Assembly: GCA_943788635.1 (NCBI GenBank)
Contig: CALSRA010000028.1
Location: 38,520 to 102,519, forward strand
Direction: 5' to 3'
Source of the DNA: an uncultured Alphaproteobacteria bacterium
GTDB lineage: Bacteria; Pseudomonadota; Alphaproteobacteria; UBA8366; GCA-2717185
Length of the DNA: 64,000 bases
Shown: in pieces, positions 1-64,000 of the stretch
Layout: each line of letters opens with the position of its first letter
How positions within the stretch are numbered: the first letter of the stretch is position 1
The notes under the pieces: model-generated
The model's input: only the letters and a program-made list of their open reading frames with translations
The model's database searches: none
What the model was told of the DNA's origin: nothing
Program-made: the position numbers and the translations under genes

Positions 1-144
1 CATCCCGGCACCAGATTCCCCAATAACCAGCGTCCAGTTCAGCCCGACAATCACATCTTTGGCCGTACCGGTGACACCGGCAGCCAGATCGGCGTAAAGC
101 GGATGATGGAGCCCTCGTCGACCGGCGTTGGCTGTAAGGTTCAT
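1..144 (-). CDS. hypothetical protein, N-terminal part only (gene runs off the left edge)
   Basis: An ATG at 144-142 (minus) opens a frame that stays open to position 1 (MNLTANAGRRGLHHPLYADLAAGVTGTAKDVIVGLNWTLVIGESGAGM). I did not recognise a family with confidence. Confidence 0.3.
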   Translation of the reverse strand, partial: MNLTANAGRRGLHHPLYADLAAGVTGTAKDVIVGLNWTLVIGESGAGM

Positions 145-148
145 TTTA

Positions 149-622
149 TTATCTGTTGCTTTGCAAAAAATCGCGGCCGACAAGCGATAGATTATTCCGT
201 TCGCTCAGGAACTTGGCGTTGGCTTCGCGCATAGCCTTGAGTATCTCAACGCCGACACTACCGCCGTCACCCCGAACTTCGTCACGCAAAACAATGCGCA
301 ACGTTTCGATATGGTTGCGGATGAGTATCAGGCAATCGTTGGATCGGTCCAATGTATCTTTTGTCAATTCGAAAAGAGATTTCGCGACGGCCGAGACGAG
401 CGGATATCCGAAAACGCCACCCTGGCCACGTAATTCATGGCTGATACGGTTGATTTCGGCAAAATCGGGCCTGCGCTTGCTGGGATCCTTGGCCCGTGCC
501 GATCTCATGTGGCGTTTGAGCTGCTCGATATATTCGATCGTCCATTTGACGAAGTCATCATTCCATTCATCCAGCTCTTTCTGGATTTTGGTGATGGTGG
601 CAATGTTGGCCTGAAAGTTCAC
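149..622 (-). CDS. Hpt (histidine phosphotransfer) domain protein; N-terminus uncertain because an IS21 end lies 14 bp upstream
   Basis: This is the tracked ORF 149..664. Residues SHELRGQGGVFGYP fit the Hpt phospho-His motif. The first 9 tracked codons (MVYFYSGVD) are IS21 terminal-repeat sequence, so native coding cannot begin upstream of 636. GTG at 622-620 is a possible native start; otherwise the gene is 5'-truncated. Confidence 0.5.
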   Translation of the reverse strand: MNFQANIATITKIQKELDEWNDDFVKWTIEYIEQLKRHMRSARAKDPSKRRPDFAEINRISHELRGQGGVFGYPLVSAVAKSLFELTKDTLDRSNDCLILIRNHIETLRIVLRDEVRGDGGSVGVEILKAMREANAKFLSERNNLSLVGRDFLQSNR

Positions 623-1264
623 GCCGACTTTTCGTCTGTCAACGCCGGAGTAAAAATACACCATTGGCCGGAGTAAAAGTACACCACTTTGTATGATGTA
701 ATACTCGGTGTTGCGGGTTGTCCCGTTAGTCCATAGGAGGGACCCGTGCTGCTTTGCGTAGCGCTTTAGCGTTACGCGGAGCGAAGCAGCGCGGGAGGTG
801 CCTGTGGGCCCACCGGGTCAACCATGTTCTCGTTGGTCAGGTTTTTTGGGGGGTCTGCCGTTTTTGGCTCTGGTTCAGGCGGTAACTGTCGCCGTTCATC
901 TCGAGGATATGAACGTGGTGGGTTAGGCGGTCGAGCAAAGCCCCTGTCAGGCGTTCGGATCCGAACACCTCGGTCCATTCATCGAAGGGGAGATTGCTGG
1001 TCAGCAGGGTTGAGCCACGCTCGTAACGCTGAGAGAATACCTCGAATAAAAGCTCGGCCCCTGTTTTGCTGAGTGGCACGAAGCCCAGCTCATCGATAAT
1101 CAGCAGCTTGTATTTTGCCAATTGTTTTTGGAACCGCAGCAGGCGTTTCTCATCCCTGGCCTCCATCAACTCGTGGACCAGGGCGGCCGCCGTGGTAAAT
1201 CCAACACTGAGGCCTTTCTGGCAAGCCGCCAGGCCGAGACCGAGGGCGATATGGGTTTTACCGG

Positions 1265-1273
1265 TGCCTGAGT
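1265..1273. repeat. 9-bp target-site duplication TGCCTGAGT (left) of the IS256-family element
   Basis: The identical 9-mer recurs at 2661..2669. The uninterrupted copy B has this sequence only once (27647..27655, reverse complement ACTCAGGCA). Confidence 0.9.
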
Positions 1274-2660
1274 GAGCTAACGGCGAATTTTGGTGACGGG
1301 GAATTAGGCGGCGTATCTTGGATGTTGTTCAGGCATCCATAAATTCCAGGAAAGGAAAGATACGCCATGACGGATTCTATAGTTACACCGCTAGTTCAAC
1401 CAGGGGCGTTTAGCGATCTCCTGACGGACGTTCTGCGCAACGGGGCGCAGCGTTTGCTGGCGCATGCTGTTGAGGCGGAGGTTTCAAGTTTTATTGAGGC
1501 GCATGCGGACGAACGCCTGGACGACGGCCGGGCACGGATCGTGCGTCACGGTCATTTGCCGGAGCGCGGTATTCAGACCGGCATCGGGGCGGTGCGTGTT
1601 CGCCAACCGCGGGTGCGAGACCGTGCGGTGGATGGCTTGGCAAAGATCCATTTCTCGCCCAGCATTTTGCCCAAACACGCCCGGCGCACGAAGAGTTTGG
1701 ACGCGGTCTTGCCGGTGCTCTATTTGAAGGGAATTTCCGCCGGAAACTTCCAAGACGCGCTGTCCGCCTTGCTTGGTCCAGATGCGCCGAACCTGTCATC
1801 GGACACGGTCCTGCGCTTATGCAAAAGCTGGAAAGAAGAGCTGCAACATTGGCGCGGCCGGACTTTATCGGCCCGGCGCTATGTTTATATCTGGGCCGAT
1901 GGGATCTATTTCCAGGCGCGCATGGAAGATCAAAGCCAGTGTATGCTGGTCATTATCGGGGCCACACCGGAGGGCAAGAAGGAACTGGTGGGCTTTGTCT
2001 CCGGCTATCGGGAAAGCGCCCAGAGCTGGGCGGAGCTTCTGATTGATCTGAAAGCGCGTGGTCTCGCCGATACACCGCTGCTGGCGATTGGCGACGACGC
2101 TCTGGGTTTCTGGTCGGCGCTTGGAAAAGTGTTTCCGACGACCCACCAGCAGCGTTGCTGGGTTCACAAAACGGCCAATATTCTGAACGATATGCCGAAA
2201 GCCATGCAGGCCAAGGTCAAGGCCGACCTGCACAATATCTGGAGGGCCGAGAGCCGTCTGGCGGCGGAAAATGCGTTGTCGGTGTTCTGTGAAAAATACC
2301 AGGCGAAATACCCGAAGGCGGCGGAACGGTTGACCAGGGACGAAGACGAACTGCTCGCCTTTTATGATTTCCCGGCGGAACACTGGACCCACATCCGAAC
2401 CACAAACCCTATTGAAAGCACCTTCGCGACAGTGCGTCATCGAACCAAACGCTCCAAAGGCTGCCTGTCCATGGCGACCATGGAGCTAATGGTCTTCAAG
2501 GTTATCAAGGAGGCGGAGAAAACCTGGCTGCGATTACGAGGCAAAAACCAGTTGCCGAAACTCATCACCGGCGTCAAATTCAATGATGGCGTCGAACAGC
2601 AAAATCAGCACAATCAAAACGCCGCCTGAGCTTGCCATCACCAAAAATAACGGTTAGCTC
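1274..2660 (+). mobile_element. IS256-family insertion sequence (1387 bp) nested inside IS21 copy A
   Basis: The imperfect terminal inverted repeats are GAGCTAACGGCGAATTTTGGTGA (left) and GAGCTAACCGTTATTTTTGGTGA (right, reverse complement). It has one 420-aa mutator-type transposase gene and is flanked by a 9-bp duplication. Confidence 0.9.
1367..2629 (+). CDS. IS256-family (mutator-type) transposase
   Basis: This is an intact 420-aa ORF. The block ...LAIGDDALGFWSALGKVFPTTHQQRCWVHKTANILNDMPK... and the C-terminal ...TTNPIESTFATVRHRTKRSKG... are typical of this family. Confidence 0.88.
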   Translation: MTDSIVTPLVQPGAFSDLLTDVLRNGAQRLLAHAVEAEVSSFIEAHADERLDDGRARIVRHGHLPERGIQTGIGAVRVRQPRVRDRAVDGLAKIHFSPSILPKHARRTKSLDAVLPVLYLKGISAGNFQDALSALLGPDAPNLSSDTVLRLCKSWKEELQHWRGRTLSARRYVYIWADGIYFQARMEDQSQCMLVIIGATPEGKKELVGFVSGYRESAQSWAELLIDLKARGLADTPLLAIGDDALGFWSALGKVFPTTHQQRCWVHKTANILNDMPKAMQAKVKADLHNIWRAESRLAAENALSVFCEKYQAKYPKAAERLTRDEDELLAFYDFPAEHWTHIRTTNPIESTFATVRHRTKRSKGCLSMATMELMVFKVIKEAEKTWLRLRGKNQLPKLITGVKFNDGVEQQNQHNQNAA

Positions 2661-2669
2661 TGCCTGAGT
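2661..2669. repeat. 9-bp target-site duplication TGCCTGAGT (right) of the IS256-family element
   Basis: It is a direct repeat of 1265..1273 and immediately abuts the right inverted repeat. Confidence 0.9.
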
Positions 2670-2993
2670 TACCGAGCGCGATAACGTTCTCACGTCGCTC
2701 GACATATTCACATCGGGCCAGTTCTAGAACCATCATCTTGTTCAGCGATGGGATGGCTTTGAAGTCGAAGCTGTCCAGACTTTTGACGGCGGGGAACTTG
2801 GCCAGTCTGATCCGCCGTTCGACCATGCGGCGTTCCCGGTCGATCAATTCCAGTTCGGTCAGGCGGACGAGATAGCGGACATGATCGACACCCTCGGCGG
2901 CGCATTGGCGGGCCAGCTTGTCGTATTCCCTGAGGAAGGTGGGGAGCCTGAGCGCTTTCAGGTGATGGGATAGCAAGAGCTGTGGCGTATCGG

Positions 2994-4547
2994 TCATAAT
3001 GCACCGCCCATTACTTCCTTATCAGAGCTATCGGTTCTCTTCGCCCCGTGCAGTAAGTTCATGTAACTGGCCGCCGATGTCGTCGCCACCTGAGCCCGTG
3101 GCAGATAAGGATAGATGTCCAGATTGAGCTTTGGCGGACGCCGCTCTATGCGGCACAGCAGCAGATGTTTAACGGCGTCAAAGCTAATCGCGCTTAAGCG
3201 CAGGGCATCTCTGATCGCGCCATGTAGGTCATTGAGGTCGAATATCTCAAGCAGCCTTAGGACCTGTACGTACTCCCGCTTCCCCGGTTTGCCCATCCGG
3301 GCTTCAAGGAGGCGACGCAGAGTTACGAATACATCTGGCAGATCCCAACCCACCAACGGCGCCGCCTGGTCCAGGGCACCGACCTTCTTCTCCAGCAAAG
3401 GCAGATAGTGGATCGGGTTGAAGATCAGATCCTCCCGATCATAGGAACGGGGATGACGAGCGATCTCCTCACTGGCGCAGCCGATGATGACCTCATGGAC
3501 ATAGCTACGGACCCAGACGTCCTGATGGCCAAAGGCGACGGGCACCGAATAATCATTGTTTCGATACCGTACCAGGGATAGGGAACTGACCCGCGTGGCC
3601 TGTCTATCACAGGCATCGAACAGGACGGGAGGCAAGTCTGCCAGCACATCCTGATCACGAACAAGCCGCGCACCGATACTCTCGCGCTCGCCACGCAAAA
3701 CATCACGTTGGCGCTTGCGGCATTGCTCTTCCAGGTGAGCATTGAAGGCATCCCAACTCTCGAACTGTGGAACCGGCACCATGAAGTTCCGGCGGGCAAA
3801 ACCGACGATGCCTTCCACGTTACCCTTGTCGTTCCCTTTGGCTGGGCGGCCATAACGATCTTCAAAAAGATAATGAGACTGGAGGCCGCTGAATGCCCGT
3901 GTCCGTTGTCGTGTGCCATCTGGCAATATCCGCGCCACCAGAACCTTGTCGTTATCATACAGGATCGATTTAGGGATGCCGCCAAAGAAGCTGAAGGCCC
4001 TGTTGTGGCCATCTAGCCATGCTTCCGTGGTCGCTGCGGGATAAGCACAAACGAAACAGGCGTCGCTATGAGGAAGGCTCATGACAAAATAATGGGCCCG
4101 GCACTGGATGCCGCCGATGACTGCATCCGCTTCACCAAAATCTGCCTGGGCATGGCCCGGAGAATGGCTCAACGGCACGTACATCTCCCGCTGACGTTGC
4201 CGGGCGGCAAAAACATAATCCTTCACGATGGTGATGCCACCGGCAAAGCCATATTCATCACGAAGCCGCTCAAAGATCCGCTTCGACGTATGACGCTGCT
4301 TCTTCAGACGTTTGGTATCGTCCTCAAGGATCTGGTCGATAATACCGACAAACGGATCAAGCTTGGGCCGGTTCGGCGCCTTCTTGCGGCGATAGCCAGG
4401 TGGGGTCGAGAACGCCAACATCTTATCAACCGTGCGACGGTCAATGCCGAACAACCTTGCCGCTTCGCGGCGGCTCATACCTTGAATTTTTACCGCATAA
4501 CGCACGCGACCATACAATTCCACTTGCTTCATCCCCGCCCTCTGCAA
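2994..4547 (-). CDS. istA: IS21-family transposase IstA, copy A
   Basis: The 517-aa ORF has the same amino-acid sequence as 25769..27322. It has an N-terminal HTH and a DDE core, and its end overlaps the istB start by 4 bp. Confidence 0.92.
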   Translation of the reverse strand: MQRAGMKQVELYGRVRYAVKIQGMSRREAARLFGIDRRTVDKMLAFSTPPGYRRKKAPNRPKLDPFVGIIDQILEDDTKRLKKQRHTSKRIFERLRDEYGFAGGITIVKDYVFAARQRQREMYVPLSHSPGHAQADFGEADAVIGGIQCRAHYFVMSLPHSDACFVCAYPAATTEAWLDGHNRAFSFFGGIPKSILYDNDKVLVARILPDGTRQRTRAFSGLQSHYLFEDRYGRPAKGNDKGNVEGIVGFARRNFMVPVPQFESWDAFNAHLEEQCRKRQRDVLRGERESIGARLVRDQDVLADLPPVLFDACDRQATRVSSLSLVRYRNNDYSVPVAFGHQDVWVRSYVHEVIIGCASEEIARHPRSYDREDLIFNPIHYLPLLEKKVGALDQAAPLVGWDLPDVFVTLRRLLEARMGKPGKREYVQVLRLLEIFDLNDLHGAIRDALRLSAISFDAVKHLLLCRIERRPPKLNLDIYPYLPRAQVATTSAASYMNLLHGAKRTDSSDKEVMGGAL

Positions 4548-4641
4548 AATGCAGAAAGCTTACCACTGGCGGATTTTTACTCCGGCCAACAACCAGACAA
4601 TCTGGCCGCTTCAGTGGTGGATTATTGCTCCGGCGTTCTCA

Positions 4642-5063
4642 ATCGCCTCGCCAAAATCCGCTTGGGCATGGCCGGGGGCATGGGCAAGCGGAACAAACAT
4701 CTCCCGGCTGCGCCGGCCATGTTCACGGACATAATTCTTGACCGTCGTGTAGCCGCCCTCGAAGCCGTGCTCGTCCCGTAGCCGCTCAAAAACACGCTTG
4801 GCGGTATGTCGTTGCTTGCGGTTCCGGCTGAGGTCTTCCAGCAGCCATTGGTCGATGAAGCCGGTAAAGCCATCAAGTTTGGGCCGCTTGATCTCAGCCG
4901 TTCGTTGATATCCGGGCGGGACCGAAAAGCTCATCATCTTCTTTACGCTCGCGCGCGAAATCCCGAAATGGCCTGCTGCCGACCGTTCGCTCATGCCACC
5001 TCGACGCGCAAGGCGAACCTTCAAATACAAATCCACGACTAAAATCTCCCGCCCTCCCTGCAA
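4642..5063 (-). pseudogene. istA: istA of IS-C, only the first ~140 codons
   Basis: MQGGREILVVDLYLKVRLARRGGMSERSAAGHFG...HAQADFGEA matches residues 1-140 of the 505-aa IstA at 32368..33885. After that the frame reads into IS21 copy A. Confidence 0.88.
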
Positions 5064-5153
5064 CCAGAAAGGGCCAAAGTGGCAACATTTTACGCTGCCC
5101 GCAGCGAGATTATCACGCCACTTCCGTGGCCAACTTTTGCACTGCCGTTCTCA
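4642..5153 (-). mobile_element. 512-bp left-end stump of a second IS21-family element (IS-C), cut by insertion of IS21 copy A
   Basis: It matches the first 512 bp of the full element at 32278..34818, including the terminus TGAGAACGGCAGTGCAAAAGTTGGCCAC (reverse complement, ending at 5153). It ends exactly at the outer base of IS21 copy A. Confidence 0.88.
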
Positions 5154-6585
5154 TAGCGGATCGCCACGTGCAACAATTGTTGCATTCGTATCAAGGCTGT
5201 TCATCAGATCTGCCAGCGGCCGCTGGCATTCAAATACGATTGTGTCAGCGTATCCCGACAGCATTGGCACATAGCGGCTAAACTGCAGGGTGTCCCCGAA
5301 ACCCTGTTCCGCATGCACCAGTAATTTGCCGTTCTCAAGCGGTGCGCCGTCCCATGGAGCGCTATTAAACTGTCGTTGTGTTACGTCGCTGCATTTCAGT
5401 CGTGATTCGTAATTGCACCAGCCATTCTTGAAATCTGCGGAAAGCAACTGGGCGATGCCAAGGCCTTTTCGCAGTTCCGCGTTTTCAGGCGCTAATCCCA
5501 AAGCGCGTTCATACGCTATGATCGCCTCATCCGGCCGGTTCATATTAAGCTGGGCGAGGGCAAGACTGCCAAGAATCCGGTAATCATCCGGCGCGGATGC
5601 CAGCGCTGCACGGTACTGCTCGATAGCTTCGTCCAGCCGTTCTTCTTCGCGCAGAGAATTGGCGAGATTAAGATGCCCGTGAGCCCAGTTCGGACGAAGC
5701 CGAAGAACGTTGCGGAATTGCATTTCCGCCTGGTCATGCTGGCCTGACCGGGTGAGAATTACGCCGAGGTTATTAATAATTTCCGGATCGTCCGGCCGCA
5801 GGCGCATCGCGATATCGAGTGCGTCTTTTGCGGCTGAAATTTCGCCGGCGTCCAGCAGCGCAAGTCCAAGGTTATTGTGTGCCGATGCCAGTTCCGGCGT
5901 ATGTGAGACCGCCAGGCGGGCATATGCGATTGCCTCATCAATGCGACCGCATCCGCGCATCGCCGCAGACAGCGCGCTTTCGCATTCCGGCCAGTATTTG
6001 CCGGGTTCGGTGCCAAGAAGAGCGGACTTGAACTGCTCCACGGCGGCAACGGGTTCGCCCGCGTGATGGAACGCTAATCCAAGCTGGTATTGTATCGCGG
6101 GGTCTTCGGCGGATTGATTCAGCGCGCCCTGCAAGGTTTTCACTGCGTCCAGAGGTTGCCCGGCGCCCAGTTGCAGGTTCGCGAGATGACGTAGGGTTTC
6201 AATTTCGTCGGGCTTCAGGACGACATACTGACTCCATGCAAGAATGGCCTGATCGGTGCGGCCGGCGTTTTCCAGACATTCAGCAAAGCTGCGGCTGAAT
6301 GTAGGGTTCATCTGGTCCAGGCTTACCGCGCGCATGAAGTAACTTATTGCCGCGGTAAATTCCTGTGTCCGTGTCGCAATATGGCCCAGGATATGGAACG
6401 CTTCGGCATTTTCCGGAAAGCTGGCGATAATACCCTGGCATATCACCGCTGCAGTTGGGTATTGACGCTCGTTTTAGTGCCACACGGCCTTTTGCAGCAA
6501 TTCGCCGGGAGTGCCGACAAAGGGTTCGCCGTCCTTTCGGTCGGAGTCCGTGGTCACCGCGTAAGGCCCTTTCAGTAAGAAACAT
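5154..6585 (-). pseudogene. TPR-repeat protein with a C-terminal GT9/heptosyltransferase-like domain (FlmG-like architecture); hit three times
   Basis: Multiple TPR repeats are followed by ...LLVHAEQGFGDTLQFSRYVPML. The 3' end is cut by the IS-C terminus, and the stop codon TGA is the first 3 nt of the IS. There is an in-frame TAA at 6476-6474 (...LLQKAVWH*NERQYPTAAVICQGII...). A probable +1 frameshift lies in TTT at 6570-6572, between the ATG at 6585 and the main frame. Confidence 0.6.
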
Positions 6586-6671
6586 CCGAATCCCGAATGG
6601 TGTCGATTCGAATATCTGGCTGGCCCCTTGTCAATTGAATTAGTCCGGAAGAGAAGGCTGTAGGATACTAG

Positions 6672-7628
6672 TTACCGAAGAAAGTTAAGCAGCAACAGAC
6701 TTTGAATTCTGGCGATCGTGGCGAAGGATGCCTCCAGGGATACCTGTTCAATATTAAGGCGGGTAATCGCTTCAGCGGGATCCACTTGCTCGATGTCGAT
6801 AATTGTCTGTTCAGCAAATGCTGCAAAATTTTCATGCTTGATATTGACGTCCCGCAGCAGGACCCGGTTGAGCTCCACTTCCGAGAATAGCTCATTCAAT
6901 GTCTTTTCGCCCACCGGTGGTGCCTCGATGGCAACGGTCAATAAAGCAATGGCGTCGTCGACGGCAGTGACTTCCGCGGCACTGGGCGGGGATGTAAACG
7001 TGATTTCCGATATAGCGTCGAAGGCGCGAATAACACGCTCAATCGACGGTTCATTCGCCTTGACGCCGTAGTTGATAACGAAGTCTTCATCGATCCTGGA
7101 TTGTTGCGTGACGTTGTCGCCGCCATACCAGTCGGTATCCGCTACTGCCGGGAAGGGGGGCACCGTCGGTGGTGTATATGTGCCGTTATTGAGGTCGACA
7201 GGTTTGTTCTGGATATTACCGCCGGCAAACAGGAAACGGCTTTCGTCTTTCACGTTGAGCAGGTCCGAGATCTGATCAAGCAGTCCCTGTGCCAGTGCCG
7301 GCAGGCCGATGACATTGGCGGTTTCACCGTTTTTGGCATTCAGCAAAGTCGTGCGGAATTCATGCGAAATTCGCTCGACTCGTTCGAGCGAGAAGCTCAT
7401 CAATTCGAGGCGGCGTTCGGTGGTTTCGATATTGGAACGGAATTGTTCCACCCTGGAAAATTCGTTCCGTACGCTGACAAGGCGGCCGGCTTCCTGGCCG
7501 AGGCCAGCAAAATCCTGCGCCTTCAAACCGGTTCCCACCTGGGTCTGTGCTTCGAACAGGCGTTCCTGCGTATTCAGGGCGGTAAATACCGAGAAGCGGC
7601 TTTGGGCGATTGTGGCTATTCTGGACAA
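6672..7628 (-). CDS. flgL: flagellar hook-associated protein 3 (FlgL)
   Basis: The protein is 318 aa with flagellin-like N- and C-terminal helices, and it lies directly downstream of flgK. Confidence 0.8.
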   Translation of the reverse strand: MSRIATIAQSRFSVFTALNTQERLFEAQTQVGTGLKAQDFAGLGQEAGRLVSVRNEFSRVEQFRSNIETTERRLELMSFSLERVERISHEFRTTLLNAKNGETANVIGLPALAQGLLDQISDLLNVKDESRFLFAGGNIQNKPVDLNNGTYTPPTVPPFPAVADTDWYGGDNVTQQSRIDEDFVINYGVKANEPSIERVIRAFDAISEITFTSPPSAAEVTAVDDAIALLTVAIEAPPVGEKTLNELFSEVELNRVLLRDVNIKHENFAAFAEQTIIDIEQVDPAEAITRLNIEQVSLEASFATIARIQSLLLLNFLR

Positions 7629-7638
7629 TGCGCTGCTC

Positions 7639-9765
7639 CTATCGGACCGAATTAATCAAGGCCTCAAGCATTTCCGAAGCGACTGTGAGCACCCGTGCCG
7701 ATGCGCTGAATGCATTTTCAAGGATAACCAGTTCTGCAAGTTCTTCGTCGACGTTGACGCCGGCATCATTCGTCTGCCGGAAGACCAGTGTTTCCAGGAA
7801 GACCTCATTGAATTGCTTGTCAGTACGGGCATCCGAGGTGAGTGAGGATTGGAGGTCGACGATCTGGGCGGCAAAACTGATAATCGTCGTTGATCCGGAA
7901 TTGATGCCGCCGGTTCCCGCGAAATTCAGATTGGTGCCGAAAATGCCAGCGATGGAATTGGCAATTGCGCCGTCACCAATCGACGTACCGACGTCGCCGA
8001 CAGCGGCGGTCAGGTCGAGCTGCCCGCGAGACAGCAGGTTGGTATTGTCGGTGATGGCACTATTCACCGCGATGACATTGGCGATACCCGTGTCGTTTGG
8101 AATTGTGTTCAGTGTCGTCAGCAGCGTTCCGGAATCCGAAATGATAAAATTGTCGCTTTGCGCATCTGTAATCGTGAGGCGGCGACCACCGGAATCGTCC
8201 GTTACCGACGCGGAAATTCCCTGCGCGGTCAATGCGGCGGTTCCGTTGATCGAAGCCGCAATAGCTTCCAGTGAATCACCGGTGGCGTAAGTCACCCCGG
8301 CGCCGGCCGTTCCGTCAAACCGGAAGGTTAGTGTGCCTGCTAATCCGACAGCAGTGGTGCTGCTGGCCAGCCGACCGGTTGAATATGAATCGTAGTCACT
8401 GGCGTTGGTACCGGTCGTCAGAAAGTCGTTTAATCCGAAGAAGTGGGAAAAGCCGCGGGTTAAGCCGCCGGCGACGGTTACGGCGCTGGTGTTTTCGCCA
8501 ATGGATATGCCCTGGTTTGCTGCCTGCGCCTGGATCTCCAGTTTACCGTCCGCATTCACAGATGCGGGTGTCCCGGTAAGCCCGGCATTTATCGCTGTAA
8601 CCACATCGGCGACTGTTGCGGTGGCGCCCAGTCCGGCCAGGTTTATGTCGGTGAATTCGACAACTGCCCCCGTCGTCTGATCCAGTACTGCAATGCGTAC
8701 TGACCCGGTCCCGGCAAAGGCATCTGTCGCGGCAAGACTATGTGTTCCTGTCAAGGTTGCCGGCGGTGGGAATGCCGTTCCCTGATTGTGCAAGGCATTG
8801 ATTTGTGACGTCAGAACCGAAGAAAGGCGATCCATCTCGCTTTGCAGGTTTGGCAGAATGGCATCCCGCACGTCGATCAGGCCTGCAATCTCGCCTTCTG
8901 AGATCTGGGTAGTGATGTCGTTTGCCCCGGTCACGCGATCCGCCGTACCGACGTAAATACCGTCGATGCTTCCGGGGTAATTCGCGTCTCCCGGCTGCAC
9001 AAACGCGGTGCTGGCGTCGGTCTGGGAAGCAGAGTTATGCGACAGACTGAACAATGATCCTTCGCTCAACAACGTCCGGCCACCACCGGTGAATATACTC
9101 ACCTTGCCACTGCCCGCTTCGAACGTCCGAATATCGATAAGTTGTGAAATCTGGGCGATGGCGACGTCCCGCTGGTCGCGCAGTTCGCCGTCAGGTTCGT
9201 TCGATGCGACAGCCTGGGCTATTTTGGAATTGAGGTTTTCCACAAAGGTAAGCTGCTGGTTGATTGTATCGATGCCGGTCGAAATCGACTGGTCAGCTTC
9301 AGCCCGAAGTGACTGTATGGCCGTGGTAAGTTGGCTGATCTGCACCATTGTCTTGCGGGCGTCATTGACCGCAGTGAATCGCGCCGCATCGGATTCCGGC
9401 GACAATGCCAGCGTTTCGAAATTATTGTTCAGCGTCGTCAATCCGGCAGCAAAGGTATCATTGTTGTCCGGGGTGCCCAGGAAGCCCTGTATCTGTGACA
9501 GGAACTGTTCACGCGCGTTGATAGCCCCCAATTTGCCACTCTGGTCTCGAACCTGTTCGACCAGGAACTGGTTAACGTTGCGCGTGACATCTATGACATC
9601 GACGCCAGCGCCCAGATCAACCAACCGCCGAGGCGAAAGTTCGACCTGTTTCCGGGTGAATCCGTCGGTGTTTACGTTGGCGATATTGTTGGCATTAACC
9701 TGCAGGGCCAGTTGGCTGGCCTGAATGCCGGAAAGTGCGGTTTGAAGGGCGAGGGATATCGACAT
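7639..9765 (-). CDS. flgK: flagellar hook-associated protein 1 (FlgK)
   Basis: The protein is 708 aa. The N-terminus MSISLALQTALSGIQASQLALQVNANNIANVNTDGFTRK is the flagellar basal-body rod/HAP motif. Confidence 0.9.
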   Translation of the reverse strand: MSISLALQTALSGIQASQLALQVNANNIANVNTDGFTRKQVELSPRRLVDLGAGVDVIDVTRNVNQFLVEQVRDQSGKLGAINAREQFLSQIQGFLGTPDNNDTFAAGLTTLNNNFETLALSPESDAARFTAVNDARKTMVQISQLTTAIQSLRAEADQSISTGIDTINQQLTFVENLNSKIAQAVASNEPDGELRDQRDVAIAQISQLIDIRTFEAGSGKVSIFTGGGRTLLSEGSLFSLSHNSASQTDASTAFVQPGDANYPGSIDGIYVGTADRVTGANDITTQISEGEIAGLIDVRDAILPNLQSEMDRLSSVLTSQINALHNQGTAFPPPATLTGTHSLAATDAFAGTGSVRIAVLDQTTGAVVEFTDINLAGLGATATVADVVTAINAGLTGTPASVNADGKLEIQAQAANQGISIGENTSAVTVAGGLTRGFSHFFGLNDFLTTGTNASDYDSYSTGRLASSTTAVGLAGTLTFRFDGTAGAGVTYATGDSLEAIAASINGTAALTAQGISASVTDDSGGRRLTITDAQSDNFIISDSGTLLTTLNTIPNDTGIANVIAVNSAITDNTNLLSRGQLDLTAAVGDVGTSIGDGAIANSIAGIFGTNLNFAGTGGINSGSTTIISFAAQIVDLQSSLTSDARTDKQFNEVFLETLVFRQTNDAGVNVDEELAELVILENAFSASARVLTVASEMLEALINSVR

Positions 9766-9796
9766 TGATAGGGTTACCTATCCGTTGCTCTGGTGT

Positions 9797-10240
9797 CTAA
9801 AGGCTTCGGTTAAGAGATGCCGGGCGCGGTGGCGGTGCGCCTCTGGTGTATCCCCCGGGCGATGCGCCGGTATTTGTATAACCGGTCGCAGGGCTGGCGC
9901 TCTTCGTCACAGCATTCGCAATGACCTGTACGAGCTTTGCATTCATGTCGAGCGCGGCTCTGACGGCGAAGGCGTTTTCTTTTGCCTTCGTCTGAAAACG
10001 CGTCATCACCTGCTCCAGATCGGAACGGACATCCGGCTCAATGCCGGCCAGTGCGCCGGGTTCTTCCGCTGCCTGGCGTATATGCGTTTCGTAGATACCG
10101 GTCAGCGAAGCCTTTTGCTCCTGCAAGGGGGCGATGTCCGAAGCCTTGCCATTTTTCAAAAGCTCGATTTCCTCGGACATGATGTGAATCAGCGATTCTG
10201 ATACGCCAATAAGTTCATGGGCGCGCGCATTCGGGTTCAT
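9797..10240 (-). CDS. FlgN-like flagellar export chaperone (putative)
   Basis: The protein is 147 aa, helical, and has an ...EEIELLKNGKASDIAPLQEQKASL... pattern. It sits between flgJ and flgK. The assignment rests on context plus weak motif similarity. Confidence 0.45.
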   Translation of the reverse strand: MNPNARAHELIGVSESLIHIMSEEIELLKNGKASDIAPLQEQKASLTGIYETHIRQAAEEPGALAGIEPDVRSDLEQVMTRFQTKAKENAFAVRAALDMNAKLVQVIANAVTKSASPATGYTNTGASPGGYTRGAPPPRPASLNRSL

Positions 10241-10587
10241 TTCGTTTGCTCCGGTTGTTGCGTTGCGGAATCAGCTTTTTCCTGCATCTCCAGAATTGCC
10301 TTTTGAACGGAATCGGCAATTCCGATACCGCCTGCTTGCGTGATGATTTTTCCGTATTCCTGCAGCATCATCGAGCGGAAGACTGATTCGCCCTGGCCAC
10401 CGCCGAACATGCCGTCGGTCTTGATGCCGGTGTACATCTGCTCGATATATTGACCGATGAAGAATGCCTCGAAGGATTCCGCTGTTTCGCGCGCCTTGCT
10501 GGGGTCGCTTGTCCCTTTCAGCGTCGGCGGTTGCGCGTAGCGAGCGGCTTGCTGGGTCAGATCGACTGTTCCGGAAATGTCCATCAA
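10237..10587 (-). CDS. flgJ: rod-binding protein (FlgJ N-terminal domain type, no muramidase domain)
   Basis: The protein is 116 aa. ...AESFEAFFIGQYIEQMYTG...GESVFRSMMLQEYGKIITQAGGIGIADSV is typical of the alphaproteobacterial rod-binding FlgJ/CheL family. Confidence 0.75.
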   Translation of the reverse strand: MMDISGTVDLTQQAARYAQPPTLKGTSDPSKARETAESFEAFFIGQYIEQMYTGIKTDGMFGGGQGESVFRSMMLQEYGKIITQAGGIGIADSVQKAILEMQEKADSATQQPEQTK

Positions 10588-11741
10588 AGCACCTGTATGT
10601 CAGCGTTGAGTGCGCCCGCGGCCTTAATCGCCTGCAGGATCGTGATCATGTCGTGGGGCCCGATTCCCAGAGAATTGAGCCCGTTGACCAGTTCCTGCAG
10701 GCTGACGCCGGTATTGAGCACCGTCAGTTTCTTGTCGCCACCTTCATCAATCGTAATTTCCGTACGCGGCACGACTTCCGTGGTTCCGGTGTTGGCAAAG
10801 GGAAGGGGCTGGGAGACCTGCGGGGTTTCCGTTACCCGGATGGTCAGTGCGCCTTGCGCGATTGCAACAGGGTTGATGCGAACATTCTCACCCATAACGA
10901 TGGTGCCGGATTGTTCGTCGATAACGACCTTGGCAATCTGATCGGGTTCGACCCGCAGTTGTTCGATGTCGGTGATCAGTTCAATTATTTCGCCCTTGTA
11001 GTTTTCAGGCGTTTTCATCACGACGGTTGCCGGGTCGGTTGCGCGGGCGGCAGGGAGGCCGACGAACGCATTGATAGCGCGTGATATTCTGCGGGCGGTC
11101 GTGAAGTCCGGATTACGCAGCGAGAGCTTGATTTGCTTCCGGTTCGCCAGCTGGAAGGGAATTTCGCGCTCAATGATTGCGCCATTGGCGATGCGCCCGC
11201 TGGTTGGAACGCCCTTGATGACGGTCTCCGCCGCGCCGCCTGCAGCGAAGCCGCCAACCGCTATTGTTCCTTGGGCGACGGCATAAATTTCGCCGTCGGC
11301 GCCGACCAGTGGTGTCACCAGCAGGGTCCCGCCGAGCAGGTTATCGGCATCGCCGAGCGCCGATACGGTTACGTCAATATTCGTACCCTGATTCGAAAAC
11401 GGGGGGAGTGACGCTGTGACCATGACAGCGGCAACATTGGCCGTCGTCAGGGCGTCATCACGTGCGTTAACGCCGAGCCTTTCGAGCATGCCGATCAGGC
11501 TCTCGCGGGTGAAAATGGCGCTGCTCAGGCTATCGCCGGTGCCATTCAATCCAACGACGAGACCATAGCCGACGAGTTGGTTGGAACGGACGCCTTCGAA
11601 GAAAACGATGTCCTTAATTCGCGATTGGCCCATGGCCGAAGCGTGTACGAACAGAACCAGGAGCACGAGGACAGCCACGAAAAGGCTCAGCTGGCCCTGT
11701 ATGGTGACCCCTGCGCGCAGTATGTCTCGTCTGTTTGTCAT
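10584..11741 (-). CDS. flgI: flagellar P-ring protein FlgI
   Basis: I chose the start at the ATG 11741-11739 (MTNRRDILRAG... with a signal peptide ...HASAMG). RIKDIVFFEGVRSNQLVGYGLVVGLNGTGD is the FlgI signature. The tracked ORF extends further upstream but without homology. Confidence 0.9.
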   Translation of the reverse strand: MTNRRDILRAGVTIQGQLSLFVAVLVLLVLFVHASAMGQSRIKDIVFFEGVRSNQLVGYGLVVGLNGTGDSLSSAIFTRESLIGMLERLGVNARDDALTTANVAAVMVTASLPPFSNQGTNIDVTVSALGDADNLLGGTLLVTPLVGADGEIYAVAQGTIAVGGFAAGGAAETVIKGVPTSGRIANGAIIEREIPFQLANRKQIKLSLRNPDFTTARRISRAINAFVGLPAARATDPATVVMKTPENYKGEIIELITDIEQLRVEPDQIAKVVIDEQSGTIVMGENVRINPVAIAQGALTIRVTETPQVSQPLPFANTGTTEVVPRTEITIDEGGDKKLTVLNTGVSLQELVNGLNSLGIGPHDMITILQAIKAAGALNADIQVL

Positions 11742-11785
11742 TCCGGCCTTCAACTTCGGATTAAGAGAGATTTCGCTATAGCTGT

Positions 11786-11801
11786 AGCGAAAGCCGTGCC
11801 A
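11786..11801 (-). promoter_or_regulatory. putative sigma-54 (-24/-12) promoter of the flgI operon
   Basis: The minus strand reads TGGCACGGCTTTCGCT, with the GG and GC elements at canonical 12-nt spacing, about 45 nt upstream of the flgI ATG. Confidence 0.45.
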
Positions 11802-12006
11802 ACGGGCGTCGAAAATAAGGTGTTGAAATGATGGGTTTAATTGTTGGGTCTGGAATGTTGCCAATTGACACGGTGCCGTTATCGGCAAGCGGTGCCGGTA
11901 AGCCCGGCAAAGATTTCCGTGAGTGGGGAGATGGGGAACCTGTGCAGTCGTGGTTGTAATTTGAAATAAGGTTCCGTTGCCTGCTGAAAAACAGTAAGCT
12001 GTGTGT

Positions 12007-12432
12007 ATGAAAATTGATTCCTCAGGCAGGGTTCGCCCTTCGGCGGGCGGCGCGAAAGGCAAAGCAGGAAAGGTTGAAAAGGGGAGCGGGTTTACCGATC
12101 ACCTTTCACCGCAAACGGATTCCGTTGCCTCGGTTGCCTCTTCGTCACCGACGCAAAGCGTCGACGCTTTGCTGGCAATACAGGGCGTCCCGGATGCAAC
12201 GACGGGGCGGGCGAATGCGCGGGCCCGGCAGTGGGGCAATGACGCGCTTGATCAGCTTGAGCAGATACAGACCGATTTGCTTTTGGGTGGGATTCCCAAG
12301 GGGCGCCTCATGAACCTGGCACGGATGGTTCAGGAACGCCGGGAGCATGCTGCTGATCCGGCTCTGACCAGCCTGCTTGACGACATTGAATTGCGGGTCC
12401 GTGTCGAAATTGCAAAATACGAGCCGCGCTAG
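12007..12432 (+). CDS. fliX: flagellar assembly regulator FliX
   Basis: The N-terminus MKIDSSGRVRPSAGGAKGKAG..., ...SVDALLAIQGV... and the C-terminal ...DPALTSLLDDIELRVRVEIAKYE follow the Caulobacter FliX pattern. The gene is divergent from flgI, as in Caulobacter. Confidence 0.75.
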   Translation: MKIDSSGRVRPSAGGAKGKAGKVEKGSGFTDHLSPQTDSVASVASSSPTQSVDALLAIQGVPDATTGRANARARQWGNDALDQLEQIQTDLLLGGIPKGRLMNLARMVQERREHAADPALTSLLDDIELRVRVEIAKYEPR

Positions 12433-12551
12433 GGTCTTCGGGCCGTCTAAAACTGCCAAAAATGTACTTTCGTTTCCGGGGCTTGCAGGACCGTTGCGCG
12501 CGAATATATAGTGCGCGCCGGTTTTGTGAACATACCCGTGGAGCGAAACAC

Positions 12552-12968
12552 ATGTACCCAACGCTTCCGCCAGACTATCGGCCATCGGAAGACGAAGAGT
12601 TTATGAATCCCCTGCAACAGGAGTATTTTCGCCAAAAATTGATGCAGTGGCGTCGACAACTTTTGAAGGATACCGGGGATACCCGTACCAATTTGAAAGA
12701 AGAAAACCTGGCGGAACCTGATCTTGCGGATCGGGCGACGTTGGAAACCGACCGGTCTCTCGAACTTCGAACGCGGGATCGGCAGCGCAAATTGATCAAC
12801 AAGATTGATTCCGCGTTGCGACGAATAGAGGACGGTTCGTACGGATATTGCGAAGAAACGGAGAATCCGATTTCCCTGCGACGACTGGAGGCGCGACCGA
12901 TCGCGACGCTGACCATTGAAGCGCAGGAAATGCATGAACGGATGGAACGGACCCACCGTGACGATTGA
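12552..12968 (+). CDS. dksA: DksA-family RNA polymerase-binding factor, Zn-finger-degenerate type
   Basis: The start is at MYPTLPPDY. ...DRATLETDRSLELRTRDRQRKLINKIDSALRRIEDGSYGYCEETENPISLRRLEARPIATLTIEAQ retains only one of the four canonical Cys residues. Confidence 0.8.
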   Translation: MYPTLPPDYRPSEDEEFMNPLQQEYFRQKLMQWRRQLLKDTGDTRTNLKEENLAEPDLADRATLETDRSLELRTRDRQRKLINKIDSALRRIEDGSYGYCEETENPISLRRLEARPIATLTIEAQEMHERMERTHRDD

Positions 12969-13082
12969 GTAACGCGATAAACCGTTCGCGGTATATTCGT
13001 TGCTAAGCTGACGCCTCGCGTGTCATGGCGCGGAAGTTTCTGCGTATCGGTTCTTGCCCTAAACGGTAGCGCCGGGCAGGTG

Positions 13083-13844
13083 CTAGAAGGGGAAGATGAT
13101 ATCTATCAGCTGATTGCCGTACCGGGGTTGCTGGAAGTCCGATAATTGGCCGCGTCCGCCGTAAGATACGCGTAATTCCGCAATCTGTTCATGCGGGATT
13201 GTATTCGAGTTGGTTATATCCTGCGGTCGAATGACACCGGCGAGCTGGATCTCGCGGACTTCGAAATTTACCCGAATTTCCTGACGGCCATGCAGAACCA
13301 GGTTTCCATTCGGCAGCACCTGGGTAATGACCGCAGCGACCTGCAAGGTAATTTGTTCATCACGCGCGATTGTGCCATTGCCGTTGTTTGAAGTGGCGCT
13401 GTTGACGTTGAGCAGATTGGCGGGGTCGACAGCTTGAGGAAGCAGCCGGTTCAATGCGGCCTGATATCCGAGCAGGGCACTGGCGTCTGCATCTTCGGTA
13501 CTGGCGCGGGTTCGTTCGGTTTCATTCTCCAGATCGGCCTGATCATCCACTTCAACGACGACAGTGACGATATCGCCAACCTGTGCTGCGCGGAGATCCT
13601 TGAAAAACGCACGTGATCCAGTCCGCCACAGAGAATTCGGATTATGCCGCGCGAGTATTGGCGCCGGCATCGGCATGCTGACTGGTTTGTATGTTTGCGT
13701 CTGTGTCGGGTTTTGAATATCCGACATTGTCGGTGCTTCGCCGACACCAGATAGACGACTCAATGCGTTGCATCCTGACAGGGCGACGCCAATAACGGCG
13801 AGGCAAAAAAACCGTGTGACATTCGAAGTATGGATCGCGGTCAT
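13083..13844 (-). CDS. flgH: flagellar L-ring lipoprotein FlgH
   Basis: The protein is 253 aa with the lipobox VALSGC, and the C-terminal ...RVSYGGRGQLSDFQQPRYGNQLIDIIFPF is the FlgH signature. Confidence 0.9.
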   Translation of the reverse strand: MTAIHTSNVTRFFCLAVIGVALSGCNALSRLSGVGEAPTMSDIQNPTQTQTYKPVSMPMPAPILARHNPNSLWRTGSRAFFKDLRAAQVGDIVTVVVEVDDQADLENETERTRASTEDADASALLGYQAALNRLLPQAVDPANLLNVNSATSNNGNGTIARDEQITLQVAAVITQVLPNGNLVLHGRQEIRVNFEVREIQLAGVIRPQDITNSNTIPHEQIAELRVSYGGRGQLSDFQQPRYGNQLIDIIFPF

Positions 13845-13852
13845 TTTGAATC

Positions 13853-14812
13853 CTATTGCAGGGCAATGTTGTTGAGGGTGGATACGGCGACGCGTTTGTC
13901 ACCGATAACGACGGCACTGATAATCTTGCCGCTGTTGCTGTTCTGAACCCGGACGACGTCGCCCTTGGCGCCATTCTGGAGGGCCTTGCCCAATGCTGTG
14001 AGCTGCAGGAGCGGGGTCGTCAAAGCGATTGTGACCTGCTTCCCACGGGTTACAAGAATAGGCGGCTGTACTTCATCATCGCGAATGGCGCGGTCAGATG
14101 CGATCTGGCGCCGCGGACTTTGACCGATGAGCGTTTCGAGGTCGGTGATTGTCCGAGAGTCAACGGTATCAAGGCGGACGGTTTTCCATTCGATGTCACG
14201 GTTACCGATGATGTCATTGCGATTCAATCGACGAACGAGTGTCGGTATCTGGGTCATGGGAAATGCGGAGCCTGTGATTACGGCACGGACGGCACCAGGC
14301 CTGTCGTCAGGCGCAAAGACGCGGGCTGTAAATCGCCGGCTGCGCGTATCGTATGAAATCGACTGGGTTCTGATTTCTCCCGGCATCTTGAACGGCAGAA
14401 ACAGCCGCAATGCGCGACTGTCCAGTTCCATTTCAATTTCATCCAGATCGGCATATTTTTCTTTCAACGCCTTTGTCAGCGCTTCATGAATCTGGTCTGT
14501 TTCGATGATCCGGCTACGCCGTTCGACAACGGACCGGTCCAGCCGGCTGGTAGGGCGCCAGGAGACTTTGTACGCACGGGCAACCCGGTATAACCAGTCC
14601 GCTTCCAAAACCAGTGTGCGGCCCGCGGGCGGCGCGTGGGCAATGACTCGTTCCGCCATTTTACCGGCCCCGTCGAAGACATCCCCGAGTTTCACGGTAT
14701 CGCCTTCGATGAGGACGTTGTTGCGCAGATAGGCGCGTGGGCCTGCCTGCACGCTGGCAGCCAGAACGATGACGGCTGCGGCGACTGAAATGAAAAGGCG
14801 TCGTGCATTCAT
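13853..14812 (-). CDS. flgA: flagellar P-ring formation chaperone FlgA
   Basis: The protein is 319 aa with a signal peptide and a C-terminal SAF-type segment ...GKALQNGAKGDVVRVQNSNSGKIISAVVIG. It lies between flgG and flgH. Confidence 0.75.
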   Translation of the reverse strand: MNARRLFISVAAAVIVLAASVQAGPRAYLRNNVLIEGDTVKLGDVFDGAGKMAERVIAHAPPAGRTLVLEADWLYRVARAYKVSWRPTSRLDRSVVERRSRIIETDQIHEALTKALKEKYADLDEIEMELDSRALRLFLPFKMPGEIRTQSISYDTRSRRFTARVFAPDDRPGAVRAVITGSAFPMTQIPTLVRRLNRNDIIGNRDIEWKTVRLDTVDSRTITDLETLIGQSPRRQIASDRAIRDDEVQPPILVTRGKQVTIALTTPLLQLTALGKALQNGAKGDVVRVQNSNSGKIISAVVIGDKRVAVSTLNNIALQ

Positions 14813-14826
14813 GACAACAATCCCGG

Positions 14827-15612
14827 TTAACGCATGTTTCCGAGTACAGACATCATCTGGTCTGATGTTTCGATAACCTTGGAATTCATCTCATAGGCCC
14901 GCTGTGCGGTGATGAGATTGGATATTTCCTCGACAACATTGACATTGGATGTTTCCAGGAAACCCTGCTGTATCGTGCCTATACCGGTCGATCCCGGTGT
15001 GCCTGTCGTCGGCGTCCCGGATGCGGGAGTCTCGAGGAACAGGTTGTCACCAACCGCCAGCAATCCCGCTTCGTTGGAGAAAATGGCAAGGTCCAGTTGG
15101 CCCACATTGGCCGGCGCGACCTGTCCGTCCTGTTTTACCAGCACCTGACCATTGGGATTGATCGACACATCGACGGCGTCCGTTGGGATTGTAATGGCGG
15201 GTTCGACGATAAACCCATCTGCTGTGACAAGTTCACCGTTCGCGCTCAACTGAAAGGAGCCGGCGCGCGAGTAGGCGATTTCGCCATTCGGTAACTGAAC
15301 CTGAAAGTAGCCATTGCCATTGATGGCAAGGTCGAAGGTGTTTTCGGTAAGGGTCAGGTTGCCCTGTTCGGTTATCCGGTAAACGGCAGCTGTTTTGACG
15401 CCCAGGCCAACTTGAACACCTGCGGGTACAATCGTGCCTGCATCGGATGATTCCGATCCGACTCGTCGCAAATTCTGATACAGCAGGTCCTGGAACTCTG
15501 CCCGGCGCCGGGTATAGGCGGTCGTATTCATATTGGCGATATTGTGGGAAATGACCTCAACGTTCAGCTGTTGCGCCAGCATTCCGGTCGCGCCGATACT
15601 AAGTGATCGCAT
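14827..15612 (-). CDS. flgG: flagellar distal rod protein FlgG
   Basis: The protein is 261 aa. It has MRSLSIGATGMLAQQLNVEVISHNIANMNTTAY at the N-terminus and the C-terminal ...LETSNVNVVEEISNLITAQRAYEMNSKVI. Confidence 0.92.
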   Translation of the reverse strand: MRSLSIGATGMLAQQLNVEVISHNIANMNTTAYTRRRAEFQDLLYQNLRRVGSESSDAGTIVPAGVQVGLGVKTAAVYRITEQGNLTLTENTFDLAINGNGYFQVQLPNGEIAYSRAGSFQLSANGELVTADGFIVEPAITIPTDAVDVSINPNGQVLVKQDGQVAPANVGQLDLAIFSNEAGLLAVGDNLFLETPASGTPTTGTPGSTGIGTIQQGFLETSNVNVVEEISNLITAQRAYEMNSKVIETSDQMMSVLGNMR

Positions 15613-15623
15613 GAATTTTACCC

Positions 15624-16352
15624 TTAACTTTGCCGCAGACGCGTAAGCTTTCCGATAGCCCGCATCGCTTGGTCGTGGTCGGATTTAATAAGGTTTGCCG
15701 TCGACTGGTAGGATCGATGTATTTCGATCATGCGTGTCATTTCGACGATTGCCTGCACGTTCGATTGTTCGAGCATCCCCTGCATCATTTTGCTGTCGTT
15801 CGCTGCCTGGGGCTGCTGGTCGCCGGCGGCATACTGGCCATAGGCTTCGCGTTTGAGCGCTGAGTCGTCTTCGAACTCGAATAATCCAATTTGCCCGATT
15901 GTGCCGTTGTCACCACTGACGGTGCCGTCTGCAGAGATTGTCAACTGGCCGGAACCGACCGGTACGACAATAGGACCGCCCTGGGCCGTTAATACGGCTT
16001 CGCCCTGACCATTGACGATCTGTCCCTGTCCATCGAGCTGGAATTGTCCGTGACGGGTGTATTTCGCGCCGTCCTGCGTTTCGATAGAAAAATACGCGGG
16101 CCCGGAAATTGCCAGATCCAGCGCATTGCCTGTCGCCGTGATAGGGCCTTCCGACAGATCACGGGACATCCCGTAATCCTGCACGAACGAAAGCGACTCT
16201 TTCTGATTCGGCTCATCGACATATTCGCGAAAAATCATTTTTTCCGCTTTGTATGCGGGCGTATTCATGTTGGCGATATTGTGCGCAACAACACTCATTT
16301 CGCGTCGTAAGGCGGCTTGCCGGGATAGCGCGATGTATCCTGCGTTTTCCAT
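15624..16352 (-). CDS. flgF: flagellar proximal rod protein FlgF
   Basis: I chose the start at the ATG 16352-16350 (MENAGYIALSRQAALRREMSVVAHNIANMNTPAYK). The C-terminal ...LEQSNVQAIVEMTRMIEIHRSYQS fits the family. Confidence 0.88.
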   Translation of the reverse strand: MENAGYIALSRQAALRREMSVVAHNIANMNTPAYKAEKMIFREYVDEPNQKESLSFVQDYGMSRDLSEGPITATGNALDLAISGPAYFSIETQDGAKYTRHGQFQLDGQGQIVNGQGEAVLTAQGGPIVVPVGSGQLTISADGTVSGDNGTIGQIGLFEFEDDSALKREAYGQYAAGDQQPQAANDSKMMQGMLEQSNVQAIVEMTRMIEIHRSYQSTANLIKSDHDQAMRAIGKLTRLRQS

Positions 16353-16395
16353 TCTGGTCCCGTTCCTGAGGCTTTCAATACTCGAGAAAGCAGGA

Positions 16396-16412
16396 ATGCA
16401 TGGGCCATGCCA
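16396..16412 (-). promoter_or_regulatory. putative sigma-54 (-24/-12) promoter of the flgFGAH operon
   Basis: The minus strand reads TGGCATGGCCCATGCAT with correct GG/GC spacing, about 45 nt upstream of the flgF ATG. It sits in an AT-rich region divergent from fliL. Confidence 0.45.
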
Positions 16413-16658
16413 TATGGAAATATGAATAATTACAATTGAGTAGATGTCAGTATGGAAAACTGCTGCGCATTGAAATGCCCATTCCGGGAAGGCTTTGCCG
16501 GGCACTTCTTGCCGCAATCAAGGGCACGTCGCAGCGGACATTTCCATTCGTTGTTTTTTAAGATTCAAATATTATGATTTTTTTTGTAATATATGTTTAG
16601 CCGCTATAATAAAGATCATGTATTTGCACAATAACCGATTACAGAATTTCTGGATATC

Positions 16659-17199
16659 ATGAGTGAAGAAGCAGAAGACGTTGGTGATGACGACGATGTA
16701 GCCGACGGTGAAGAAGGCGGTGGAAAGTCGGGCTTTGGCGGAAAGAAGCTCGTTCTGTTTATCGTTTTGCCTTTATTGCTCCTTGGCTTGGGGGGCGCCG
16801 GCCTCTTTTTCAGTGGATTGCTGGATTCCATCCTCGGGGTTGAGCAAGTAGAAGAGGTTGAGGAAGAACCCAAGGAGGCAGAGGCTGAGCTGCCAGGGCA
16901 TTATATTGATCTAGACGAAATGCTGGTTACCCTCGCGGCGCAGGGGCGAAAACAGAGCTTTCTGAAAATGCGGATCAGCCTTGAAATTTCTGCTCCCGAA
17001 GACGAGGCCCGCGTGGTCGCGGTGATGCCGCGGATTATCGATAACTTTCAGGTATTCCTGCGTGAATTTGCGCGTTGAGGAGCTACAGGGCTCCCGGGGG
17101 ATTTACCGCGTGAAGGAAGAATTACTGTCCCGAGTTAACGCTGCGGCGCATCCGGCTAAGGTAAAGGACGTGCTGTTTAGGGAAATTCTGGTACAATAA
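16659..17199 (+). pseudogene. fliL: flagellar basal-body protein FliL, +1 frameshift near the 3' end
   Basis: The 139-aa frame stops at 17076-17078 (...FLREFAR*). The +1 frame continues RVEELQGSRGIYRVKEELLSRVNAAAHPAKVKDVLFREILVQ*, a typical FliL C-terminus. Removing one T from TTT at 17067-17069 restores ...FLRELRVEELQG.... Confidence 0.8.
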
Positions 17200-17304
17200 T
17201 TGCACAATTGATTGCCGTACATGGATTGATTGTCAGGACGTGCGACAATGGCAGACGATGAAGAAGAAGTTGACGACGATGCCGTAGCAGCCGAATGAGC
17301 GGCA

Positions 17305-18345
17305 ATGGCCGGCGACGACGAAGAAGGCGGCGAGGGTGACGACGATGCCGTGGCGGATGAATGGGCGGCGATGGCCGATGACGATGGAACCTCCGCCCGG
17401 GTTCTGAATCAGGACGAAATTGATAGCCTTCTTGGTTTTCAGGAAGGTGGTGATGGCGGTGGTGACCGGTCGGGCATCGAGGCAATCATCGACAGCGGCA
17501 TGGTGTCGTATGAACGCCTGCCAATGCTGGAGGTCGTATACGATCGCCTTGTGCGAATGATGTCGACGTCGCTGCGGAATTTTACGTCGGACAATGTTGA
17601 AGTCAGCCTGGACAATATTACGTCGATCCGTTTTGGCGATTACCTGAATTCTATCCCGCTGCCGGCAATGCTATCGGTCTTCAAGGCCGAGGAATGGGAT
17701 AACTACGGGCTAATAACGGTCGATAGTTCCCTGATCTATTCGATCGTCGACGTGTTGCTGGGCGGACGCCGCGGCACCGCGGCAATGCGTATCGAGGGGC
17801 GCCCCTATACGACGATTGAACGGGGCCTGGTCGAACGGATGGTCAATGTCGTGCTGGCGGATCTCTCCGCCGCATTCGACCCGCTGAGTTCGGTTACGTT
17901 CCGCTTTGACAGGCTGGAAACCAATCCACGTTTTGCGACCATCGCACGGCCGGCAAATGCTGCAATTCTGGCGCGTTTGCGGATCGACATGGAAGATCGC
18001 GGCGGCCGGCTCGAGCTGATGCTGCCCTATGCAACGCTGGAACCTGTCCGTGAACTGCTTCTGCAGATGTTTATGGGCGAAAAATTCGGTCGGGATTCGA
18101 TCTGGGAAAACCATTTGGCGACGGAACTCTGGTTTACCGATGTTGAAGTTGAAGCCGTATTGGACGAAATATACCTGCCCCTGAATGACGTGATGAACTG
18201 GAAGGTTGGTACGCAGATTCAGTTACAGGCAAAACCGGACAGCGAAATTATGCTACGATGTGGCGCGGTTCCGTTGTTCACGGCGTCAATGGGACGGAAG
18301 AGCGGCTTTGTTGCGGTTCGAGTGAATGAACGTCTGATGGAGTAA
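17305..18345 (+). CDS. fliM: flagellar motor switch protein FliM
   Basis: The protein is 346 aa. It has the CheY-P-binding-type motif VLNQDEIDSLLG followed by ...YERLPMLEVVYDRLVRMMSTSLRNFT.... A possible longer form starts at the ATG 17248 but is interrupted by an in-frame TGA at 17296-17298. Confidence 0.88.
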   Translation: MAGDDEEGGEGDDDAVADEWAAMADDDGTSARVLNQDEIDSLLGFQEGGDGGGDRSGIEAIIDSGMVSYERLPMLEVVYDRLVRMMSTSLRNFTSDNVEVSLDNITSIRFGDYLNSIPLPAMLSVFKAEEWDNYGLITVDSSLIYSIVDVLLGGRRGTAAMRIEGRPYTTIERGLVERMVNVVLADLSAAFDPLSSVTFRFDRLETNPRFATIARPANAAILARLRIDMEDRGGRLELMLPYATLEPVRELLLQMFMGEKFGRDSIWENHLATELWFTDVEVEAVLDEIYLPLNDVMNWKVGTQIQLQAKPDSEIMLRCGAVPLFTASMGRKSGFVAVRVNERLME

Positions 18346-18350
18346 CGATC

Positions 18351-18813
18351 ATGTTTCTCGGTCAAATGGGACTTATCGTCGATGTGCTGGGCGCCGTGCT
18401 GATGGTTGCGGTGATCTTCTATGTCATTCGTCTGAACAAGAACCTGAAGACGCTGAAGGCGAACAAGGCTGAACTTGATACGCTTATCGTAGCCTTCACG
18501 TCGTCAACGAACAGGGCTGAAGCCAGCGTCGCACGTCTCAAGGTGAGCGCGACGGAAACGGCGACCGCTCTTCAGGCAAACGTGTCCAAGGCACAGGAAT
18601 TACGGGACGATCTGGCTTTCATGACAGAGCGTGCCGACGAACTTGCGAATCGGTTTGGAGGGGTCTATATCGGCGGCGCGTGGGGCTGCACCGTCGCCAC
18701 TGTCTCGCCCGAAACGGGCCGAGCCGCCGGAAACCCCGAAAGCCAACGCGGAGCAGGATGAACGGGGTAAATCCAAGGCGGACCTTCTGCGGGCGCTGCA
18801 GGGTATGAGATAA
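18351..18813 (+). pseudogene. small membrane-anchored coiled-coil protein of the flagellar cluster, +1 frameshift
   Basis: The N-terminal TM helix and coiled coil (18351..18761 frame) continue in the +1 frame as LEGSISAARGAAPSPLSRPKRAEPPETPKANAEQDERGKSKADLLRALQGMR*. Removing one T from TTT at 18654-18656 joins ...ADELANR-LEGSIS.... Confidence 0.55.
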
Positions 18814-18817
18814 CGCC

Positions 18818-19484
18818 ATGCCTCAGGTCAGACTCGTACCCGTTATGATTTTTGTGGCGTCCTCTGATGCTGACAGTAAAGCTGGGCAGTATCTGGAGTG
18901 CTATTATCGACGATGGTGTCGGTTTGGAGGTCCAGACCGCTGCGGCGCAGCAGGAGCCCAAAGACGAGGCGGCGGGCGGCCCGGTGGCGCCGAAAGCCGA
19001 GCAACAGGCAGCAATTGAGAAACCGGAGCCGGAAAGCAAAGCGAAAGAGGCTACGGACGTTTCGAAGATGAGTTACTCCGAAATTCGCCTGTTGCAGGAA
19101 CTGGCAGAGCGACGTGAATTGCTCGACAAGCGGGAGCGGGAGCTTGAACAGCGTTCGGTTTTGTTGAAGGCCGCGGAACAGCGCATTGTCGAAAAGCAAG
19201 ACGAGTTTAAAAAAATAAAGCTTGAAATCAAAGACTTGCTCGATATTAAAGAAAAAGAAGAATCCGAACGGCTTAACCGGCTGGTTGGCATTTACTCGAA
19301 TATGAAACCAAAAGATGCCGCAACGATTTTCAACGAACTCGATATGGGCGTGCTGTTGGACGTTATGCAGTCGATGACCGCGCGCAAGGTCGCGCCCATT
19401 ATTGCGTCCATGGATGCGGACCGGGCGCGACAATTGACACAACAGCTTGCTGAACGTCGGGACGTGCCCCAGATCCCGAACTAG
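18818..19484 (+). pseudogene. MotE-like flagellar motility protein (MgtE-N-type domain), +1 frameshift after codon ~11
   Basis: ATG 18818 gives MPQVRLVPVMIF..., and the main frame (18852..19484) continues ...LMLTVKLGSIWSAIIDDG...LVGIYSNMKPKDAATIFNELDMGVLLDVMQSMTARKVAPIIASMDADRARQLT. The T5 run at 18849-18853 is the slip site. Confidence 0.55.
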
Positions 19485-19668
19485 TCCGGGTAACATTTCA
19501 AGCACCGGTCAATTTTTCTATCTGTTTTCAGCGATGGAATCTGCCGTCCCGGGGCTTGCCGGGGTGAGAAATCCGAAGTCGAATAATCCCGCCTTCACCT
19601 TGATTTGGCAGTGATTTTCAACAAATGGCGGGCGGTTGTTATTTTCTCCAGCCAAATAAATTTTGATA

Positions 19669-19684
19669 TTAACCGCGATTTAAC
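19669..19684 (+). promoter_or_regulatory. putative CtrA-type binding site TTAA-N7-TTAAC upstream of cheY
   Basis: The sequence TTAACCGCGATTTAAC is a perfect match to the alphaproteobacterial CtrA half-site arrangement. It lies about 75 nt upstream of the cheY ATG. Confidence 0.4.
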
Positions 19685-19757
19685 GCCTTAGCGCTTGAAT
19701 ATGCCTCGTATTCAGAGGCGCAGGAACGTTTTGCGCTGCATTGCGGAGAAGCACACT

Positions 19758-20144
19758 ATGGCCGTTGACAAAAACATGCCCATTCTCATCGTCGATGATT
19801 ACAAGACGATGTTGCGTATTATCAGAAACCTCCTAAAGCAGCTTGGCTTCACGAATGTTGACGAAGCTATGGACGGCGGTGAGGCACTGACCAAGTTGCG
19901 GTCTGCCAGTTTTGGGCTCGTGATTTCGGACTGGAATATGGAACCGATGACAGGTCTGGAGCTTTTAAAGGAAGTTCGGGCCGACGATACGCTGAAAGCG
20001 ACGCCGTTTGTCATGATTACAGCTGAAAGCAAGACTGAAAATGTCGTTGCGGCGAAACAGGCAGGCGTAAACGATTATATCGTCAAGCCATTCAACGCGG
20101 CGACATTGAAAACCAAACTGACCAGTGTTATTGGCCAGTTTTGA
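19758..20144 (+). CDS. cheY: chemotaxis response regulator CheY
   Basis: The protein is 128 aa from MAVDKNMPILIVDDYKTMLRIIRNLLKQLGF.... It has ...VISDWNMEPMTGLELLKEVR... and ...YIVKPFNAATLKTKL, a single REC domain. Confidence 0.9.
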   Translation: MAVDKNMPILIVDDYKTMLRIIRNLLKQLGFTNVDEAMDGGEALTKLRSASFGLVISDWNMEPMTGLELLKEVRADDTLKATPFVMITAESKTENVVAAKQAGVNDYIVKPFNAATLKTKLTSVIGQF

Positions 20145-20157
20145 GCGGACCTAGCCG

Positions 20158-20818
20158 ATGAAGGTATTGCAAGCAGACCCTGAAATAAGGGAACGATTGG
20201 ACGAGTTGCGCACTGATGGTGTGAAAACCGTGCCGGTCCAGGATGTTGGCGATATCGTCAACGGTATTCTGGATTCGCTGAATGGCGACGTTTCGTCTAT
20301 CGATCTGACATTGTTTGGCGAACTTGAGTCGTTGGCAGTGTTCATCCGTGCAGCGAAGGGTGATATCGCGTCTAATCCAGCCACAGAAGGTGCGGGAGCT
20401 GCACCTTCCAAGTGCCAGGGATGAGCTGGATGCCATTGTCGGGTCGACCGAGAAGGCGACCGAAGAAATTATGAGTGCGGTGGAGAAAATTGAACAGATT
20501 GCATCAGGCATCGATGCAGAAGCCGCCGACCAGATCAATGATCAGGTGAACCAGATATTCGAGGCCTGTAGTTTTCAGGATATAACCGGTCAGCGAATCA
20601 CGAAGGTCGTAACGACGTTGCTTCAGATAGAATCCAGCATCGAGTCGATGCTCGCCGTATTCGGAGATGAGGCCGCACGGGAAAGAGTTGGCGAATTGTC
20701 TGAAAAGAATAAGGCAGCTGAGATTCGGGCCGACGCCAATCTACTGAATGGACCTCAAATAGAGGGTAGCGGAAATAGTCAGGATGACATAGATAGTATA
20801 ATGGCGAGTTTTGATTAG
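20158..20818 (+). pseudogene. cheZ: CheZ-family CheY-P phosphatase, +1 frameshift
   Basis: The downstream frame carries HLPSARDELDAIVGSTEKATEEIMSAVEKIE...FEACSFQDITGQRITKVV, the CheZ catalytic Gln motif. The frames join if one A is removed from AA at 20374-20375 (...AKGDIAS-IQPQKVRELHLP...). Confidence 0.8.
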
Positions 20819-20844
20819 ATGATGTAAAATCGAACATAGTTATC

Positions 20845-21531
20845 ATGGATAAATTCGAACCCATTAAGCCAGGGCCGGTACAAGACACCGGCCCTGTTTT
20901 GTTTTTGGGGCTGTTTCTCTTGCTGCTTGCTTTTTTTATTCTTCTGAATGCATTGGCAACACGAGAGGAAATTCGGACGCGCGCGGTTATCAACTCATTG
21001 ATTTTGACGTTTCAGGCGCCGGATGACACGACTCCATCCAGAGAAATATTCATTTCCGCCCTGGCGCCGGTTCCTGAACCCGAAGACCTGCTGGATGAGT
21101 TCGAAAGAATCTGGGTTGCCTCCATACCGCTTCTGAAGGTGGAACGCCTGTCTCGAGGGCGTACAATGCAGGTCATTATGCCGGCGAATGAACTTTTCGT
21201 CGGCCGCAGTGACGAATTGCGATCAGACCGTGCAACATTGTTCGTCAATACGGCGAAAGCTTTGGCGTTCCAGTCGGACGGTTTCGTCAACGAACTCGAA
21301 TTCTTGTTTGGTACCAGCAAGGGTGACCGGATGACGGGCGAATCTGTGCAAATGCTGCGGGCGTCCAAGATTGCACGGGAGCTCGTTGCGAACGGCGCGC
21401 CCGCGGATACGGTCACTGTCGGGACGCAATGGGCTGAGGAGCGGCAGATCCGCATGCGATTCCATGTGCGGGAGGCCGACAAGGCCTATATCGATTTCCA
21501 GGAATTGAAGGCGCAGGAAGGTGCGCAGTGA
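20845..21531 (+). CDS. membrane protein of the flagellar cluster (single N-terminal TM; function unknown)
   Basis: The protein is 228 aa with a hydrophobic segment VLFLGLFLLLLAFFILLNAL. It is translationally coupled to the following MotB-like gene by a 4-bp overlap. Confidence 0.45.
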   Translation: MDKFEPIKPGPVQDTGPVLFLGLFLLLLAFFILLNALATREEIRTRAVINSLILTFQAPDDTTPSREIFISALAPVPEPEDLLDEFERIWVASIPLLKVERLSRGRTMQVIMPANELFVGRSDELRSDRATLFVNTAKALAFQSDGFVNELEFLFGTSKGDRMTGESVQMLRASKIARELVANGAPADTVTVGTQWAEERQIRMRFHVREADKAYIDFQELKAQEGAQ

Positions 21532-22229
21532 GCGAAAACGAACCCGATCAGGTCCGGGCGCCTGTCTGGCTGGTGACATTCGGCGATGTCGTTGCGCTGT
21601 TACTGACCTTTTTCGTGATGCTTTATGCAACGGCAAAAATTCCATCTGAAGAATGGGATGCGGTTGTCGGGACCTTTTCGGAGAGCTTGCAGTTCTCACA
21701 ATCGGGTATGACACCAAACCCACGGTCTGAGACGTCTATCCCAATTGTTGATACGCAACCTGCGCTGTCGACAGACTATCTATCTGGTATACTGCGCGAT
21801 CAATTGGGACAGGATGTAGTGTTGCGGGATCTCGCCGTTCGCTCACAGGATGATCGCGTTTCGGTATCGCTTTTTTCGGGCGAAATGTTCGCGCCAGGCG
21901 GTACGGAACTGAACGTGGAAATGCGTGAGGCGGTGACTCGGCTGGGTGGAATTTTTCTGAATATTTCCAATCAGTTGGAAATTCGAGGGCACGCTGGTCC
22001 GTCGATCGAGGAAGGCTTGGATTTTGAAGCGAATCAAAAACTTTCACTGCTTCGGGCAGAATCGGTCGCAAGCCTGATTCAGGAAAGTGGTTACGAACGG
22101 AATATCATCATCGTGGGATTGGGCGACTCACGATTTGCAAAACTGGACCCCGGTCTGGGTGAGGAGCGTCGCGAAACTTTGGCGCGGCGGGTTGATTTCA
22201 TAATCCATTCGGCGGCAGAAAACCCGTGA
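21528..22229 (+). CDS. MotB/OmpA-like flagellar motor stator-type protein
   Basis: The protein is 233 aa. The N-terminal WLVTFGDVVALLLTFFVMLYA resembles the MotB plug/TM motif. The C-terminal ...NQKLSLLRAESVASLIQESGY...RRVDFII is OmpA-like. Confidence 0.6.
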   Translation: MSENEPDQVRAPVWLVTFGDVVALLLTFFVMLYATAKIPSEEWDAVVGTFSESLQFSQSGMTPNPRSETSIPIVDTQPALSTDYLSGILRDQLGQDVVLRDLAVRSQDDRVSVSLFSGEMFAPGGTELNVEMREAVTRLGGIFLNISNQLEIRGHAGPSIEEGLDFEANQKLSLLRAESVASLIQESGYERNIIIVGLGDSRFAKLDPGLGEERRETLARRVDFIIHSAAENP

Positions 22230-25200
22230 CAGTAATTCGGTTATCATTCTGGATTATTTTATGTGTCCTGGGTGGCGCGGGCGTCGCGCAGGCTGTCGAG
22301 GTACCCGTGCGCGGGGGCGCACATCCGAGTTATGGCCGCGTGGTATTCGACTGGCCGACTCCGGTAACATTCTCGGCTACGATTTCTGATCGTCAACTTG
22401 CTGTCCGGTTCAATCAGCCGATTACCGCCCGGTTTAATGCCGCGCTTGCGAATCTGCGTGGATTCGTCGACGCGGCGCAAATTTCGGCCGACGGACGTGT
22501 TGTCCGGTTGCGGCTATCCGGCGATTTTAAGTTGCGGTCCTTCAAGAATGACAATGCGGTCGTTATCGATCTGTTGGGCACTGCTGAAAGTCAGGCTGCT
22601 GCCGCGCCACTATTGGGCGTTCGGGTCGGCGAACATCCGACATATACCAGACTTGTTTTCGACTGGAATAGCGCAGTTACCTACACTGCCGGCGTAGAAG
22701 GGGCGAGTTTGAGTGTGCGGTTTGATCGTCCCGCGCGGATTGATCTTGCGGCTCTTCGCCGGGATTTGCCGTCGGGCGTGCAGAACCCGACAACGGCTCT
22801 TCGGGACAAAGGGGTCGCGCTAACCCTGAACGTTCCGGCAGAGTCACGTCTGCGTCATTTCCGATCCGGCACCAAGGTCGTTGTCGATATTTTTGCGAAG
22901 CCGCCAGCCGAGCAGCCGCAATCCGCCTCGCCGCCGGAAGCCAAACAGGCCAGTACCGCGCCTGCAGTTCCAAAACAGGCTGCAGCAAAGCCGATTGCGC
23001 CAGTGGCGACAGCGCCAGAGCCGGCCGCGCCTGAGGCAGCGGCACCCGAACCCAAAACGGCGGTACCGGATGATGCCCCGGCGTCACCCAAAAAGGCTGC
23101 AGACGGGCCACGGCGTTTGTTGCCCAAAACAGCATCAATCGCATCAGCCGTCCCGGGACCCAAAACGGCTATTGCAACTGAATCCAAACCGTCGCCTGCG
23201 CGAAATGACGAACCGGCGGCACCGCCTGAAAAAACGCCGGCGGTGCAAACTCCCGAAGCAGAAGAAGGCGCAGCTGAAGCCAAGCGGCTGGTGGAAGAAG
23301 CGTTTGCCTCCGCTCGGGCGGAGGTTTCAGCCGACGGGGCTGCGGTGGCATCGGTTAGTTTGGTTTTCGAATGGCCCGAAGCTGTCGGTGCGGCGGTTTT
23401 CGTGCGGGCTGGATACACCTGGGTGGTTTTCGATCGCCGTGCCCCCCTCGATCTTGCGCCGTTGCGGGCCGCAGGGAGGGGGTCGGTGTCCCAGATAGAG
23501 CAACTTTCCATCGGCGATGCCAGCGCGCTGCGTATGGTGCCTAATTCAAATTTGAGTCCCCTTTGCGCGCCGCGATGGAACAAACTGGATCGTCGAGTTC
23601 CGTGAGGGCAGGGTTCGTCCGGAAATTCAGATTCCCATTGAGTTCAAAGAGGGCGGAGATGACGGGGCCGAGTTATTTTTTCCGGCAATTGAGGTCGGCG
23701 AGACCTTTCAGGTTCCAGACCCGGAAGTTGGCGATATCATCAAGGTTGCGACGGTTCAGGCATCTAGCCAGGGTATAAACGGCCAACGAGCCTATCCTGA
23801 ATTTCAGATACTGGCTTCCTCACAAGGCATCGCCGTGGTGCCGTTGAATGACGACCTGGAACTTACCAAGAATGATGCGGGACTTACGCTGGCTTTGCCT
23901 GGCGGTCTGCATGTCACGGGTGTTTCGCCGGATGCCGGCCGGGATGCGGGGGTCAAATCCGCCGGACAGGCGCGCCGGATATTCAAGTTGTCCGAATGGC
24001 TGCACGGACCTCTGGAGGATTATTACGAACTGCGCCAGCAGTTACAGGATGATGTGGCGAAGCAGCCAAAGAACCGGCGTAACGTCGCTCGTATGAAGCT
24101 GGCGGAGTTCTTCTTTGCGCGGGGCCTTGCCCCTGAAGCAAAGGGCGTACTTCAGGTTATTGAAGGTGAAGACGAGCGTTTGGGGATAAAGCCCGAATTC
24201 AGGGCTATCAAAGGTGCCGTTGCAATCCTGAACGGAGAGGTGAACGAAGCAGCCCGGAATCTCAATGATCCGCGCCTTGAAAAATACGAGGAAATTCAGC
24301 TATGGCGCGGGGCCGTTGCTGCCGCTGCGGAAAACTGGCCGCAGGCGGCGCTATACTATCAGAATGGCGAAGCTGTTTTGCACGGGTACCCGGAGCCAAT
24401 GAAGTCCAGGCTAGCGCTGATTGGAATTGATGCGGCGTTGAAAGCGCGGGACCCGGGGGCGGCGGGGCGTTGGTTGAATGCAATCAGCAAGACGACAGGT
24501 CATTTGTCGCGGGGTCAATTGGCGACGTTGCACTATCTTCAGGGGCGCGTGGCATTTGCAAAACGGGACCTCAACCGGGCGCAGGAGCTCTGGACGGACC
24601 TGCAGGATAGCGGGGATACGTGGAATGCGGCACGCGCCGCACTGTCCCTGGTCAACCTTGGCCTTCTTCAGGAGACAATGCCCGTCGATGAGGCGATCAA
24701 ACGCCTAGAGGCGTTACGGTATCAGTGGCGCGGTGATGAGTTTGAATTGGATGTCTTGCGCCGGCTTGGCGGGCTGTATCTGGATCAGCAGGATTATCGC
24801 AACGGTCTCGGTACTTATAGAGTCATTGCGACGTACTTTCCCGACCATCCCGATACGCCGCGAATTGCGCAAACCATGACGGATACCTTCAAAAAATTAT
24901 ATCTTGAAGGCGAGGCGGATAACCTTCCCCCTTTGAGTGCGCTGGCATTGTATGACGAATTTCGGGAACTGACGCCCGCCGGGCCTGACGGCAATATCAT
25001 GATTCAGAAATTGGCCGAAAGGCTGGTCGATGTCGACCTGTTGAACCGTGCGGCCGATCTTTTGCAGCATCAGGTCAAGTTCCGACTGAAAGGCGAAGAG
25101 CGAGCGGTCGTCGGGGCGAAGCTGGCACTCATTCGATTGCTCGACCGGGACCCGGTGGCGGCGATCGAGGCCCTGCGCACGACGGCGTATTCGCGTCTTC

Positions 25201-25674
25201 CGGAAGCACTTGATGATGATCGCAGAAGAATACATGCGCGCGCGTTGTTTGATACCGGAAAGACCCAAGATGCCGTTGAGCTTCTGGCGGGGGATGTCTC
25301 GCGGAATGCGGATCTCCTTCGTGCTGATATCCAGTGGCGATCCGAAAACTGGCCAGAGGCAGCAAAGGCCTTGCGACGCCTTGCGGGCGAACCGCCTGCG
25401 GAAGGCACGACCTTCGATCGGACAGAAGCCCAGGTGGTGTTGAATTGGGCGGCGGCTCTTCGACTCAGTCAGGATGAAAGTGGCCTTGCTGTATTGCGAG
25501 AACTCTATGGCCCCGGGATGGAAGCCAGTCCGCTTGCGAATGCATTCCGGTTTATCGCCAGTCCGTCAGGTTCGGACGGTCCATTGGATCTGGTCAGCGT
25601 GACAAGTCGTCTGGCGGAAACGGATGTGTTTGATGCATTCCTGGCGGAATATCTTGAGGATAACCGCAGACGTC
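22226..25674 (+). pseudogene. giant secreted AMIN-like / Pro-Ala-rich / TPR-like protein; +1 frameshift and 3' end replaced by IS21 copy B
   Basis: A signal peptide is followed by two AMIN-like modules (GAHPSYGRVVFDWPTP..., GEHPTYTRLVFDWNSA...), a Pro/Ala-rich linker, and then a helical repeat region (tracked ORF 23835..25694). The frames join by removing one C from CCCC at 23558-23561 (...MVPNSNLSP-FARRDGTNWIVEFREG...). The last 6 codons and the stop come from the IS. Confidence 0.6.
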
Positions 25675-25768
25675 TGAGAACGCCGGAGCAATAATCCACC
25701 ACTGAAGCGGCCAGATTGTCTGGTTGTTGGCCGGAGTAAAAATCCGCCAGTGGTAAGCTTTCTGCATT

Positions 25769-27322
25769 TTGCAGAGGGCGGGGATGAAGCAAGTGGAATT
25801 GTATGGTCGCGTGCGTTATGCGGTAAAAATTCAAGGTATGAGCCGCCGCGAAGCGGCAAGGTTGTTCGGCATTGACCGTCGCACGGTTGATAAGATGTTG
25901 GCGTTCTCGACCCCACCTGGCTATCGCCGCAAGAAGGCGCCGAACCGGCCCAAGCTTGATCCGTTTGTCGGTATTATCGACCAGATCCTTGAGGACGATA
26001 CCAAACGTCTGAAGAAGCAGCGTCATACGTCGAAGCGGATCTTTGAGCGGCTTCGTGATGAATATGGCTTTGCCGGTGGCATCACCATCGTGAAGGATTA
26101 TGTTTTTGCCGCCCGGCAACGTCAGCGGGAGATGTACGTGCCGTTGAGCCATTCTCCGGGCCATGCCCAGGCAGATTTTGGTGAAGCGGATGCAGTCATC
26201 GGCGGCATCCAGTGCCGGGCCCATTATTTTGTCATGAGCCTTCCTCATAGCGACGCCTGTTTCGTTTGTGCTTATCCCGCAGCGACCACGGAAGCATGGC
26301 TAGATGGCCACAACAGGGCCTTCAGCTTCTTTGGCGGCATCCCTAAATCGATCCTGTATGATAACGACAAGGTTCTGGTGGCGCGGATATTGCCAGATGG
26401 CACACGACAACGGACACGGGCATTCAGCGGCCTCCAGTCTCATTATCTTTTTGAAGATCGTTATGGCCGCCCAGCCAAAGGGAACGACAAGGGTAACGTG
26501 GAAGGCATCGTCGGTTTTGCCCGCCGGAACTTCATGGTGCCGGTTCCACAGTTCGAGAGTTGGGATGCCTTCAATGCTCACCTGGAAGAGCAATGCCGCA
26601 AGCGCCAACGTGATGTTTTGCGTGGCGAGCGCGAGAGTATCGGTGCGCGGCTTGTTCGTGATCAGGATGTGCTGGCAGACTTGCCTCCCGTCCTGTTCGA
26701 TGCCTGTGATAGACAGGCCACGCGGGTCAGTTCCCTATCCCTGGTACGGTATCGAAACAATGATTATTCGGTGCCCGTCGCCTTTGGCCATCAGGACGTC
26801 TGGGTCCGTAGCTATGTCCATGAGGTCATCATCGGCTGCGCCAGTGAGGAGATCGCTCGTCATCCCCGTTCCTATGATCGGGAGGATCTGATCTTCAACC
26901 CGATCCACTATCTGCCTTTGCTGGAGAAGAAGGTCGGTGCCCTGGACCAGGCGGCGCCGTTGGTGGGTTGGGATCTGCCAGATGTATTCGTAACTCTGCG
27001 TCGCCTCCTTGAAGCCCGGATGGGCAAACCGGGGAAGCGGGAGTACGTACAGGTCCTAAGGCTGCTTGAGATATTCGACCTCAATGACCTACATGGCGCG
27101 ATCAGAGATGCCCTGCGCTTAAGCGCGATTAGCTTTGACGCCGTTAAACATCTGCTGCTGTGCCGCATAGAGCGGCGTCCGCCAAAGCTCAATCTGGACA
27201 TCTATCCTTATCTGCCACGGGCTCAGGTGGCGACGACATCGGCGGCCAGTTACATGAACTTACTGCACGGGGCGAAGAGAACCGATAGCTCTGATAAGGA
27301 AGTAATGGGCGGTGCATTATGA
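25769..27322 (+). CDS. istA: IS21-family transposase IstA, copy B
   Basis: The ORF is 517 aa and identical in protein sequence to 2994..4547. Confidence 0.92.
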   Translation: MQRAGMKQVELYGRVRYAVKIQGMSRREAARLFGIDRRTVDKMLAFSTPPGYRRKKAPNRPKLDPFVGIIDQILEDDTKRLKKQRHTSKRIFERLRDEYGFAGGITIVKDYVFAARQRQREMYVPLSHSPGHAQADFGEADAVIGGIQCRAHYFVMSLPHSDACFVCAYPAATTEAWLDGHNRAFSFFGGIPKSILYDNDKVLVARILPDGTRQRTRAFSGLQSHYLFEDRYGRPAKGNDKGNVEGIVGFARRNFMVPVPQFESWDAFNAHLEEQCRKRQRDVLRGERESIGARLVRDQDVLADLPPVLFDACDRQATRVSSLSLVRYRNNDYSVPVAFGHQDVWVRSYVHEVIIGCASEEIARHPRSYDREDLIFNPIHYLPLLEKKVGALDQAAPLVGWDLPDVFVTLRRLLEARMGKPGKREYVQVLRLLEIFDLNDLHGAIRDALRLSAISFDAVKHLLLCRIERRPPKLNLDIYPYLPRAQVATTSAASYMNLLHGAKRTDSSDKEVMGGAL

Positions 27323-28083
27323 CCGATACGCCACAGCTCTTGCTATCCCATCACCTGAAAGCGCTCAGGCTCCCCACCTTCCTCAGGGAATACGACAAGC
27401 TGGCCCGCCAATGCGCCGCCGAGGGTGTCGATCATGTCCGCTATCTCGTCCGCCTGACCGAACTGGAATTGATCGACCGGGAACGCCGCATGGTCGAACG
27501 GCGGATCAGACTGGCCAAGTTCCCCGCCGTCAAAAGTCTGGACAGCTTCGACTTCAAAGCCATCCCATCGCTGAACAAGATGATGGTTCTAGAACTGGCC
27601 CGATGTGAATATGTCGAGCGACGTGAGAACGTTATCGCGCTCGGTAACTCAGGCACCGGTAAAACCCATATCGCCCTCGGTCTCGGCCTGGCGGCTTGCC
27701 AGAAAGGCCTCAGTGTTGGATTTACCACGGCGGCCGCCCTGGTCCACGAGTTGATGGAGGCCAGGGATGAGAAACGCCTGCTGCGGTTCCAAAAACAATT
27801 GGCAAAATACAAGCTGCTGATTATCGATGAGCTGGGCTTCGTGCCACTCAGCAAAACAGGGGCCGAGCTTTTATTCGAGGTGTTCTCTCAGCGTTACGAG
27901 CGTGGCTCAACCCTGCTGACCAGCAATCTCCCCTTCGATGAATGGACCGAGGTGTTCGGATCCGAACGCCTGACAGGGGCTTTGCTCGACCGCCTAACCC
28001 ACCACGTTCATATCCTCGAGATGAACGGCGACAGTTACCGCCTGAACCAGAGCCAAAAACGGCAGACCCCCCAAAAAACCTGA
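27319..28083 (+). CDS. istB: IS21-family ATP-binding helper IstB, copy B
   Basis: The protein is 254 aa with Walker A GNSGTGKTH and Walker B LLIIDELG. Its start overlaps the istA stop (ATGA). Confidence 0.92.
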   Translation: MTDTPQLLLSHHLKALRLPTFLREYDKLARQCAAEGVDHVRYLVRLTELELIDRERRMVERRIRLAKFPAVKSLDSFDFKAIPSLNKMMVLELARCEYVERRENVIALGNSGTGKTHIALGLGLAACQKGLSVGFTTAAALVHELMEARDEKRLLRFQKQLAKYKLLIIDELGFVPLSKTGAELLFEVFSQRYERGSTLLTSNLPFDEWTEVFGSERLTGALLDRLTHHVHILEMNGDSYRLNQSQKRQTPQKT

Positions 28084-28283
28084 CCAACGAGAACATGGTT
28101 GACCCGGTGGGCCCACAGGCACCTCCCGCGCTGCTTCGCTCCGCGTAACGCTAAAGCGCTACGCAAAGCAGCACGGGTCCCTCCTATGGACTAACGGGAC
28201 AACCCGCAACACCGAGTATTACATCATACAAAGTGGTGTACTTTTACTCCGGCCAATGGTGTATTTTTACTCCGGCGTTGACA

Positions 28284-29137
28284 GGGGCGAGCGGGTACAG
28301 ATGCAGATGGTGCATGGTCGTGATCTCGGGCTGGTTAAAGTCGATCAGGGGCAGTTGGATCAGGTCGTCATCAATTTGGCGGTCAACGCCAGGGACGCAA
28401 TGGCATCGGCGGGCGGAGAGCTCACTATTGCAACCGACAGGGTGACGGTTACTTCGCCGTTGCGGGCGCATGGTGAAGTGGTGGCACAGGGAGATTATGT
28501 AACGATCTCCGTGCGCGATACGGGGGCTGGAATCAAGCCGGACAATCTTGAGCGAATATTCGACCCATTCTTTACTACGGTCGGGGCTGGTACGGGGTTG
28601 GGACTGTCCACCGTTTATGGAATTGTAAAATAGACCGGCGGTTATATTCTCGTCGAAAGTGGTGGAGAGAATAAGGGGACGACGTTTACCGTCTTCCTGA
28701 AACGGTTTGATCTGCCGGAGAATGAAGAGGTCGCGCTCACCGAAGATAACGACCAGCCGAAAGATGTCACAGGCGGTGGTACCGTTTTCCTCGTTGAGGA
28801 TGAAGACCCCGTGCGCTTGTTCGGGGCGCGGGCGCTGCGTAGCAAGGGGTATAAGGTTATAGAGGCCCGTAATGGTGAAGCCGCTCTAGAGCTGATGGAA
28901 AGCGAGCAATTCGACTTGCTTATCACGGACATGGTAATGCCGAAGGTGGATGGCGCCGCCGTCATCCGGGAAGCCCGTCGTGTTAGGGGGAATATTCCCG
29001 TTATCTGTATCTCTGGCTATACGGAAGAATCTATCCTTCGAGAAGTGGAGGCAATTGACAATGTATCGTTTCTGCCAAAGCCATTTAGTTTGCAGCAACT
29101 CGCTGGCAAGGTAAAAGAGGCAATGGAGTCAAAGTGA
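28284..29137 (+). pseudogene. hybrid sensor histidine kinase remnant (HATPase_c + REC), 5'-truncated by IS21 copy B and carrying an in-frame TAG
   Basis: It has the N-box ...QVVINLAVNARDAM and the G-boxes DTGAGI and GTGLGLSTVYGIVK. TAG at 28631-28633 is followed by TGGYILVESGGENKGTTFTVFL, where the family has VKQ-GG. A REC domain follows (TVFLVEDEDPVRLF...LLITDMVMPKVDG...LPKPF). There is no HisKA or sensor part. Confidence 0.8.
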
Positions 29138-29173
29138 TGTGCCATTTTATAACTATTTTGAAAGAAGTATAGA

Positions 29174-29335
29174 ATGGGAGCGATTGTATATTTGGCTGCT
29201 CTTATGGCGATAGTGGTGATTGGTCATTGGACATTAAAGAATGATCGGCGTGTGCAAGAAGGTAAAAAGACCATAGGGATTCTTGCAATGAAAGAGTTTG
29301 ATGATGATGATAATGACGAGGATAAAAAAATCTGA
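29174..29335 (+). CDS. possible small membrane protein (53 aa)
   Basis: The ATG at 29174 gives MGAIVYLAALMAIVVIGHWTLKND...DDDDNDEDKKI*. It is one TM helix plus an acidic tail, in an AT-rich spacer. There is no homology evidence, and it is too short for the ORF track. Confidence 0.2.
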   Translation: MGAIVYLAALMAIVVIGHWTLKNDRRVQEGKKTIGILAMKEFDDDDNDEDKKI

Positions 29336-29419
29336 ACTAAGCCGTGAAATAGATCTCTACATGCCAATTACCTCTATTTAAAAACAGAATAAATTTCGCT
29401 TTCGGATATTAATTATACG

Positions 29420-30739
29420 ATGCGCAGCACATTATTATTAATCGTCCTTGCTGGATTTATTCCAGTGTCATGGATTCACCCCTTCATTGGTGTCCTGGTC
29501 TGGAGCTGGTTGACGTTCATGAATCCTCACCAGGTGGTTTGGGGCTTGGCGACTGAATTGCGGCTAAATCTGGTCATTTCTATAGTGACAGTTCTCGGTT
29601 TTCTTATATCACGCGAAAATAAATCCTTACCATCCAATCTGACTGTATTTTTGCTTTTTATATTCGCTTTTATCTGGATCATTTCAACACAAATGGCCAT
29701 GGCACCAGAGCTTGCGGATGACCTTTTGGTGCGGCACCTTAAGACGTTCGCCCTCCTGCTTATGGTGATGTTCCTTGCAAACAATAGAGTACGGCTGCAT
29801 GCACTTGTTTTTGTTATGGTGTTGTCGATTGGATATTTTGGTGTGTACGGGGGGATAGTCGGTATTATTACTGGCGGGAATAGCCATTTTTCCGGTCCAC
29901 CGAACTCAATGATTGCCGATAATAATCATCTCGCTCTCGCGATTGTCGTTACCTTGCCGCTTGCTAATTACCTGCGGATGTACTCGAAAAATAAGGCTGT
30001 AAAATTTACTCTGATCGCCGCTATGGGATTGGGTGTTATTGCAGTCTTGAGTACATATTCTCGTGGTGGTTTTTTAGGCCTTATGACGATGGGCGCGCTG
30101 TTTTGGTGGAAGAGCAAGAGAAAGTTGCTAACGCTGATTGTCGGCGCAGCGATTGTTATTCCGGCCATTCAGCTTATGCCAGAAAAGTGGTGGTCCCGCA
30201 TGGACACGATCGAAAATGCGGCAGATGAAGATCGTTCGTTTCAGGAGCGCGTGGGCTCATGGGAAACAGCTTTTAATCTCGCCGTAAGCAATCCAATTTT
30301 CGGTGGTGGCTTCAGTGCGACGCAATCTCGTCGTGTTTATCAGCAATACAAGGCATATGGTGACCCAACAGGTTCTCGGGCCGCACATAGTATTTATTTC
30401 CAGGTTATGGGGGATTTGGGTTTTGTTGGCCTGTTTGTCTTTTTGCTGATTTTGTTTACAAGCTGGCGAAATTCAGTCGCTATTATAAGGGGAGCGCAAC
30501 GCCATAAATCGTTGAGTTGGGCTGAAGACTTAGCGAAAATGCTGCAAGTTAGCATGGCAGGATATATCGTTGCCGGCGCAGCCCTCAGCTTGGCATACTA
30601 TGACCTGACCCTGACAATGATTGTCATGCTGATTAACCTTCGTGTTCTGGTCGAAAAAGAAAATGCGCTGAGGGTACATGACGGCACGGCGGTTATCGCA
30701 CCCGCATCCCCAGCCACACTGAGTAGGTTTGAACGTTGA
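29420..30739 (+). CDS. O-antigen ligase / Wzy-like polytopic membrane protein (resembles exosortase-associated O-glycosylation ligases)
   Basis: The protein is 439 aa with at least 10 predicted TM segments. It has N-terminal ...HPFIGVLVWSWLTFMNPHQ and the loop ...TYSRGGFLGL.... The gene is visibly more AT-rich than its surroundings. Confidence 0.6.
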   Translation: MRSTLLLIVLAGFIPVSWIHPFIGVLVWSWLTFMNPHQVVWGLATELRLNLVISIVTVLGFLISRENKSLPSNLTVFLLFIFAFIWIISTQMAMAPELADDLLVRHLKTFALLLMVMFLANNRVRLHALVFVMVLSIGYFGVYGGIVGIITGGNSHFSGPPNSMIADNNHLALAIVVTLPLANYLRMYSKNKAVKFTLIAAMGLGVIAVLSTYSRGGFLGLMTMGALFWWKSKRKLLTLIVGAAIVIPAIQLMPEKWWSRMDTIENAADEDRSFQERVGSWETAFNLAVSNPIFGGGFSATQSRRVYQQYKAYGDPTGSRAAHSIYFQVMGDLGFVGLFVFLLILFTSWRNSVAIIRGAQRHKSLSWAEDLAKMLQVSMAGYIVAGAALSLAYYDLTLTMIVMLINLRVLVEKENALRVHDGTAVIAPASPATLSRFER

Positions 30740-30752
30740 GTATTTCTGACTG

Positions 30753-31946
30753 ATGAAGCCACTTGAAGGAATTCGTGTCCTCGATATAGCGACCTATATC
30801 GCGGCACCTTACTGCGCAACGATCATGGCCGAATTCGGTGCGGAAGTTATCAAGGTCGAGATGCCTGGCGTGGGTGACCCGTGTCGCAGATTGGGAACTG
30901 TCAGCGATGCCGGTGATACACTTATCTGGCTTAGCGAGGCCCGCAACAAGAAGTCAGTGACGCTGAACCTGAAGGACCCCGAAGGGCAGGCAATACTGAA
31001 GGACCTTGTCGGGAAATCTGACGTCCTGTGCGAAAATTTTCGGCCAGGGACTCTGGAAAAATGGAATTTGGGCTGGGATGTTCTTCACGCCCTGAAACCG
31101 GAACTGGTGATGCTGCGTGTGTCAGGTTATGGGCAGACCGGGCCTTATGCCAACAAGCCCGGTTTTGGCCGGATCGGCAATGCATTCGGCGGCCTTTCTT
31201 TTCTGGCGGGCGATCCGGATCGTCCGCCTGCGACGCCGGGTTCCGCAACATTGGCCGATTACATGTCTGGTCTGTATGGCGCGCTGGGCGTCATGATGGC
31301 GCTGCGTTCGGCAGAGGCGACAGGCGTTGGTCAGCAGGTCGATGTCGGATTATATGAGCCAATTTTCCGTATTCTGGATGAGCTGGCGCCGGCTTTCGAC
31401 AAGTACGACTTTATCCGACAGCGTATGGGAGCGGCGACGGTCAACGTTTGTCCTCACAGCCATTATCCGACCAAAGATGACAGATGGGTGGCGATCGCCT
31501 GTACAAACGACAAAATTTTCGGCCGATTGGCGGGGCTGATGGGATGCCCTGAAGTCGCGGGTGATGGTCGCTATGGCACGATACAGCAGCGCGATGTGGA
31601 CCGTACCGGCGTGGACGGTATGGTGACGGATTGGACGCGACAATTTGATCAGGAAAAGGTCGTGGAGCTCTGTGCTGAAGCGGAAGTTCCCTGTGGAATT
31701 GTCGCAGCCATCGACGAAATCTTCGACAATCCGCAATATGCGGCGCGGGAGAATATTGTGCGTGTGGCCGACGAGCGGATTGGCGACCTTGCGGTGCCGA
31801 ATGTTGTACCGCGCCTGAGCGAAACACCGGGTTCGGTGGATTCATTAGGCCCGGCGCTGGGCGCGAACAATGCAGAGGTGTACGGCGACCTGCTTGGATT
31901 GTCTAAAGCCGACCTCGACGCTCTCGCGGGAAAGGGCGTGATCTGA
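30753..31946 (+). CDS. family III CoA-transferase (CaiB/BaiF type)
   Basis: The protein is 397 aa. MKPLEGIRVLDIATYIAAPYCATIMAEFGAEVIKVE is the characteristic N-terminus. Confidence 0.8.
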   Translation: MKPLEGIRVLDIATYIAAPYCATIMAEFGAEVIKVEMPGVGDPCRRLGTVSDAGDTLIWLSEARNKKSVTLNLKDPEGQAILKDLVGKSDVLCENFRPGTLEKWNLGWDVLHALKPELVMLRVSGYGQTGPYANKPGFGRIGNAFGGLSFLAGDPDRPPATPGSATLADYMSGLYGALGVMMALRSAEATGVGQQVDVGLYEPIFRILDELAPAFDKYDFIRQRMGAATVNVCPHSHYPTKDDRWVAIACTNDKIFGRLAGLMGCPEVAGDGRYGTIQQRDVDRTGVDGMVTDWTRQFDQEKVVELCAEAEVPCGIVAAIDEIFDNPQYAARENIVRVADERIGDLAVPNVVPRLSETPGSVDSLGPALGANNAEVYGDLLGLSKADLDALAGKGVI

Positions 31947-31971
31947 CAGCGATTTCGTCGGAATCGCTGTC
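31945..31971. terminator. hairpin terminator between convergent genes
   Basis: GACAGCGATT-tcgtcgg-AATCGCTGTC forms a perfect 10-bp stem that starts at the last bases of the CoA-transferase gene. A T-rich tract follows a few nt later. Confidence 0.45.
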
Positions 31972-31995
31972 GGTAGTTCGTTTTCTAAAACAGCC

Positions 31996-32277
31996 TCAAT
32001 CAGAGGCTCGCTTTGCTGCAGCCTCTTTTTCCGCCATTTGCGCCTTTAGCTGTTCAGGGGTCAGACGAACGATATCGGCATTCTGATGACTGAAAATATC
32101 ATAGGCCTGCGTTTCGAGATCATCGAGGACGACACGTCCGGATAGAACGTTATCTTTCCAGACAGCGTGATCCGATTCCATGGCATGGAATTCGGGCATG
32201 ACTTCCTTAGCGAACATTGTCAGGCTATCGCAAATATCCTTGTGTGAGGTTTTACCGGCTTGATTCAGCAGTATTAC
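31996..32277 (-). pseudogene. luciferase-like (LLM-class) flavin monooxygenase, C-terminal ~94 codons only; 5' part removed at the IS-C junction
   Basis: ...VILLNQAGKTSHKDICDSLTMFAKEVMPEFH... is a typical LLM C-terminal region. The tracked ORF 31996..32352 takes its first ~25 codons from IS-C terminal sequence. Confidence 0.55.
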
Positions 32278-32367
32278 TGAGAACGGCAGTGCAAAAGTTG
32301 GCCACGGAAGTGGCGTGATAATCTCGCTGCGGGCAGCGTAAAATGTTGCCACTTTGGCCCTTTCTGG

Positions 32368-33885
32368 TTGCAGGGAGGGCGGGAGATTTTAGTCGTGGAT
32401 TTGTATTTGAAGGTTCGCCTTGCGCGTCGAGGTGGCATGAGCGAACGGTCGGCAGCAGGCCATTTCGGGATTTCGCGCGCGAGCGTAAAGAAGATGATGA
32501 GCTTTTCGGTCCCGCCCGGATATCAACGAACGGCTGAGATCAAGCGGCCCAAACTTGATGGCTTTACCGGCTTCATCGACCAATGGCTGCTGGAAGACCT
32601 CAGCCGGAACCGCAAGCAACGACATACCGCCAAGCGTGTTTTTGAGCGGCTACGGGACGAGCACGGCTTCGAGGGCGGCTACACGACGGTCAAGAATTAT
32701 GTCCGTGAACATGGCCGGCGCAGCCGGGAGATGTTTGTTCCGCTTGCCCATGCCCCCGGCCATGCCCAAGCGGATTTTGGCGAGGCGATGGTTGTGATCG
32801 GCGGTGTCGAACAAAAGGCGCATTTCTTTGCGCTGGACCTGCCCTACAGCGATGCCTGCTTTGTGCGGGCTTATCCTGCGGCAGTATCCGAGGCTTGGGT
32901 CGACGGCCATGTCCACGCCTTTGCCTTCTTTGGCCGTGTCCCGCAGTCAGTTCTCTACGATAACGACCGGTGCCTTGTTGCGAAGATCCTGCCGGACGGA
33001 TCGCGCAAGCGGACCAGACTGTTCAGCGGGTTCCTGTCTCATTACTTCATCCAGGATCGGTATGGTCGCCCGGGCAAGGGCAACGATAAAGGCGCTGTCG
33101 AGGGTCTGGTCGGATATGCCCGGCGCAACTTCATGGTGCCCATCCCTCATTTTGCCACGTGGGAGGCGTTCAATCTTTGGCTGGAAGCGCAATGCCGCAA
33201 GCGTCAATCAGATGTCTTGCGCGGGCATGGCGACAGCATCGGGCAGCGCCTCGCCCGCGATCTTGACGCTATGATGGATCTGCCCGCGTGCCCGTTTGAC
33301 GCCTGCGATCAGGCCACCGGCCAGGTGAACTCGCAATCCTTGGTGCGCTACAAAACCAACGATTATTCGGTTCCTGTCGCCTACGGGCACCGCGATGTCT
33401 GGCTTCGCGGCTATGTCGATCAGGTGGTCATTGGCTGTGGCGGTGATGTCATCGCCCGCCACCCCCGGTGTTGGGATCGCGAAGACATGGTCTTTGACCC
33501 GGTGCATTATCTACCCCTTTTGGAGCAGAAGGTGGGTGCCCTTGATCAGGCGGCCCCATTGGCGGCGTGGGATCTGCCCGAAGAGTTTGCAACCCTGCGC
33601 CGTCTGATGGAAGCCCGGATGATTAAGGCGGGGCGGCGTGAGTATGTGCAGGTCTTGCGGCTCTTGGAGACATTCGAGATGGCAGACCTGCAGGTTGCCG
33701 TCAAAAACGCACTTCGCATGGGGGCCATTGGGTTTGACGCCGTCAAACACCTCGTGCTGTGCCAGGTCGAGAAGCGGCCGCCCAAGCTGGATCTGGATGT
33801 CTATCCCTATCTGCCAAAGGCCAATGTCGGCACGACGTCGGCGGCCAGCTATATGTCCCTGATGAAGCGGGGGCAGGCAGCATGA
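32368..33885 (+). CDS. istA: IS21-family transposase IstA of IS-C
   Basis: The protein is 505 aa. It is clearly related to the 517-aa IstA of the other IS but distinct from it. Confidence 0.9.
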   Translation: MQGGREILVVDLYLKVRLARRGGMSERSAAGHFGISRASVKKMMSFSVPPGYQRTAEIKRPKLDGFTGFIDQWLLEDLSRNRKQRHTAKRVFERLRDEHGFEGGYTTVKNYVREHGRRSREMFVPLAHAPGHAQADFGEAMVVIGGVEQKAHFFALDLPYSDACFVRAYPAAVSEAWVDGHVHAFAFFGRVPQSVLYDNDRCLVAKILPDGSRKRTRLFSGFLSHYFIQDRYGRPGKGNDKGAVEGLVGYARRNFMVPIPHFATWEAFNLWLEAQCRKRQSDVLRGHGDSIGQRLARDLDAMMDLPACPFDACDQATGQVNSQSLVRYKTNDYSVPVAYGHRDVWLRGYVDQVVIGCGGDVIARHPRCWDREDMVFDPVHYLPLLEQKVGALDQAAPLAAWDLPEEFATLRRLMEARMIKAGRREYVQVLRLLETFEMADLQVAVKNALRMGAIGFDAVKHLVLCQVEKRPPKLDLDVYPYLPKANVGTTSAASYMSLMKRGQAA

Positions 33886-34640
33886 GCGGCGCTCACCAAA
33901 TCCTTCTGAACCACCGCCTCAAATCGCTGCGGCTGCCGACCGTTCTGCGGGAATACAGCAAACTGGCCAAGCAAGCCGCAGCCGAGGGACTGGACCATGT
34001 GCAATTCCTTGCACGTCTGATCGAACTGGAGATGATTGACCGGGAACGCAGGATGATCGAGCGCAGGATCAAAGCCGCAAAGTTCCCAGCCGTCAAAAGC
34101 CTGGACAGCTTCGACTTCAAGGCGATCCCCGCCCTGAACAAGATGCAGGTGCTGGAGTTGGCGCGTTGCGAATGGATCGAACGGCGCGAGAATGTCATCG
34201 CGCTTGGGCCTTCAGGCACCGGCAAGACCCATGTCGCCTTGGGCCTTGGCCTGTCAGCATGCCAGAAAGGCCTGTCCGTTGGATTTGTCACCGCCGCCGC
34301 ACTCGTCCATGAGTTGATGGAGGCGAGGGATGAACGCAGGCTGCTGCGGCTGCAAAAGCAAATGGTCAGCCACAAGCTGCTGATTATCGACGAATTGGGC
34401 TTCGTGCCGCTCAGCAAAACCGGAGCTGAGCTGCTGTTTGAGCTGATCTCGCAACGCTATGAGCGCGGCTCCACGCTGATCACCAGCAACCTGCCCTTCG
34501 ATGAATGGACTGAAACCTTCGGGTCTGAACGCCTCACCGGTGCCTTGCTGGATCGATTGACCCACCATGTGAACATCCTTGAGATGAACGGCGAAAGCTA
34601 CCGCCTAGGCCAGAGCAAGGCCCGCCAAGACAAGGCCTGA
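33882..34640 (+). CDS. istB: IS21-family helper IstB of IS-C
   Basis: The start MSGAHQILLNHRLKSLRLP overlaps the istA stop (ATGA). It has Walker A GPSGTGKTH and Walker B LLIIDELG. Confidence 0.9.
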   Translation: MSGAHQILLNHRLKSLRLPTVLREYSKLAKQAAAEGLDHVQFLARLIELEMIDRERRMIERRIKAAKFPAVKSLDSFDFKAIPALNKMQVLELARCEWIERRENVIALGPSGTGKTHVALGLGLSACQKGLSVGFVTAAALVHELMEARDERRLLRLQKQMVSHKLLIIDELGFVPLSKTGAELLFELISQRYERGSTLITSNLPFDEWTETFGSERLTGALLDRLTHHVNILEMNGESYRLGQSKARQDKA

Positions 34641-34818
34641 CCCCACACCCACATCGCAAGCAGTTGGCCCTCACGGGCCAAAGCATCCGGGCAACCGCCA
34701 GCTCTGTGATAAGCGCGGTCGCCCGGATGCTCGCGCACGCTTATGCGGCAATCGCGCTCACCCCAAAGTGGCAACATTTTGTGCTGCCCTTTGGCTCACT
34801 TTTACTCTGCCGTTGACA

Positions 34819-35798
34819 GCGTCAACGTCGATACGGAGGAGGAATTCCAATGGGCCAAGACTTTTTCCAAGGAAAATACGTCCACACGGGCTTCCAGATA
34901 TTTGCATCTCGGTCAGGATATATTCAAAAAATATGAATTGAAACCGACCTATCTTATTGATTATCCGATCACAAATGATGAATACGCGGCAGAGTTGTTA
35001 GGCGATTGGTCGCGGTCTGGTGAGTGTCTGGTTGGTGCGCAATTACATCCGTGGGTGAACCCGCCTTACGAAGAAGTCGTCTGTGTACAGAACAGTTATC
35101 CCTGTAATTTGCCCCTGAATCTGGAGAAGCGAAAACTCGAAGTATTGACGCAGGCAATAACTGAAGCAATCGGGACGGCACCAAGGATTTACAAGGCGGG
35201 TCGATACGGGATCGATATTCGGCGAACCGGTATATTGGAATCCCTTGGATACTGTGTGGATACAAGCGTTGTTCCGTATCGCAGTTATGCCGGGGCTGGT
35301 GGGGGAACGGATTTTTATGGATTTCCAAGTCAGCCGTTTTGGATAGAAGAGCAGGACAATGTTTTATTCCTGCCGGTCACCCAGGAATTGGTCGGCCTGC
35401 TGCGTCACATCGGCCGCAAGGGCGGCAGCCGCTATCTGTTCAACAGGCTGTCATCCAAATTTCATCTCCCCGGTTTGTTTTCGCGAATGGGATTGCTGGA
35501 ACGTATCATGCTCTCGCCGGAAGGTCTGAGTGACAAGGATCTTTTGCGCCTGCTGGATTGTATGGTTTCCGATGGACATAAGGTGTTTTGCCTGTCGTTT
35601 CACAGTCCGACCCTGATGACAGGCAGTACGCCATATACGCGCAATTCCGAAGACCTGAATCGGTTTCTTCGCCGTATCGAGATGGTTTTGGATCATTTTT
35701 TTGGCAAACTTGGCGGCGTCGCGACCAACCCGATTGCACTTTACGATTTGTGGAAAGGCAATATGCCGGCCGACATACGGCAAGGGCAGAGCTCTTAA
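34819..35798 (+). pseudogene. polysaccharide deacetylase-family protein (WalW-like), apparently 5'-truncated at the IS-C junction
   Basis: The native sequence begins ...VNVDTEEEFQWAKTF... immediately after the IS end. The upstream codons of tracked ORF 34743..35798 are IS sequence. It contains ...GAQLHPWVNPPYEE...SFHSPTLMTGSTPY.... Confidence 0.5.
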
Positions 35799-35918
35799 TC
35801 CTGAGTGACCCTTTCGAATCCGGGCCTTTGTTCCAGGAGACGGTATTCGTATTGGAGGTTCGGGCCTGGCCCGGCTCCCCTGTGCAGACTGACAGGCGTT
35901 TGGCAGTGAAATAAAAAA

Positions 35919-35951
35919 CAGGGCGGCAGAATGATCTGCCGCCCTGTTCTT
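35919..35951. terminator. bidirectional rho-independent terminator
   Basis: CAGGGCGGCAGA-atga-TCTGCCGCCCTG forms a perfect 12-bp stem flanked by AAAAAA upstream and TTCTT downstream. It lies between the convergent deacetylase remnant and gltA. Confidence 0.8.
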
Positions 35952-35974
35952 ATTCAACAGTAGCCGTGCTGATA

Positions 35975-37294
35975 TCAGCGCTTGTCCATCGGAATGAACG
36001 TGCGGTCGATATGGCCCGTATAAAGCTGCCGCGGACGGGAAATTTTCTGCGACGGATCCTCGATCATTTCCTTCCACTGGGAAATCCAGCCGACGGTCCG
36101 CGCCACAGCGAACAGCACCGTGAACATGGAAGTCGGAAAGCCCAATGCCTTCAAAATGATGCCGGAATAGAAATCGACATTCGGGAACAGCTTGCGCTGG
36201 ATGAAATACTCGTCCTCCAGTGCGATCCGCTCCAGCTCCAAGGCGATATCGAGCAGGGGCTCGTCCTTGATGCCAAGTTCGTCCAGCACGTCATGCGCTG
36301 ATTTCATCAGCACGCGGGCGCGCGGGTCATGGTTCTTGTAGACCCGGTGGCCGAAGCCCATGAGCTTGAAGTTGTCATTCGGGTCCTTGACCCGCTTGAT
36401 GACTTCACCGATGCGATCCTTGCTGCCGATTTCGTTCAGCATGATCAGCACGGCTTCGTTGGCGCCGCCATGTGCCGGGCCCCAAAGCGATGCGATACCG
36501 GCCGCGATGCAGGCGAAAGGATTGGCACCTGACGAACCAGCCGTCCGTACTGTCGATGTGGAAGCATTCTGCTCATGATCAGCATGCAGGATCAGGATCT
36601 TTTCCATCGCATCGGCGACAACGGGGCTGACCTTGTAATCTTCCGCCGGCACAGAGAACATCATGTGCAGGAAGTTTTCCGCATAACCCATGTCGTTGCT
36701 CGGATACACGAAAGGCTGGCCGATGGAGTATTTGTAGGCCATGGCCGCAATGGTCGGCATCTTGGCAACCAGTCGGTGAGTGGCAACCATACGTTGGTGC
36801 GGGTCGTTAATGTCGGTCGAGTCGTGATAGAAGGCGGAAAGTGCCCCCGCAACGCCACACATGATGGCCATGGGGTGCGCATCGCGCCGGAACCCACGAT
36901 AGAAGTTGTGAAGCTGTTCATGCACCATCGTATGATTGGTGATGGTGGTATCGAATTTTGCCTTCTCGGCGGCATTCGGCAGTTCGCCATTGAGCAGCAG
37001 GTAGCAGACTTCAAGGAAGTTGCAATTCGCTGCCAGGTCCTCGATCGCGTAGCCGCGATGCGTCAGGATGCCTTCGTCCCCGTCGATATAGGTGATTTTC
37101 GATTCGCAGGCGCCGGTTGACGTATAGCCCGGATCGTATGTGAAGTGCCCGGTCTGACCGTAAAGGGGGCGTACATCGATTACTTTCGGTCCCACGGTGC
37201 CCGGCATCAGCGGAAAATCGTACGTTTTGCCGGTACTGTGGTCTGTCAGTGTCACATACTCGTTTCCGGATGCACCTTTCGCTTTATCGCTCAT
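35975..37294 (-). CDS. gltA: citrate synthase
   Basis: The start is at the ATG 37294-37292 ([36 protein letters not shown]...). It contains ...[14 protein letters not shown]... and is 439 aa. Confidence 0.92.
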
Positions 37295-37561
37295 TGCAGA
37301 CCTTTCTATGCTTCTGATTATACAACGATTGTGTCGCGGGCAGGCATTGAATATCGCGCCGCAGCATTTCCATGTACGGCGCGGCCCCCCTCCGCGTTGC
37401 ACTGCATTATAAAGTGCTATTTGCCGCGGAGCAAACAGCGTGGTTAACAGGACGCCTAATATGACGCGCGATCGATGCGTTTCGGGCGTTTATTCCGAAA
37501 TAGAATAAAGGATCAAGCTATTCCAATTCGTTAACGATCGCTTGCCAATGACGGTTTTTTT

Positions 37562-38980
37562 CTATGCACCAGGGGCGAAGCCCGGAATCCGTGTAAGGCG
37601 CGATAGTGTTTCTTGTTTTCCTAGAATTCGGATGACTTCGAATATTCCGGGGGATGCATTGGATCCTGTCAGTGCCGCCCTTAGTGGTTGCGCAATTTTC
37701 CCCAGGCCGATTTCCCTCGTTTCAGCGAGGTTTCGCGCCGCCTGTTCAAGCGATTCATCGCTCCAATCCTCCAAATTGCCCAGCACCCCTGCGAATTCAC
37801 CAAGGATGGCTGTCCCGTTGGGGTCCAGCAGCTTGGCGGCTTTTGCATTTGCCAGTGGGTATTCGGGCTGAAAGGCATAAAATTTAGCGCTTTCAGTCAG
37901 TTCGACTAAATTTTTTATGCGCTGTGACAGGCTGTTGACGCCCTGTTCCAGCCGGGCCTTTACGGTTTCACGCTGATCTTCGGCAAGCGTATCGCCATAG
38001 CTCTGCAGGATAATATCGGCGAGGACCGATGGGTTCCCGTTGCGCAGATAATGGCTGTTGATGCTGTCCAGTTTTGCAAAGTCAAACCGGGCGGCGGATT
38101 TCCCGACCCCGGCAAGGTCGAACCATTCGGTCGCCTGTTTGGTATCGATAATCTCTTCATCGCCGTGGCTCCAGCCGAGCCGGAGCAGATAGTTGCGGAT
38201 CGCTTCCGGCAGATAACCGATGTCGCGATATGCGTCGACACCCAGCGCGCCATGACGTTTTGACAGTTTCTGCCCGTCGGCGCCGTGAATTAGCGGAATA
38301 TGGGCGAATTCCGGGACGGACCAGCCACAGGCCTGAAACAGCTGGGTTTGGCGAAAGGCGTTTGTCAGGTGGTCATCGCCGCGAATGACATGGGTGATGG
38401 CCATATCATGATCATCGACCACGACGGAGAGCATATAGGTTGGGCTGCCGTCGCTGCGCAGCAGGATCATATCGTCCAACTGACTGTTGGCGACACGGAC
38501 GGTGCCCTGAACCAGGTCCTCGATGACCGTTTCACCATCTTGCGGTGCCTTGAGCCGGATAACCGGTTCTATGCCGGCCGGTGCCTCGGACGGGTCGCGG
38601 TCGCGCCAGCGTCCGTCATACCGGACGGAGCGTCCTTCCTTGCGTGCGGTGTCGCGCATTTCCGTCAATTCTTCAGGCGTGCAGTAGCAGCGATAGGCGT
38701 TGCCGCTTGCCAGCAGGGAATTGGCGATCTCGGTATGTCGCGCCAGATGCTGCGACTGGAAATAGACATCCCCATCCCATTCGAGATCAAGCCATTGCAG
38801 CCCGTCGAGGATGGCATCGACCGCTTCCGGGGTGGACCTTTTGCGGTCGGTATCCTCGATCCGAAGCAGATATTTGCCACCGTGATGCCTGGAGAAAAGC
38901 CAGTTGAACAGCGCCGTTCGCGCACCGCCGATATGGAGGAATCCGGTCGGAGAGGGGGCAAATCGCGTTACGACGGTCAT
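37562..38980 (-). CDS. gltX: glutamate--tRNA ligase
   Basis: The protein is 472 aa. [29 protein letters not shown] is the class I HIGH motif, and ...KLSKRHG... is the KMSKS-type motif. Confidence 0.92.
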
Positions 38981-39115
38981 GGGCGTTCTTTCGGTGTCGG
39001 CGGGTCAGCGCGGTTTAGCACGCAGGCACGTTGGGATCAAAATGCGAATGCTCAAGATGAAAAGGCATGGCGTACAACTTGGGATTGCTGCGATAACCTT
39101 CCTGCGAGGTGATAC

Positions 39116-41254
39116 GTGACGATTGCAAGTGTCGTGAACGACGATGTCGCCACAAAGGGGGCGTTGTCGGGATTGTCCGAGTTGTTTGATGGCGAGCGCG
39201 AACGCTGGGCGCTCTGGTCGCCGGTGCTAATGGGGGCCGGAATTGCCGCGTATTTCGCCATGCCCTTTGAACCGCCGGTCTGGTCGGCGCTCAGTCTCCC
39301 GATTCTCGCTTCGGTCGTTTTTCTGTTGCGGACGAGATGGTCGATACTGAGCCTGTTTATGCTGGCGGCCCTGCTTGCTGCGACCGGGTTCACTACGGCG
39401 CAGGTCCGCAGCATATACGTCGCGGCACCCGTGCTGGCGAAAGCCTATGGCCCGGCGCCGGTGCAGGGCAGGGTCGTGCGGCTTGAGTCTTTTGCGACAA
39501 GTTCCCGGATATTGCTGGATCAGGTGCGGTTGCGGGGGATCGCGGAGTCAGCGACACCGCAATATGTCCGTATCCGCCTGAATCGGTCCGAACAGCCGGT
39601 ATTGGGAACGCGGGTATCTGTTTTTGCCAAACTGATGCCGCCATCCGCCCCGGTGATACCCGGCGGCTACGATTTTCGACGCCGGGCATGGTTTGAGCGT
39701 CTGGGCGGGGTGGGGTTTGCAATGGGCGGTGTCCGATTGCTTGAAAACGATGTTGGGGCAGGGGAACCGGACCTTCGCACCGGAGTTGCAATTTTTCGAC
39801 AGGGTGTCACGGACCGCATCCGCGCGGCGGTGCCGGGTGCTGCTGGCGCGGTTGCCGCGGCATTGATCACCGGCGACCGCAGCGCCATTCCAACGGATGT
39901 CATCGACGCAATGCGGAATTCCGGTTTGGCGCATCTGCTTGCCATTTCAGGACTGCATATGGGGCTGGTCGCAGCCTGCCTCTTTCTTGGTTTTCGTATT
40001 CTCCTGGCGGTCAGCGAAACGGTGACACTGAGGTTTCCGATCAAGAAATGGGCGGCGGTTTTTGCCCTGGTGGGCAGTGCGGGATATCTGATCCTGGCGG
40101 GCGCAACCGTGCCGACGCAACGTGCCTTTCTGATGACAGGGCTGGTGCTGATTGCTGTTTTCTTTGATCGTATCGCGATATCCTTGCGTCTGGTTGCCTG
40201 GGCAGCGGCGGTCATTCTTCTGACCACACCTGAAAGTCTTCTGGGCGCTAGTTTCCAGATGTCTTTTGCAGCCGCCGTGGCGCTTGTATCGGTGTACGAA
40301 CAGGGATGGCGTCCAATGAAAGGGCGCTTTGGCAGTGGTTGGCCCGGTCGCCTGGCTCTGTATTTCGGGGGTGTCGCTCTGACGACGTTGGTCGCGGGGG
40401 CGGTTACCGGGCTATTCGCGATGTATCATTTCGGGCGGATTACCCATTTTGGCCTCGCGGCGAACTTGCTTGCAGTTCCGATGACAGCATTATGGATCAT
40501 GCCGTGGGCCGTTGTTTCGCTGCTGCTGATGCCGTTCGGGCTGGAGGCTCTGGGATTGGTCCCCATGGGATGGGGCATCGAGCAGGTCATCGGCATTGCC
40601 GACACCGTCGGGCATTGGCCGGGGGCGGTCAGTCTCGTGCCGACCATGCCGAGCTGGGGGCTTGCGGCTATTGCTCTTGGGGGATTGTGGCTATGCCTTC
40701 GGCGGCTGCGTTGGCGGTATCTGGGCATTGTGGGGATTGTGGCCGGGCTGCTGTCGATGGCGCTGCATACCCCGCCCGATGTGCTTGTTTCGGATGACGG
40801 CGGGGTGATGGCGGTCCGGTCTCCCGAAGGGGAGCTCGTCATGAACAACAACCGGCGGGACAGGCGCGTGGTTGAATCCTGGCTCACCGCGTCAGGACAG
40901 CAGGTCGCGCGGTATGGCGGCGGCGAAGACGTGCCCGCGACAATGATGTCCTGCGATCCGCTCGCTTGCGTTGCCCATCTTCGCGGGCAGGCAATTGCGC
41001 TGGTGGAAAATGCCCGTGCGCTACAGGAAGACTGCAGCTCGGCGGATATCGTGATCAGCGCGGTGCCTGTCCGTGGGCTATGTCGCTCGGCGGGGCTTGT
41101 TATCGACCGCTTCGACTTGTGGCGTCACGGCGCGCACGCGGTCTGGATTAACCCGCCCGGCCGTCCGGTTGTCAAAACCGTCGCGGATGATTCCGGCACG
41201 CGTCCGTGGTCGCCCGCGCGGGCAAAGGCTTCGCGCGCCGGTACCGATCAGTAG
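39116..41254 (+). CDS. comEC: ComEC/Rec2-family DNA internalisation channel protein
   Basis: The protein is 712 aa and polytopic. It has ...[38 protein letters not shown]... and a GTG start. Confidence 0.8.
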
Positions 41255-41952
41255 CGCCGCAGCAGCCCGATCAGCTTGCCCTGCACCTTCACCCGATCCG
41301 GCCCGAAAATGCGCGTCTCATAGGCGGCATTTGCCGGTTCCAGAGCGATTGACTGGCTCTTTTTACGGAATCGCTTGAGAGTGACCTCGTTCTCATCGAT
41401 CAGAGCGACAACAATTGCACCGGTTTCTGCATTGTCGCAGCGTTGAATGATGACGGTGTCGCCATCCAGTATTCCGGCGTCGACCATAGAATCCCCATCA
41501 ACTTCGAGCGCGTAATGTTCGCCCCCGCCAAGCATACTGACCGGTATCTCGACCGCATTGGACTGGTCCCGCAAAGCTTCGATCGGCGTGCCGGCCGCGA
41601 TTTTTCCGTATAGTGGCAGCGGAACGCTTTCAACGCCGCCATCGAAATTACCGCTAGGGAGCGGCGGCGCATATTCGTCGTTGCTGATGACGGTTGGGGA
41701 AAAACCGGACCGGGAACCCAATCCTGCACTTTCGGCATTTTCCGGTAATTTCAGAATTTCCAGTGCCCGTGCCCGATGCGGCAGCCGGCGGATGAATTCA
41801 CGTTCTTCCAGACCGGTAATTAGCCGGTGAATGCCGGATTTTGATTTCAGTCCGAGCGCTTCCTTCATTTCTTCAAAGGATGGCGATACACCGGTATCGG
41901 CCAGTCGTTCCTGAATGAACATCAGTAGCTCGTACTGTTTACGCGTCAGCAT
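41248..41952 (-). CDS. lexA: SOS repressor LexA
   Basis: The start is at the ATG 41952-41950 ([45 protein letters not shown]...). The C-terminal S24 peptidase part is ...[18 protein letters not shown]...TLKRF.... Confidence 0.9.
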
Positions 41953-42027
41953 GGAAATTCCCCTCTCCGCTTGCCGTACCCGTTTAGGCACCACAAGATA
42001 TGGAACAAAACCAAAACACTTGCACAT

Positions 42028-42042
42028 GTTCTAGTTTGGTTC
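42028..42042. promoter_or_regulatory. alphaproteobacterial LexA box GTTC-N7-GTTC upstream of lexA
   Basis: GTTCTAGTTTGGTTC (GAACCAAACTAGAAC on the lexA strand) lies 76 nt upstream of the lexA ATG. A degenerate second copy, GAACAAAACCAAAAC, lies at 42003-42017. Confidence 0.7.
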
Positions 42043-42099
42043 GCGTTTTGGATCAAGCGGAAATTCGAAATTTCGCGATTTGGGCGAGATGGGGCCTGT

Positions 42100-43314
42100 C
42101 TACACGCCTAACATGCCATCCGGCAGTGGAACATAATGGACCGTATCGCCGGGTTTCGCGGCCGGCGCATGTGGTTCGCGAATGACAAGGCAATCGGCAT
42201 GGGCAAGGCGGGAGAACATTGAACTGTCCTGTTTGGGAAACGGCGTCACCAGCGGGCCACCAGTGGAATCATAGGAAAGTTGCGCCCGCAAGTAATCCTC
42301 ACGGCGATCGTTTTCTCCCAGGGGCATTGTCAGGCGGGCTGATTTGCGCGGTTGCGCGGTGCTAATGACGCCCTGCATGCGATCCAGTGCCGGTAACATG
42401 AAAATAATGGCGCAAACCAGCGATGAAACCGGGTTTCCGGGCAGCCCCAGAACCGGTGTACCGTGAACATGACCGAACAAAAGGGGTTTGCCGGGTCGCA
42501 TGGCAATTTGCCAGAAATCGAGATCAAGGCCGGCTTCGCCAAGAACGCTCTGCACCAGGTCGTGCTCGCCGACGGAAACACCGCCTGTCGTGACCAGAAG
42601 GTCGGCGCCGCGTGCGCCGCTGGCCATGGATGCCAGCGCGTCGCGGTTATCCGGGGCGATGCCCAGTGAAATGGGGATTCCGCCACGTGCCTGCACAAAG
42701 GCGGCCAGGGCCAGGCCGTTCGAGCTGACGATCTGATTGGGGCCGACGGGGTCGCCGGGCATGACCACTTCGTCGCCGGTCGCGAGAATGGCAACGCGCG
42801 GCTGTCGGTGTACCATCAGCCAGGGCCGGTTCATGGCTGCGGCGAGGCCGATATCGCGCGCCGAAATGGTTTTCCCTGCCTTGATCAGGATGTTGCCTTC
42901 CTGAAAGTCCAGGCCTGCCGGTCTGACGTAGTGGCCTACCGGAACGGAAACTTTCACAGCGACAAGATTATCTTCCGCGACCGTATCTTCCTGAATGACG
43001 ATGGCATCGGCGCCGGGAGGTACGGGACCGCCGGTAAATATCCGGACACATTGCCCGGGCCCGATTTCCCCTTGATGGGCGCCGCCGGCGGGCGCGGCAC
43101 CAACGACTTCAAGCGTGGCGGGCACATTGGCGGTATCTGCGGCGCGGACGGCATATCCATCCATCGCGGAAACCGCCATTGGCGGCTGTGTCCGGCGGGA
43201 TGCCAGGTCTTCGGCCATAACCCGGCCCAGTGCATCCGTCAGGCTGACCTGTTCGGCGGGCAAGGGGGAAAAGGCGTCGAGTATGCGTTGACGGGCTTCA
43301 GCGACTGCGAGCAT
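42100..43314 (-). CDS. moeA: molybdopterin molybdenumtransferase MoeA
   Basis: The protein is 404 aa. It contains ...SAMDGYAVRAADT... and ...LLVTTGGVSVGEHDLV.... Confidence 0.88.
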   Translation of the reverse strand: MLAVAEARQRILDAFSPLPAEQVSLTDALGRVMAEDLASRRTQPPMAVSAMDGYAVRAADTANVPATLEVVGAAPAGGAHQGEIGPGQCVRIFTGGPVPPGADAIVIQEDTVAEDNLVAVKVSVPVGHYVRPAGLDFQEGNILIKAGKTISARDIGLAAAMNRPWLMVHRQPRVAILATGDEVVMPGDPVGPNQIVSSNGLALAAFVQARGGIPISLGIAPDNRDALASMASGARGADLLVTTGGVSVGEHDLVQSVLGEAGLDLDFWQIAMRPGKPLLFGHVHGTPVLGLPGNPVSSLVCAIIFMLPALDRMQGVISTAQPRKSARLTMPLGENDRREDYLRAQLSYDSTGGPLVTPFPKQDSSMFSRLAHADCLVIREPHAPAAKPGDTVHYVPLPDGMLGV

Positions 43315-43802
43315 CAGGTACCTTCATAAACGCCGGATTTACCGCCGGCTTTGTGGATCAGGCGGATATCGCCAATCCGCATGCCGCGATCGACGGCTTT
43401 GCACATGTCGTAAACAGTAAGCGCCGCGATGGAGACGGCGGTAAGGGCCTCCATTTCGACACCGGTGCGACCCTTCAGCTTGCAGGTTGCTTTGATATCG
43501 ACCGCGTTACGTTCAGCATCGACGACAAGGTCGACCTTGACCGAACTGAGCGCCAGCGGATGGCACAGGGGAATCAGGTCGGGCGTTTTCTTTGCCCCCA
43601 TGATCCCGGCCAATTGGGCGACGGAAAGGACGTCACCCTTTTTGACCCCCCCGTCAAGGATCAGCCGGACGGTTTCGGGAAGCATCGTGATGCTGCCTGC
43701 CGCCGTGGCGGTGCGCTCGGTTTCATCCTTGCCGCCGACATCGACCATGATCGCATTGCCGTCGTCGTCGAAATGGGTTAGCGCGGTCATTTGCTGCCTC
43801 AA
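43314..43802 (-). CDS. moaC: cyclic pyranopterin monophosphate synthase MoaC
   Basis: The protein is 162 aa. It contains ...[18 protein letters not shown]... and ...[15 protein letters not shown].... Confidence 0.9.
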
Positions 43803-44606
43803 GCCGTTGCGGCGAGAGGGTGGGAGAGGATTGCACGCGTGGCGGCGGTGACATCTTCCTGCCGCATCAGGGATTCGCCGATCAGAAAACAGCGCACCCC
43901 GACAGTGGCGCAGCGCGCGAGGTCTTCTGGCGAACCGAGCCCGCTTTCGCCCACTGCAATACGATCTGCCGGAACCAGCGTTGCGAGCCGTTCCGTTGTC
44001 GCCAGATCGACGTCGAGGGTCTTCAGATTCCGGTTATTGACGCCGAGCAGACGGGATTTGAGGTTCAGCGCACGATCGAGTTCGGTCTCGTCATGGACTT
44101 CAACCAGCACATCCATGCCGAGTTCATGCGCCAGCGCTTCGAGTTCAGATGCCTGGATGTCATCGAGCGCAGCCATGATCAGCAGGATGCAGTCGGCACC
44201 AATCGCCCGGGCTTCATAGAACTGATAGGGGTCGAGCATGAAATCCTTGCGCAAGACCGGCAGGTCCGTCGCCATGCGCGCGGCGGTCAGATAGTCGTTG
44301 CGGCCCTGGAAATACGGCGTATCCGTCAGGATGGACAGGCATGTTGCCCCCGCCGGACTGATACGCCCGCGCCAGCGCCGAAGGGGCGAAATCCTCACGG
44401 ATCAGGCCTTTGCTTGGCGATGCCTTTTTCAATTCCGCGATCAGCCCGTAGCCACTCGCCGATGCGGCGGCAAGACTGTCTGCGAAAGGACGAATTGTCG
44501 GTGCGCTGAGGGCGCGCGCCTTCATATCCTCAAGCGAGACCTGCGCCTTCATCGTGGCGATATGATCGCGTTTGTCGTTGCAGATGCGTTCCAGCACGTC
44601 GCTCAT
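43799..44606 (-). pseudogene. trpC: indole-3-glycerol-phosphate synthase TrpC, +1 frameshift
   Basis: The upstream frame reads ...[32 protein letters not shown], and the downstream frame reads [20 protein letters not shown].... They join if one C is removed from the C5 run at 44347-44351 (plus strand). Confidence 0.85.
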
Positions 44607-45637
44607 ACGCTGACCTCATTGGTGATGGCGACCAGCGCTTCGAGGCTGCGCCGGGCGCTGCCGTCGGCGATCGCGTTCGACGCAATTTCAACGCCGTCCC
44701 GCAGGTCCGACGCTTTTCCGGCAATTTTCAACGCGGCGGCGGCGCCGAAAAGCACGATGTCGCGATAGGCGCTTTTCTCACCATCGAGCACCGCACGAAT
44801 GGCGGCTGCATTGTATTCCGCATCGCCACCCTTCAGGTCAGCCGCCAGACCGAGCGGCAGCCCGGCATCCTGTGGTGAAAGCTCGAACCGGTTGATCTTG
44901 CCGTTGTGGTACTCGCAGACCGTTGAGGGGCCTGTCGTGGTCAATTCGTCCAGTCCATCGGAACCATGTACGACCCAGGCCCGCTCCGCGCCCAGTACGC
45001 CCAGCGTTTCCGCCATCGGCTCAACCCATTTTTCGAGATAGGTGCCGACCAGCAGGAACTTTACATCGGCGGGGTTGGATAGCGGGCCGAGGATATTGAA
45101 AATGGTTGGTGTGCCGAGTTCAATGCGTGTCGGCATCACGTTGCGCATGGCGCCATGATGGCGCTGGGCCATCATGAAACAGATTCCGGCTTCGTCGAGC
45201 GCCTTTTCCAGCAAGGGAAAATCCGCGTCGAGATTGAGGCCCAGCGCGCTGAGCACGTCCGCTGCACCGGATTTCGACGTCGCTGCCCGGTTGCCATGCT
45301 TGGCGACGGGCACGCCACAGCCGGCAACAACCAGTGCCGTGCACGTTGATATGTTATAGGTCCCCGAACGGTCACCGCCGGTGCCGACGATGTCCATGGC
45401 GCCTTCCGGTGCCCTGATATGCGTCGCCTTCGCCCGCATCGTGGTGGCGGCGCCGGTGATTTCCTCCACCGTTTCGCCGCGCGTCCGCAGGGCCAACAGC
45501 AATCCGCCCATCTGGGACGCGGTGGCGTCGCCCGACATCATGATGTCGAATGCCTGCCGGGATTCATCGGCCGTCAGGGTGCCGCCGCCGGCGACTTTTC
45601 CCAGCAATGCCTTGAATGTTTCGGCGTTATCGCTCAT
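44603..45637 (-). CDS. trpD: anthranilate phosphoribosyltransferase TrpD
   Basis: The protein is 344 aa. It contains ...[38 protein letters not shown].... Confidence 0.9.
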
Positions 45638-46221
45638 GCCGCGTCCCTGTATTTTCGGGTCATTTCCAGGAAATTGCCAAGCAGTTCATGCCCCTGCTGC
45701 GAAGCAATGCTTTCCGGGTGGAACTGCACGCCATAAAGCGGGAAGTCCTTGTGCGCGATGCCCATGATGATTCCGTCATCGGTCTCTGCGGTGATGTTCA
45801 GGCAGTCGGGCAGGGAGTCCCGCTCGATGATCAGCGAATGATACCGCGTTGCCGTGAAGGGGTTTGGCAGGCCTTTGAAGACATCCGTGCCGTGATGGCG
45901 CATTTCGCTCATCTTGCCGTGCATACAGACGGGGGCGCGGACGATCTTGCCGCCCATGGCCTGGCCGATGCACTGATGACCAAGGCAGACACCCAGCAGG
46001 GGAATCTTGCCCGCAACCGCATTCACGAGGTCAAGGCATATGCCGGCCCGGTCCGGATCGCAGGGGCCCGGTGAAATCACGATCCCCTGTGGGTTCAATG
46101 CCAGGATTTCGTCAACCGTGATGGCGTCGTTGCGGTGGACCTTGAAGTCCGCACCCAGCTCGCCCAGGAAATGCCACAGATTATAGGTGAAGCTGTCGTA
46201 ATTATCGATTAACAGGTACAT
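45634..46221 (-). CDS. trpG: anthranilate synthase component II / aminodeoxychorismate synthase glutamine amidotransferase
   Basis: The protein is 195 aa. It has [19 protein letters not shown], ...[13 protein letters not shown]... and ...GVQFHPES.... Confidence 0.88.
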
Positions 46222-46334
46222 TTCAATGCCTTGTCACGCCTTCTTCAGACGCGGACTTTGTTATGGATGCGCCCGTTATAGCAGGTACCGATTGACGACG
46301 GAAGGAATCTGCGGGTCCGTGAAGAACCGACGTG

Positions 46335-47087
46335 TCAGCGTCCCTTGAACACCGGTTTGCGTTTTTCCTTGAAGGCGCGACCACCTTCTTTCTGGTCTTC
46401 GCTGCGCGTAATCGCCAGCAGGTCACGGCGAGCCAGTGCGGCCTGTTCGGAGGGACCGCGGGGCATGACCTCATTGCGGATAAACCGCTTCAGGGTGCTC
46501 ATCACCAGTGGGGCGCTGTCCCGGAATATTTCGGCATATTCCATCGCGGCCTCGATATGCTTTCCCTTGGGGACGACCTTGTTGACCATGCCGACTTCAT
46601 AGGCGCGCTGGGCGCTGAAATGTTTGCCCGACAGCATGAACTCCATGGCGATCTTATAGGGGATGCGCGCGGCGCAACCGGCGATAAGTCCGCCGCATAA
46701 CCCGACCTGTGCTTCCGGATACAGGAAATCGGCCGTTTCGTCGGCGATGGCCATGTCACAGAACTGCACCAGAACATAGGCGCCACCGACACAATATCCG
46801 TTGACGGCAGCGATAATGGGCTTGTCCACATCAACGCCGACACCCGGCATGCACTCCCAAAGTTCAGGGTCCGAGGGAGGATCGGTCAGGTCGGCACCGA
46901 CGGAAAAGGCGCGCTCCCCGGTTCCCGTGACAATAGCGCAGCGATCGTCACTATCCCTGAATCGGATAAAGGCATCGCGAATCTGCGCAACAACGTCGTT
47001 GCTCAGTGCGTTCAGTTTCTCCGGGCGGTTGATGGCGATCGTCGCAATCATGTCTTTGGATGTGTAGGTAACCAGTTCGCTGCTCAA
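46335..47087 (-). CDS. enoyl-CoA hydratase/isomerase (crotonase) family protein
   Basis: It contains ...MIATIAINRPEKLNAL..., ...FSVGADL... and ...IIAAVNGYCVGGA.... The start is uncertain: I placed it at a TTG giving MSSELVTYTSKD, while the tracked ORF reaches 47138. Confidence 0.7.
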   Translation of the reverse strand: MSSELVTYTSKDMIATIAINRPEKLNALSNDVVAQIRDAFIRFRDSDDRCAIVTGTGERAFSVGADLTDPPSDPELWECMPGVGVDVDKPIIAAVNGYCVGGAYVLVQFCDMAIADETADFLYPEAQVGLCGGLIAGCAARIPYKIAMEFMLSGKHFSAQRAYEVGMVNKVVPKGKHIEAAMEYAEIFRDSAPLVMSTLKRFIRNEVMPRGPSEQAALARRDLLAITRSEDQKEGGRAFKEKRKPVFKGR

Positions 47088-47169
47088 GATGATTCTCACA
47101 TGCTGATTGTTTGAATTCGGATGCCTGAATTGCAGCACAATGCCGGGTGCTTGGCAATCCGCCGCCGGG

Positions 47170-47912
47170 TCATGTGGAAACAGGACGGCCGAAGACCCGT
47201 GCAGGCGCGCCGTCAGAATGGGTAATGTTCAGGGCGGAGAACATGAACTCCGCGCGGTTGCCGGCCAGCGGTTTCAGATTGCGAAGATGCTCGCCGATGA
47301 TGGACGCCATGGGCCAGCAGGGTGCGATGGACCGGAAAGGCGAAATCGTCCGGGCGTTGCGCCGAAGGCAGGTCTGGGGTCGGCCAGTCGACCGCCAGCA
47401 TCTTCACCTTTTTCGCGACAACCCATTCTGCCGCCTCGCAGTTCAACCAGGGATGTTTGTTATCGTATTCATCGGTACCGACGCGGTCGCTCCAGTTCGA
47501 ATTCAGCACCAGGATGTCGCCCGGCCCGATATCATCGTCGAATGCCGCAAGCTGCGCCGCCGTAATCTCACCGGTCGGACTGACATCAATTTCGCAGACG
47601 GGGCCATCGCCATGCAGGCGTTCGAACCGGAATTTCGTCGAATGACGGACCATCCATGAAGAAGTGGCGCGGCGCGTCGACATGGGTACCCAGATGAACC
47701 ACCATCTGGATTTCCGTCACGTTGGAATGGTGGTCGGGCATCGTCTGGACCTGCTCGAAGCGGGGCGCGGGAAAGAACGGGATGCGCAGCATGCGATCGT
47801 TCAACTGATGAGACAGGTCGATCCAGGGACCGGTCGGAACCGGTAGCGGTGCCGCTGGCAGATCCATCCAGCCTTTCCAGCCCAATCCCACGATGCTTGG
47901 TGTGTCGCACAT
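47170..47912 (-). pseudogene. cyclase-family (kynurenine formamidase-like) protein, two +1 frameshifts
   Basis: ...THVDAPRHFFMDGPSFDEIP joins FERLHGDGPVCEIDVS... with one extra base at 47627-47628. ...FPVHRTLLAHGV joins IIGEHLRNLKPLAGNRAEFMFSALNITHSDGAPARVF...* with one extra base at 47302-47303. Confidence 0.7.
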
Positions 47913-48043
47913 GCCTTGATGTTCCTCCCTGGTTGTTTCCTTGGGCCCCATTGTACAGGCAAATCGCCTTGCACTAAGCTATCAGTTGAAAATCGGTGTC
48001 CGGGAGCGAAAAATTGCCGGGCGCCGTAACCTAGGGAGGAACT

Positions 48044-49700
48044 GTGAAAATGGCGTTGAATGGATCCGAGATCATTGCCCGTGCCCTGAAACGGCACGGC
48101 GTCGAGAATTTTTTCTACATCATGGGCGGCCCGATGATGTCGGCTGAGCTGGAGACCATGGGGCAGGATATTCGCGGTGTCGATGTGCGCCACGAGCAGG
48201 CCGCTGCCTTGATGGCGCATGCCTATGCGCGGCTTCGCAACGTGCCGGGTATTTGCATGGCGGCATCCGGCCCGGGGGTCACGAACCTTGTTACCGGTAT
48301 TGCTCATGCCTGGGCGGATTGTACGCCGGTTATCGCGCTTGGCGGATCGTCGCCCTACGGCATGTCGGGGCAGGGTGGGTTCCAGGAGATTGACCAGGTG
48401 GACGATGATGGCACCCTGCACCAAATGGTCCGAACGGGTTTATGATCCGGCGCGGATCCCCGAATACATCAACAGGGCTTTTCAGACGGCAATGTCCGGT
48501 AAACCCGGGCCGGTCTATCTCGATTTTCCCGGCGACGTGCTGTACCGCAAGGTTGAGGAAGATACGATTGTCTGGCCGGAACCCTGGGACCCCGCCAAGC
48601 GCTCGCGTCCGCAGGCCGGCAGTGAGCAGGTCAGCGAAATCATTGCGATGCTGGAACAGGCGGAACGGCCGGTCATCGTTTCCGGTAGCGGCATCCAGTG
48701 GTCCGGCGCCGAAACGGCGATGCAGGATTTTGTCGAAACGGCTGGTATCCCGTTTTACACGACTCCGCAAAGCCGTGGTGTCATTCCCGAAGACCATGAA
48801 TATTGTTACCTGACCGCGCGGTCGGCGGCGTTCCGGGAAGCGGACCTGATCTTTGTGCTTGGCACGCGCATGAACTACGTGATCGGCCATGCGGCACCGC
48901 CGCGTTTCAATGCGGATGCAAAGATCGTGCGGATTGATGTAGACCCGCTCGAACTTGAAAGCAGCCCGCGCAAGCTCGACCTTGGCGTTGTCGGTGACGC
49001 GAAAGTGGTCCTGGAGCAATTGACGGCAGCGGCAAAAGGCAGATTGTCACCGTCCAGTTTCCAAAGCTGGCGCGAACGGCTTGGCGGCAGCAATGCCAGC
49101 AAGGTGGCGGAACAGGAAAAGGTCCTTTCCAACAGTTCGGAACCGATCCATCCGCTGCGCCTGTGCAAGGAAATCCGGGACTTCCTCGACCGTGACGCCA
49201 TTCTCGTGGTCGACGGGCAGGAAATCCTGAACTTCGGTCGCCAGTCGATTCCGACATTCGCGCCACGCCACCGGATGAATTCCGGCTGTTTTGGCACGAT
49301 GGGCGTCGGCCTGCCGATGGGGCTGGGGGCGAAAGTCGCTTCGCCGGACAAGCAGGTCATTGTGCTGCATGGTGATGGGTCCTTTGGCATGAATGCCATG
49401 GAGATGGATACCGCCGCCCGCCACAACATCCCCGTTACCTGTGTCATCAGCATGAACGGTGGCTGGACTGCCGATCCGGACAAGGTCAAGCCGGGCCGGG
49501 ACCTTGGTTACAAACGCTACGACAAGATGGCGGAAGCGCTGGGGGCACATGGCGAATATGTCGAGAAGCCGGAGGATATCCGTGGTGCGCTGGAACGCGC
49601 GCGCGAGGCCAACAAGGCGGGTAAACCGGCATTGGTCAACGTTCTGACCGACGCGAATGCCGGTGCCACAACCACGGCATTTACCCGCTACGCGACCTGA
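48044..49700 (+). pseudogene. TPP-dependent enzyme of the acetolactate synthase / oxalyl-CoA decarboxylase superfamily, +1 frameshift
   Basis: The N-terminal PYR domain (MALNGSEIIARALKRHGVENFFY...GGFQEIDQV) continues in the +1 frame as ...MMAPCTKWSERVYDPARIPEYINRAF.... The slip is at GG 48400-48401. The C-terminal TPP-binding part contains ...VLHGDGSFGMN.... Confidence 0.75.
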
Positions 49701-49715
49701 TCGTTTGCAACGCGG

Positions 49716-50381
49716 TTATGTGAAAAGCCGCGCATGAATATGACCGGCGGCGCCGATGCCGGGTTCGACAATAACGTTGAATCCGGCATCGGCGAACGTC
49801 AGGGACTTTTCGCGGTCCCGTGTTCCGTGTCCGCTCAACAGGTGGATACCGCCGGCGAGACCGGCATTCTTCCCGGCTTCGATGTCACTGGCGGAATCAC
49901 CGATAATCCAGGACCTTGCAAGGTCGAGATTCAGGGCTGTCGCGGCATCGTGTATCATGCCGGGTCCCGGCTTGCGCCATGCATGGCCCGCGCGGTCATA
50001 GGGCGGTTTCCCTTCCGCGTGATAGGCGCAGGCGAGCACCATCTCGAAATGCGCATCGGCGGTGGCAAGATGGCGCGACAGGGCTTCCTGAATCGCGGCG
50101 AATTCCGGCCAGCCATAATAGCCCCGCCCGACACCGGACTGGTTCGTGACCAGAATGACGGGAATACGCGAGGCATTGCACAGGCGAATGGTTTCCGCGG
50201 CGCCGGAGAGAACCTCCATATCCTCGATCCGGTGCAGGTAGTTGGTTTCCGCAACGACAACCCCGTCACGGTCCAGAAATATCGCCGGGCGAGGGGTCGC
50301 TGCCGGAGATGCATCAGAATTAATCTGCCGCCACAATCCGGGGCTGCCCGGAACGGTCGATAGCGGATCCGGTTCCCTCAC
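49716..50381 (-). CDS. gmhB: HAD-IIIA phosphatase, D-glycero-D-manno-heptose 1,7-bisphosphate phosphatase (GmhB)-like
   Basis: The motifs FLDRDGVVV, ...VILVTNQSGVGRGYY..., ...RKPGPGMI... and ...IIGDSASDIEAGKNAGL are present. The gene overlaps the upstream GT2 gene by 4 bp. Confidence 0.7.
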   Translation of the reverse strand: MREPDPLSTVPGSPGLWRQINSDASPAATPRPAIFLDRDGVVVAETNYLHRIEDMEVLSGAAETIRLCNASRIPVILVTNQSGVGRGYYGWPEFAAIQEALSRHLATADAHFEMVLACAYHAEGKPPYDRAGHAWRKPGPGMIHDAATALNLDLARSWIIGDSASDIEAGKNAGLAGGIHLLSGHGTRDREKSLTFADAGFNVIVEPGIGAAGHIHARLFT

Positions 50382-51088
50382 GGATTGGACGCGCGCAGTT
50401 GCAGGATTTCAAAGCTGGTCCGCAGCGGTTGGACGCGGTCGGATTCAAACTTGGCCGGCCAGACTTCACGAAGGAGTCCGGACAGGGTCATGCTGGTATC
50501 CGGGGAAATACCAATTGTCTGGAATGCATCGAATGATGCGAGCATGTGTATCGGCCATTGCATCGCCGCAATACGCTGCAGCATTTCATAGGGGCCGCTA
50601 TAGGCGCCCGCGTAATAGGCGCTTTCGTCCAGTCCGCCCGCCGCAATGGCCGATTCGCGGCGCATGAACACGGTGTGTACGGAGTGTTCGTCGACCGTGT
50701 CGCCATAGGGGTTTGCGAGCACGGTGTTTTCATCCGGAGAAGAATCGGCCTGCTGCAGCCACTCTGTCAGTGCGTTATCGGGAAGTTCCGCATCTGCATC
50801 GAAATAGACGACATATTTGCCGCGCGCCATTGTCAGTGCGGTATTGAAGCCGATATTGCGGTTGTACAGGAACTCGTTCTGGCCGTAGACGAAGACGTAG
50901 TCAGCTTTTGCCATCATTTGCGGGCTTTCTCGGTCAAAAGCGTCGCTGCAGATGATTTCGTAGTCCTGGCGGTCCAGCGTCTGGCGCTCGAGATGACGGA
51001 TCAGGCTGTCGTAGCGGGACCCGTTGGTATCGGACAACAGAATGGAAAGCCGCGGCGTCCCCGTCTGTTTGGCGGGTGATTTCCGCAT
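50378..51088 (-). CDS. family 2-like glycosyltransferase
   Basis: The start is at the ATG 51088-51086 (MRKSPAKQTGTPRLSILLSDTNGSRYDSLIRHLERQTLDRQDYEIICSD...). The DxD-type motif is YFDADAEL. The protein is 236 aa. Confidence 0.55.
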   Translation of the reverse strand: MRKSPAKQTGTPRLSILLSDTNGSRYDSLIRHLERQTLDRQDYEIICSDAFDRESPQMMAKADYVFVYGQNEFLYNRNIGFNTALTMARGKYVVYFDADAELPDNALTEWLQQADSSPDENTVLANPYGDTVDEHSVHTVFMRRESAIAAGGLDESAYYAGAYSGPYEMLQRIAAMQWPIHMLASFDAFQTIGISPDTSMTLSGLLREVWPAKFESDRVQPLRTSFEILQLRASNP

Positions 51089-51089
51089 T

Positions 51090-51611
51090 TCATATCCGGT
51101 GTTCGTGGCCAGCGAAAGGCGCTGCATCCGAAATAGGGGCCGTAGCGCAGCCCGATATAGCCTTCGTCGATAACGGTCGGCGCTCCATCTGATGGGCCAG
51201 AGGGGACAGCGTTTTCTCTTCGGGAATTTCGAGGCCGTATTCGTTCTTGATCGCCTGGAGGAGTGTCCAGGCTTCCGGTGCATACAGGATTTCCTGGACG
51301 GCCCGGGACAATACTGGGATTGCGCTGGCTGCGGATTCAGCGTCGGCACGCCGGATCAGTTCCTTCGCATGCCACATACGGTAGGCCGTGAATTCCGGAT
51401 CGAGCGCTGCTGCTTTTTCGAAATGGCCGCTTTCACCGGATATGCGCCCATAATAGTAATGCAGGCTGGCCATGATCAGCGTTTTCAATTCGCCGCGCCT
51501 GTCCGATTGGTCGCGCAGTGCCTCGGTGACAATCTGCAGATAGGTTCGGTAGTTGAAGAAACCCTGGCAATAATCCCAGGTCATGATGTCGTCGAGAGGC
51601 TGGAGCGTCAA
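51090..51611 (-). CDS. hypothetical helical protein in the glycan operon
   Basis: The ORF is 173 aa and tightly packed (TGA-A-ATG to the next gene). Its TTG start overlaps the stop of the upstream gene, and the first ATG is 9 codons in. I did not recognise a family. Confidence 0.35.
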   Translation of the reverse strand: MTLQPLDDIMTWDYCQGFFNYRTYLQIVTEALRDQSDRRGELKTLIMASLHYYYGRISGESGHFEKAAALDPEFTAYRMWHAKELIRRADAESAASAIPVLSRAVQEILYAPEAWTLLQAIKNEYGLEIPEEKTLSPLAHQMERRPLSTKAISGCATAPISDAAPFAGHEHRI

Positions 51612-53227
51612 AACCTGGGGCCGGCATCGAGTGTCGATTTGACGACGTCCAGCGCCTGATTGATGTCTTCGCTGGTGCCAAAATGAAAGGCGGCGCGCGC
51701 AAAATTAAAGCGCAGCGCCAGCGACAGGGGAAAGCGTTCGAGTGCGGTTCTGTAAACCTCGAATGCCATGTCGCGGAGTGGTTCAAACGTTGTCGGTTTC
51801 GGCAGCAGTAACCGGTAAACGTATTCGAGCATCAATTCACGGGCGGGCTGGGATATCGATGCCAGTGTATGTTTTTCGTCCGGGGTGTGCTGCCATACCT
51901 CGATGCTTCTGCCGAGCATGTCCTGGAATGTTTTTTCACCGCCGGCCTGGTAGGGGCCCTTGTAAGCCACGATGCGCGATTGCACGGGCTGTGCCGCACA
52001 TGGTTTTCGCGCGCCCCGCGGTCGGGAAGCGAGGAATGCTATCATACGCAAATACTGCCGGGATGCGTATTGATGTTCGAATTCGCGGCGGACGATCGAC
52101 ATGCCCCGCTGCGCGCCTTCCGCGTATTTGTCGTAATCGGACAGGACGGTTTCGACGGCCTCCCTTAGACCGTCTTTTTCCAGCGAAAACGGGACAACGC
52201 CTTCATTGTCGCCGGTGAACAGGCGCTGACAGGATTCCTGCGGCGTCAACAATACCGTGCCCATGGCGAGGGCTTCGTATCCGCGCGATGGAATGGCGCC
52301 AAGATGGCGGGGCAGGGCAATGGCGATCTTGCTGCGTGCGAGCAGTGGATAATATTCGTAGATACTGAAGAAGCCATTGTAGAAAAACGGCTTCAGATTT
52401 CGGGTGCTCAGGACCTGCCGGACCATTTCCGTCTTGTCGGGATAATAGGTATGAAACAGCGATCCGGTGATGACCAGGTCGAGGTCCTTTTCGCCGTCAA
52501 TCGGGTCAGGCAGGACGGGCGCAAGCGAGACCGGTTTGCAAAATGTCGACACCGGAACATCGACGAGACCGGATACGTAGGCATATTCGGTCGTGTCGGT
52601 CACGACCATTTCGTCGAAAACCTGCAGCCACGGATACATTGTCTGGATATGTAGGTCGTAATCACCGGTATGTCCGATAATCGGGCAGGGTAATTCCTGG
52701 ATATTCGGGGGAATTACATGCCACTCCAGCATTTCGGACAGATAAAGGTCCGGCGGGTTGGCGGCATCGTAATAGTCATGGATGTCGGCATCCGGTTTGT
52801 TCGGCAGGTCGTCTGCGCCGAAACTGATATTGCGGATATGGAACTTGGGGTCATTTTCTGCGACGTGCAGGATGTTATGGGGGCCGGCGAGGGATCGCTT
52901 CCACGACAACTGGGACAGTATCGAAATCTGAGGTTTCAGGATCAGGCGCAGCAGATTATCGGCATGTTCACTGTCCAGCGGCGACAGTAACCGGATTGCG
53001 CTGATTTCATCGCCGTCGATCCAGTGGATGACGCCCTGATAAAACCGGGCTTCCTCATTGGTGAACTCCGGTAGTCTGGCCAGTGCCGGCCCGGCATGAC
53101 CGCACAGGCCCCGGGCGGCATGGGTACGCCAGTCACTGTCGGCGCCGATGGTCGCGACCTTGTGGTAGTCGCCCTTTTCGAAAATTTCGGGAATAGAGGG
53201 AAGAGGCATTACTGTCGAAACCCCCAT
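51608..53227 (-). CDS. large putative glycosyltransferase (GT-B/CgeB-like core) with a helical C-terminal extension
   Basis: The protein is 539 aa. The central ...LDLVITGSLFHTYYPDKTEMVRQVL... and ...ARSKIAIALPRHLGAIPSRGYEALAMGTVLLT... resemble the GT1/CgeB-type nucleotide-sugar-binding half. Confidence 0.45.
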   Translation of the reverse strand: MGVSTVMPLPSIPEIFEKGDYHKVATIGADSDWRTHAARGLCGHAGPALARLPEFTNEEARFYQGVIHWIDGDEISAIRLLSPLDSEHADNLLRLILKPQISILSQLSWKRSLAGPHNILHVAENDPKFHIRNISFGADDLPNKPDADIHDYYDAANPPDLYLSEMLEWHVIPPNIQELPCPIIGHTGDYDLHIQTMYPWLQVFDEMVVTDTTEYAYVSGLVDVPVSTFCKPVSLAPVLPDPIDGEKDLDLVITGSLFHTYYPDKTEMVRQVLSTRNLKPFFYNGFFSIYEYYPLLARSKIAIALPRHLGAIPSRGYEALAMGTVLLTPQESCQRLFTGDNEGVVPFSLEKDGLREAVETVLSDYDKYAEGAQRGMSIVRREFEHQYASRQYLRMIAFLASRPRGARKPCAAQPVQSRIVAYKGPYQAGGEKTFQDMLGRSIEVWQHTPDEKHTLASISQPARELMLEYVYRLLLPKPTTFEPLRDMAFEVYRTALERFPLSLALRFNFARAAFHFGTSEDINQALDVVKSTLDAGPRF

Positions 53228-53767
53228 CGTTTGCGTGTGGCTTTGCTGTATCGTGGAAGATTCTGCCGGGTTTGGGCGTATCTGATGCGAATCATGTCAG
53301 TGTTTGGCGACATTTGCGGACATTTTGAGGGAATGCAGCCATTGCGAAGTACAGCTGTATTCGAAACAGGAGCCGGGATATCGGGATGGATTTGCCCTGG
53401 CCTTGAATTCCGCAGCCTCGATGCGGGGCATCGAGTAATTCTCCCGCAAGTGTAAAAAGCCAGTTAAAGCACAGTACTGGGAATCTTGAACAACGGAACC
53501 ATTACTGTTTGGGAACATTTCGGGTTCGCGAAGAACACCAGAGCATATGATTTCAAGACTATCCTGCAACGGTCTGTCCTACTGTTCGGCTTTACTTCAC
53601 GATACGCATCTTTACCCTATATTTACTATATCCGTGCCACGATTCACGCTGTAAGGCAAAAGTACTAAGAAGAGCGTAACGGTTTGGAAAGACCCTAAGC
53701 GTCACATTGGTATTGGATTTGCAGGTGTCACGCGGCGCGACAAAGACAGGTGGTACAGAGGCCGGTC

Positions 53768-55820
53768 ATGAAAACGGTATATTTCAACGAGTATAACGTC
53801 CGGATGGGGAACGCGACTTACTTCCCCCTGGTGTCGGGTATTTTACGGGCGATGGTGGAATCGGTTCCGCGGTTGCGGGATGCGTATCACTTCAAACCCT
53901 TTATTTTCCATCTCGATTCGGCTGACAACGTGCTCGCCTGCTACGACGAAGCGCCGGACGTGGCCTGCTTCTCGGTGGCAATGTGGAACGAACAACTCAG
54001 CCTGCACATTGCGCGGACGCTGAAAGAACGCTGGCCAGAATGCCTGATCGTTTTTGGCGGGCCGCAACTGCCGCATTATCCGGAAGATTATTTCGCCGAA
54101 CATCCCTTTATCGATGTCGGGGTGCGTGCAGAAGGCGAGGAAGCCTTCCTGCAGTTGCTCGACCGCTTTACTGATTCGCGGGATTTCGCGGGGGTTCCGA
54201 ACGTTTCATACCGTGATCCAGAAACCGGTGCCTTCCGGCATAATACGGAAACGCCGGAATTTGACCGCGACATGCTGAAATACCCGTCGCCCTATCTGGC
54301 GGGCGTCTATGACTACATGTTCGAGGCGCATCTGGATATCGACTTTCAGGCCATCATCGAAACCAATCGCGGGTGCCCGTTCCTGTGCACCTTCTGCTAG
54401 TGGGGCCGGGGCGGGAACAGTCGCCGCTATCGCTACCATTCAATGGAACGGCTGGCAGCGGAAATCGACTGGTTCGGACGAAACAATATCCGCTTTGTGT
54501 TCAATGCGGATTCCAATTTCGGCATGCATCGCCGTGATCCGGAAATTGCCGGTTTGATTGTGGAAGCCAAGAAAAAATACGGCTTCCCGGAAAAATTCCG
54601 GACGTGCTGGGGCAAGAATACGGACGAGAATATCTTTCGGATTGCCGGCATGTTGCATGAGCATGACCTTGAAAAGGGCATCACGCTGGCGCGACAGAGC
54701 CAGAGCAAGGAAGTGCTCGGCAATATCAAGCGCGGCAATATCAAGCTGGATACCTATTCCAGCCTGCAACGGCGCTTCAACGACCTCGACGTGCCGGTTT
54801 ATACCGAGATGATCCTGGGCCTGCCGGGTGAAAGCTATGAAAGCTGGAGCGGCGGGATCGAGGAGATGCTGCAATCGGGGCTGAAGAATCAGCTGTTCGT
54901 CTATCAATGCGAAGTCTATCCGAACACGGAATTGCATGAGGCCGAGTACCGCGAGAAATTTGGTATCAAGCTGCAGCGGCTCGAACTGCGTGAAATCCAC
55001 GGCAGCGTTCGCGATGAATCCTGGGTGCCCGAATACAACGACATCATTGTCGAAACCAACGCCATGTCGAACCATGACTGGCGGCGGATGAGCAAGCTGT
55101 CGATGGTGACCATGCTGTTGCACAGCATGAAGCTTGGTTTCTATGTCATGCGGCACATGGCGTATCGATACAGCACGGGGTATGTGCCGTTCATCGAATT
55201 CTGCAGTGACCTGCTGATGGCGGAAGGCACCGGCGGACATTTCCGGCGTGAGGTAGCGGTCTTTGACAAATACCTGGACGGGATGATGGCCGGTGAGGGG
55301 CGTGGCGTTGTCATGCCGGACCATGGCGTCATCTACTGGGATAGTGAGGAAGCGGCATTCCTGCGCGTCGCCGAAGACCTTGACGGGTTCTATGCGGAAT
55401 TGCGGGATGTGGTCTGTCAGTTCCTCGATCAGAATGATATCGACTATGCGCCGGATGAAATTGCCGAAGTTGTGCGCTATCAGCGGATGTGCATGCCGCA
55501 GCCGACCCTGCCGAAGCAGACGGAATGGACCTATCAGTACAATCTGCCGGAATATTTCCATCGTTCGTTTGGGACAGATCCCGTCGGCGTGTCTCGCGAT
55601 ACGCAGGTTGTGAGCGTGCGACCCGATAGATTTCGCAGGTGACCGCGCTGATTTCGCGAAGCGGACAATCTTGTGGGGTCGAAAAAGCGGGGCTCTACTG
55701 GTGAAATGCCGTTGGGAATCAGCCGACCGTCCCTGGGTGAATTCCGAAACGCATTACGGTCTTGCAGAAGAATCCGGGCTGGCGGCATTGCCGCGCGCGG
55801 CAAATCTCGGCGGCGAATAA
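53768..55820 (+). pseudogene. B12-binding-domain radical SAM enzyme (class B, probable C-methyltransferase); in-frame TAG and +1 frameshift
   Basis: An N-terminal B12-binding-like domain is followed by ...IIETNRGCPFLCTFC, then TAG (54398-54400), then WG... in the same frame, so the CxxxCxxC cluster is intact. Near the 3' end the frame stops at 55640-55642, but the +1 frame continues GDRADFAKRTILWGRKSGALL... to 55820. The slip is at GG 55638-55639. Confidence 0.7.
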
Positions 55821-55885
55821 GGCGTGCACGCGCAGACGAAGCGTATGGGCGTACCCAGGTTATTAACCATAAAACTGCAGGCGGC

Positions 55886-56851
55886 ATGACACGTAAAAAC
55901 GATATCGATACGGCGACAGGCGAGCGGCTGTATCGAATGCTTCGATTGATCCGGCGGGTCGAGGAAGAAGTCGGACGGATATATCCGAGCGACAGAATCA
56001 AGAGCCCGGTCCATCTTTCCATTGGCCAGGAATCCGTTGCCGTCGGCGTATGTGATCCGCTGCGCCCGGATGACGTTGTCTCCGCAACCTACCGAAGCCA
56101 TGCGGGCTATCTTGCAAAAGGTGGTGACCTGCGCGCGATGTTCGCCGAGCTGTATGGCAAGGCAACGGGCAACGCGGGCGGCAAGGCCGGCTCGATGCAT
56201 CTTGTCGATATGGCACATAATGTTCTGGGGTCGTCGGCCGTTGTCGGTACGACCGTACCTATTGCGCTTGGGTATGCTTTCGCGATCAAACAGCGAAAGG
56301 AGGACCGGGTGGTTGTGGCGTTCTTTGGCGATGGCGCGACCGAGGAAGGCGTGTTTCACGAGAGTCTGAATTTTGCGTCGTTGAAGAAACTGCCGGTTCT
56401 GTTCGTCTGCGAAAATAACCACTTTGCTATTCACCAGCCGCTGAACAAACGCTGGGCGACGGATCAAATCTGCGCACGGGTTGAAACCTACGGCATTCCG
56501 GCCGAACGCATCACCGACGCCAATACGGAAACGATCCGCGATTGCACGCAGGAAGCGCTCGCCAATATCCGGTCCGGTCAAGGCCCGGCCTTCCTGGAAT
56601 GCCTGACCTGGCGCTGGCGCGAACATGTCGGTCCGGGCGAGGATTATGACGCCGGGTTCCGTGACCGCAGCGCACTGGAAGCCTGGCAGGAAAAGGACGA
56701 GGTGGAACGTATGGGCGCGGCGCTTGATGGTGCGAGCCGTTCACGGATCGATGCCGAAATCGAAGCTGAGATCGCGGATGCCATCGAATTTGCGGAACGC
56801 AGCCCGTTCCCGGAAGGCAAGGAGCTGTATGCGCATGTCTACGCCGAGTGA
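55886..56851 (+). CDS. TPP-dependent dehydrogenase E1 alpha-like subunit
   Basis: The start is MTRKNDIDTATGERLYRMLRLIRRVEEEV. It contains ...HLSIGQESVAVGV..., ...FFGDGATEEGVFHESLNFASLKKLPVLFVCENN... and is 321 aa. Confidence 0.8.
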   Translation: MTRKNDIDTATGERLYRMLRLIRRVEEEVGRIYPSDRIKSPVHLSIGQESVAVGVCDPLRPDDVVSATYRSHAGYLAKGGDLRAMFAELYGKATGNAGGKAGSMHLVDMAHNVLGSSAVVGTTVPIALGYAFAIKQRKEDRVVVAFFGDGATEEGVFHESLNFASLKKLPVLFVCENNHFAIHQPLNKRWATDQICARVETYGIPAERITDANTETIRDCTQEALANIRSGQGPAFLECLTWRWREHVGPGEDYDAGFRDRSALEAWQEKDEVERMGAALDGASRSRIDAEIEAEIADAIEFAERSPFPEGKELYAHVYAE

Positions 56852-57899
56852 ATCGGGCCGTCTACTGACTTATGTCGATGCCCTGTGCGAAGGGCAGGCG
56901 ATGGAAATGCGCCGTGATGACGAGGTGTTCGTCTTCGGCCTCGACGTGGATGATCACAAGGCCATTCAGGGGTCGACCCGTGGGTTGCTGGATGAATTCG
57001 GACCCGAACGTGTCTTCACCACACCGCTGAGCGAGGACGCCATGACCGGCGTTGCGATCGGCGCGGCCATGGCGGGGATGCGGCCGGTGCATGTGCATAT
57101 TCGCATGGACTTCCTGATGCTGTGCATGAACCAGCTCGTTAACATGGCGGCCAAAAGCCATTACATGTATGGCGGTCAGGTCTCCGTGCCGATGGTCGTG
57201 CGCTGCATGATCGGCAAGTCCTGGGGGTAGGGGGCGCAACACAGTCAGGGGCTGCATTCGATGTTGATGCATGTCCCTGGGCTGAAAGTGGTGGCGCCGT
57301 CGAATGCCTATGACGCCAAGGGCCTGCTGGCCACGGCCATTCGCGACAACAACCCCGTGATCTTTGTCGAACATCGGTTGCTGTATTTCACTGAGGCCTA
57401 TGTGCCCGAGGAAAATTATGCGGTGCCGTTCGGCGTGGCCCGAATCGTCCGCAAGGGGGATGCGCTGACCATTGTCGGGGTCTCCAACATGCTGGTCGAA
57501 TGCTTGCGTGCGGCGGAACTGCTGGCGGAAGTCGGGATCGAAGCGGAAGTGATCGATCCGGTATCGCTGGTGCCACTGGATATCGAAACGATCACCCGGT
57601 CAGCCGCACGTACGGGCAAGTTGCTGGTCGTTGACAATGCCTGGACCAATTGTGGCGCCAGCGCGGAAATCATCGCCGGTGTTGTGGAACGTACCGACCG
57701 TCCGGTGATGGCACGCCGCATGGGCTATGCGCCCGTGACCTGCCCGACCACGCCGGTGCTGGAAGACGACTATTATCCGAACCCGGTGACCATTGCGACC
57801 GCTGTTCATACGATGGTGCGCCCGGATCAACCCGTCTGGGAGCCCGATCCGGAACATGCGAAACTTGCCTATCAGGCCCAGTTCAGGGGACCGTTCTAG
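56829..57899 (+). pseudogene. TPP-dependent dehydrogenase E1 beta-like subunit, in-frame TAG
   Basis: ...LTYVDALCEGQAMEMRRDDEVFVFGLDV...CMIGKSWG is followed by TAG (57228-57230) and then GAQHSQGLHSMLMHVPGLKVVAPS... in the same frame. This family typically has a sense codon there (often Gln). Confidence 0.78.
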
Positions 57900-57902
57900 A
57901 CA

Positions 57903-59072
57903 ATGTTTTATGAACTGGCGGTATCAAACTGGGGCGATGAAGAAAAGGCCGCGATAGCCGGCTGTGTCGAGGAAGACCGTTTTACCATGGGGCCCAAGGT
58001 GGCGGCGTTTGAGCAGGCCTTCGCCGATTATCTGGGCTGTCGCCACGGTGTGATGGTGAATTCCGGCTCGTCGGCCAACCTGGTCGCCGTCGCCAGTCTG
58101 TTCTTCAAGAAAGATAACCCGTTGAAGCCCGGTGACGAGGTGATTGTTCCGGCCCTGTCCTGGAGCACCAGCTACCACCCGCTGCAACAATACGGGCTGA
58201 AGCTGAAGTTCGTGGATATCGAGCTCGATACGCTGAACGCGGATTGTTCCCAGCTTGAAGCGGCGATGAGTGACCGGACACGGATGATCATGGCGGTGAG
58301 TATCCTTGGCAATCCGGCGGCGCTGGACGTGATGCGTGATTTCGCCGATGCGAAGGGGCTTTACTTCCTGGAAGACAATTGTGAATCGCTGGACGCGGAA
58401 CTGAATGGCCGCAAAGCCGGAAGCTTCGGTGATATGGGGACGCACAGTTTTTTCTTTTCGCATCATATCGCGACGATGGAAGGGGGGATGGTCGTTACCG
58501 ACAACACCGAACTGTTCCATCTGATGCGCAGCCTGCGCGCGCATGGCTGGACCCGCGATCTTCCGCGCGACAGCGACGTCTTCGAAGCGCGGGATGACGA
58601 TTTTTTCGAGGCCTATCGGTTTATCCTGCCGGGATACAATGTGCGGCCGATGGAAATGTCGGGCGCGATCGGTATCGAACAGTTGAAAAAACTGCCGGCG
58701 ATGACGCTGGTGCGGCGGGCCAACCTGAAGCTGTTTCAAGACCTGTTTGGCGGTGACGAGCGCTTTATCATCCAGCGCGAAAACGGCAAGAGTTCAAGTT
58801 TCTGTTTTCCGATTATCCTCAATCCGGCATGCAACATCGATCGCACTGCCGTATTCGCCGCATTGCAGAAGGCGGATATCGGCTACCGGATTATCACGGG
58901 TGGCTGCTTCCCGCGGCATGATGCGATCCGCCATTTCGATTTTGAGATCACGGACGGTATCGACCGGGCGAATATCGCGCATGATTGCGGGTTCTTCGTC
59001 GACAATCATCCTTTCGATTTAACTCCGCAGATCGAGCGGGTTCATGCCGTTCTCGACAAGGTTTGCAAATAG
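57903..59072 (+). CDS. ColD/RfbH(E1)-type PLP/PMP-dependent nucleotide-sugar 3-dehydratase (DegT family with His replacing the Schiff-base Lys)
   Basis: The protein is 389 aa. It has ...MVNSGSSANLVAV... and the motif SFFFSHHIATMEGGMV. Aminotransferases of this fold have Lys at the position where this protein has HH, as in GDP-4-keto-6-deoxymannose 3-dehydratase. Confidence 0.65.
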   Translation: MFYELAVSNWGDEEKAAIAGCVEEDRFTMGPKVAAFEQAFADYLGCRHGVMVNSGSSANLVAVASLFFKKDNPLKPGDEVIVPALSWSTSYHPLQQYGLKLKFVDIELDTLNADCSQLEAAMSDRTRMIMAVSILGNPAALDVMRDFADAKGLYFLEDNCESLDAELNGRKAGSFGDMGTHSFFFSHHIATMEGGMVVTDNTELFHLMRSLRAHGWTRDLPRDSDVFEARDDDFFEAYRFILPGYNVRPMEMSGAIGIEQLKKLPAMTLVRRANLKLFQDLFGGDERFIIQRENGKSSSFCFPIILNPACNIDRTAVFAALQKADIGYRIITGGCFPRHDAIRHFDFEITDGIDRANIAHDCGFFVDNHPFDLTPQIERVHAVLDKVCK

Positions 59073-59080
59073 GAACTGTC

Positions 59081-60025
59081 ATGAGCGAAAAGCCTTCCAT
59101 TCTTGTCACCGGTGGCGCCGGGTATCTTGGTTCAACGCTTGTACCAATGCTGCTGGCGGAAGGGCATAGGGTGACCGTGCTGGACAGTTTCATGTTCCAG
59201 CAGGCGTCGCTGAATCATATCTGCGCCGACCCGAATCTTGATATCCAGCGGGGCGACACGCGTGATGAACGGGCCGTGCTGCCGCTGCTGGAAAAACATG
59301 ACATCGTGATTCCGCTTGCCGCACTGGTCGGTGCGCCGCTCTGCGCGCGTGATGCCGTCGGGGCGGAGACGATTAACCGGGATGCGATCCGGATGCTGGC
59401 TGACAAGATGTCCCGTGATCAATGGATGCTGACCCCGATCACCAACAGCGGCTATGGCGTCGGGGAGGCAGGCAAGTTCTGTACCGAGGAAACGCCGATG
59501 CGGCCTATCTCACTGTATGGCCGGACCAAGGTCGAAGCCGAAATCGCCGCGCTTGGCCGGGAGAACGCGATCAATTTCCGCCTGGCCACCGTCTTCGGTA
59601 TGTCGCCGCGTATGCGGTTGGACCTGCTGGTCAATGACTTTGTCTATCGCGCAGTGAACGATCGCACGATTGTTCTGTTTGAGGCACATTTCAAACGCAA
59701 CTTCATCCATGTTCGGGATGTGGCGCGCGCTTTCCTGCATGGCATTTCGAATTTCGAGAGCATGAAGGGTGAGCCCTATAATGTGGGCCTGTCGGATGCC
59801 AACCTGTCCAAGGCCGAACTCTGTTCGGTCATCCGCCAGCATCTGCCGAACTTCATGCCGCTGGAGGCGGAAGTAGGCGAGGACCCGGACAAGCGGGACT
59901 ATATTGTTTCCATCGAGAAAGTGGAAGCGACGGGGTTCAAGCCCGCGTATTCGCTGGACGACGGTATTCGCGAATTGATCAAGGGCTACAGGATGATCAA
60001 CGACAGCCGCTACAGCAATGTCTGA
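59081..60025 (+). CDS. extended SDR (NAD-dependent epimerase/dehydratase/reductase family)
   Basis: It has MSEKPSILVTGGAGYLGS and the catalytic YGRTK, and is 314 aa. Its 3' end overlaps the next gene by 8 bp. Confidence 0.75.
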   Translation: MSEKPSILVTGGAGYLGSTLVPMLLAEGHRVTVLDSFMFQQASLNHICADPNLDIQRGDTRDERAVLPLLEKHDIVIPLAALVGAPLCARDAVGAETINRDAIRMLADKMSRDQWMLTPITNSGYGVGEAGKFCTEETPMRPISLYGRTKVEAEIAALGRENAINFRLATVFGMSPRMRLDLLVNDFVYRAVNDRTIVLFEAHFKRNFIHVRDVARAFLHGISNFESMKGEPYNVGLSDANLSKAELCSVIRQHLPNFMPLEAEVGEDPDKRDYIVSIEKVEATGFKPAYSLDDGIRELIKGYRMINDSRYSNV

Positions 60026-60768
60026 CGGATTGGCGGATATCGATGTGGTTGTCCTCGCGGGCGGATTGGGGACCCGGTTGGCCGGGGTACTGGAAGGTAC
60101 TCCGAAGGTTCTGGCGCCGATTGACGGCCAACCCTATATCGCCTTCCTGCTTGGCTGGTTGCGACGGTTCGGCGTCCGGCGGGTGATCTTCTGCCTGGGG
60201 CATCTGGCGGAACAGGTCGAAGACTGGCTGACGGAACACCCCATAAAAGGCATGAGTGTCGAAACCGTCCGCGAGCCGGCACCGGCGGGCACGGCCGGTG
60301 CCTTGCGCTACGCCATGGCGAAAATTGAAAGTGACCCGGTCATGGTTATGAATGGCGATTCCTTTATCGACGGCGATCTGTCCGGTTTTGCCGGGGATTT
60401 TTTATCGACGGAGGCTGCTGCCTCTGTGATGTGTGTCGAGGTTCCGGACTGCGCCCGGTTCGGCCGCATCCAGTTGACCCCGGAGGGCAGTATCGAAAAG
60501 TTTGCCGAGAAGGACCCGGCGATGGCTGGGCCGGGGTTGATCAATGCCGGGGTCTATCTGTTCAGTCGCCGGTTTCTGGAATCGGAAACCGTTAGTCGTG
60601 CAACGTCGCTGGAACGCGACGTGTTTGCCGCCGCTGCGCCCGGAACGATCCATTGCTTCCCGGAAAAAGGGACGTTTCATGATATTGGAACGCCGCAAAG
60701 CTTAGGCGGCTGCGGCGGCCATTCTGGCGCCCTATCGGGACAGCGCCAGCGGAGGGCCCGCGTTATGA
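60018..60768 (+). pseudogene. hddC: sugar-1-phosphate nucleotidylyltransferase (HddC-like), +1 frameshift near the 3' end
   Basis: The N-terminus is VVLAGGLGTRLAGVLEGTPKVLAPIDG.... After ...FHDIGTPQSL the +1 frame gives AAAAAILAPYRDSASGGPAL*, ending in a TGA that overlaps the next ATG (ATGA at 60765). The slip is at GG 60705-60706. As sequenced, the frame instead runs into hddA. Confidence 0.65.
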
Positions 60769-61771
60769 TCATTTGCCGCACGCCGTTTCGGGTATCGCTG
60801 TTTGGGGGCGGCACCGATTTTCCCGCCTGGTACCTCAGCCATGGCGGATCGGTGCTTGGCACCCACCATCAACAAGTATTGCTATCTGACCGTACGGTCC
60901 TTGCCGCCGTTCTTTGAACACCGGCACCGTGTCGTTTATTCCCGCATCGAACTGGTGAAGGAAATCAGCGAAATACAGCATCCGTCCGTGCGGGCGGCGA
61001 TGGGCGAGATGGGCATGGAGCACGGGCTTGAAATTCACCATGACGGCGATTTGCCAGCCCGGTCGGGTCTAGGTTCCAGTTCGTCCTTTACGGTTGGGTT
61101 GCTGAACGTGTTGCATGCGTTTCGCGGCGAAATGGTTTCCGCCAAGGAACTGGCCCGCGAGGCGATCCGAATTGAGCAGGAAGTGATCGGCGAAGCGGTT
61201 GGCTCACAGGATCAGGTCTGGGCTGCCTATGGCGGGTTGAACCGGATCAATTTTTCGCAGGGACGGCTCATTCGATGTGCAGCCGGTGGTCATCGACCCG
61301 GAACGCCGGGAATTGCTGAACGACCATATCATGCTGTTCTTCACCGGGTTTTCCCGAATTGCGGCAAATGTGGAAAAAGAAAAAATTGCCAATGTCGACA
61401 GCCGCAAGACCCAGCTTCGCGCGCTGGGCGCGATGGTCGATGAGGGCATCCAGATACTGCAGAACCGGAATAGCGATATCACGGAAATCGGCGAACTGCT
61501 CAATGAAGCGTGGCGCCTGAAGAAGGAAATGTCGGACAAAGTGTCCACCAGCGCCATCGACGACATCTACGATGCGGCGTTAGACGCGGGTGCACTCGGC
61601 GGCAAACTGCTGGGTGCCGGGGGCGGGGGCTTCCTTTTGTTGTTCGTCGCGCCGGAGAACCAGCCGGCGGTGCGCGAGCGGCTCACGAACCTGACCCACG
61701 TATCGGTAGAGATCGGCAGTCCCGGCAGCCGCATCGTCGTGTACGAGCCGGATGGAACGGGAACGCACTGA
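60765..61771 (+). pseudogene. hddA: GHMP-family sugar kinase (D-glycero-D-manno-heptose 7-phosphate kinase HddA-like), two +1 frameshifts
   Basis: MIICRTPFRVSLFGGGTDFPAWYLSHGGSVLGT joins TINKYCYLTVRSLPPFFEHRHRVVYS...GDLPARSGLGSSSSFTVGLL...INFSQ, which joins DGSFDVQPVVIDPE...GGKLLGAGGGGFLLLF.... The slips are at CCC 60862-60864 and GGG 61260-61262. Confidence 0.7.
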
Positions 61772-61784
61772 GGGACGGGACAGC

Positions 61785-63036
61785 ATGAGCGTGCCTGAAG
61801 CGGTTCACGTCGTCCGGCAGGCGCTTGAAAAAGGAAATATCGGCCGGGCGGATATTTTGAGCCGCCATATGCTGGAAGCGATACCGGATAGCCCCTGGCC
61901 GCCATTGCTGCTTGCCGAGGTCGCGCTGCGGGTGGGGCGACGTTGCGTCGGCCCGTCGCTGGAATGCCGAAGCATCACGGGCGCTCATCCTGCGGGATAA
62001 TGGCTCGTTTCCCGAAGCGGAAGCGGAACTGCGGCGGCTGGACGTTGCACTGGATAAAGCCGTTCCGCCGCTCCGTCAGGGCGGTTTTCTGCTGATCAAA
62101 TGCTGGGGTTACGGCCTGTGGTCCGATGTCGAACATGTGCTGTCATCGTTGCTTCTGGCGGAGATGACGGACCGGGTTCCGATTGTCCATTGGGGCGACA
62201 ACAGTTTCTACATTGACGACGGAACCGATGATGCGTTCGGGTCATTGTTCGAGGCGATAGCGCCGCTGACATTGGCGAAACTGGCCGCTGAAGAGGGGGA
62301 TATCTATCCGCCGAAATATCGCCGGAATAATCTCGACGAGGTTGGGTTGAATATCTGGGATGGGCCGTATTCGCGCCTGTCTGGGCTTTACCTGCTGAAC
62401 CGCCCGGAGCGGATCGTCGTCAGCGATTTCTTTACCCAGGTTGCCGAATTGCTGCCCTGGTTATCCCCCGGACATTGGTTGCACGGAAAACCGGTGCTGA
62501 CGGCCATCCGCCTGCTGCACGAAAAGTATCTGGCCCCCGCGCCGGATATCCGAAACCAGATAGATGGTTTCGTTACTCAACACTTTGAAAGCCGGCCGGT
62601 GCTGGGCGTGCATGTCCGAAACGTGGACAAGGCGCTCGAAGACCCGGCCTTTGCGGAAGAGAACCACGCGATCCCGGCTATGGTTAACAAGCATATGACC
62701 GAAGCCGCGCAGCTACGCTTGTTTCTCATGACGGATTCCGCGCAGGTGATCGAAACCTATAGGGCCCGGTACGGCGAGCGGGTTTTTCATACGGATTGTG
62801 CCCGGGCGAACAATCTCGTGCCGCTGACATGGCGTGACACGGCCGACAGGCGACAGCTTGGCGTCGAGGTTATCCTGGATACCTATATCGCCGCCGCCTG
62901 CGACTATTTCATCGGGCATGGTGGGTCGAATGTCGCCTGCATGGTTGCCTGTTTGAAACAATGGAAACCGGGAACAATTCAATTGATCAGAGACAACATA
63001 AAGACCCGTCGAAACTGGCTGCTACACGATTGGTAG
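61785..63036 (+). pseudogene. N-terminal TPR-like segment fused to a NodZ/fucosyltransferase-like (GT23-type) glycosyltransferase, +1 frameshift
   Basis: MSVPEAVHVVRQALEKGNIGRADILSRHMLEAIPDSPWPPLLLAEVALRVG joins DVASARRWNAEASRALIL... at the G4 run 61934-61937. The C-terminal part ...VLGVHVRNVDK..., ...LFLMTDSAQVIETY... and ...DYFIGHGGSNVACMVA resembles NodZ-type transferases (weak call). Confidence 0.45.
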
Positions 63037-63040
63037 CGGA

Positions 63041-63444
63041 CTATTCCTTTGCGCTGCTGCCATACAATGCGGACGGGTCCACTTCGACGTTGGCGATGGT
63101 GACGAGTTCACCGTCGCGCACTGCCTGGAAAAAGCAGTTTCGTCGCCCGGTATGGCAGGCGACGCCTTTCTGGTCGACCAGCAGCAGCAAGGGTATCGCC
63201 GTCGCAATCAATGCGCATTTCGACGAGGTGCTGTCTCTGGCCCGAACTTTCGCCCTTTCGCCAGAGCGACTGCCGCGACCGCGACCAGTAACAGACCTTC
63301 TTGGTGTCCAGGGTCTCGGTGACGGAATCGACATTCATCCAGGCTACCATCAGAACTTCGCCGGTATCATGCTGTTGTGCGATAGCGGGGACCAGGGCCG
63401 TTGGAATCGAAGGTGATGGCGTCGAGGATGCTGTTTGTCGTCAT
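63041..63444 (-). pseudogene. hisI: phosphoribosyl-AMP cyclohydrolase HisI, two +1 frameshifts
   Basis: [16 protein letters not shown] joins [69 protein letters not shown], which joins [20 protein letters not shown].... The slips are at 63395-63397 and 63189-63190. Confidence 0.8.
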
Positions 63445-63458
63445 GATCGTTTCCGGTT

Positions 63459-64000
63459 TCAGGCAGCGCTGTATCGGTCGAGGCCGGCAGACAGGTCTGC
63501 GATTAGGTCGTCAACATCTTCCAACCCGACATGGATGCGCATCGTCTGGCCGCCGGGCTCCCAGGTTGTGGCGGGTCCGGTTGCTTGCCGGTGAATTGGG
63601 AAGCAGCAGGCTTTCATAGCCGCCCCAACTGGCGCCCATTCCGTAGAATTTGAGCGTATCCAGCAAGGCCGACAGTTTCGCGCGTGACGGATCTTTCAGG
63701 ACGAAGCCGAACAAGCCGCTGGCGCCCGTAAAATCACGCTTCCACAAAGCATGGCCCGGATCGTCGGGCAGGCCGGGATGCATGACCTTGATGACTTCGG
63801 GATGCGCGTTCAGCCAATTGGCCATTTTCAGGCCGTTATCGTTGTGCCGATCCATGCGCACGCCGATGGTCCGCAAGCCGCGCAGGGCGAGGTAGACATC
63901 GTCCGGACCGGCGCAAAGCCCGTAACTTCCGGCTGCGTCTTTCACCTGTGCAAAGGTTTTTTTCGTTACAGGCAATCGTTCCCATCATGACGTCGGAATG
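63459..64000 (-). pseudogene. metC: cystathionine beta-lyase-type PLP enzyme (MetC-like), C-terminal part in the window, two +1 frameshifts
   Basis: HSDVMMGTIACNEK joins TFAQVKDAAGSYGLCAGPDDVYLALRGLRT...GASWGGYESLLLP, which joins IHRQATGPATTWEPGGQTMRIHVGLEDVDDLIADLSAGL.... The slips are in the T7 run 63957-63963 and at TT 63596-63597. The gene continues beyond 64000. Confidence 0.7.

Follow-up and report, generated by a model that had tools for sequence, protein, structure and literature searches.

In the stretch of 64,000 nucleotides analysed here (hereafter the window), we have identified one-base insertions and deletions that are private to one contig and are distributed independently of the verified substitutions. 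Most of these indels are probably residual consensus errors of a long-read assembly, lying over a genome that is truly gaining IS elements and losing genes. The window would be part of such an assembly, as a piece of a 136,110-bp contig from an uncultured marine alphaproteobacterium of Rhodospirillales type, and most of its 18-20 one-base indels, perhaps not every one, may be errors left where read support was thin and correction with accurate reads was lacking. They would overlie true extra insertions of IS21- and IS256-family elements, several premature stop codons and substitutions almost unfiltered by selection.

The comparison covered 43,436 bp of the window, aligned to contigs of 99.1-100% identity from about 20 other public assemblies. 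Private to the window were 15 one-base insertions and 3 one-base deletions, whereas the other contigs differed from each other by 1 indel event and 136 substitution sites (Fisher P = 1e-8 for the contrast). All 18 of these DNA-verified indels lack a counterpart in any overlapping contig (1-10 contigs per site), and the genes at these sites are unbroken in all other assemblies compared. The initial annotation had reported 19 frameshifts and had proposed a check against orthologues in the closest relatives; when run, this check gave single-frame genes in all related strains examined. Eighteen of the 19 exist, 15 as DNA-level insertions relative to near-identical contigs and 3 at the protein level only (47302, 47627 and 48400). 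They are listed here together with the three deletions, the run in relatives being given before that in the window:

17067-17069, plus strand, fliL: window-only extra T (TT to TTT), absent in 10/10 related contigs
18652-18653, plus strand, DUF6468 gene: window-only extra G (G to GG), absent in 8/8 related contigs
18861-18862, plus strand, motE-like gene (MgtE_N domain): window-only extra C (C to CC), absent in 8/8 related contigs
20374-20375, plus strand, cheZ: window-only extra A (A to AA), absent in 4/4 related contigs
23558-23561, plus strand, AMIN/TPR protein gene: window-only extra C (CCC to CCCC), absent in L020 and L021
44347-44351, minus strand, trpC: window-only extra base in a C run (4 to 5), absent in L016
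47302-47303, minus strand, putative cyclase gene: frameshift, protein-level evidence only
47627-47628, minus strand, putative cyclase gene: second frameshift, protein-level evidence only
48400-48401, plus strand, TPP-dependent enzyme gene: extra G (G to GG), protein-level evidence only
51129-51130, minus strand, glycosyltransferase gene (944 aa in relatives): window-only one-base deletion (GG to G) versus L008
51176-51177, minus strand, same glycosyltransferase gene: window-only one-base deletion (TT to T) versus L008
51616-51620, minus strand, same glycosyltransferase gene: window-only deletion (G5 to G4) versus L008, L011 and L012
55614, plus strand, radical-SAM gene: window-only inserted G, no neighbour duplication, absent in L008, L011 and L012
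60705-60706, plus strand, hddC-like nucleotidyltransferase gene: extra G (G to GG), absent in 7/7 related contigs
60862-60864, plus strand, hddA-like GHMP kinase gene: extra C (CC to CCC), absent in 7/7 contigs
61260-61262, plus strand, hddA-like gene, second site: extra G (GG to GGG), absent in 8/8 contigs
61934-61937, plus strand, NodZ/FUT8-like glycosyltransferase gene (416 aa): extra G (GGG to GGGG), absent in 7/7 contigs
63189-63190, minus strand, hisI (133 aa): extra A (A to AA), absent in 4/4 contigs
63395-63397, minus strand, hisI, second site: extra G (GG to GGG), absent in 4/4 contigs
63573-63575, minus strand, metC-like gene (Cys_Met_Meta_PP): extra G (GG to GGG), absent in 4/4 contigs
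63957-63963, minus strand, metC-like gene, second site: extra T (T6 to T7), absent in 4/4 contigs

Four of the reported positions had to be shifted by 2-24 bases: the frameshifts in the DUF6468, motE-like, radical-SAM and metC-like genes exist, but had been placed at 18654-18656, 18849-18853, 55638-55639 and 63596-63597, respectively. Removal of one base gives, residue for residue, the FliL, CheZ, TPP enzyme, TrpC, HddC and MotE of many other contigs. The extra T cuts FliL from 179 to 139 aa; the repaired 179-aa protein has an exact match in 15 contigs, and a Pfam FliL match spans the junction. Exact matches were likewise found for the correctly repaired MotE-like protein (221 aa, 5 other contigs), for the repaired CheZ (219 aa, 7 other contigs) and TrpC (268 aa, 10 other contigs), for the TPP enzyme minus one G (549 aa, 10 other contigs) and for the repaired HddC-like protein (249 aa). 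The AMIN/TPR protein measures 1155 aa in relatives and its gene is intact at 1155 aa in L020, while intact 334-aa HddA-like proteins are 98-99% identical to the repaired window sequence. With both shifts repaired, the 246-aa cyclase aligns without gaps to its orthologues from L029, L030 and L045 (56-60% identity). Moreover, Pfam matches cross the junctions at 18652-18653 (DUF6468, profile positions 1-76 of 76), at 47627-47628 (Cyclase, positions 1-141 of 142) and in trpC (IGPS, positions 1-253 of 254).

The claim that all events are +1, without any -1 event, fails on the one-base deletions at 51129, 51176 and 51616 in the glycosyltransferase gene, and the G inserted at 55614, which matches no adjoining base, is an exception to the rule that all insertions duplicate their neighbour. 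Among the DNA-verified indels, insertions outnumber deletions 15:3 (P = 0.004 versus equal rates), and 13/18 sit at ancestral runs of two bases or fewer. Two frameshifts each were found in hisI, metC, hddA and the cyclase gene; for the 402-bp hisI, the probability of two indels at about 0.1% divergence is P = 0.004.

The non-uniform spread that had been described was borne out, with eight DNA-verified indels in the last 3.5 kb and none of the 18 in 18.3 kb elsewhere, consisting of the flg block, 28.3-32.3 kb and 39.7-44.3 kb (P = 5e-5). Bursts of three indels within 490 bp and of eight within 3.3 kb were observed. The reported absence of frameshifts from IS DNA also stood, as the IS copies are mutually identical save one mismatch and the transposases are full-length Pfam matches, and so did the sparing of essential genes, gltA and gltX being full-length Pfam matches. 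The private substitutions of the window, about 50, are evenly spread (chi-square P = 0.86 over four relaxed-looking zones), whereas the indels are uneven over the same four zones (P = 0.006), and the ratio of indels to substitutions goes from 0:6 in 56.7-60.5 kb to 8:4 in 60.5-64 kb (P = 0.013). Indel density fails to follow substitution density even across adjacent dead or dispensable stretches.

Two contigs of the same strain from run ERR9769286, L005 and L007, match the window at 100% identity along 7,858 bp, an IS junction included, and confirm 9/9 testable private substitutions; none of the 18 indels falls in the 7,858 bp that they span (P = 0.028). For the final 4 kb, the contig nearest to the window is L010 of sister run ERR9769287, and there all five genes are intact at all eight sites. 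The frameshifted products of 139, 142, 430, 199, 164, 299 and 205 aa, among them the 430-aa fragment of the TPP enzyme and the 299-aa product of the hddC-like gene, are recorded solely from the 136,110-bp NCBI/ENA contig. In contrast, 5/6 window-specific products that are independent of the indels are recorded from Logan assemblies as well (P = 0.005). The source contig runs through several identical IS copies of 2-2.6 kb that are not bridged by short reads, and the related short-read contigs break at IS ends.

In their character the indels are like those of long-read (PacBio/Nanopore) assemblies, that is, single-base, mostly changes of short-run length, splitting intact genes, restricted to one assembly and locally bursty, and they vanish against short-read assemblies of the same organism. 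An insertion pattern at short runs fits raw PacBio-type insertion errors or over-polishing better than Nanopore. Low or single-read coverage, or patchy polishing, would be the probable technical cause. Short gene-fragmenting indels are the dominant known error of long-read assemblies, for which the same problem and the same test by comparison with references have been described (PMC12007338). Nanopore assemblies err mainly towards deletions, in long runs (PMC12007338), unlike the window, in which insertions make up 15/18 indels and mostly sit at runs of one or two bases; this difference, which speaks against the error explanation, would point to a particular platform or polisher.

Four premature stop codons are present in the window, three of which (17296-17298, 54398-54400 and 57228-57230) were absent from the initial annotation. 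They are given here with the two types of IS21-family element:

6474-6476, minus strand, premature stop in the TPR-glycosyltransferase gene: TAY to TAA, Y28*
17296-17298, plus strand, premature stop in fliM: window-only TGG to TGA, W17*, G in 9/9 related contigs
54398-54400, plus strand, premature stop in the radical-SAM gene: window-only TAC to TAG
57228-57230, plus strand, premature stop in the transketolase C-terminal subunit gene: CAG to TAG
25675-28284, plus strand, complete IS21-family element: istA 517 aa, istB 254 aa, Pfam matches
32278-34700, plus strand, second IS21-family type: istA 505 aa, istB 293 aa, right end approximate

The TPR-glycosyltransferase gene had been read as frameshifted at 6570-6572 (minus strand). 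This site was rejected, since it lies in non-coding DNA upstream of the GTG start at 6557-6555, which is fixed by the intact 667-aa relatives P0303 and P0304 that begin (V/M)TTDSDRKDG; the lesion is the premature stop codon instead. The gene is additionally truncated by an IS end at 5153, and the 431-aa protein that is left (P0302) has also been recorded in a Logan assembly. The transketolase stop at 57228 is also found in the independent, 100%-identical contig L007 of run ERR9769286, so that two of the four stops (57228, and 6474 via P0302) are independently confirmed. FliM of the window has 346 aa, versus 365 aa in relatives; despite W17*, translation could restart at Met20. A second copy of the IS21 type at 25675-28284 occupies 636-1273 plus 2661-4641, split by an IS256-family element at about 1274-2660; self-alignment of the two copies gave 100% identity over 1981 bp and 99.84% over 638 bp, with zero indels. 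The IS21 type at 32278-34700 interrupts a luciferase-like monooxygenase gene, unbroken in relatives; 512 bp of the element's end recur at 4642-5153, and the junction at 32278 was also seen in L005, a contig of the same strain. These premature stops and IS insertions amount to genuine gene decay of an ordinary kind.

The private substitutions comprise 25 amino-acid-changing or stop-creating changes versus 9 silent ones (about 2.8:1), in contrast to 36 versus 90 (0.4:1) among relatives (P = 3e-6); their GC-to-AT bias is 19:10 and their transition:transversion ratio 22:14. Some real frameshifts are to be expected in such a near-neutral regime. Each of the two explanations offered by the initial annotation keeps a part of the data: real pseudogenisation holds for the stops, the IS truncations and the near-neutral substitution ratio but is shown for no frameshift, while consensus errors are better supported for the frameshifts, which are private to the contig, insertion-biased and clustered independently of substitutions.

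It may be argued that all or most of the indels are nevertheless real, reflecting early decay with IS expansion, relaxed selection and insertion-biased slippage, in which frameshifts survive only in dispensable genes (motility accessory functions, chemotaxis, the surface-glycan cluster and trp/his/met biosynthesis). We consider this unlikely, though deserving of some weight. The same gene classes also contain genuine stops and IS truncations, and the near-neutral, GC-to-AT-biased private substitutions are in keeping with it. So is the freedom from indels of gltA, gltX, lexA, moeA, moaC, the flg rod/ring genes and the transposases. In related strains, too, the same gene cluster has acquired stop codons independently: they fall in hddA (twice), hddC and the genes for the radical-SAM protein and the epimerase, and a -1 is present in the motE A run, which indicates that these genes are dispensable. 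Duplication of a neighbouring base is a signature of replication slippage in cells too, and the total of 18 indels is not excessive against a natural indel-to-substitution ratio of about 0.36, reportedly a high natural value, from Bacillus subtilis mutation-accumulation data. The window is like early decay in Sodalis glossinidius and similar recently host-restricted bacteria in its identical IS copies, its IS-truncated genes, its stops in motility, surface-polysaccharide and biosynthesis genes and the excess of amino-acid-changing substitutions on its lineage. Sodalis-like decaying genomes, however, have pseudogenes with many lesion kinds and a deletion bias, whereas the independently confirmed lesions of the window are stops and IS only, its frameshifts are insertion-biased and it is only about 0.1-0.2% diverged from strains with intact genes. 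Real frameshifts would be expected in proportion to neutral substitutions and with the usual spectrum, and this expectation failed (0:6 to 8:4; 15:3; double hits), the two densities being decoupled even in clearly dead genes (P = 0.006 and 0.013). The insertion bias is unusual, the transition:transversion ratio gives no hint of a mismatch-repair mutator, and the short ancestral runs at most sites also argue against real mutation. The same is true of the indel-derived products, found in no independent assembly while other strain-specific products are, and of the same-strain and sister-run contigs with their zero indels and intact genes. It is also odd that flagellar structural genes are spared while fliL, motE and cheZ are broken, because all would be useless together.

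Perhaps the consensus was instead a chimera of co-occurring strains, a variant of the artefact explanation in which badly merged reads gave rise to indels in local bursts and possibly to a share of those private substitutions that are unverified. Many near-identical strains do co-occur across the sample series, the errors are bursty, and L007 begins exactly one base past the private substitution at 56710, which is what an unresolved variant in a de Bruijn graph would produce. Yet the strains differ by substitutions only, so that merging alone should not yield one-base insertions, and single-sample contigs match the window at 100% identity for 7.9 kb; we find such a chimera improbable. Far more improbable still are functional frameshifts, whether by programmed +1 ribosomal frameshifting, as in prfB, by transcriptional slippage or by phase-variable homopolymers regulating motility and surface-glycan genes. 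The +1 shifts lie at identical-base runs inside coding sequence, two of the runs are longer (C5 at 44347 and T7 at 63957), and surface-glycan and flagellar classes are phase-variable in other bacteria. However, most runs are of one to three bases, too short for useful slip rates, no common or conserved slippery motif is present, the housekeeping genes trpC, hisI and metC are affected, several genes are hit twice, and every related strain has single-frame proteins, the shifted arrangement being conserved in none.

If the indels are mostly consensus errors, as we favour, pseudogene counts, metabolic reconstructions and genome-reduction claims drawn from this assembly would be inflated, and about 13 genes of the window would be falsely called dead, including trpC, hisI and metC, leading to false amino-acid requirements. 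The remaining real biology would be ordinary: fresh IS21/IS256 insertions, few premature stops and relaxed selection. It is doubtful that real insertions mark a marine Rhodospirillales-like lineage at the onset of decay, with insertion-biased frameshifting at short runs; were this so, motility-accessory, surface-glycan and amino-acid genes would be inactivated faster than substitutions accumulate while IS21/IS256 elements expand, a modestly interesting case of very early insertion-biased gene decay. In the population to which the strain belongs, the same surface-glycan cluster has been inactivated independently in other strains, and in these related strains premature stops and frameshifts stand at about 5:3, versus 4:18 in the window (P = 0.03).

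The one-base indels that disrupt reading frames across the window are probably, for the most part, long-read consensus errors, which makes the finding a useful assembly quality flag rather than a discovery. The genes and additional lesions concerned are the following (window coordinates):

6.7-25.7 kb, flagellar and chemotaxis block
within the window, IS21-family and IS256-family elements
29420-30739, O-antigen-ligase-like gene (Wzy_C, DUF5935)
35975-37402, minus strand, citrate synthase gene (gltA)
among the window genes, gltX, comEC, lexA, moeA, moaC and trpCDG
among the window genes, a putative cyclase gene and a TPP-dependent enzyme gene
50.4-63 kb, surface-glycan cluster
window end, hisI and metC
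17296-17298, premature stop codon, FliM W17*
54398-54400, premature stop codon, radical-SAM protein
57228-57230, premature stop codon, transketolase

The three premature stop codons listed had been overlooked in the initial annotation, which had also placed gltA at 29.4 kb, where the O-antigen-ligase-like gene lies instead. The surface-glycan cluster comprises a 944-aa glycosyltransferase, a radical-SAM protein, E1/transketolase subunits, a DegT aminotransferase, an epimerase and HddC-like, HddA-like and NodZ-like proteins. The G+C content of the window is 52-61%, and no tRNA genes were found in it. Among named relatives, the nearest are genomes of uncultured marine Rhodospirillales or Rhodospirillaceae, with 70-91% protein identity. 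A scan of GTDB genomes with the TPP enzyme supplied cyclase orthologues and rough taxonomy and found no same-species genome (top match 91% identical), and the sole relative found in a JGI metagenome scan with FlgF was 53% identical.

Closer comparison material was fetched by exact-protein look-ups from about 20 other public assemblies, yielding contigs 99.1-100% identical to the window (SPIRE scaffolds from one 2018 sample series, MEGAHIT contigs and Logan assemblies of several runs), which were compared by BLAST projections onto window coordinates and cover 43,436 bp of it (6659-25728, 28256-32305, 39708-46758 and 50736-64000). Run ERR9769286 supplied two contigs that match the window at 100% identity and are hence assigned to the same strain: L005 over 28256-32305, including the IS junction at 32278, and L007 over 56711-60518. 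L007 starts exactly one base past the substitution at 56710, which is private to the window's lineage, as an unresolved de Bruijn graph variant would give, so that the run may hold more than one strain.

Eleven of the 19 reported frameshifts proved exactly right at the DNA level (17067, 20374, 23558, 44347, 60705, 60862, 61260, 61934, 63189, 63395 and 63957). At four others the frameshift stands and its position had to be moved: from 18654 to a G to GG change at 18652-18653, from 18849 to C to CC at 18861-18862, from 63596 to GG to GGG at 63573-63575, and from 55638 to a G inserted at 55614, which does not duplicate its neighbour. Support at the protein level was obtained for 48400, where removing one G gives a 549-aa protein found exactly in 10 other contigs, and for the two cyclase sites, whose repair gives a 246-aa protein aligning gap-free with three orthologues. 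Pfam matches also run across the frameshift junctions of FliL, DUF6468, TrpC, the cyclase, the TPP enzyme and HddC. The site at 6570 is no frameshift; it falls in upstream non-coding DNA, since the intact 667-aa protein of the relatives, with the N-terminus (V/M)TTDSDRKDG, starts downstream at GTG 6557-6555 on the minus strand. What does disrupt this TPR-glycosyltransferase gene is a TAA stop codon (Y28*, 6474-6476), together with an IS end that cuts it at 5153. Nor does the claim that all events are +1 hold, because a single base is missing after each of 51129, 51176 and 51616 in the 944-aa glycosyltransferase gene. Together these three deletions sum to -3, so the reading frame is regained past the third and only about 160 codons (within 51129-51617) are out of frame.

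The strongly non-uniform distribution, in turn, was borne out: the flg block and the stretches 28.3-32.3 kb and 39.7-44.3 kb, 18.3 kb in all, are free of the 18 DNA-verified indels (P = 5e-5), and the final 3.5 kb of the window holds eight. Over 3.1 kb the IS copies are the same except for one mismatch, without any indel, and full-length Pfam matches were obtained for gltA, gltX and the transposases.

Indel events stand to substitution sites as 1:136 among the other contigs and as 18:53 for the window (P = 1e-8), the indels being private to one contig. Over four relaxed-looking zones a uniform density accounts for the substitutions (P = 0.86) but not for the indels (P = 0.006); thus 56.7-60.5 kb, which includes the dead transketolase gene, has six private substitutions and no indel, against four and eight in the next 3.5 kb (P = 0.013). 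Selection can only remove mutations and is therefore unable to yield an excess of indels over substitutions. The same-strain contigs span 7,858 bp, in which nine private substitutions fall but not one of the 18 indels (P = 0.028). In addition, all seven testable frameshift-derived products are restricted to the source contig, whereas five of six other strain-specific products also occur in Logan assemblies (P = 0.005), a comparison of few data points, some of them on the same contig. Exact look-ups of the FliM ORF, the 299-aa HddC product, the 139-aa FliL fragment and the product P0128 gave no match in an index from which the source contig is apparently absent, a result that is neutral between the readings. 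Proteins combining the repaired frame with the private allele (DUF6468, HddA, HisI, NodZ-like, the 944-aa glycosyltransferase and the cyclase) are not on record at all, so that same-strain data cover these six genes in neither form. Four genes that differ from intact alleles by about 0.1% are each hit twice: hisI (402 bp), metC, hddA and the cyclase gene. L010, a contig of the sister run ERR9769287, is the closest relative over the last 4 kb; it carries the window alleles at six sites variable among the other strains, and none of the five genes there is broken in it. Finally, frameshifts outnumber stop codons 18:4 in the window, compared with about 3:5 in the relatives (P = 0.03).

It is rather unlikely that the indels are mostly real mutations. 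Several real frameshifts would be expected under near-neutral evolution of this branch, replication slippage likewise duplicates neighbouring bases, and a natural indel-to-substitution ratio of about 0.36, the top of the range known from mutation-accumulation studies, would, if applicable here, make 18 indels not excessive; the total count was accordingly rejected as decisive by itself. Run-length context was discarded as a discriminator too, since the rate rises about threefold with each additional base, which fits cellular slippage and sequencing error alike. Speaking for artefacts, on the other hand, insertions exceed deletions 15:3 (P = 0.004), 13 of the 18 indels lie at ancestral runs of at most two bases, and a mismatch-repair mutator is not suggested by the ratio of transitions to transversions (22:14). 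The little probability left falls to a consensus problem arising from a strain mixture, with a negligible share for functional frameshifting: nothing points to programmed frameshifting or phase variation, as the runs are too short and lack a common motif, housekeeping genes are hit twice and the relatives are all single-frame.

Consensus error, the reading we favour, agrees with what is well known of long-read assemblies, in which the errors left behind are short gene-fragmenting indels (PMC12007338). A long-read assembly is inferred because the source contig, an NCBI/ENA record of 136,110 bp, bridges several identical 2-2.6-kb IS copies, at whose ends the related short-read contigs stop. However, Nanopore assemblies mostly err towards deletions (PMC12007338), so the insertion bias would require a particular platform or polisher. 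The organism was perhaps at low coverage; stretches with several accurate reads would then be clean and likewise recoverable by k-mer-based assembly of the same run, and read-level indels would persist in thinly covered stretches. While the frameshifts behave like long-read consensus errors, their surroundings resemble, in stop codons and IS insertions only, the ordinary early pseudogenisation that accompanies IS expansion in the manner of Sodalis.

The population is in fact genuinely losing these functions, as shown by the relatives' own lesions in the same genes, and the window strain is genuinely under relaxed selection. Its lineage has about 50 private substitutions (1.2 per kb, uniformly distributed), 18745 A, 60998 C and 63235 C among them, all nine of those inside the same-strain contigs being confirmed there. 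Once polarised, 25 are amino-acid-changing or stop-creating and 9 silent, versus 36 and 90 for polymorphisms among the relatives (P = 3e-6); the GC-to-AT bias is 19:10. Independent data confirm two of the premature stop codons, that at 57228, present in L007, and that at 6474, the 431-aa product of this stop and the IS truncation being on record from a Logan assembly. Different stop codons have inactivated the hddA-like kinase gene (60767-61771) in at least two other strains, each time independently (at codon 139 in L011-L014; GAA to TAA at 61505 in L015). Relatives also carry stop codons in hddC (188-aa forms), the radical-SAM gene (L012) and the epimerase gene (L013), and the population seems able to do without the glycan cluster as a whole. 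The motE-like gene has lost one base of an A run (19204-19214) in L025, a -1 that truncates the protein to 132 aa in other assemblies; among the relatives, the TPP enzyme and a 228-aa motility protein likewise occur in frameshifted forms. Strain-to-strain differences in IS insertions were observed as well.

A 12,323-nt Logan contig, which looks like another decaying strain, combines the -1 in the motE A run with a FliL shortened at its N-terminus (143 aa) and with CheY D115, an allele it shares with the window. The FliM N-terminus of the relatives (17248-17310) carries the acidic motif DDDAVAxEWAAMA in two tandem copies. Since the TGG to TGA stop at codon 17 sits in the first of these and is followed directly by Met20, translation could still give a FliM of 346 aa that retains the second copy.

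An IS21-family copy within 636-5153 is interrupted by an IS256-family element at about 1274-2660, and further IS elements occupy 25675-28284 and 32278-34700. A second IS21-family type truncates the TPR-glycosyltransferase gene (5153) and a luciferase-like monooxygenase gene (32278). Related short-read contigs terminate in the same IS ends elsewhere, at 29052 and 29255, so insertion sites vary between strains. Between L003 and the window (30753-31946), the CoA-transferase gene shows a 15-base in-frame length difference (402 versus 397 aa).

Follow-up and report, generated by a model that had tools for sequence, protein, structure and literature searches.

Mixed-Class Nonsense Mutations in Conserved Genes of an Insertion-Sequence-Rich Alphaproteobacterial Strain

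Introduction

Pseudogene formation by nonsense mutation together with IS insertion under relaxed selection is known from Sodalis glossinidius, Mycobacterium leprae, Shigella, and Burkholderia mallei. The locus analyzed here, a 64-kb stretch of one contig (the window), resembles these systems in several respects: conserved genes are cut by single-base stops while close relatives keep the sense codons, several IS copies lie at strain-specific positions, private substitutions are split between non-synonymous and synonymous in a close-to-neutral ratio, and the genes struck in this lineage include flagellar and surface-glycan ones. It differs in that most disruptions (21 frameshifts) are apparent assembly errors, and our view is limited to 64 kb. 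Indel errors of the homopolymer type, as found in long-read or flow-based assemblies, are a second point of comparison. A third is bacterial mutation itself, which is universally biased toward A/T (Hershberg and Petrov 2010, PMC2936535; Hildebrand et al. 2010, PMC2936529).

Results and Discussion

Five In-Frame Stops Interrupt Conserved Genes

The five in-frame stops listed in a preliminary description of this DNA were all confirmed at their positions (Table 1). In tblastn and phmmer alignments, homology runs on both sides of every stop, as expected of nonsense pseudogenes. The alignments across the stops showed identities of 99% over 468 aa (TPR-glycosyltransferase), 99% over 365 aa (fliM), 74–75% over 283 aa (kinase), 77.5% over 623 aa (radical SAM), and 86% over 350 aa (E1beta).

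Table 1. Positions of the stop codons, the genes that carry them, and the adjoining IS elements in the window.
Feature	Position	Strand	Remarks
Second IS21-like element, end	4642..5153		Adjoins truncated TPR-glycosyltransferase gene; inverted repeat I3 at 32278–32789, 512 nt, 100%
TPR-glycosyltransferase remnant, codons 1–468 of 667	5154..6557	-	GTG start at 6557; IS end cuts gene at 5154
TAA, TPR-glycosyltransferase codon 28	6474..6476	-	Ancestral TAC (Tyr), coding-strand C>A transversion
fliM gene, 365 codons	17248..18345	+	Homologues with FliM Pfam domains PF02154, PF01052
TGA, fliM codon 17	17296..17298	+	Ancestral TGG (Trp), G>A transition
Complete IS21-family element, IstA 517 aa and IstB 254 aa	25668..28284	+	Cuts kinase gene (translations)
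Kinase remnant, last ~283 of ~583 residues	28284..29137	+	HATPase_c and receiver domains, without the HisKA half
TAG, hybrid histidine kinase remnant, ATP-binding domain (GIVK*TGGY)	28631..28633	+	Ancestral Gln, C>T transition
Radical SAM gene, 683 codons in intact relatives	53768..55820	+	
TAG, B12-binding radical SAM codon 211, right after CPFLCTFC	54398..54400	+	Ancestral TAC (Tyr), C>G transversion
E1beta gene	56835..57899	+	Transket_pyr and Transketolase_C domains
TAG, E1beta codon 132 (KSWG*GAQHSQ)	57228..57230	+	Ancestral CAG (Gln), C>T transition

Strains of 99.3–99.9% nucleotide identity carry a sense codon one base away at four of the sites: TGG in fliM, TAC in the TPR-glycosyltransferase and radical SAM genes, and CAG in E1beta. 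For the kinase, a site without a near-identical relative, the ancestral residue is read from orthologues of 54–75% identity, all of which have Gln. The mutational classes are CAG>TAG (twice, with CAG as the most likely kinase codon), TGG>TGA, TAC>TAA, and TAC>TAG; in every case, the base changed belongs to a G:C pair. The preliminary description had placed Gln or Trp at all five positions and explained every stop by a GC-to-AT transition. The residues stand for fliM (Trp), E1beta (Gln), and the kinase (Gln), while the TPR-glycosyltransferase and radical SAM sites both had Tyr. The uniform transition fails for these same two stops, since TAC>TAA (C>A) and TAC>TAG (C>G) are transversions.

The Trp codon proposed for fliM was borne out by a relative (P0121) and other orthologues, which read ...AAEWAAMA, and by the 12 of 12 near-identical contigs with G at 17298. 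At the E1beta site, 73 of 74 orthologues have Gln, and C is present in 10 of 10 near-identical contigs. The E1beta protein has 354 aa in all relatives and is split into 131 and 212 aa in the window; with the stop inside the Transket_pyr domain, its function has presumably been lost.

Two Stops Lie in Genes Cut by IS Elements

The kinase gene and the TPR-glycosyltransferase gene are both truncated at an IS end. The kinase orthologue in a related contig (L104) has 583 aa, and in the window the end of the IS21-family element extends to 28284; Pfam PF02518 and PF00072 match the two kinase fragments. The proposed Gln at this stop agrees with all 14 orthologues, in which the codon is CAG in 11 and CAA in three. 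A second copy of the IS21-family element is inverted and split into 2654–4648 and 636–1282 (inverted repeats I1 and I2).

For the TPR-glycosyltransferase, the suggested CAA-to-TAA change was contradicted by the relatives. The closest (P0241, 99% identical, 667 aa) reads ...AVWHYNERQ, with TAC in its DNA (contig L102); the residue at this site is Y, V, F, or L in more distant orthologues, with no case of Q. The alignment of L102 to the window ends at 5154, short of the 667 aa of the full-length relative, and an IstA-like fragment is translated from 4611–5063. A Logan protein (P0426, 468 aa) keeps Tyr28, yet ends in ...ARGDPL like the remnant in the window. Because P0426 combines the truncation with Tyr28, the truncation must precede the TAA. 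The kinase may likewise have been truncated by its IS before its TAG arose. Both stops would then represent secondary decay of genes that IS insertion had disabled beforehand.

Repeated Nonsense Mutation of a Radical SAM Gene

The radical SAM stop site has Tyr in nine of nine near-identical contigs (C at 54400) and in the six closest proteins (P0001–P0006), which read CTFCYWGRGG; the codon is TAC both in a near-identical relative (L082) and in the closest orthologue (L002). One Logan contig carries a 210-aa radical SAM fragment with the same ...CTFC end, followed by a 458-aa fragment. The C-terminus in the window is also shifted by a private +G at 55614, which occurs in no other assembly. The position of the stop, right after the CxxxCxxC cluster, suggests that radical SAM function has been lost in the window strain.

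Relatives carry nonsense codons of their own, at Y59, S137, and S225 of the radical SAM protein, E354 of a TPP enzyme, E139 of a GHMP kinase, and E19 of FliL. The radical SAM gene thus has four independent nonsense alleles (Y59, S137, Y211, and S225) among about 11 strains and is intact in four. The radical SAM and E1beta stops would knock out genes of a sugar-modification cluster that other strains have also lost by independent nonsense mutations.

The strongest alternative to neutral decay is that the loss of sugar-modification genes, above all of the radical SAM gene, was selected. In an 18-kb region with seven independent nonsense events, four fall in this gene, which makes up 11% of the region's length (post hoc binomial p ∼0.004), and two other members of the cluster, E1beta and the GHMP kinase, are struck as well. 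Possible drivers are a change of surface or flagellar glycans under host or phage pressure, or the dropping of a cobalamin-dependent step. The test is post hoc, however, with few events, and relaxed constraint on the radical SAM gene alone predicts the same pattern. The private substitutions of the window are, moreover, neutral-like overall. In the 45.9–64 kb part, 20 non-synonymous, 8 synonymous, and 2 stop-creating private substitutions were observed, against 19.4, 9.5, and 1.1 expected without selection; these values fit neutrality and give no hint of purifying selection. In these genes, a random substitution creates a stop in about 3.7% of cases, and the stop count is not above chance given the private substitutions. 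We consider selected loss unlikely, and hold the same view of the narrower proposal that the stops of radical SAM and E1beta in the window belong to a convergent loss of function favored by selection in co-circulating strains.

Recurrence of the Stops in Other Assemblies

Errors in the source contig are another alternative, in which all five stops would have the same origin as its frameshifts. The window has 21 private indels, all of 1 bp (18 insertions and three deletions), which mostly extend short runs from one to two or from two to three bases. About 25 other contigs from this population lack all 21, and exact look-ups of the frameshift-derived ORF products found none outside the source contig. 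Another assembly contains a cyclase whose frame is intact and which carries the two substitutions found in the window's copy. Because the indels are confined to the source contig and the intact cyclase shares these substitutions, the frameshifts look like assembly errors. In their 1-bp size, lengthening of runs, and excess of insertions over deletions, they resemble homopolymer-type errors, which explain the frameshifts of the window but not its stops.

Four of the five stops were found again in other assemblies, as Logan contigs. Those of run ERR9769286 are 99.99–100% identical to the window over 5124–16265, 28256–32305, and 56711–60518, and contain three of the stops: the TPR-glycosyltransferase TAA (L093), the kinase TAG (L187, 100% identical), and the E1beta TAG (L081, 100% identical over 3808 bp). 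This run may itself be the read set behind the source contig, in which case the agreement is read support rather than an independent sample. All 13 window-private substitutions within the ERR9769286 contigs are present there. The radical SAM stop occurs in a different Logan contig, and related short-read assemblies have similar nonsense mutations of their own. Absence from every other assembly, the mark of an artefact, applies to the 21 indels and so far to the fliM TGA, but not to the other four stops.

The fliM TGA is the exception, being present in the source contig alone. It lies between two private insertions of one base (17067 and 18652), both apparent assembly errors; two other private changes nearby, FlgF V13A and FliM K345T, were found in no other assembly, and the 346-aa FliM product, sought in other assemblies, was present only in the source contig. 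An ORF at 17305–18345 opens with an ATG at codon 20, three codons past the TGA. Judged from this reading frame, a restart at 17305 could yield a 346-aa FliM that retains the second EWAAMA repeat and the LNQDEIDSLL motif. If real, the fliM stop might thus be bypassed by re-initiation, giving a slightly shortened FliM.

Some substitutions also lack outside counterparts. Of ten private amino-acid changes in 45.9–56.7 kb that could be checked, three (49724, 54333, and 55163) do not appear in the closest Logan versions, and for this reason some substitutions of the source contig may be errors or minor variants. The preliminary description had argued from the substitution-type stops that at least part of the gene disruption is biological; their recurrence upholds this for four of the five, which appear to be real mutations, and leaves the fliM TGA without outside support. 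That all five are errors is very improbable.

A Mixed Mutational Spectrum

The three stops that are C>T or G>A could stem from one process of G:C>A:T transitions, for instance cytosine deamination, the action of a deaminase toxin, or lost uracil repair. Our comparison of substitutions covered 43 kb. In 45.9–64 kb, rooted by a sister clade, private substitutions from G/C to A/T outnumber the reverse by 22 to 2; 16 of the 31 private substitutions there are G:C>A:T transitions, and G:C>T:A transversions make up another six. For substitutions that other assemblies confirm, the ratio is about 12 to 3 by our own tally. No A/T bias was seen among the private substitutions of 16–26 kb, where polarity lacks an outgroup root. 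The bias in 45.9–64 kb, in a sequence of 58% G+C, and the placement of all five stops at a G:C pair are in keeping with the universal A/T bias of bacterial mutation; the unrooted 16–26 kb part differs in this respect. Transitions are mixed with transversions rather than standing alone, and the spectrum matches the ordinary mixed bacterial bias (PMC2936535, PMC2936529). The C>A change in the TPR-glycosyltransferase gene and the C>G change in the radical SAM gene contradict a single transition process, as does the spectrum in relatives, where six of seven independent nonsense events are G:C>T:A transversions. We regard such a process as the source of all five stops as highly unlikely.

Recoding

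Read-through of the stops, by a reassigned code, suppression, selenocysteine, or pyrrolysine, would fit their location at conserved sense positions, but was rejected as barely credible: all three stop codons are involved, for three different amino acids (Tyr, Trp, and Gln), TAG would stand for both Gln and Tyr, the 99.3–99.9%-identical strains have sense codons, and each stop codon terminates conserved genes in the window (TGA in 11, TAG in six, and TAA in five) where these genes end in relatives too. No tRNA genes were found in the 64-kb window.

Implications

The five stops are probably private single-base nonsense mutations of one strain, of mixed classes, and part of its small, neutral-like load of private substitutions. 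Overall, this is ordinary pseudogenization in an IS-rich lineage. The strain that bears the stops belongs to an uncultured, IS-rich, Rhodospirillales-like alphaproteobacterium, and the cause may lie in relaxed selection or in an effective population of small size, perhaps through host association.

For annotation, two look-alike kinds of damage can be separated. The one-base frameshifts are to be repaired or ignored as assembly errors, while the nonsense codons are mostly real, strain-specific pseudogenizing mutations. Since the 21 frameshifts are apparent assembly errors, the real extent of decay is far smaller than it looks in the raw sequence. The mechanism is corrected to a mixed, A/T-leaning spectrum that includes Tyr-to-stop transversions, with no single deamination-like process. 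For the biology of the organism, the familiar picture is that of a population rich in IS elements, in which recent mutations meet only weak purifying selection, and the lead of most interest is the repeated knock-out of one radical SAM gene.

Ancestral Codons at the Five Stops

All five in-frame stops were read in the sequence at the positions proposed in the preliminary description (table), and similarity to homologues runs on past each of them in the same frame, over 468 aa at 99% identity in the TPR-glycosyltransferase, 365 aa at 99% in FliM, 350 aa at 86% in E1beta, 623 aa at 77.5% in the radical SAM protein, and 283 aa at 74–75% in the kinase remnant. When a genome collection was searched with E1alpha, no relative exceeded 78% amino-acid identity; the best matches, in metagenome-assembled uncultured Alphaproteobacteria and Rhodospirillaceae genomes, were usable for orthologue residues only. 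Protein searches and contig look-ups returned many contigs from other public samples with 99.3–99.9% DNA identity to the window, so that ancestral codons could be read directly. These related contigs (L-numbers) fall into two groups, one near-identical clade and its sister, about 0.7% diverged (L082/L189, L191, and L102).

The stops had been proposed to replace Gln or Trp codons, all by GC>AT transitions. Gln or Trp was indeed found at fliM, E1beta, and the kinase remnant, whereas the radical SAM and TPR-glycosyltransferase codons were both TAC (Tyr). The latter two stops are transversions, which refutes the transition-only proposal, and the codons of relatives at these sites rule out a pure C>T process. 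The mutated site was a G:C pair in all five cases. Other orthologues of the TPR-glycosyltransferase have Y, V, F, or L at codon 28, and none has Q. At the kinase site, more distant kinases are variable, and the ancestral codon rests on orthologues of 54–75% identity; a metagenome search with the remnant gave a best match of 75% and no close-relative codon for 28631.

Stop codons, insertion elements, indels, and substitutions of the window, and nonsense alleles of related contigs
Feature	Position	Change	Type	Evidence or carrier
TPR-glycosyltransferase codon 28	6476–6474 (−)	TAC (Tyr) to TAA	C>A transversion, coding strand	Homologue P0241 (667 aa, 99% identical): AVWHYNERQ, codon TAC
fliM codon 17	17296–17298	TGG (Trp) to TGA	G>A transition	G at 17298 in 12/12 near-identical contigs
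Kinase remnant	28631–28633	Gln, most likely CAG, to TAG	C>T transition	Gln in 14/14 orthologues (54–75% identity): CAG 11, CAA 3
Radical SAM codon 211	54398–54400	TAC (Tyr) to TAG	C>G transversion	C at 54400 in 9/9 covering relatives; six closest proteins CTFCYWGRGG
E1beta codon 132	57228–57230	CAG (Gln) to TAG	C>T transition	C in 10/10 near-identical contigs; Gln in 73/74 orthologues
IS21-family element, complete	25668–28284		Cuts kinase gene	Window
Second IS21-like element, two inverted end copies	4642–5153, 32278–32789			Window
Private one-base indels	17067, 18652, 18861, 20374, 23558, 44351, 47303, 47626, 48401, 51130, 51177, 51620, 55614, 60705, 60862, 61260, 61934, 63189, 63395, 63573, 63957			Window
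Private substitutions	45.9–64 kb	C>T 10, G>A 6, G>T 3, C>A 3, G>C 3, C>G 1, A>T 2, T>A 1, T>C 2		Window
Radical SAM Y59		TAC to TAA	Nonsense	L192, L194
Radical SAM S137		TCG to TAG	Nonsense	L189
Radical SAM S225		TCA to TAA	Nonsense	L197
TPP enzyme E354		GAA to TAA	Nonsense	L192
GHMP kinase E139		GAA to TAA	Nonsense	L189, L191
FliL E19		GAA to TAA	Nonsense	L086
AMIN-like gene	Last codon		Trivial stop	L096

Occurrence of the Stops outside the Source Contig

By exact-sequence look-ups, the window is part of a 136,110-bp contig in NCBI and ENA, referred to here as the source contig. Of the five stops, all but the fliM TGA were also found outside it. Three Logan contigs of sequencing run ERR9769286 carry the TPR-glycosyltransferase TAA (L093, window 5124–16265, with one mismatch, at 16056), the kinase TAG (L187, 28256–32305 at 100%), and the E1beta TAG (L081, 56711–60518 at 100%). 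Exact look-ups in Logan also recovered nonsense-derived fragments of E1beta (131 and 212 aa), the TPR-glycosyltransferase (431 aa), and the receiver domain (108 aa). The radical SAM stop lies on a 5781-bp Logan contig, which encodes a 210-aa N-terminal fragment ending in CPFLCTFC, the position of the stop in the window, and then a 458-aa C-terminal fragment extending to the natural end. This contig shares the changes Y>F (54495) and R>C (55490), which are private to the window (that is, set it apart from its near-identical relatives), and is without P>L (54333), D>Y (55163), and +G at 55614. If ERR9769286 is the read set behind the source assembly, the agreement represents read support rather than an independent sample; searches for papers citing the run and sample accessions found no publication.

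Exact look-up placed the 346-aa FliM product derived from the TGA nowhere but in the source contig, and the collection contained no match to a constructed FliM that combined Trp17 with Thr345 of the window. Looking up a shared 228-aa protein returned no ERR9769286 contig on which 17298 could be read, and DUF6468-136, FlgF V13A, and FliL-139 had no match beyond the source contig.

L081 begins one base after a window-private C>T at 56710, and its match ends at 60518. This start and the L093 mismatch suggest a mixture of two closely related sub-strains in the ERR9769286 sample.

One-Base Frameshifts

In comparison with its relatives, the window contains 21 private indels of a single base, of which 18 are insertions and 3 deletions. 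They mostly lengthen short runs and split the genes for the cyclase, a TPP enzyme, a 944-aa glycosyltransferase, CheZ, FliL, NodZ, and others. The frameshifts very probably arose as assembly errors in the source contig, because none of them is present in any related contig, and the ORFs they create are confined to the source contig (glycosyltransferase 539 aa, CheZ 88 aa, NTP-transferase 299 aa, NodZ 374 aa, an AMIN-like protein split into 619 and 432 aa, and cyclase 108 aa). Furthermore, an intact 246-aa cyclase (P0446), present in both Logan and an ENA assembly, carries the window-private R158C and P42L without the two insertions. The 19 kb spanned by the three ERR9769286 contigs contain no private indel. 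Among approximately 25 related-strain contigs, a one-base frameshift occurred only in one A8 run, versus seven independent nonsense mutations. At this run (19209), the length change splits an MgtE_N-like flagellar gene in L086 and L092.

The argument that substitution-type stops point to biology is thus borne out, since four stops recur outside the source contig while the frameshift ORFs do not. Poor assembly overlays and overstates the gene damage in the window.

Mutation Spectrum and Selection

In the 45.9–64 kb region, 31 private substitutions could be rooted by the sister clade. Changes from G/C to A/T numbered 22 versus 2 in reverse, in a sequence of 58% G+C, which is the same direction as the general bacterial mutation bias toward A/T (PMC2936535, PMC2936529). 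The private changes at 16–26 kb, a stretch that is unrooted (no outgroup) and error-rich, showed no A/T bias. The 30 coding changes among the rooted substitutions comprised 20 non-synonymous, 8 synonymous, and 2 nonsense, close to the 19.4, 9.5, and 1.1 expected from a no-selection model with the window spectrum and intact genes. Nonsense codons are therefore not enriched, and the proportions are those of unselected recent mutations.

G:C>T:A transversions made up six of the seven independent nonsense mutations of the relatives, a share above, though not far above, the 34% expected from the window's spectrum. An oxidative-damage signal was considered for all nonsense events, in which G:C>T:A accounted for 7 of 12 against the same expectation (binomial p ≈ 0.07–0.08), and we make no such claim.

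Between 60500 and 62800, the window's clade differs from L082, L189, and L191 in the GHMP kinase and NodZ genes by changes that are dense and for the most part synonymous, whereas the clade differences elsewhere are sparse and mostly non-synonymous. The pattern suggests recombination or a different history of this segment.

Insertion Elements and Gene Context

What remains of the kinase is the C-terminal ≈283 of ≈583 residues (by comparison with the L104 orthologue), and the complete IS21 element cuts the gene at 28284. At 28590–28600, the window reads FFTTVGAGTG and the closest orthologue FFTTKEVGAGTG; by this alignment, the remnant appears to have undergone an in-frame loss of two residues close to the G1/G2 region, which would mean that the dead gene has decayed further. 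The TPR-glycosyltransferase, starting from a GTG at 6557, upstream of the TAA, is interrupted at 5154, where an end of the second IS cuts it; the other copy of this IS end starts at 32278. A Logan protein, P0426, retains Tyr28 and has the same truncation after ARGDPL, indicating that the IS event came first and that the TAA arose in an already dead gene. In other samples, the same IS ends have their junctions at window 29052 (L183) and 29255 (L185), in or after the kinase-receiver remnant, and so the insertion sites vary among strains that are otherwise >99.3% identical.

A second copy of the complete IS21 element is inverted and split into 636–1282 and 2654–4648 by a 1.37-kb insert holding a 420-aa ORF (1367–2629). 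Inverted IS pairs flank the flagellar region and could have mediated inversions. In the sister-clade contig L102 (JGI 3300022866; 1–1730, left of window 15432), FlgG is a 113-aa C-terminal fragment beside a TPP-enzyme gene, implying that the flagellar cluster there has been rearranged or partly deleted.

The E1beta stop lies within the pyrimidine-binding domain and the radical SAM stop directly 3′ of the CxxxCxxC cluster; judging from these positions, both should inactivate their enzymes. In fliM, an ATG occurs at codon 20, just past the stop, from which translation could still yield a predicted 346-aa FliM with the second EWAAMA repeat and LNQDEIDSLL both retained. All FliMs of the clade, including P0121, have an acidic N-terminal extension (window 17248–17400) with two (D/E)EWAAMA repeats before LNQDEIDSLL.

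Pseudogene Formation and Recurrent Nonsense Alleles of the Radical SAM Gene

A natural start downstream of the stop was considered for fliM and the TPR-glycosyltransferase and rejected, as near-identical relatives begin upstream and read through. Recoding or readthrough is very unlikely because all three stop codons are involved, TAG replaces both Gln and Tyr, TGA, TAG, and TAA all end conserved genes in the window, no tRNA gene lies within its 64 kb, and strains 99.3–99.9% identical carry sense codons.

The pattern is one of ordinary pseudogenes, arising from point mutations and IS insertions in a lineage whose recent changes are under weak purifying selection. The main point of the preliminary description, that at least part of the gene disruption is biological, stands, and the single mechanism it proposed does not. 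Events of this kind are already known, and the same decay pattern is familiar from recently host-restricted or bottlenecked bacteria.

The radical SAM gene (53768–55820) has acquired four independent nonsense alleles, including that at Y211 in the window, and is intact (683 aa) in L190, L191, L193, and L196. It accounts for four of seven nonsense events in 11% of the region (post-hoc binomial p ≈ 0.004). This recurrence is only suggestive; it could reflect relaxed constraint on the gene or selection for its loss, and it is the one lead here that merits following.

Follow-up and report, generated by a model that had tools for sequence, protein, structure and literature searches.

The gene remnant next to flgL

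Within the window (the whole stretch of DNA analysed, 64,000 nucleotides in length), the minus strand from 9765 to 5154 carries flgK, flgL and the remnant of a gene for a TPR array fused to a glycosyltransferase (GT), in that order (Table 1). An earlier note on this DNA had placed the gene directly after flgK-flgL, and the order on the minus strand agrees. It had also described many TPR repeats followed by ...LLVHAEQGFGDTLQFSRYVPML, which is borne out by the Pfam TPR matches and by the translation. The flagellar genes upstream are in good condition. In the block that can be aligned with the locus of an intact relative (L001), ten genes of the flagellar cluster are free of stop codons, namely the flgG C-terminus, flgA, flgH, dksA, fliX, flgI, flgJ, flgN, flgK and flgL.

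The intact copy of the gene encodes a protein of 667 amino acids (P0001) and is located on a 98.6-kb JGI metagenome contig. In a protein search, the remnant is 99% identical to this protein. The part of the GT-B catalytic domain that is kept corresponds to beta1-alpha1-beta2-alpha2-beta3 and includes the invariant motif EQGFGDT. The longest surviving open reading frame (ORF), of 431 amino acids, is also called in a Logan contig (L082). Its product matches TPR families only in Pfam, and its last ~90 residues, which read ...LLVHAEQGFGDTLQFSRYVPML...IVARGDPL*, have no match there. At best, this ORF could give a protein made up of the TPR part alone and a stub of the GT domain.

Table 1. Coordinates of the features in and around the remnant (window positions)
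Feature	Position	Strand	Basis
TPR + GT9-fold glycosyltransferase gene remnant	5154..6557	-	Codons 1-468 of original 667
GTG start codon (true start)	6555..6557	-	Matches called start of P0001; homologue N-termini align
Nonsense mutation, codon 28	6474..6476	-	TAA here, TAC (Tyr) in relative; codon-by-codon comparison
TPR array, ~residues 20-371	5445..6500	-	Pfam TPR_16, TPR_1, TPR_2 and others, E down to 4e-35
GT-B catalytic domain, first 97 of 296 residues kept	5154..5444	-	Invariant alignment columns; model secondary structure
Longest surviving ORF, 431 aa, GTG start past the TAA	5151..6446	-	ORF list
flgL, intact, immediately upstream of remnant	6672..7628	-	NCBIfam FlgL/flagellin-type matches; no stops relative to L001
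flgK, intact	7639..9765	-	TIGR02492 266 bits, above cut-off; no stop codons
IS-C (IS21 family), 512-bp left-end fragment	4642..5153	-	100% identical to 32278..32789; junction sequence
IS-B (IS21 family) in IS-C	636..4641	-	Self-BLAST, flank sequences, Pfam IstB_IS21 and Transposase_mut
IS256-family element splitting IS-B	1274..2660		Pfam Transposase_mut
IS-C full-length reference copy	32278..34818	+	Terminal inverted repeats TGAGAACGGCAG.../...CTGCCGTTGACA; IstA, IstB domains

Start codon and nonsense mutation

The N-termini of three further homologues (MAKDSERGD..., MATEPEHGDGEPVVGTPGELL...) align with a start at the GTG at 6557. An in-frame TAA had been noted at 6476-6474, and it proves to be codon 28 of the gene, which is TAC in the 99.4%-identical relative. 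Translation across this codon gives ...LLQKAVWH*NERQ, and the same frame upstream of the 431-amino acid ORF reads ...TTDSDRKDGEPFVGTPGELLQKAVWH*NERQ. Both the TAA and the junction with an insertion sequence (IS) recur in a Logan assembly contig of run ERR9769286. This contig is 99.99% identical to the window over 11,142 bp, its end lying 30 nt inside the IS.

A probable +1 frameshift at 6570-6572 had also been proposed. This is excluded, because window positions 15432..5154 align with the relative over 10,279 bp without a gap and the N-termini of the homologues match the GTG. As the homologues start at this codon, the ATG at 6585 is out of frame and lies upstream of the real start. The proposed frameshift had rested on that ATG being taken as the start codon. 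The span of the gene is thus 5154..6557 instead of 5154..6585, and the three inactivating events formerly listed are reduced to two, the TAA and the truncation by the IS.

All three nucleotide differences between the remnant and the intact copy are non-synonymous. Over the ten neighbouring genes, comparison with the relative gives 41 nucleotide differences and nine amino-acid differences. The three protein-changing differences are counted as support for relaxed constraint on the remnant, which the sequence comparison would suggest.

Insertion sequences and the rearranged downstream region

The match of the coding sequence to the relative ends exactly at 5154, and the left end of an IS21-family element, IS-C, starts at 5153. 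This left end (TGAGAACGGCAGTGC...) is identical to that of the full copy, which begins at 32278. Bases 5153..5151, at the very start of IS-C, form a TGA that closes the truncated frame, and therefore 468 of the 667 codons remain. The last 199 codons are lost at the junction, all of them from the catalytic domain (199 of 296 residues). Of the 56 columns that are invariant in the family, 29 are lost with them, VDTAxAHLxG and WYP among these. The loss of most of the GT domain at 5153/5154, with the stop codon supplied by the IS, had been recognised from the sequence and stands. IS-C is a member of the IS21 family: it encodes an IstA transposase and an IstB ATPase between terminal inverted repeats, with 257 bits for IstB_IS21 and rve/Mu-transposase C-terminal domains in IstA in the full copy.

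The IS-C fragment is followed by a second IS21-family element, IS-B. The two flanks of IS-B differ, the far side being an unrelated ORF with an Hpt domain instead of IS-C. Since the flanks are unlike each other, IS-B is a recombinant copy, which implies a deletion or an inversion. By alignment, no part of positions 11405..22004 of the relative's locus is found anywhere in the window. A tblastn search of the 64,000 nucleotides likewise finds no flagellin, flaF or flbT, as had already been remarked for flagellin. In a search with the missing C-terminal part of 199 amino acids, there is no near-identical orphan among the matches listed, and P0001 is likewise absent from them.

Intact copies and their gene neighbourhood

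The locus of the intact relative (L001, gene at 10001..12004) is 99.37% identical to window positions 15432..5154. Its gene order is flgI-flgJ-flgN-flgK-flgL-[gene]-flaF-flbT-flagellin-flagellin. The flagellins are followed by genes for a PhyH-type oxygenase, a methyltransferase and a PseH-like GNAT acetyltransferase, two poorly characterised genes and a TPR-GT41 gene. The two flagellins are 274 and 275 amino acids long and contain 20-25% Ser+Thr. Caulobacter flagellins are of similar size.

Scanning GTDB species genomes yielded 80 loci, of which the three closest (L002, L003 and L004) are from alphaproteobacterial or Rhodospirillaceae metagenome-assembled genomes, with 38-39% identity. L002 and L004 share the order flgI-flgJ-flgN-flgK-flgL-[gene]-flaF-flbT-flagellin, and the shorter L003 (7.1 kb) has flgK-flgL-[gene]-flaF-flbT-flagellin. 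Linkage to flaF, flbT and flagellin, which marks the FlmG class, is therefore seen in all four loci, and it is this downstream block that is missing from the window. The earlier note had allowed that its reading would fail if intact orthologues were never linked to flagellar loci; in L001-L004 they are. Flagellar neighbours occur in 13 of the 80 loci, i.e. in L002-L004 and ten more. Family members in Desulfatibacillum, Geobacteraceae and Geomonas loci adjoin flagellin, flaF or flbT, a Bradyrhizobium member lies directly after flgL, and a Noviherbaspirillum member has a weaker flagellin-like match immediately adjacent (25% identity, E 3e-10). The flagellin loci of relatives also carry DegT, WbqC, further TPR-GT41 genes and a second TPR-GT9-like gene.

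Flagellar neighbours are lacking in the remaining 67 loci, many of which belong to Planctomycetota, cyanobacteria and Acidobacteriota. The family as a whole is very large: when 1.84 billion cluster representatives were searched with a profile of the domain, 46,016 members were found at E<=1e-3. Among them are giant multi-domain proteins, and in some members the domain is repeated in tandem three to six times. Given the size of the family and the many loci outside flagellar clusters, membership alone does not imply a flagellin substrate.

Family and fold of the catalytic domain

The catalytic domain of P0001 (residues 372-667) has a single Pfam match, to GT9 (PF01075), which covers 37 residues with an E-value of 5e-4 and scores 19.8 bits against a cut-off of 22 bits; the strict gathering threshold is thus missed. 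Some homologues pass it, including a paralogue in L004 (27.9 bits) and many with precomputed PF01075 matches. Many family members and fragments are named ADP-heptose:LPS heptosyltransferase or GT9 by JGI and NCBI. NCBIfam gives weak heptosyltransferase I and RfaQ matches on the P0001 domain. By sequence, whether as a single sequence or as a profile, no PDB chain is matched.

An AlphaFold2 model of the domain, built from a 16-sequence alignment, has a pLDDT of 89.8 and a pTM of 0.90. The modelled domain is a two-lobed, Rossmann-type GT-B fold. In a Foldseek search of the PDB, it matches E. coli WaaF first (1psw, E 6e-8), followed by 3tov (a GT9 enzyme of Veillonella), WaaC (2gt1/2h1h) and the protein heptosyltransferase TibC. 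These GT9-type matches have a TM-score of ~0.55 and 9-14% identity. The predicted fold is thus closest to solved GT9 enzymes. The label GT9-like, given to the C-terminal domain in the earlier note, holds for P0001 as a description of the modelled fold and falls just short of strict Pfam membership.

Relationship to FlmG

The 596 amino acids of C. crescentus FlmG comprise a flagellin-binding TPR domain (1-313) and a GT-B domain (309-596) (PMC7591256). In two-hybrid assays, the TPR domain alone binds flagellins (PMC7591256). The donor is CMP-pseudaminic or CMP-legionaminic acid (PMC7591256; bioRxiv 10.1101/2022.03.25.485807); the Brevundimonas enzyme uses legionaminic acid, and the preference is set by the GT-B domain (bioRxiv 10.1101/2022.03.25.485807). 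Older literature, judging by titles cited in PMC7591256, placed flmG (flbA) in a flaF-flbT-flbA-flaG unit.

Overlapping primers in the supplement of the FlmG paper encode a peptide of the C. crescentus protein, FQIPGVRWSGQDLR, located where the TPR and GT domains join. The exact 20-nt flmG primer sequence was sought in metagenomes and has no match there. A degenerate DNA scan for WSGQDLR returned 120 metagenome stretches, seven of which encode members of the catalytic-domain family of the remnant. The peptide is in frame in six of these seven, at a position estimated for one locus (L133) to correspond to about W402 of P0001. One stretch with 66% G+C, L164, encodes ...FQIPGTRWSGQDLRG..., in which 13 of 14 residues match FQIPGVRWSGQDLR. 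Downstream of its gene are a KdsB-like cytidylyltransferase and then PseH (162 bits against an equivalog cut-off of 93). From the 14-residue primer-derived peptide and these neighbours, the L164 protein is taken as a putative FlmG-type orthologue.

Over 308 columns, the catalytic domains of P0001 and of the L164 protein can be aligned along their full length (BLASTP, 27% identity, E 7e-25). Comparison of the two catalytic-domain profiles with hhalign gives a probability of 99.8% and an E-value of 1e-29. With the Pfam TPR matches at ~residues 20-371, the protein thus has both parts of the FlmG class, the homology of the GT-B domain resting on one metagenomic proxy. In the window copy, the catalytic domain is no longer intact, given the stop at codon 28 and the loss of residues 469-667. 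On these alignments, the window gene is homologous to FlmG-type enzymes in both domains, but its own branch is a distinct one, with a higher degree of conservation and many more members. At 27% identity to L164, the gene may therefore represent a paralogous subfamily with another substrate. The FlmG-like layout put forward in the earlier note accordingly holds as homology, and its proviso that the C-terminal domain might resemble neither GT9 nor FlmG-type transferases is answered by the WaaF/WaaC/TibC fold matches and the L164 alignment.

Comparison with known systems

The likeness to FlmG consists of an N-terminal TPR array with a C-terminal GT-B domain of ~290 residues, a W-x-G-x-x-L junction motif in both, the location of the gene beside flaF, flbT and flagellin genes in L001, and a PseH-like acetyltransferase ~5 kb away in the relative. 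There are also differences. The invariant motifs are EQGFGDT and VDTATAHLAG here but EQGLGDE and GFSNATINLAG in the FlmG-type proxy, and the catalytic domains share only ~27% identity. The host here is a Rhodospirillaceae-like alphaproteobacterium, whereas FlmG is described as limited to Caulobacterales (bioRxiv 10.1101/2023.12.03.569772). A synthase for pseudaminic (Pse) or legionaminic (Leg) acid is not seen near the orthologues, and the window copy is a pseudogene.

WaaC and WaaF (2gt1, 2h1h, 1psw, 3tov) are the best structural matches, with Foldseek E-values of 6e-8 to 1e-5. They share a G-D motif past the first strand, and the weak Pfam/NCBIfam match lies over the donor-binding helix. However, identity is 9-14%, the Pfam score is below gathering, the present domain is fused to TPR repeats and its acceptor would likely be a protein as opposed to lipid A-Kdo. 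The second group of structural matches is formed by TibC and AAH (4rap, 4rb4), cytoplasmic protein O-glycosyltransferases with a GT9-like GT-B fold. These are 12-13% identical and have no TPR domain. TibC and AAH form iron-containing dodecamers that put heptose on autotransporter passenger domains.

Maf proteins (MAF_flag10) have the same proposed job, the cytoplasmic O-glycosylation of flagellin, but their catalytic domain has a GT-A fold and is unrelated in both sequence and structure. Maf genes are found in flagellar clusters, and some Maf proteins have a TPR domain (bioRxiv 10.1101/2023.12.03.569772). The OGT-like TPR-GT41 proteins also combine a TPR array with a GT-B transferase and are encoded in the same flagellin loci of relatives, but they belong to another catalytic family (PF13844, up to 310 bits) with a longer catalytic region. 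Burkholderia FlmQ may possibly be a further relative.

The donor sugar

The mean column identity of the catalytic domain across phyla is 59%. This conservation suggests that the donor may be a widely available nucleotide sugar. As FlmG uses CMP-nonulosonic acids on a homologous domain, the fold does not fix the donor. Candidate genes for such a donor pathway near the gene are limited to the PseH-like GNAT of L001 (57.7 bits, below the cut-off of 93.1) and to DegT and WbqC in relatives. NeuB, PseI and LegI are found neither among the window ORFs scanned nor within 10 kb of the orthologues.

Proposed function and loss of the gene

The locus is a pseudogene, probably of a FlmG-like flagellin O-glycosyltransferase. 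The intact 667-amino acid protein, which would be cytoplasmic, consists of ~370 residues of TPR and, at the C-terminus, ~296 residues that form a GT-B domain with a modelled GT9-like fold. By analogy with FlmG, we infer that the TPR array binds flagellin in the cytoplasm and that the GT domain transfers a nucleotide-activated sugar onto Ser/Thr residues of flagellin before export. This scheme is proposed because of the homology to FlmG and the conserved slot of the gene between flgL and flaF-flbT-flagellin.

In the present strain, the gene was disabled twice, by the change of Tyr28 from TAC to TAA and by the landing of IS-C after codon 468. The insertion takes away the sugar-nucleotide-binding lobe of the catalytic domain completely and a portion of the first lobe. 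It appears that IS-B then entered IS-C and that recombination at IS-B replaced the sequence beyond, so that the 3′ third of the gene and the flaF-flbT-flagellin block are now absent from this site. The earlier reading of the locus as an inactivated flagellin-glycosylation system is thus supported as regards inactivation and likeness to FlmG; its heptose component is left unsupported.

Alternative explanations

It has to be considered whether the gene encoded a protein heptosyltransferase, which would modify flagellin, or a different protein, with a heptose-derived sugar provided by the sugar-activation island at 49.7-63 kb. Among solved structures, the nearest folds are indeed those of TibC and of GT9 enzymes that use ADP-heptose, and GmhB-like, HddC-like and HddA-like genes are present in the window. 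However, all three score below their NCBIfam cut-offs (123 against 178, 104 against 300 and 36 against 600 bits, respectively), several genes in the island are split, the HddA-like kinase among them, and no GmhA isomerase is seen. The island is ~45 kb from the remnant and is unlinked to the gene in the 22-kb locus of the relative. Identity to the GT9 structures is only 9-14%, and FlmG enzymes with a homologous domain use CMP-Pse or CMP-Leg (PMC7591256). This makes a heptosyltransferase quite unlikely, and the heptose-derived donor suggested in the earlier note is not upheld. The gene at 61912..63036 had been read as a second broken TPR-GT fusion at 61785..63036. It is ruled out as such, as it has NodZ/FUT8-type matches only and no TPR match.

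It is also unlikely, if a little less so, that the protein was a general TPR-glycosyltransferase with a non-flagellin target (protein or glycan), or with a regulatory or scaffold role, and that its flagellar position is a lineage-specific accident. One of the nearby TPR-GT41 genes would then modify flagellin. Most members of this huge family, with its giant multi-domain proteins, are located away from flagellar genes, and the TPR-GT41 genes in the same loci are possibly the real flagellin transferases. Against this, the gene keeps its place between flgL and flaF-flbT-flagellin in orthologues with as little as 38% identity, adjacency to flagellin recurs in other phyla, and a FlmG-type protein has a homologous domain. 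Survival of function in part, with the 431-amino acid TPR-only protein binding flagellin as a chaperone or regulator without glycosylating it, has the lowest probability of all. Nearly the whole TPR array is kept in these 431 open codons, and the FlmG TPR domain binds flagellins by itself (PMC7591256). The restart at GTG 6446, however, comes 111 nt after the native start, the cognate flagellin genes no longer lie beside it, and all three substitutions relative to the intact copy alter the protein.

Biological significance

Taken alone, the feature in the window is a case of routine decay, a pseudogene in an IS-ridden genome. The intact orthologues have a wider bearing, as they carry a FlmG-like architecture beyond the Caulobacterales, contrary to the stated confinement of FlmG to that order (bioRxiv 10.1101/2023.12.03.569772). 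They are definite candidates for enzymes that O-glycosylate flagellin and are separate from Maf and from the FlmG system of Caulobacter.

A broader proposal, which is tentative and at present rather doubtful, is that the orthologues constitute a second, far more widespread FlmG-like branch with TPR, a GT9 fold and the signature EQGFGDT...DSPWYP. Flagellin would be the substrate of its members in Rhodospirillales-like alphaproteobacteria and likewise in Geobacterales, Desulfobacterales and some Burkholderiales. Given the strong conservation of the catalytic domain across phyla, the sugar would probably be a common one other than a nonulosonic acid. The present strain would have lost glycosylation recently and, if this proposal is true, perhaps its main flagellin locus as well, through IS21-mediated rearrangement.

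A plausible role is thereby offered for part of a domain family of more than 46,000 representatives, in which the studied members, as far as found, are of FlmG type only. The natural knock-out and its 99.4%-identical intact relative would form a ready pair in which the effect of the modification may be addressed.

Insertion Sequences and Gene Decay in the Window

The remnant of the TPR and GT9-like gene is truncated by a nest of three insertion sequences, in which a 512 bp piece of the IS21-family element IS-C hosts an inserted IS-B, also of the IS21 family, which in turn carries an IS256-family element with a 9-bp duplication. The two flanks of IS-B do not match each other, which points to an IS-mediated deletion or inversion at this element. 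At its outer end, the initial codons of the Hpt-domain ORF lie within IS-B, so the native N-terminus of this ORF may have been cut off.

The sugar-biosynthesis and glycosyltransferase island encodes a GmhB-like phosphatase, a GT2, a GT1-like gene, a DegT aminotransferase, an epimerase/dehydratase, a nucleotidyltransferase and a GHMP kinase. As several genes of the island are each present as two ORFs, the sequence suggests that it is likewise in decay. The earlier note had placed a second broken TPR-GT fusion at 61785..63036; this is not borne out, as the gene there resembles a GT23 fucosyltransferase and gave no TPR match. Against the IGPS profile, the trpC ORF matches positions 79-253 alone, and the TPP-enzyme ORF is without the N-terminal domain; both may be additional truncated genes. 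The 619-aa ORF has a single weak TPR match and no other annotation.

Features of the window and of the relatives' loci
Feature	Position	Remark
Hpt-domain ORF	149..664	adjoins outer end of IS-B
Three nested insertion sequences	636..5153	IS-C fragment > IS-B > IS256-family element
619-aa ORF	23835..25694	just ahead of IS-B; neighbours are motB-like and AMIN-domain genes
trpC and TPP-enzyme ORFs	43799..44398 / 48219..49700	
Sugar-biosynthesis and glycosyltransferase island	49716..63036	
B12-radical-SAM C-methyltransferase	53750..54400/54443..55642	split
E1 beta	56625..57230/57261..57899	split
GHMP kinase	60802..61443/61277..61771	split
GT23 fucosyltransferase-like gene	61912..63036	NodZ and FUT8 matches
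Flagellin-locus segments	L002:11824-21819, L004:14251-21966, L001:15416-21629	

Loci of the Relatives

L001, the relative's locus with the intact gene copy, is also rearranged (L001:1-1400 versus window 14827..16517). Synteny breaks inside flgG, where L001 1126 corresponds to window 15432; only the final 113 aa of FlgG remain in L001, adjoining a TPP-dependent enzyme, whereas the window holds a complete flgG and a flgF-like gene.

Among the proteins with a GT9-like catalytic domain recovered by profile search (P0241-P0390), some of 1,200-3,100 aa carry two to six tandem copies of it. No nonulosonic-acid synthase was found within 10 kb at the flagellin loci of L001 and of the MAG orthologue loci L002 and L004. 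These flagellin loci contain several TPR-GT41 genes, a second TPR-GT9-like gene, DegT, WbqC and GNAT, and this predicted gene content resembles that of a flagellin glycosylation island with multiple enzymes.
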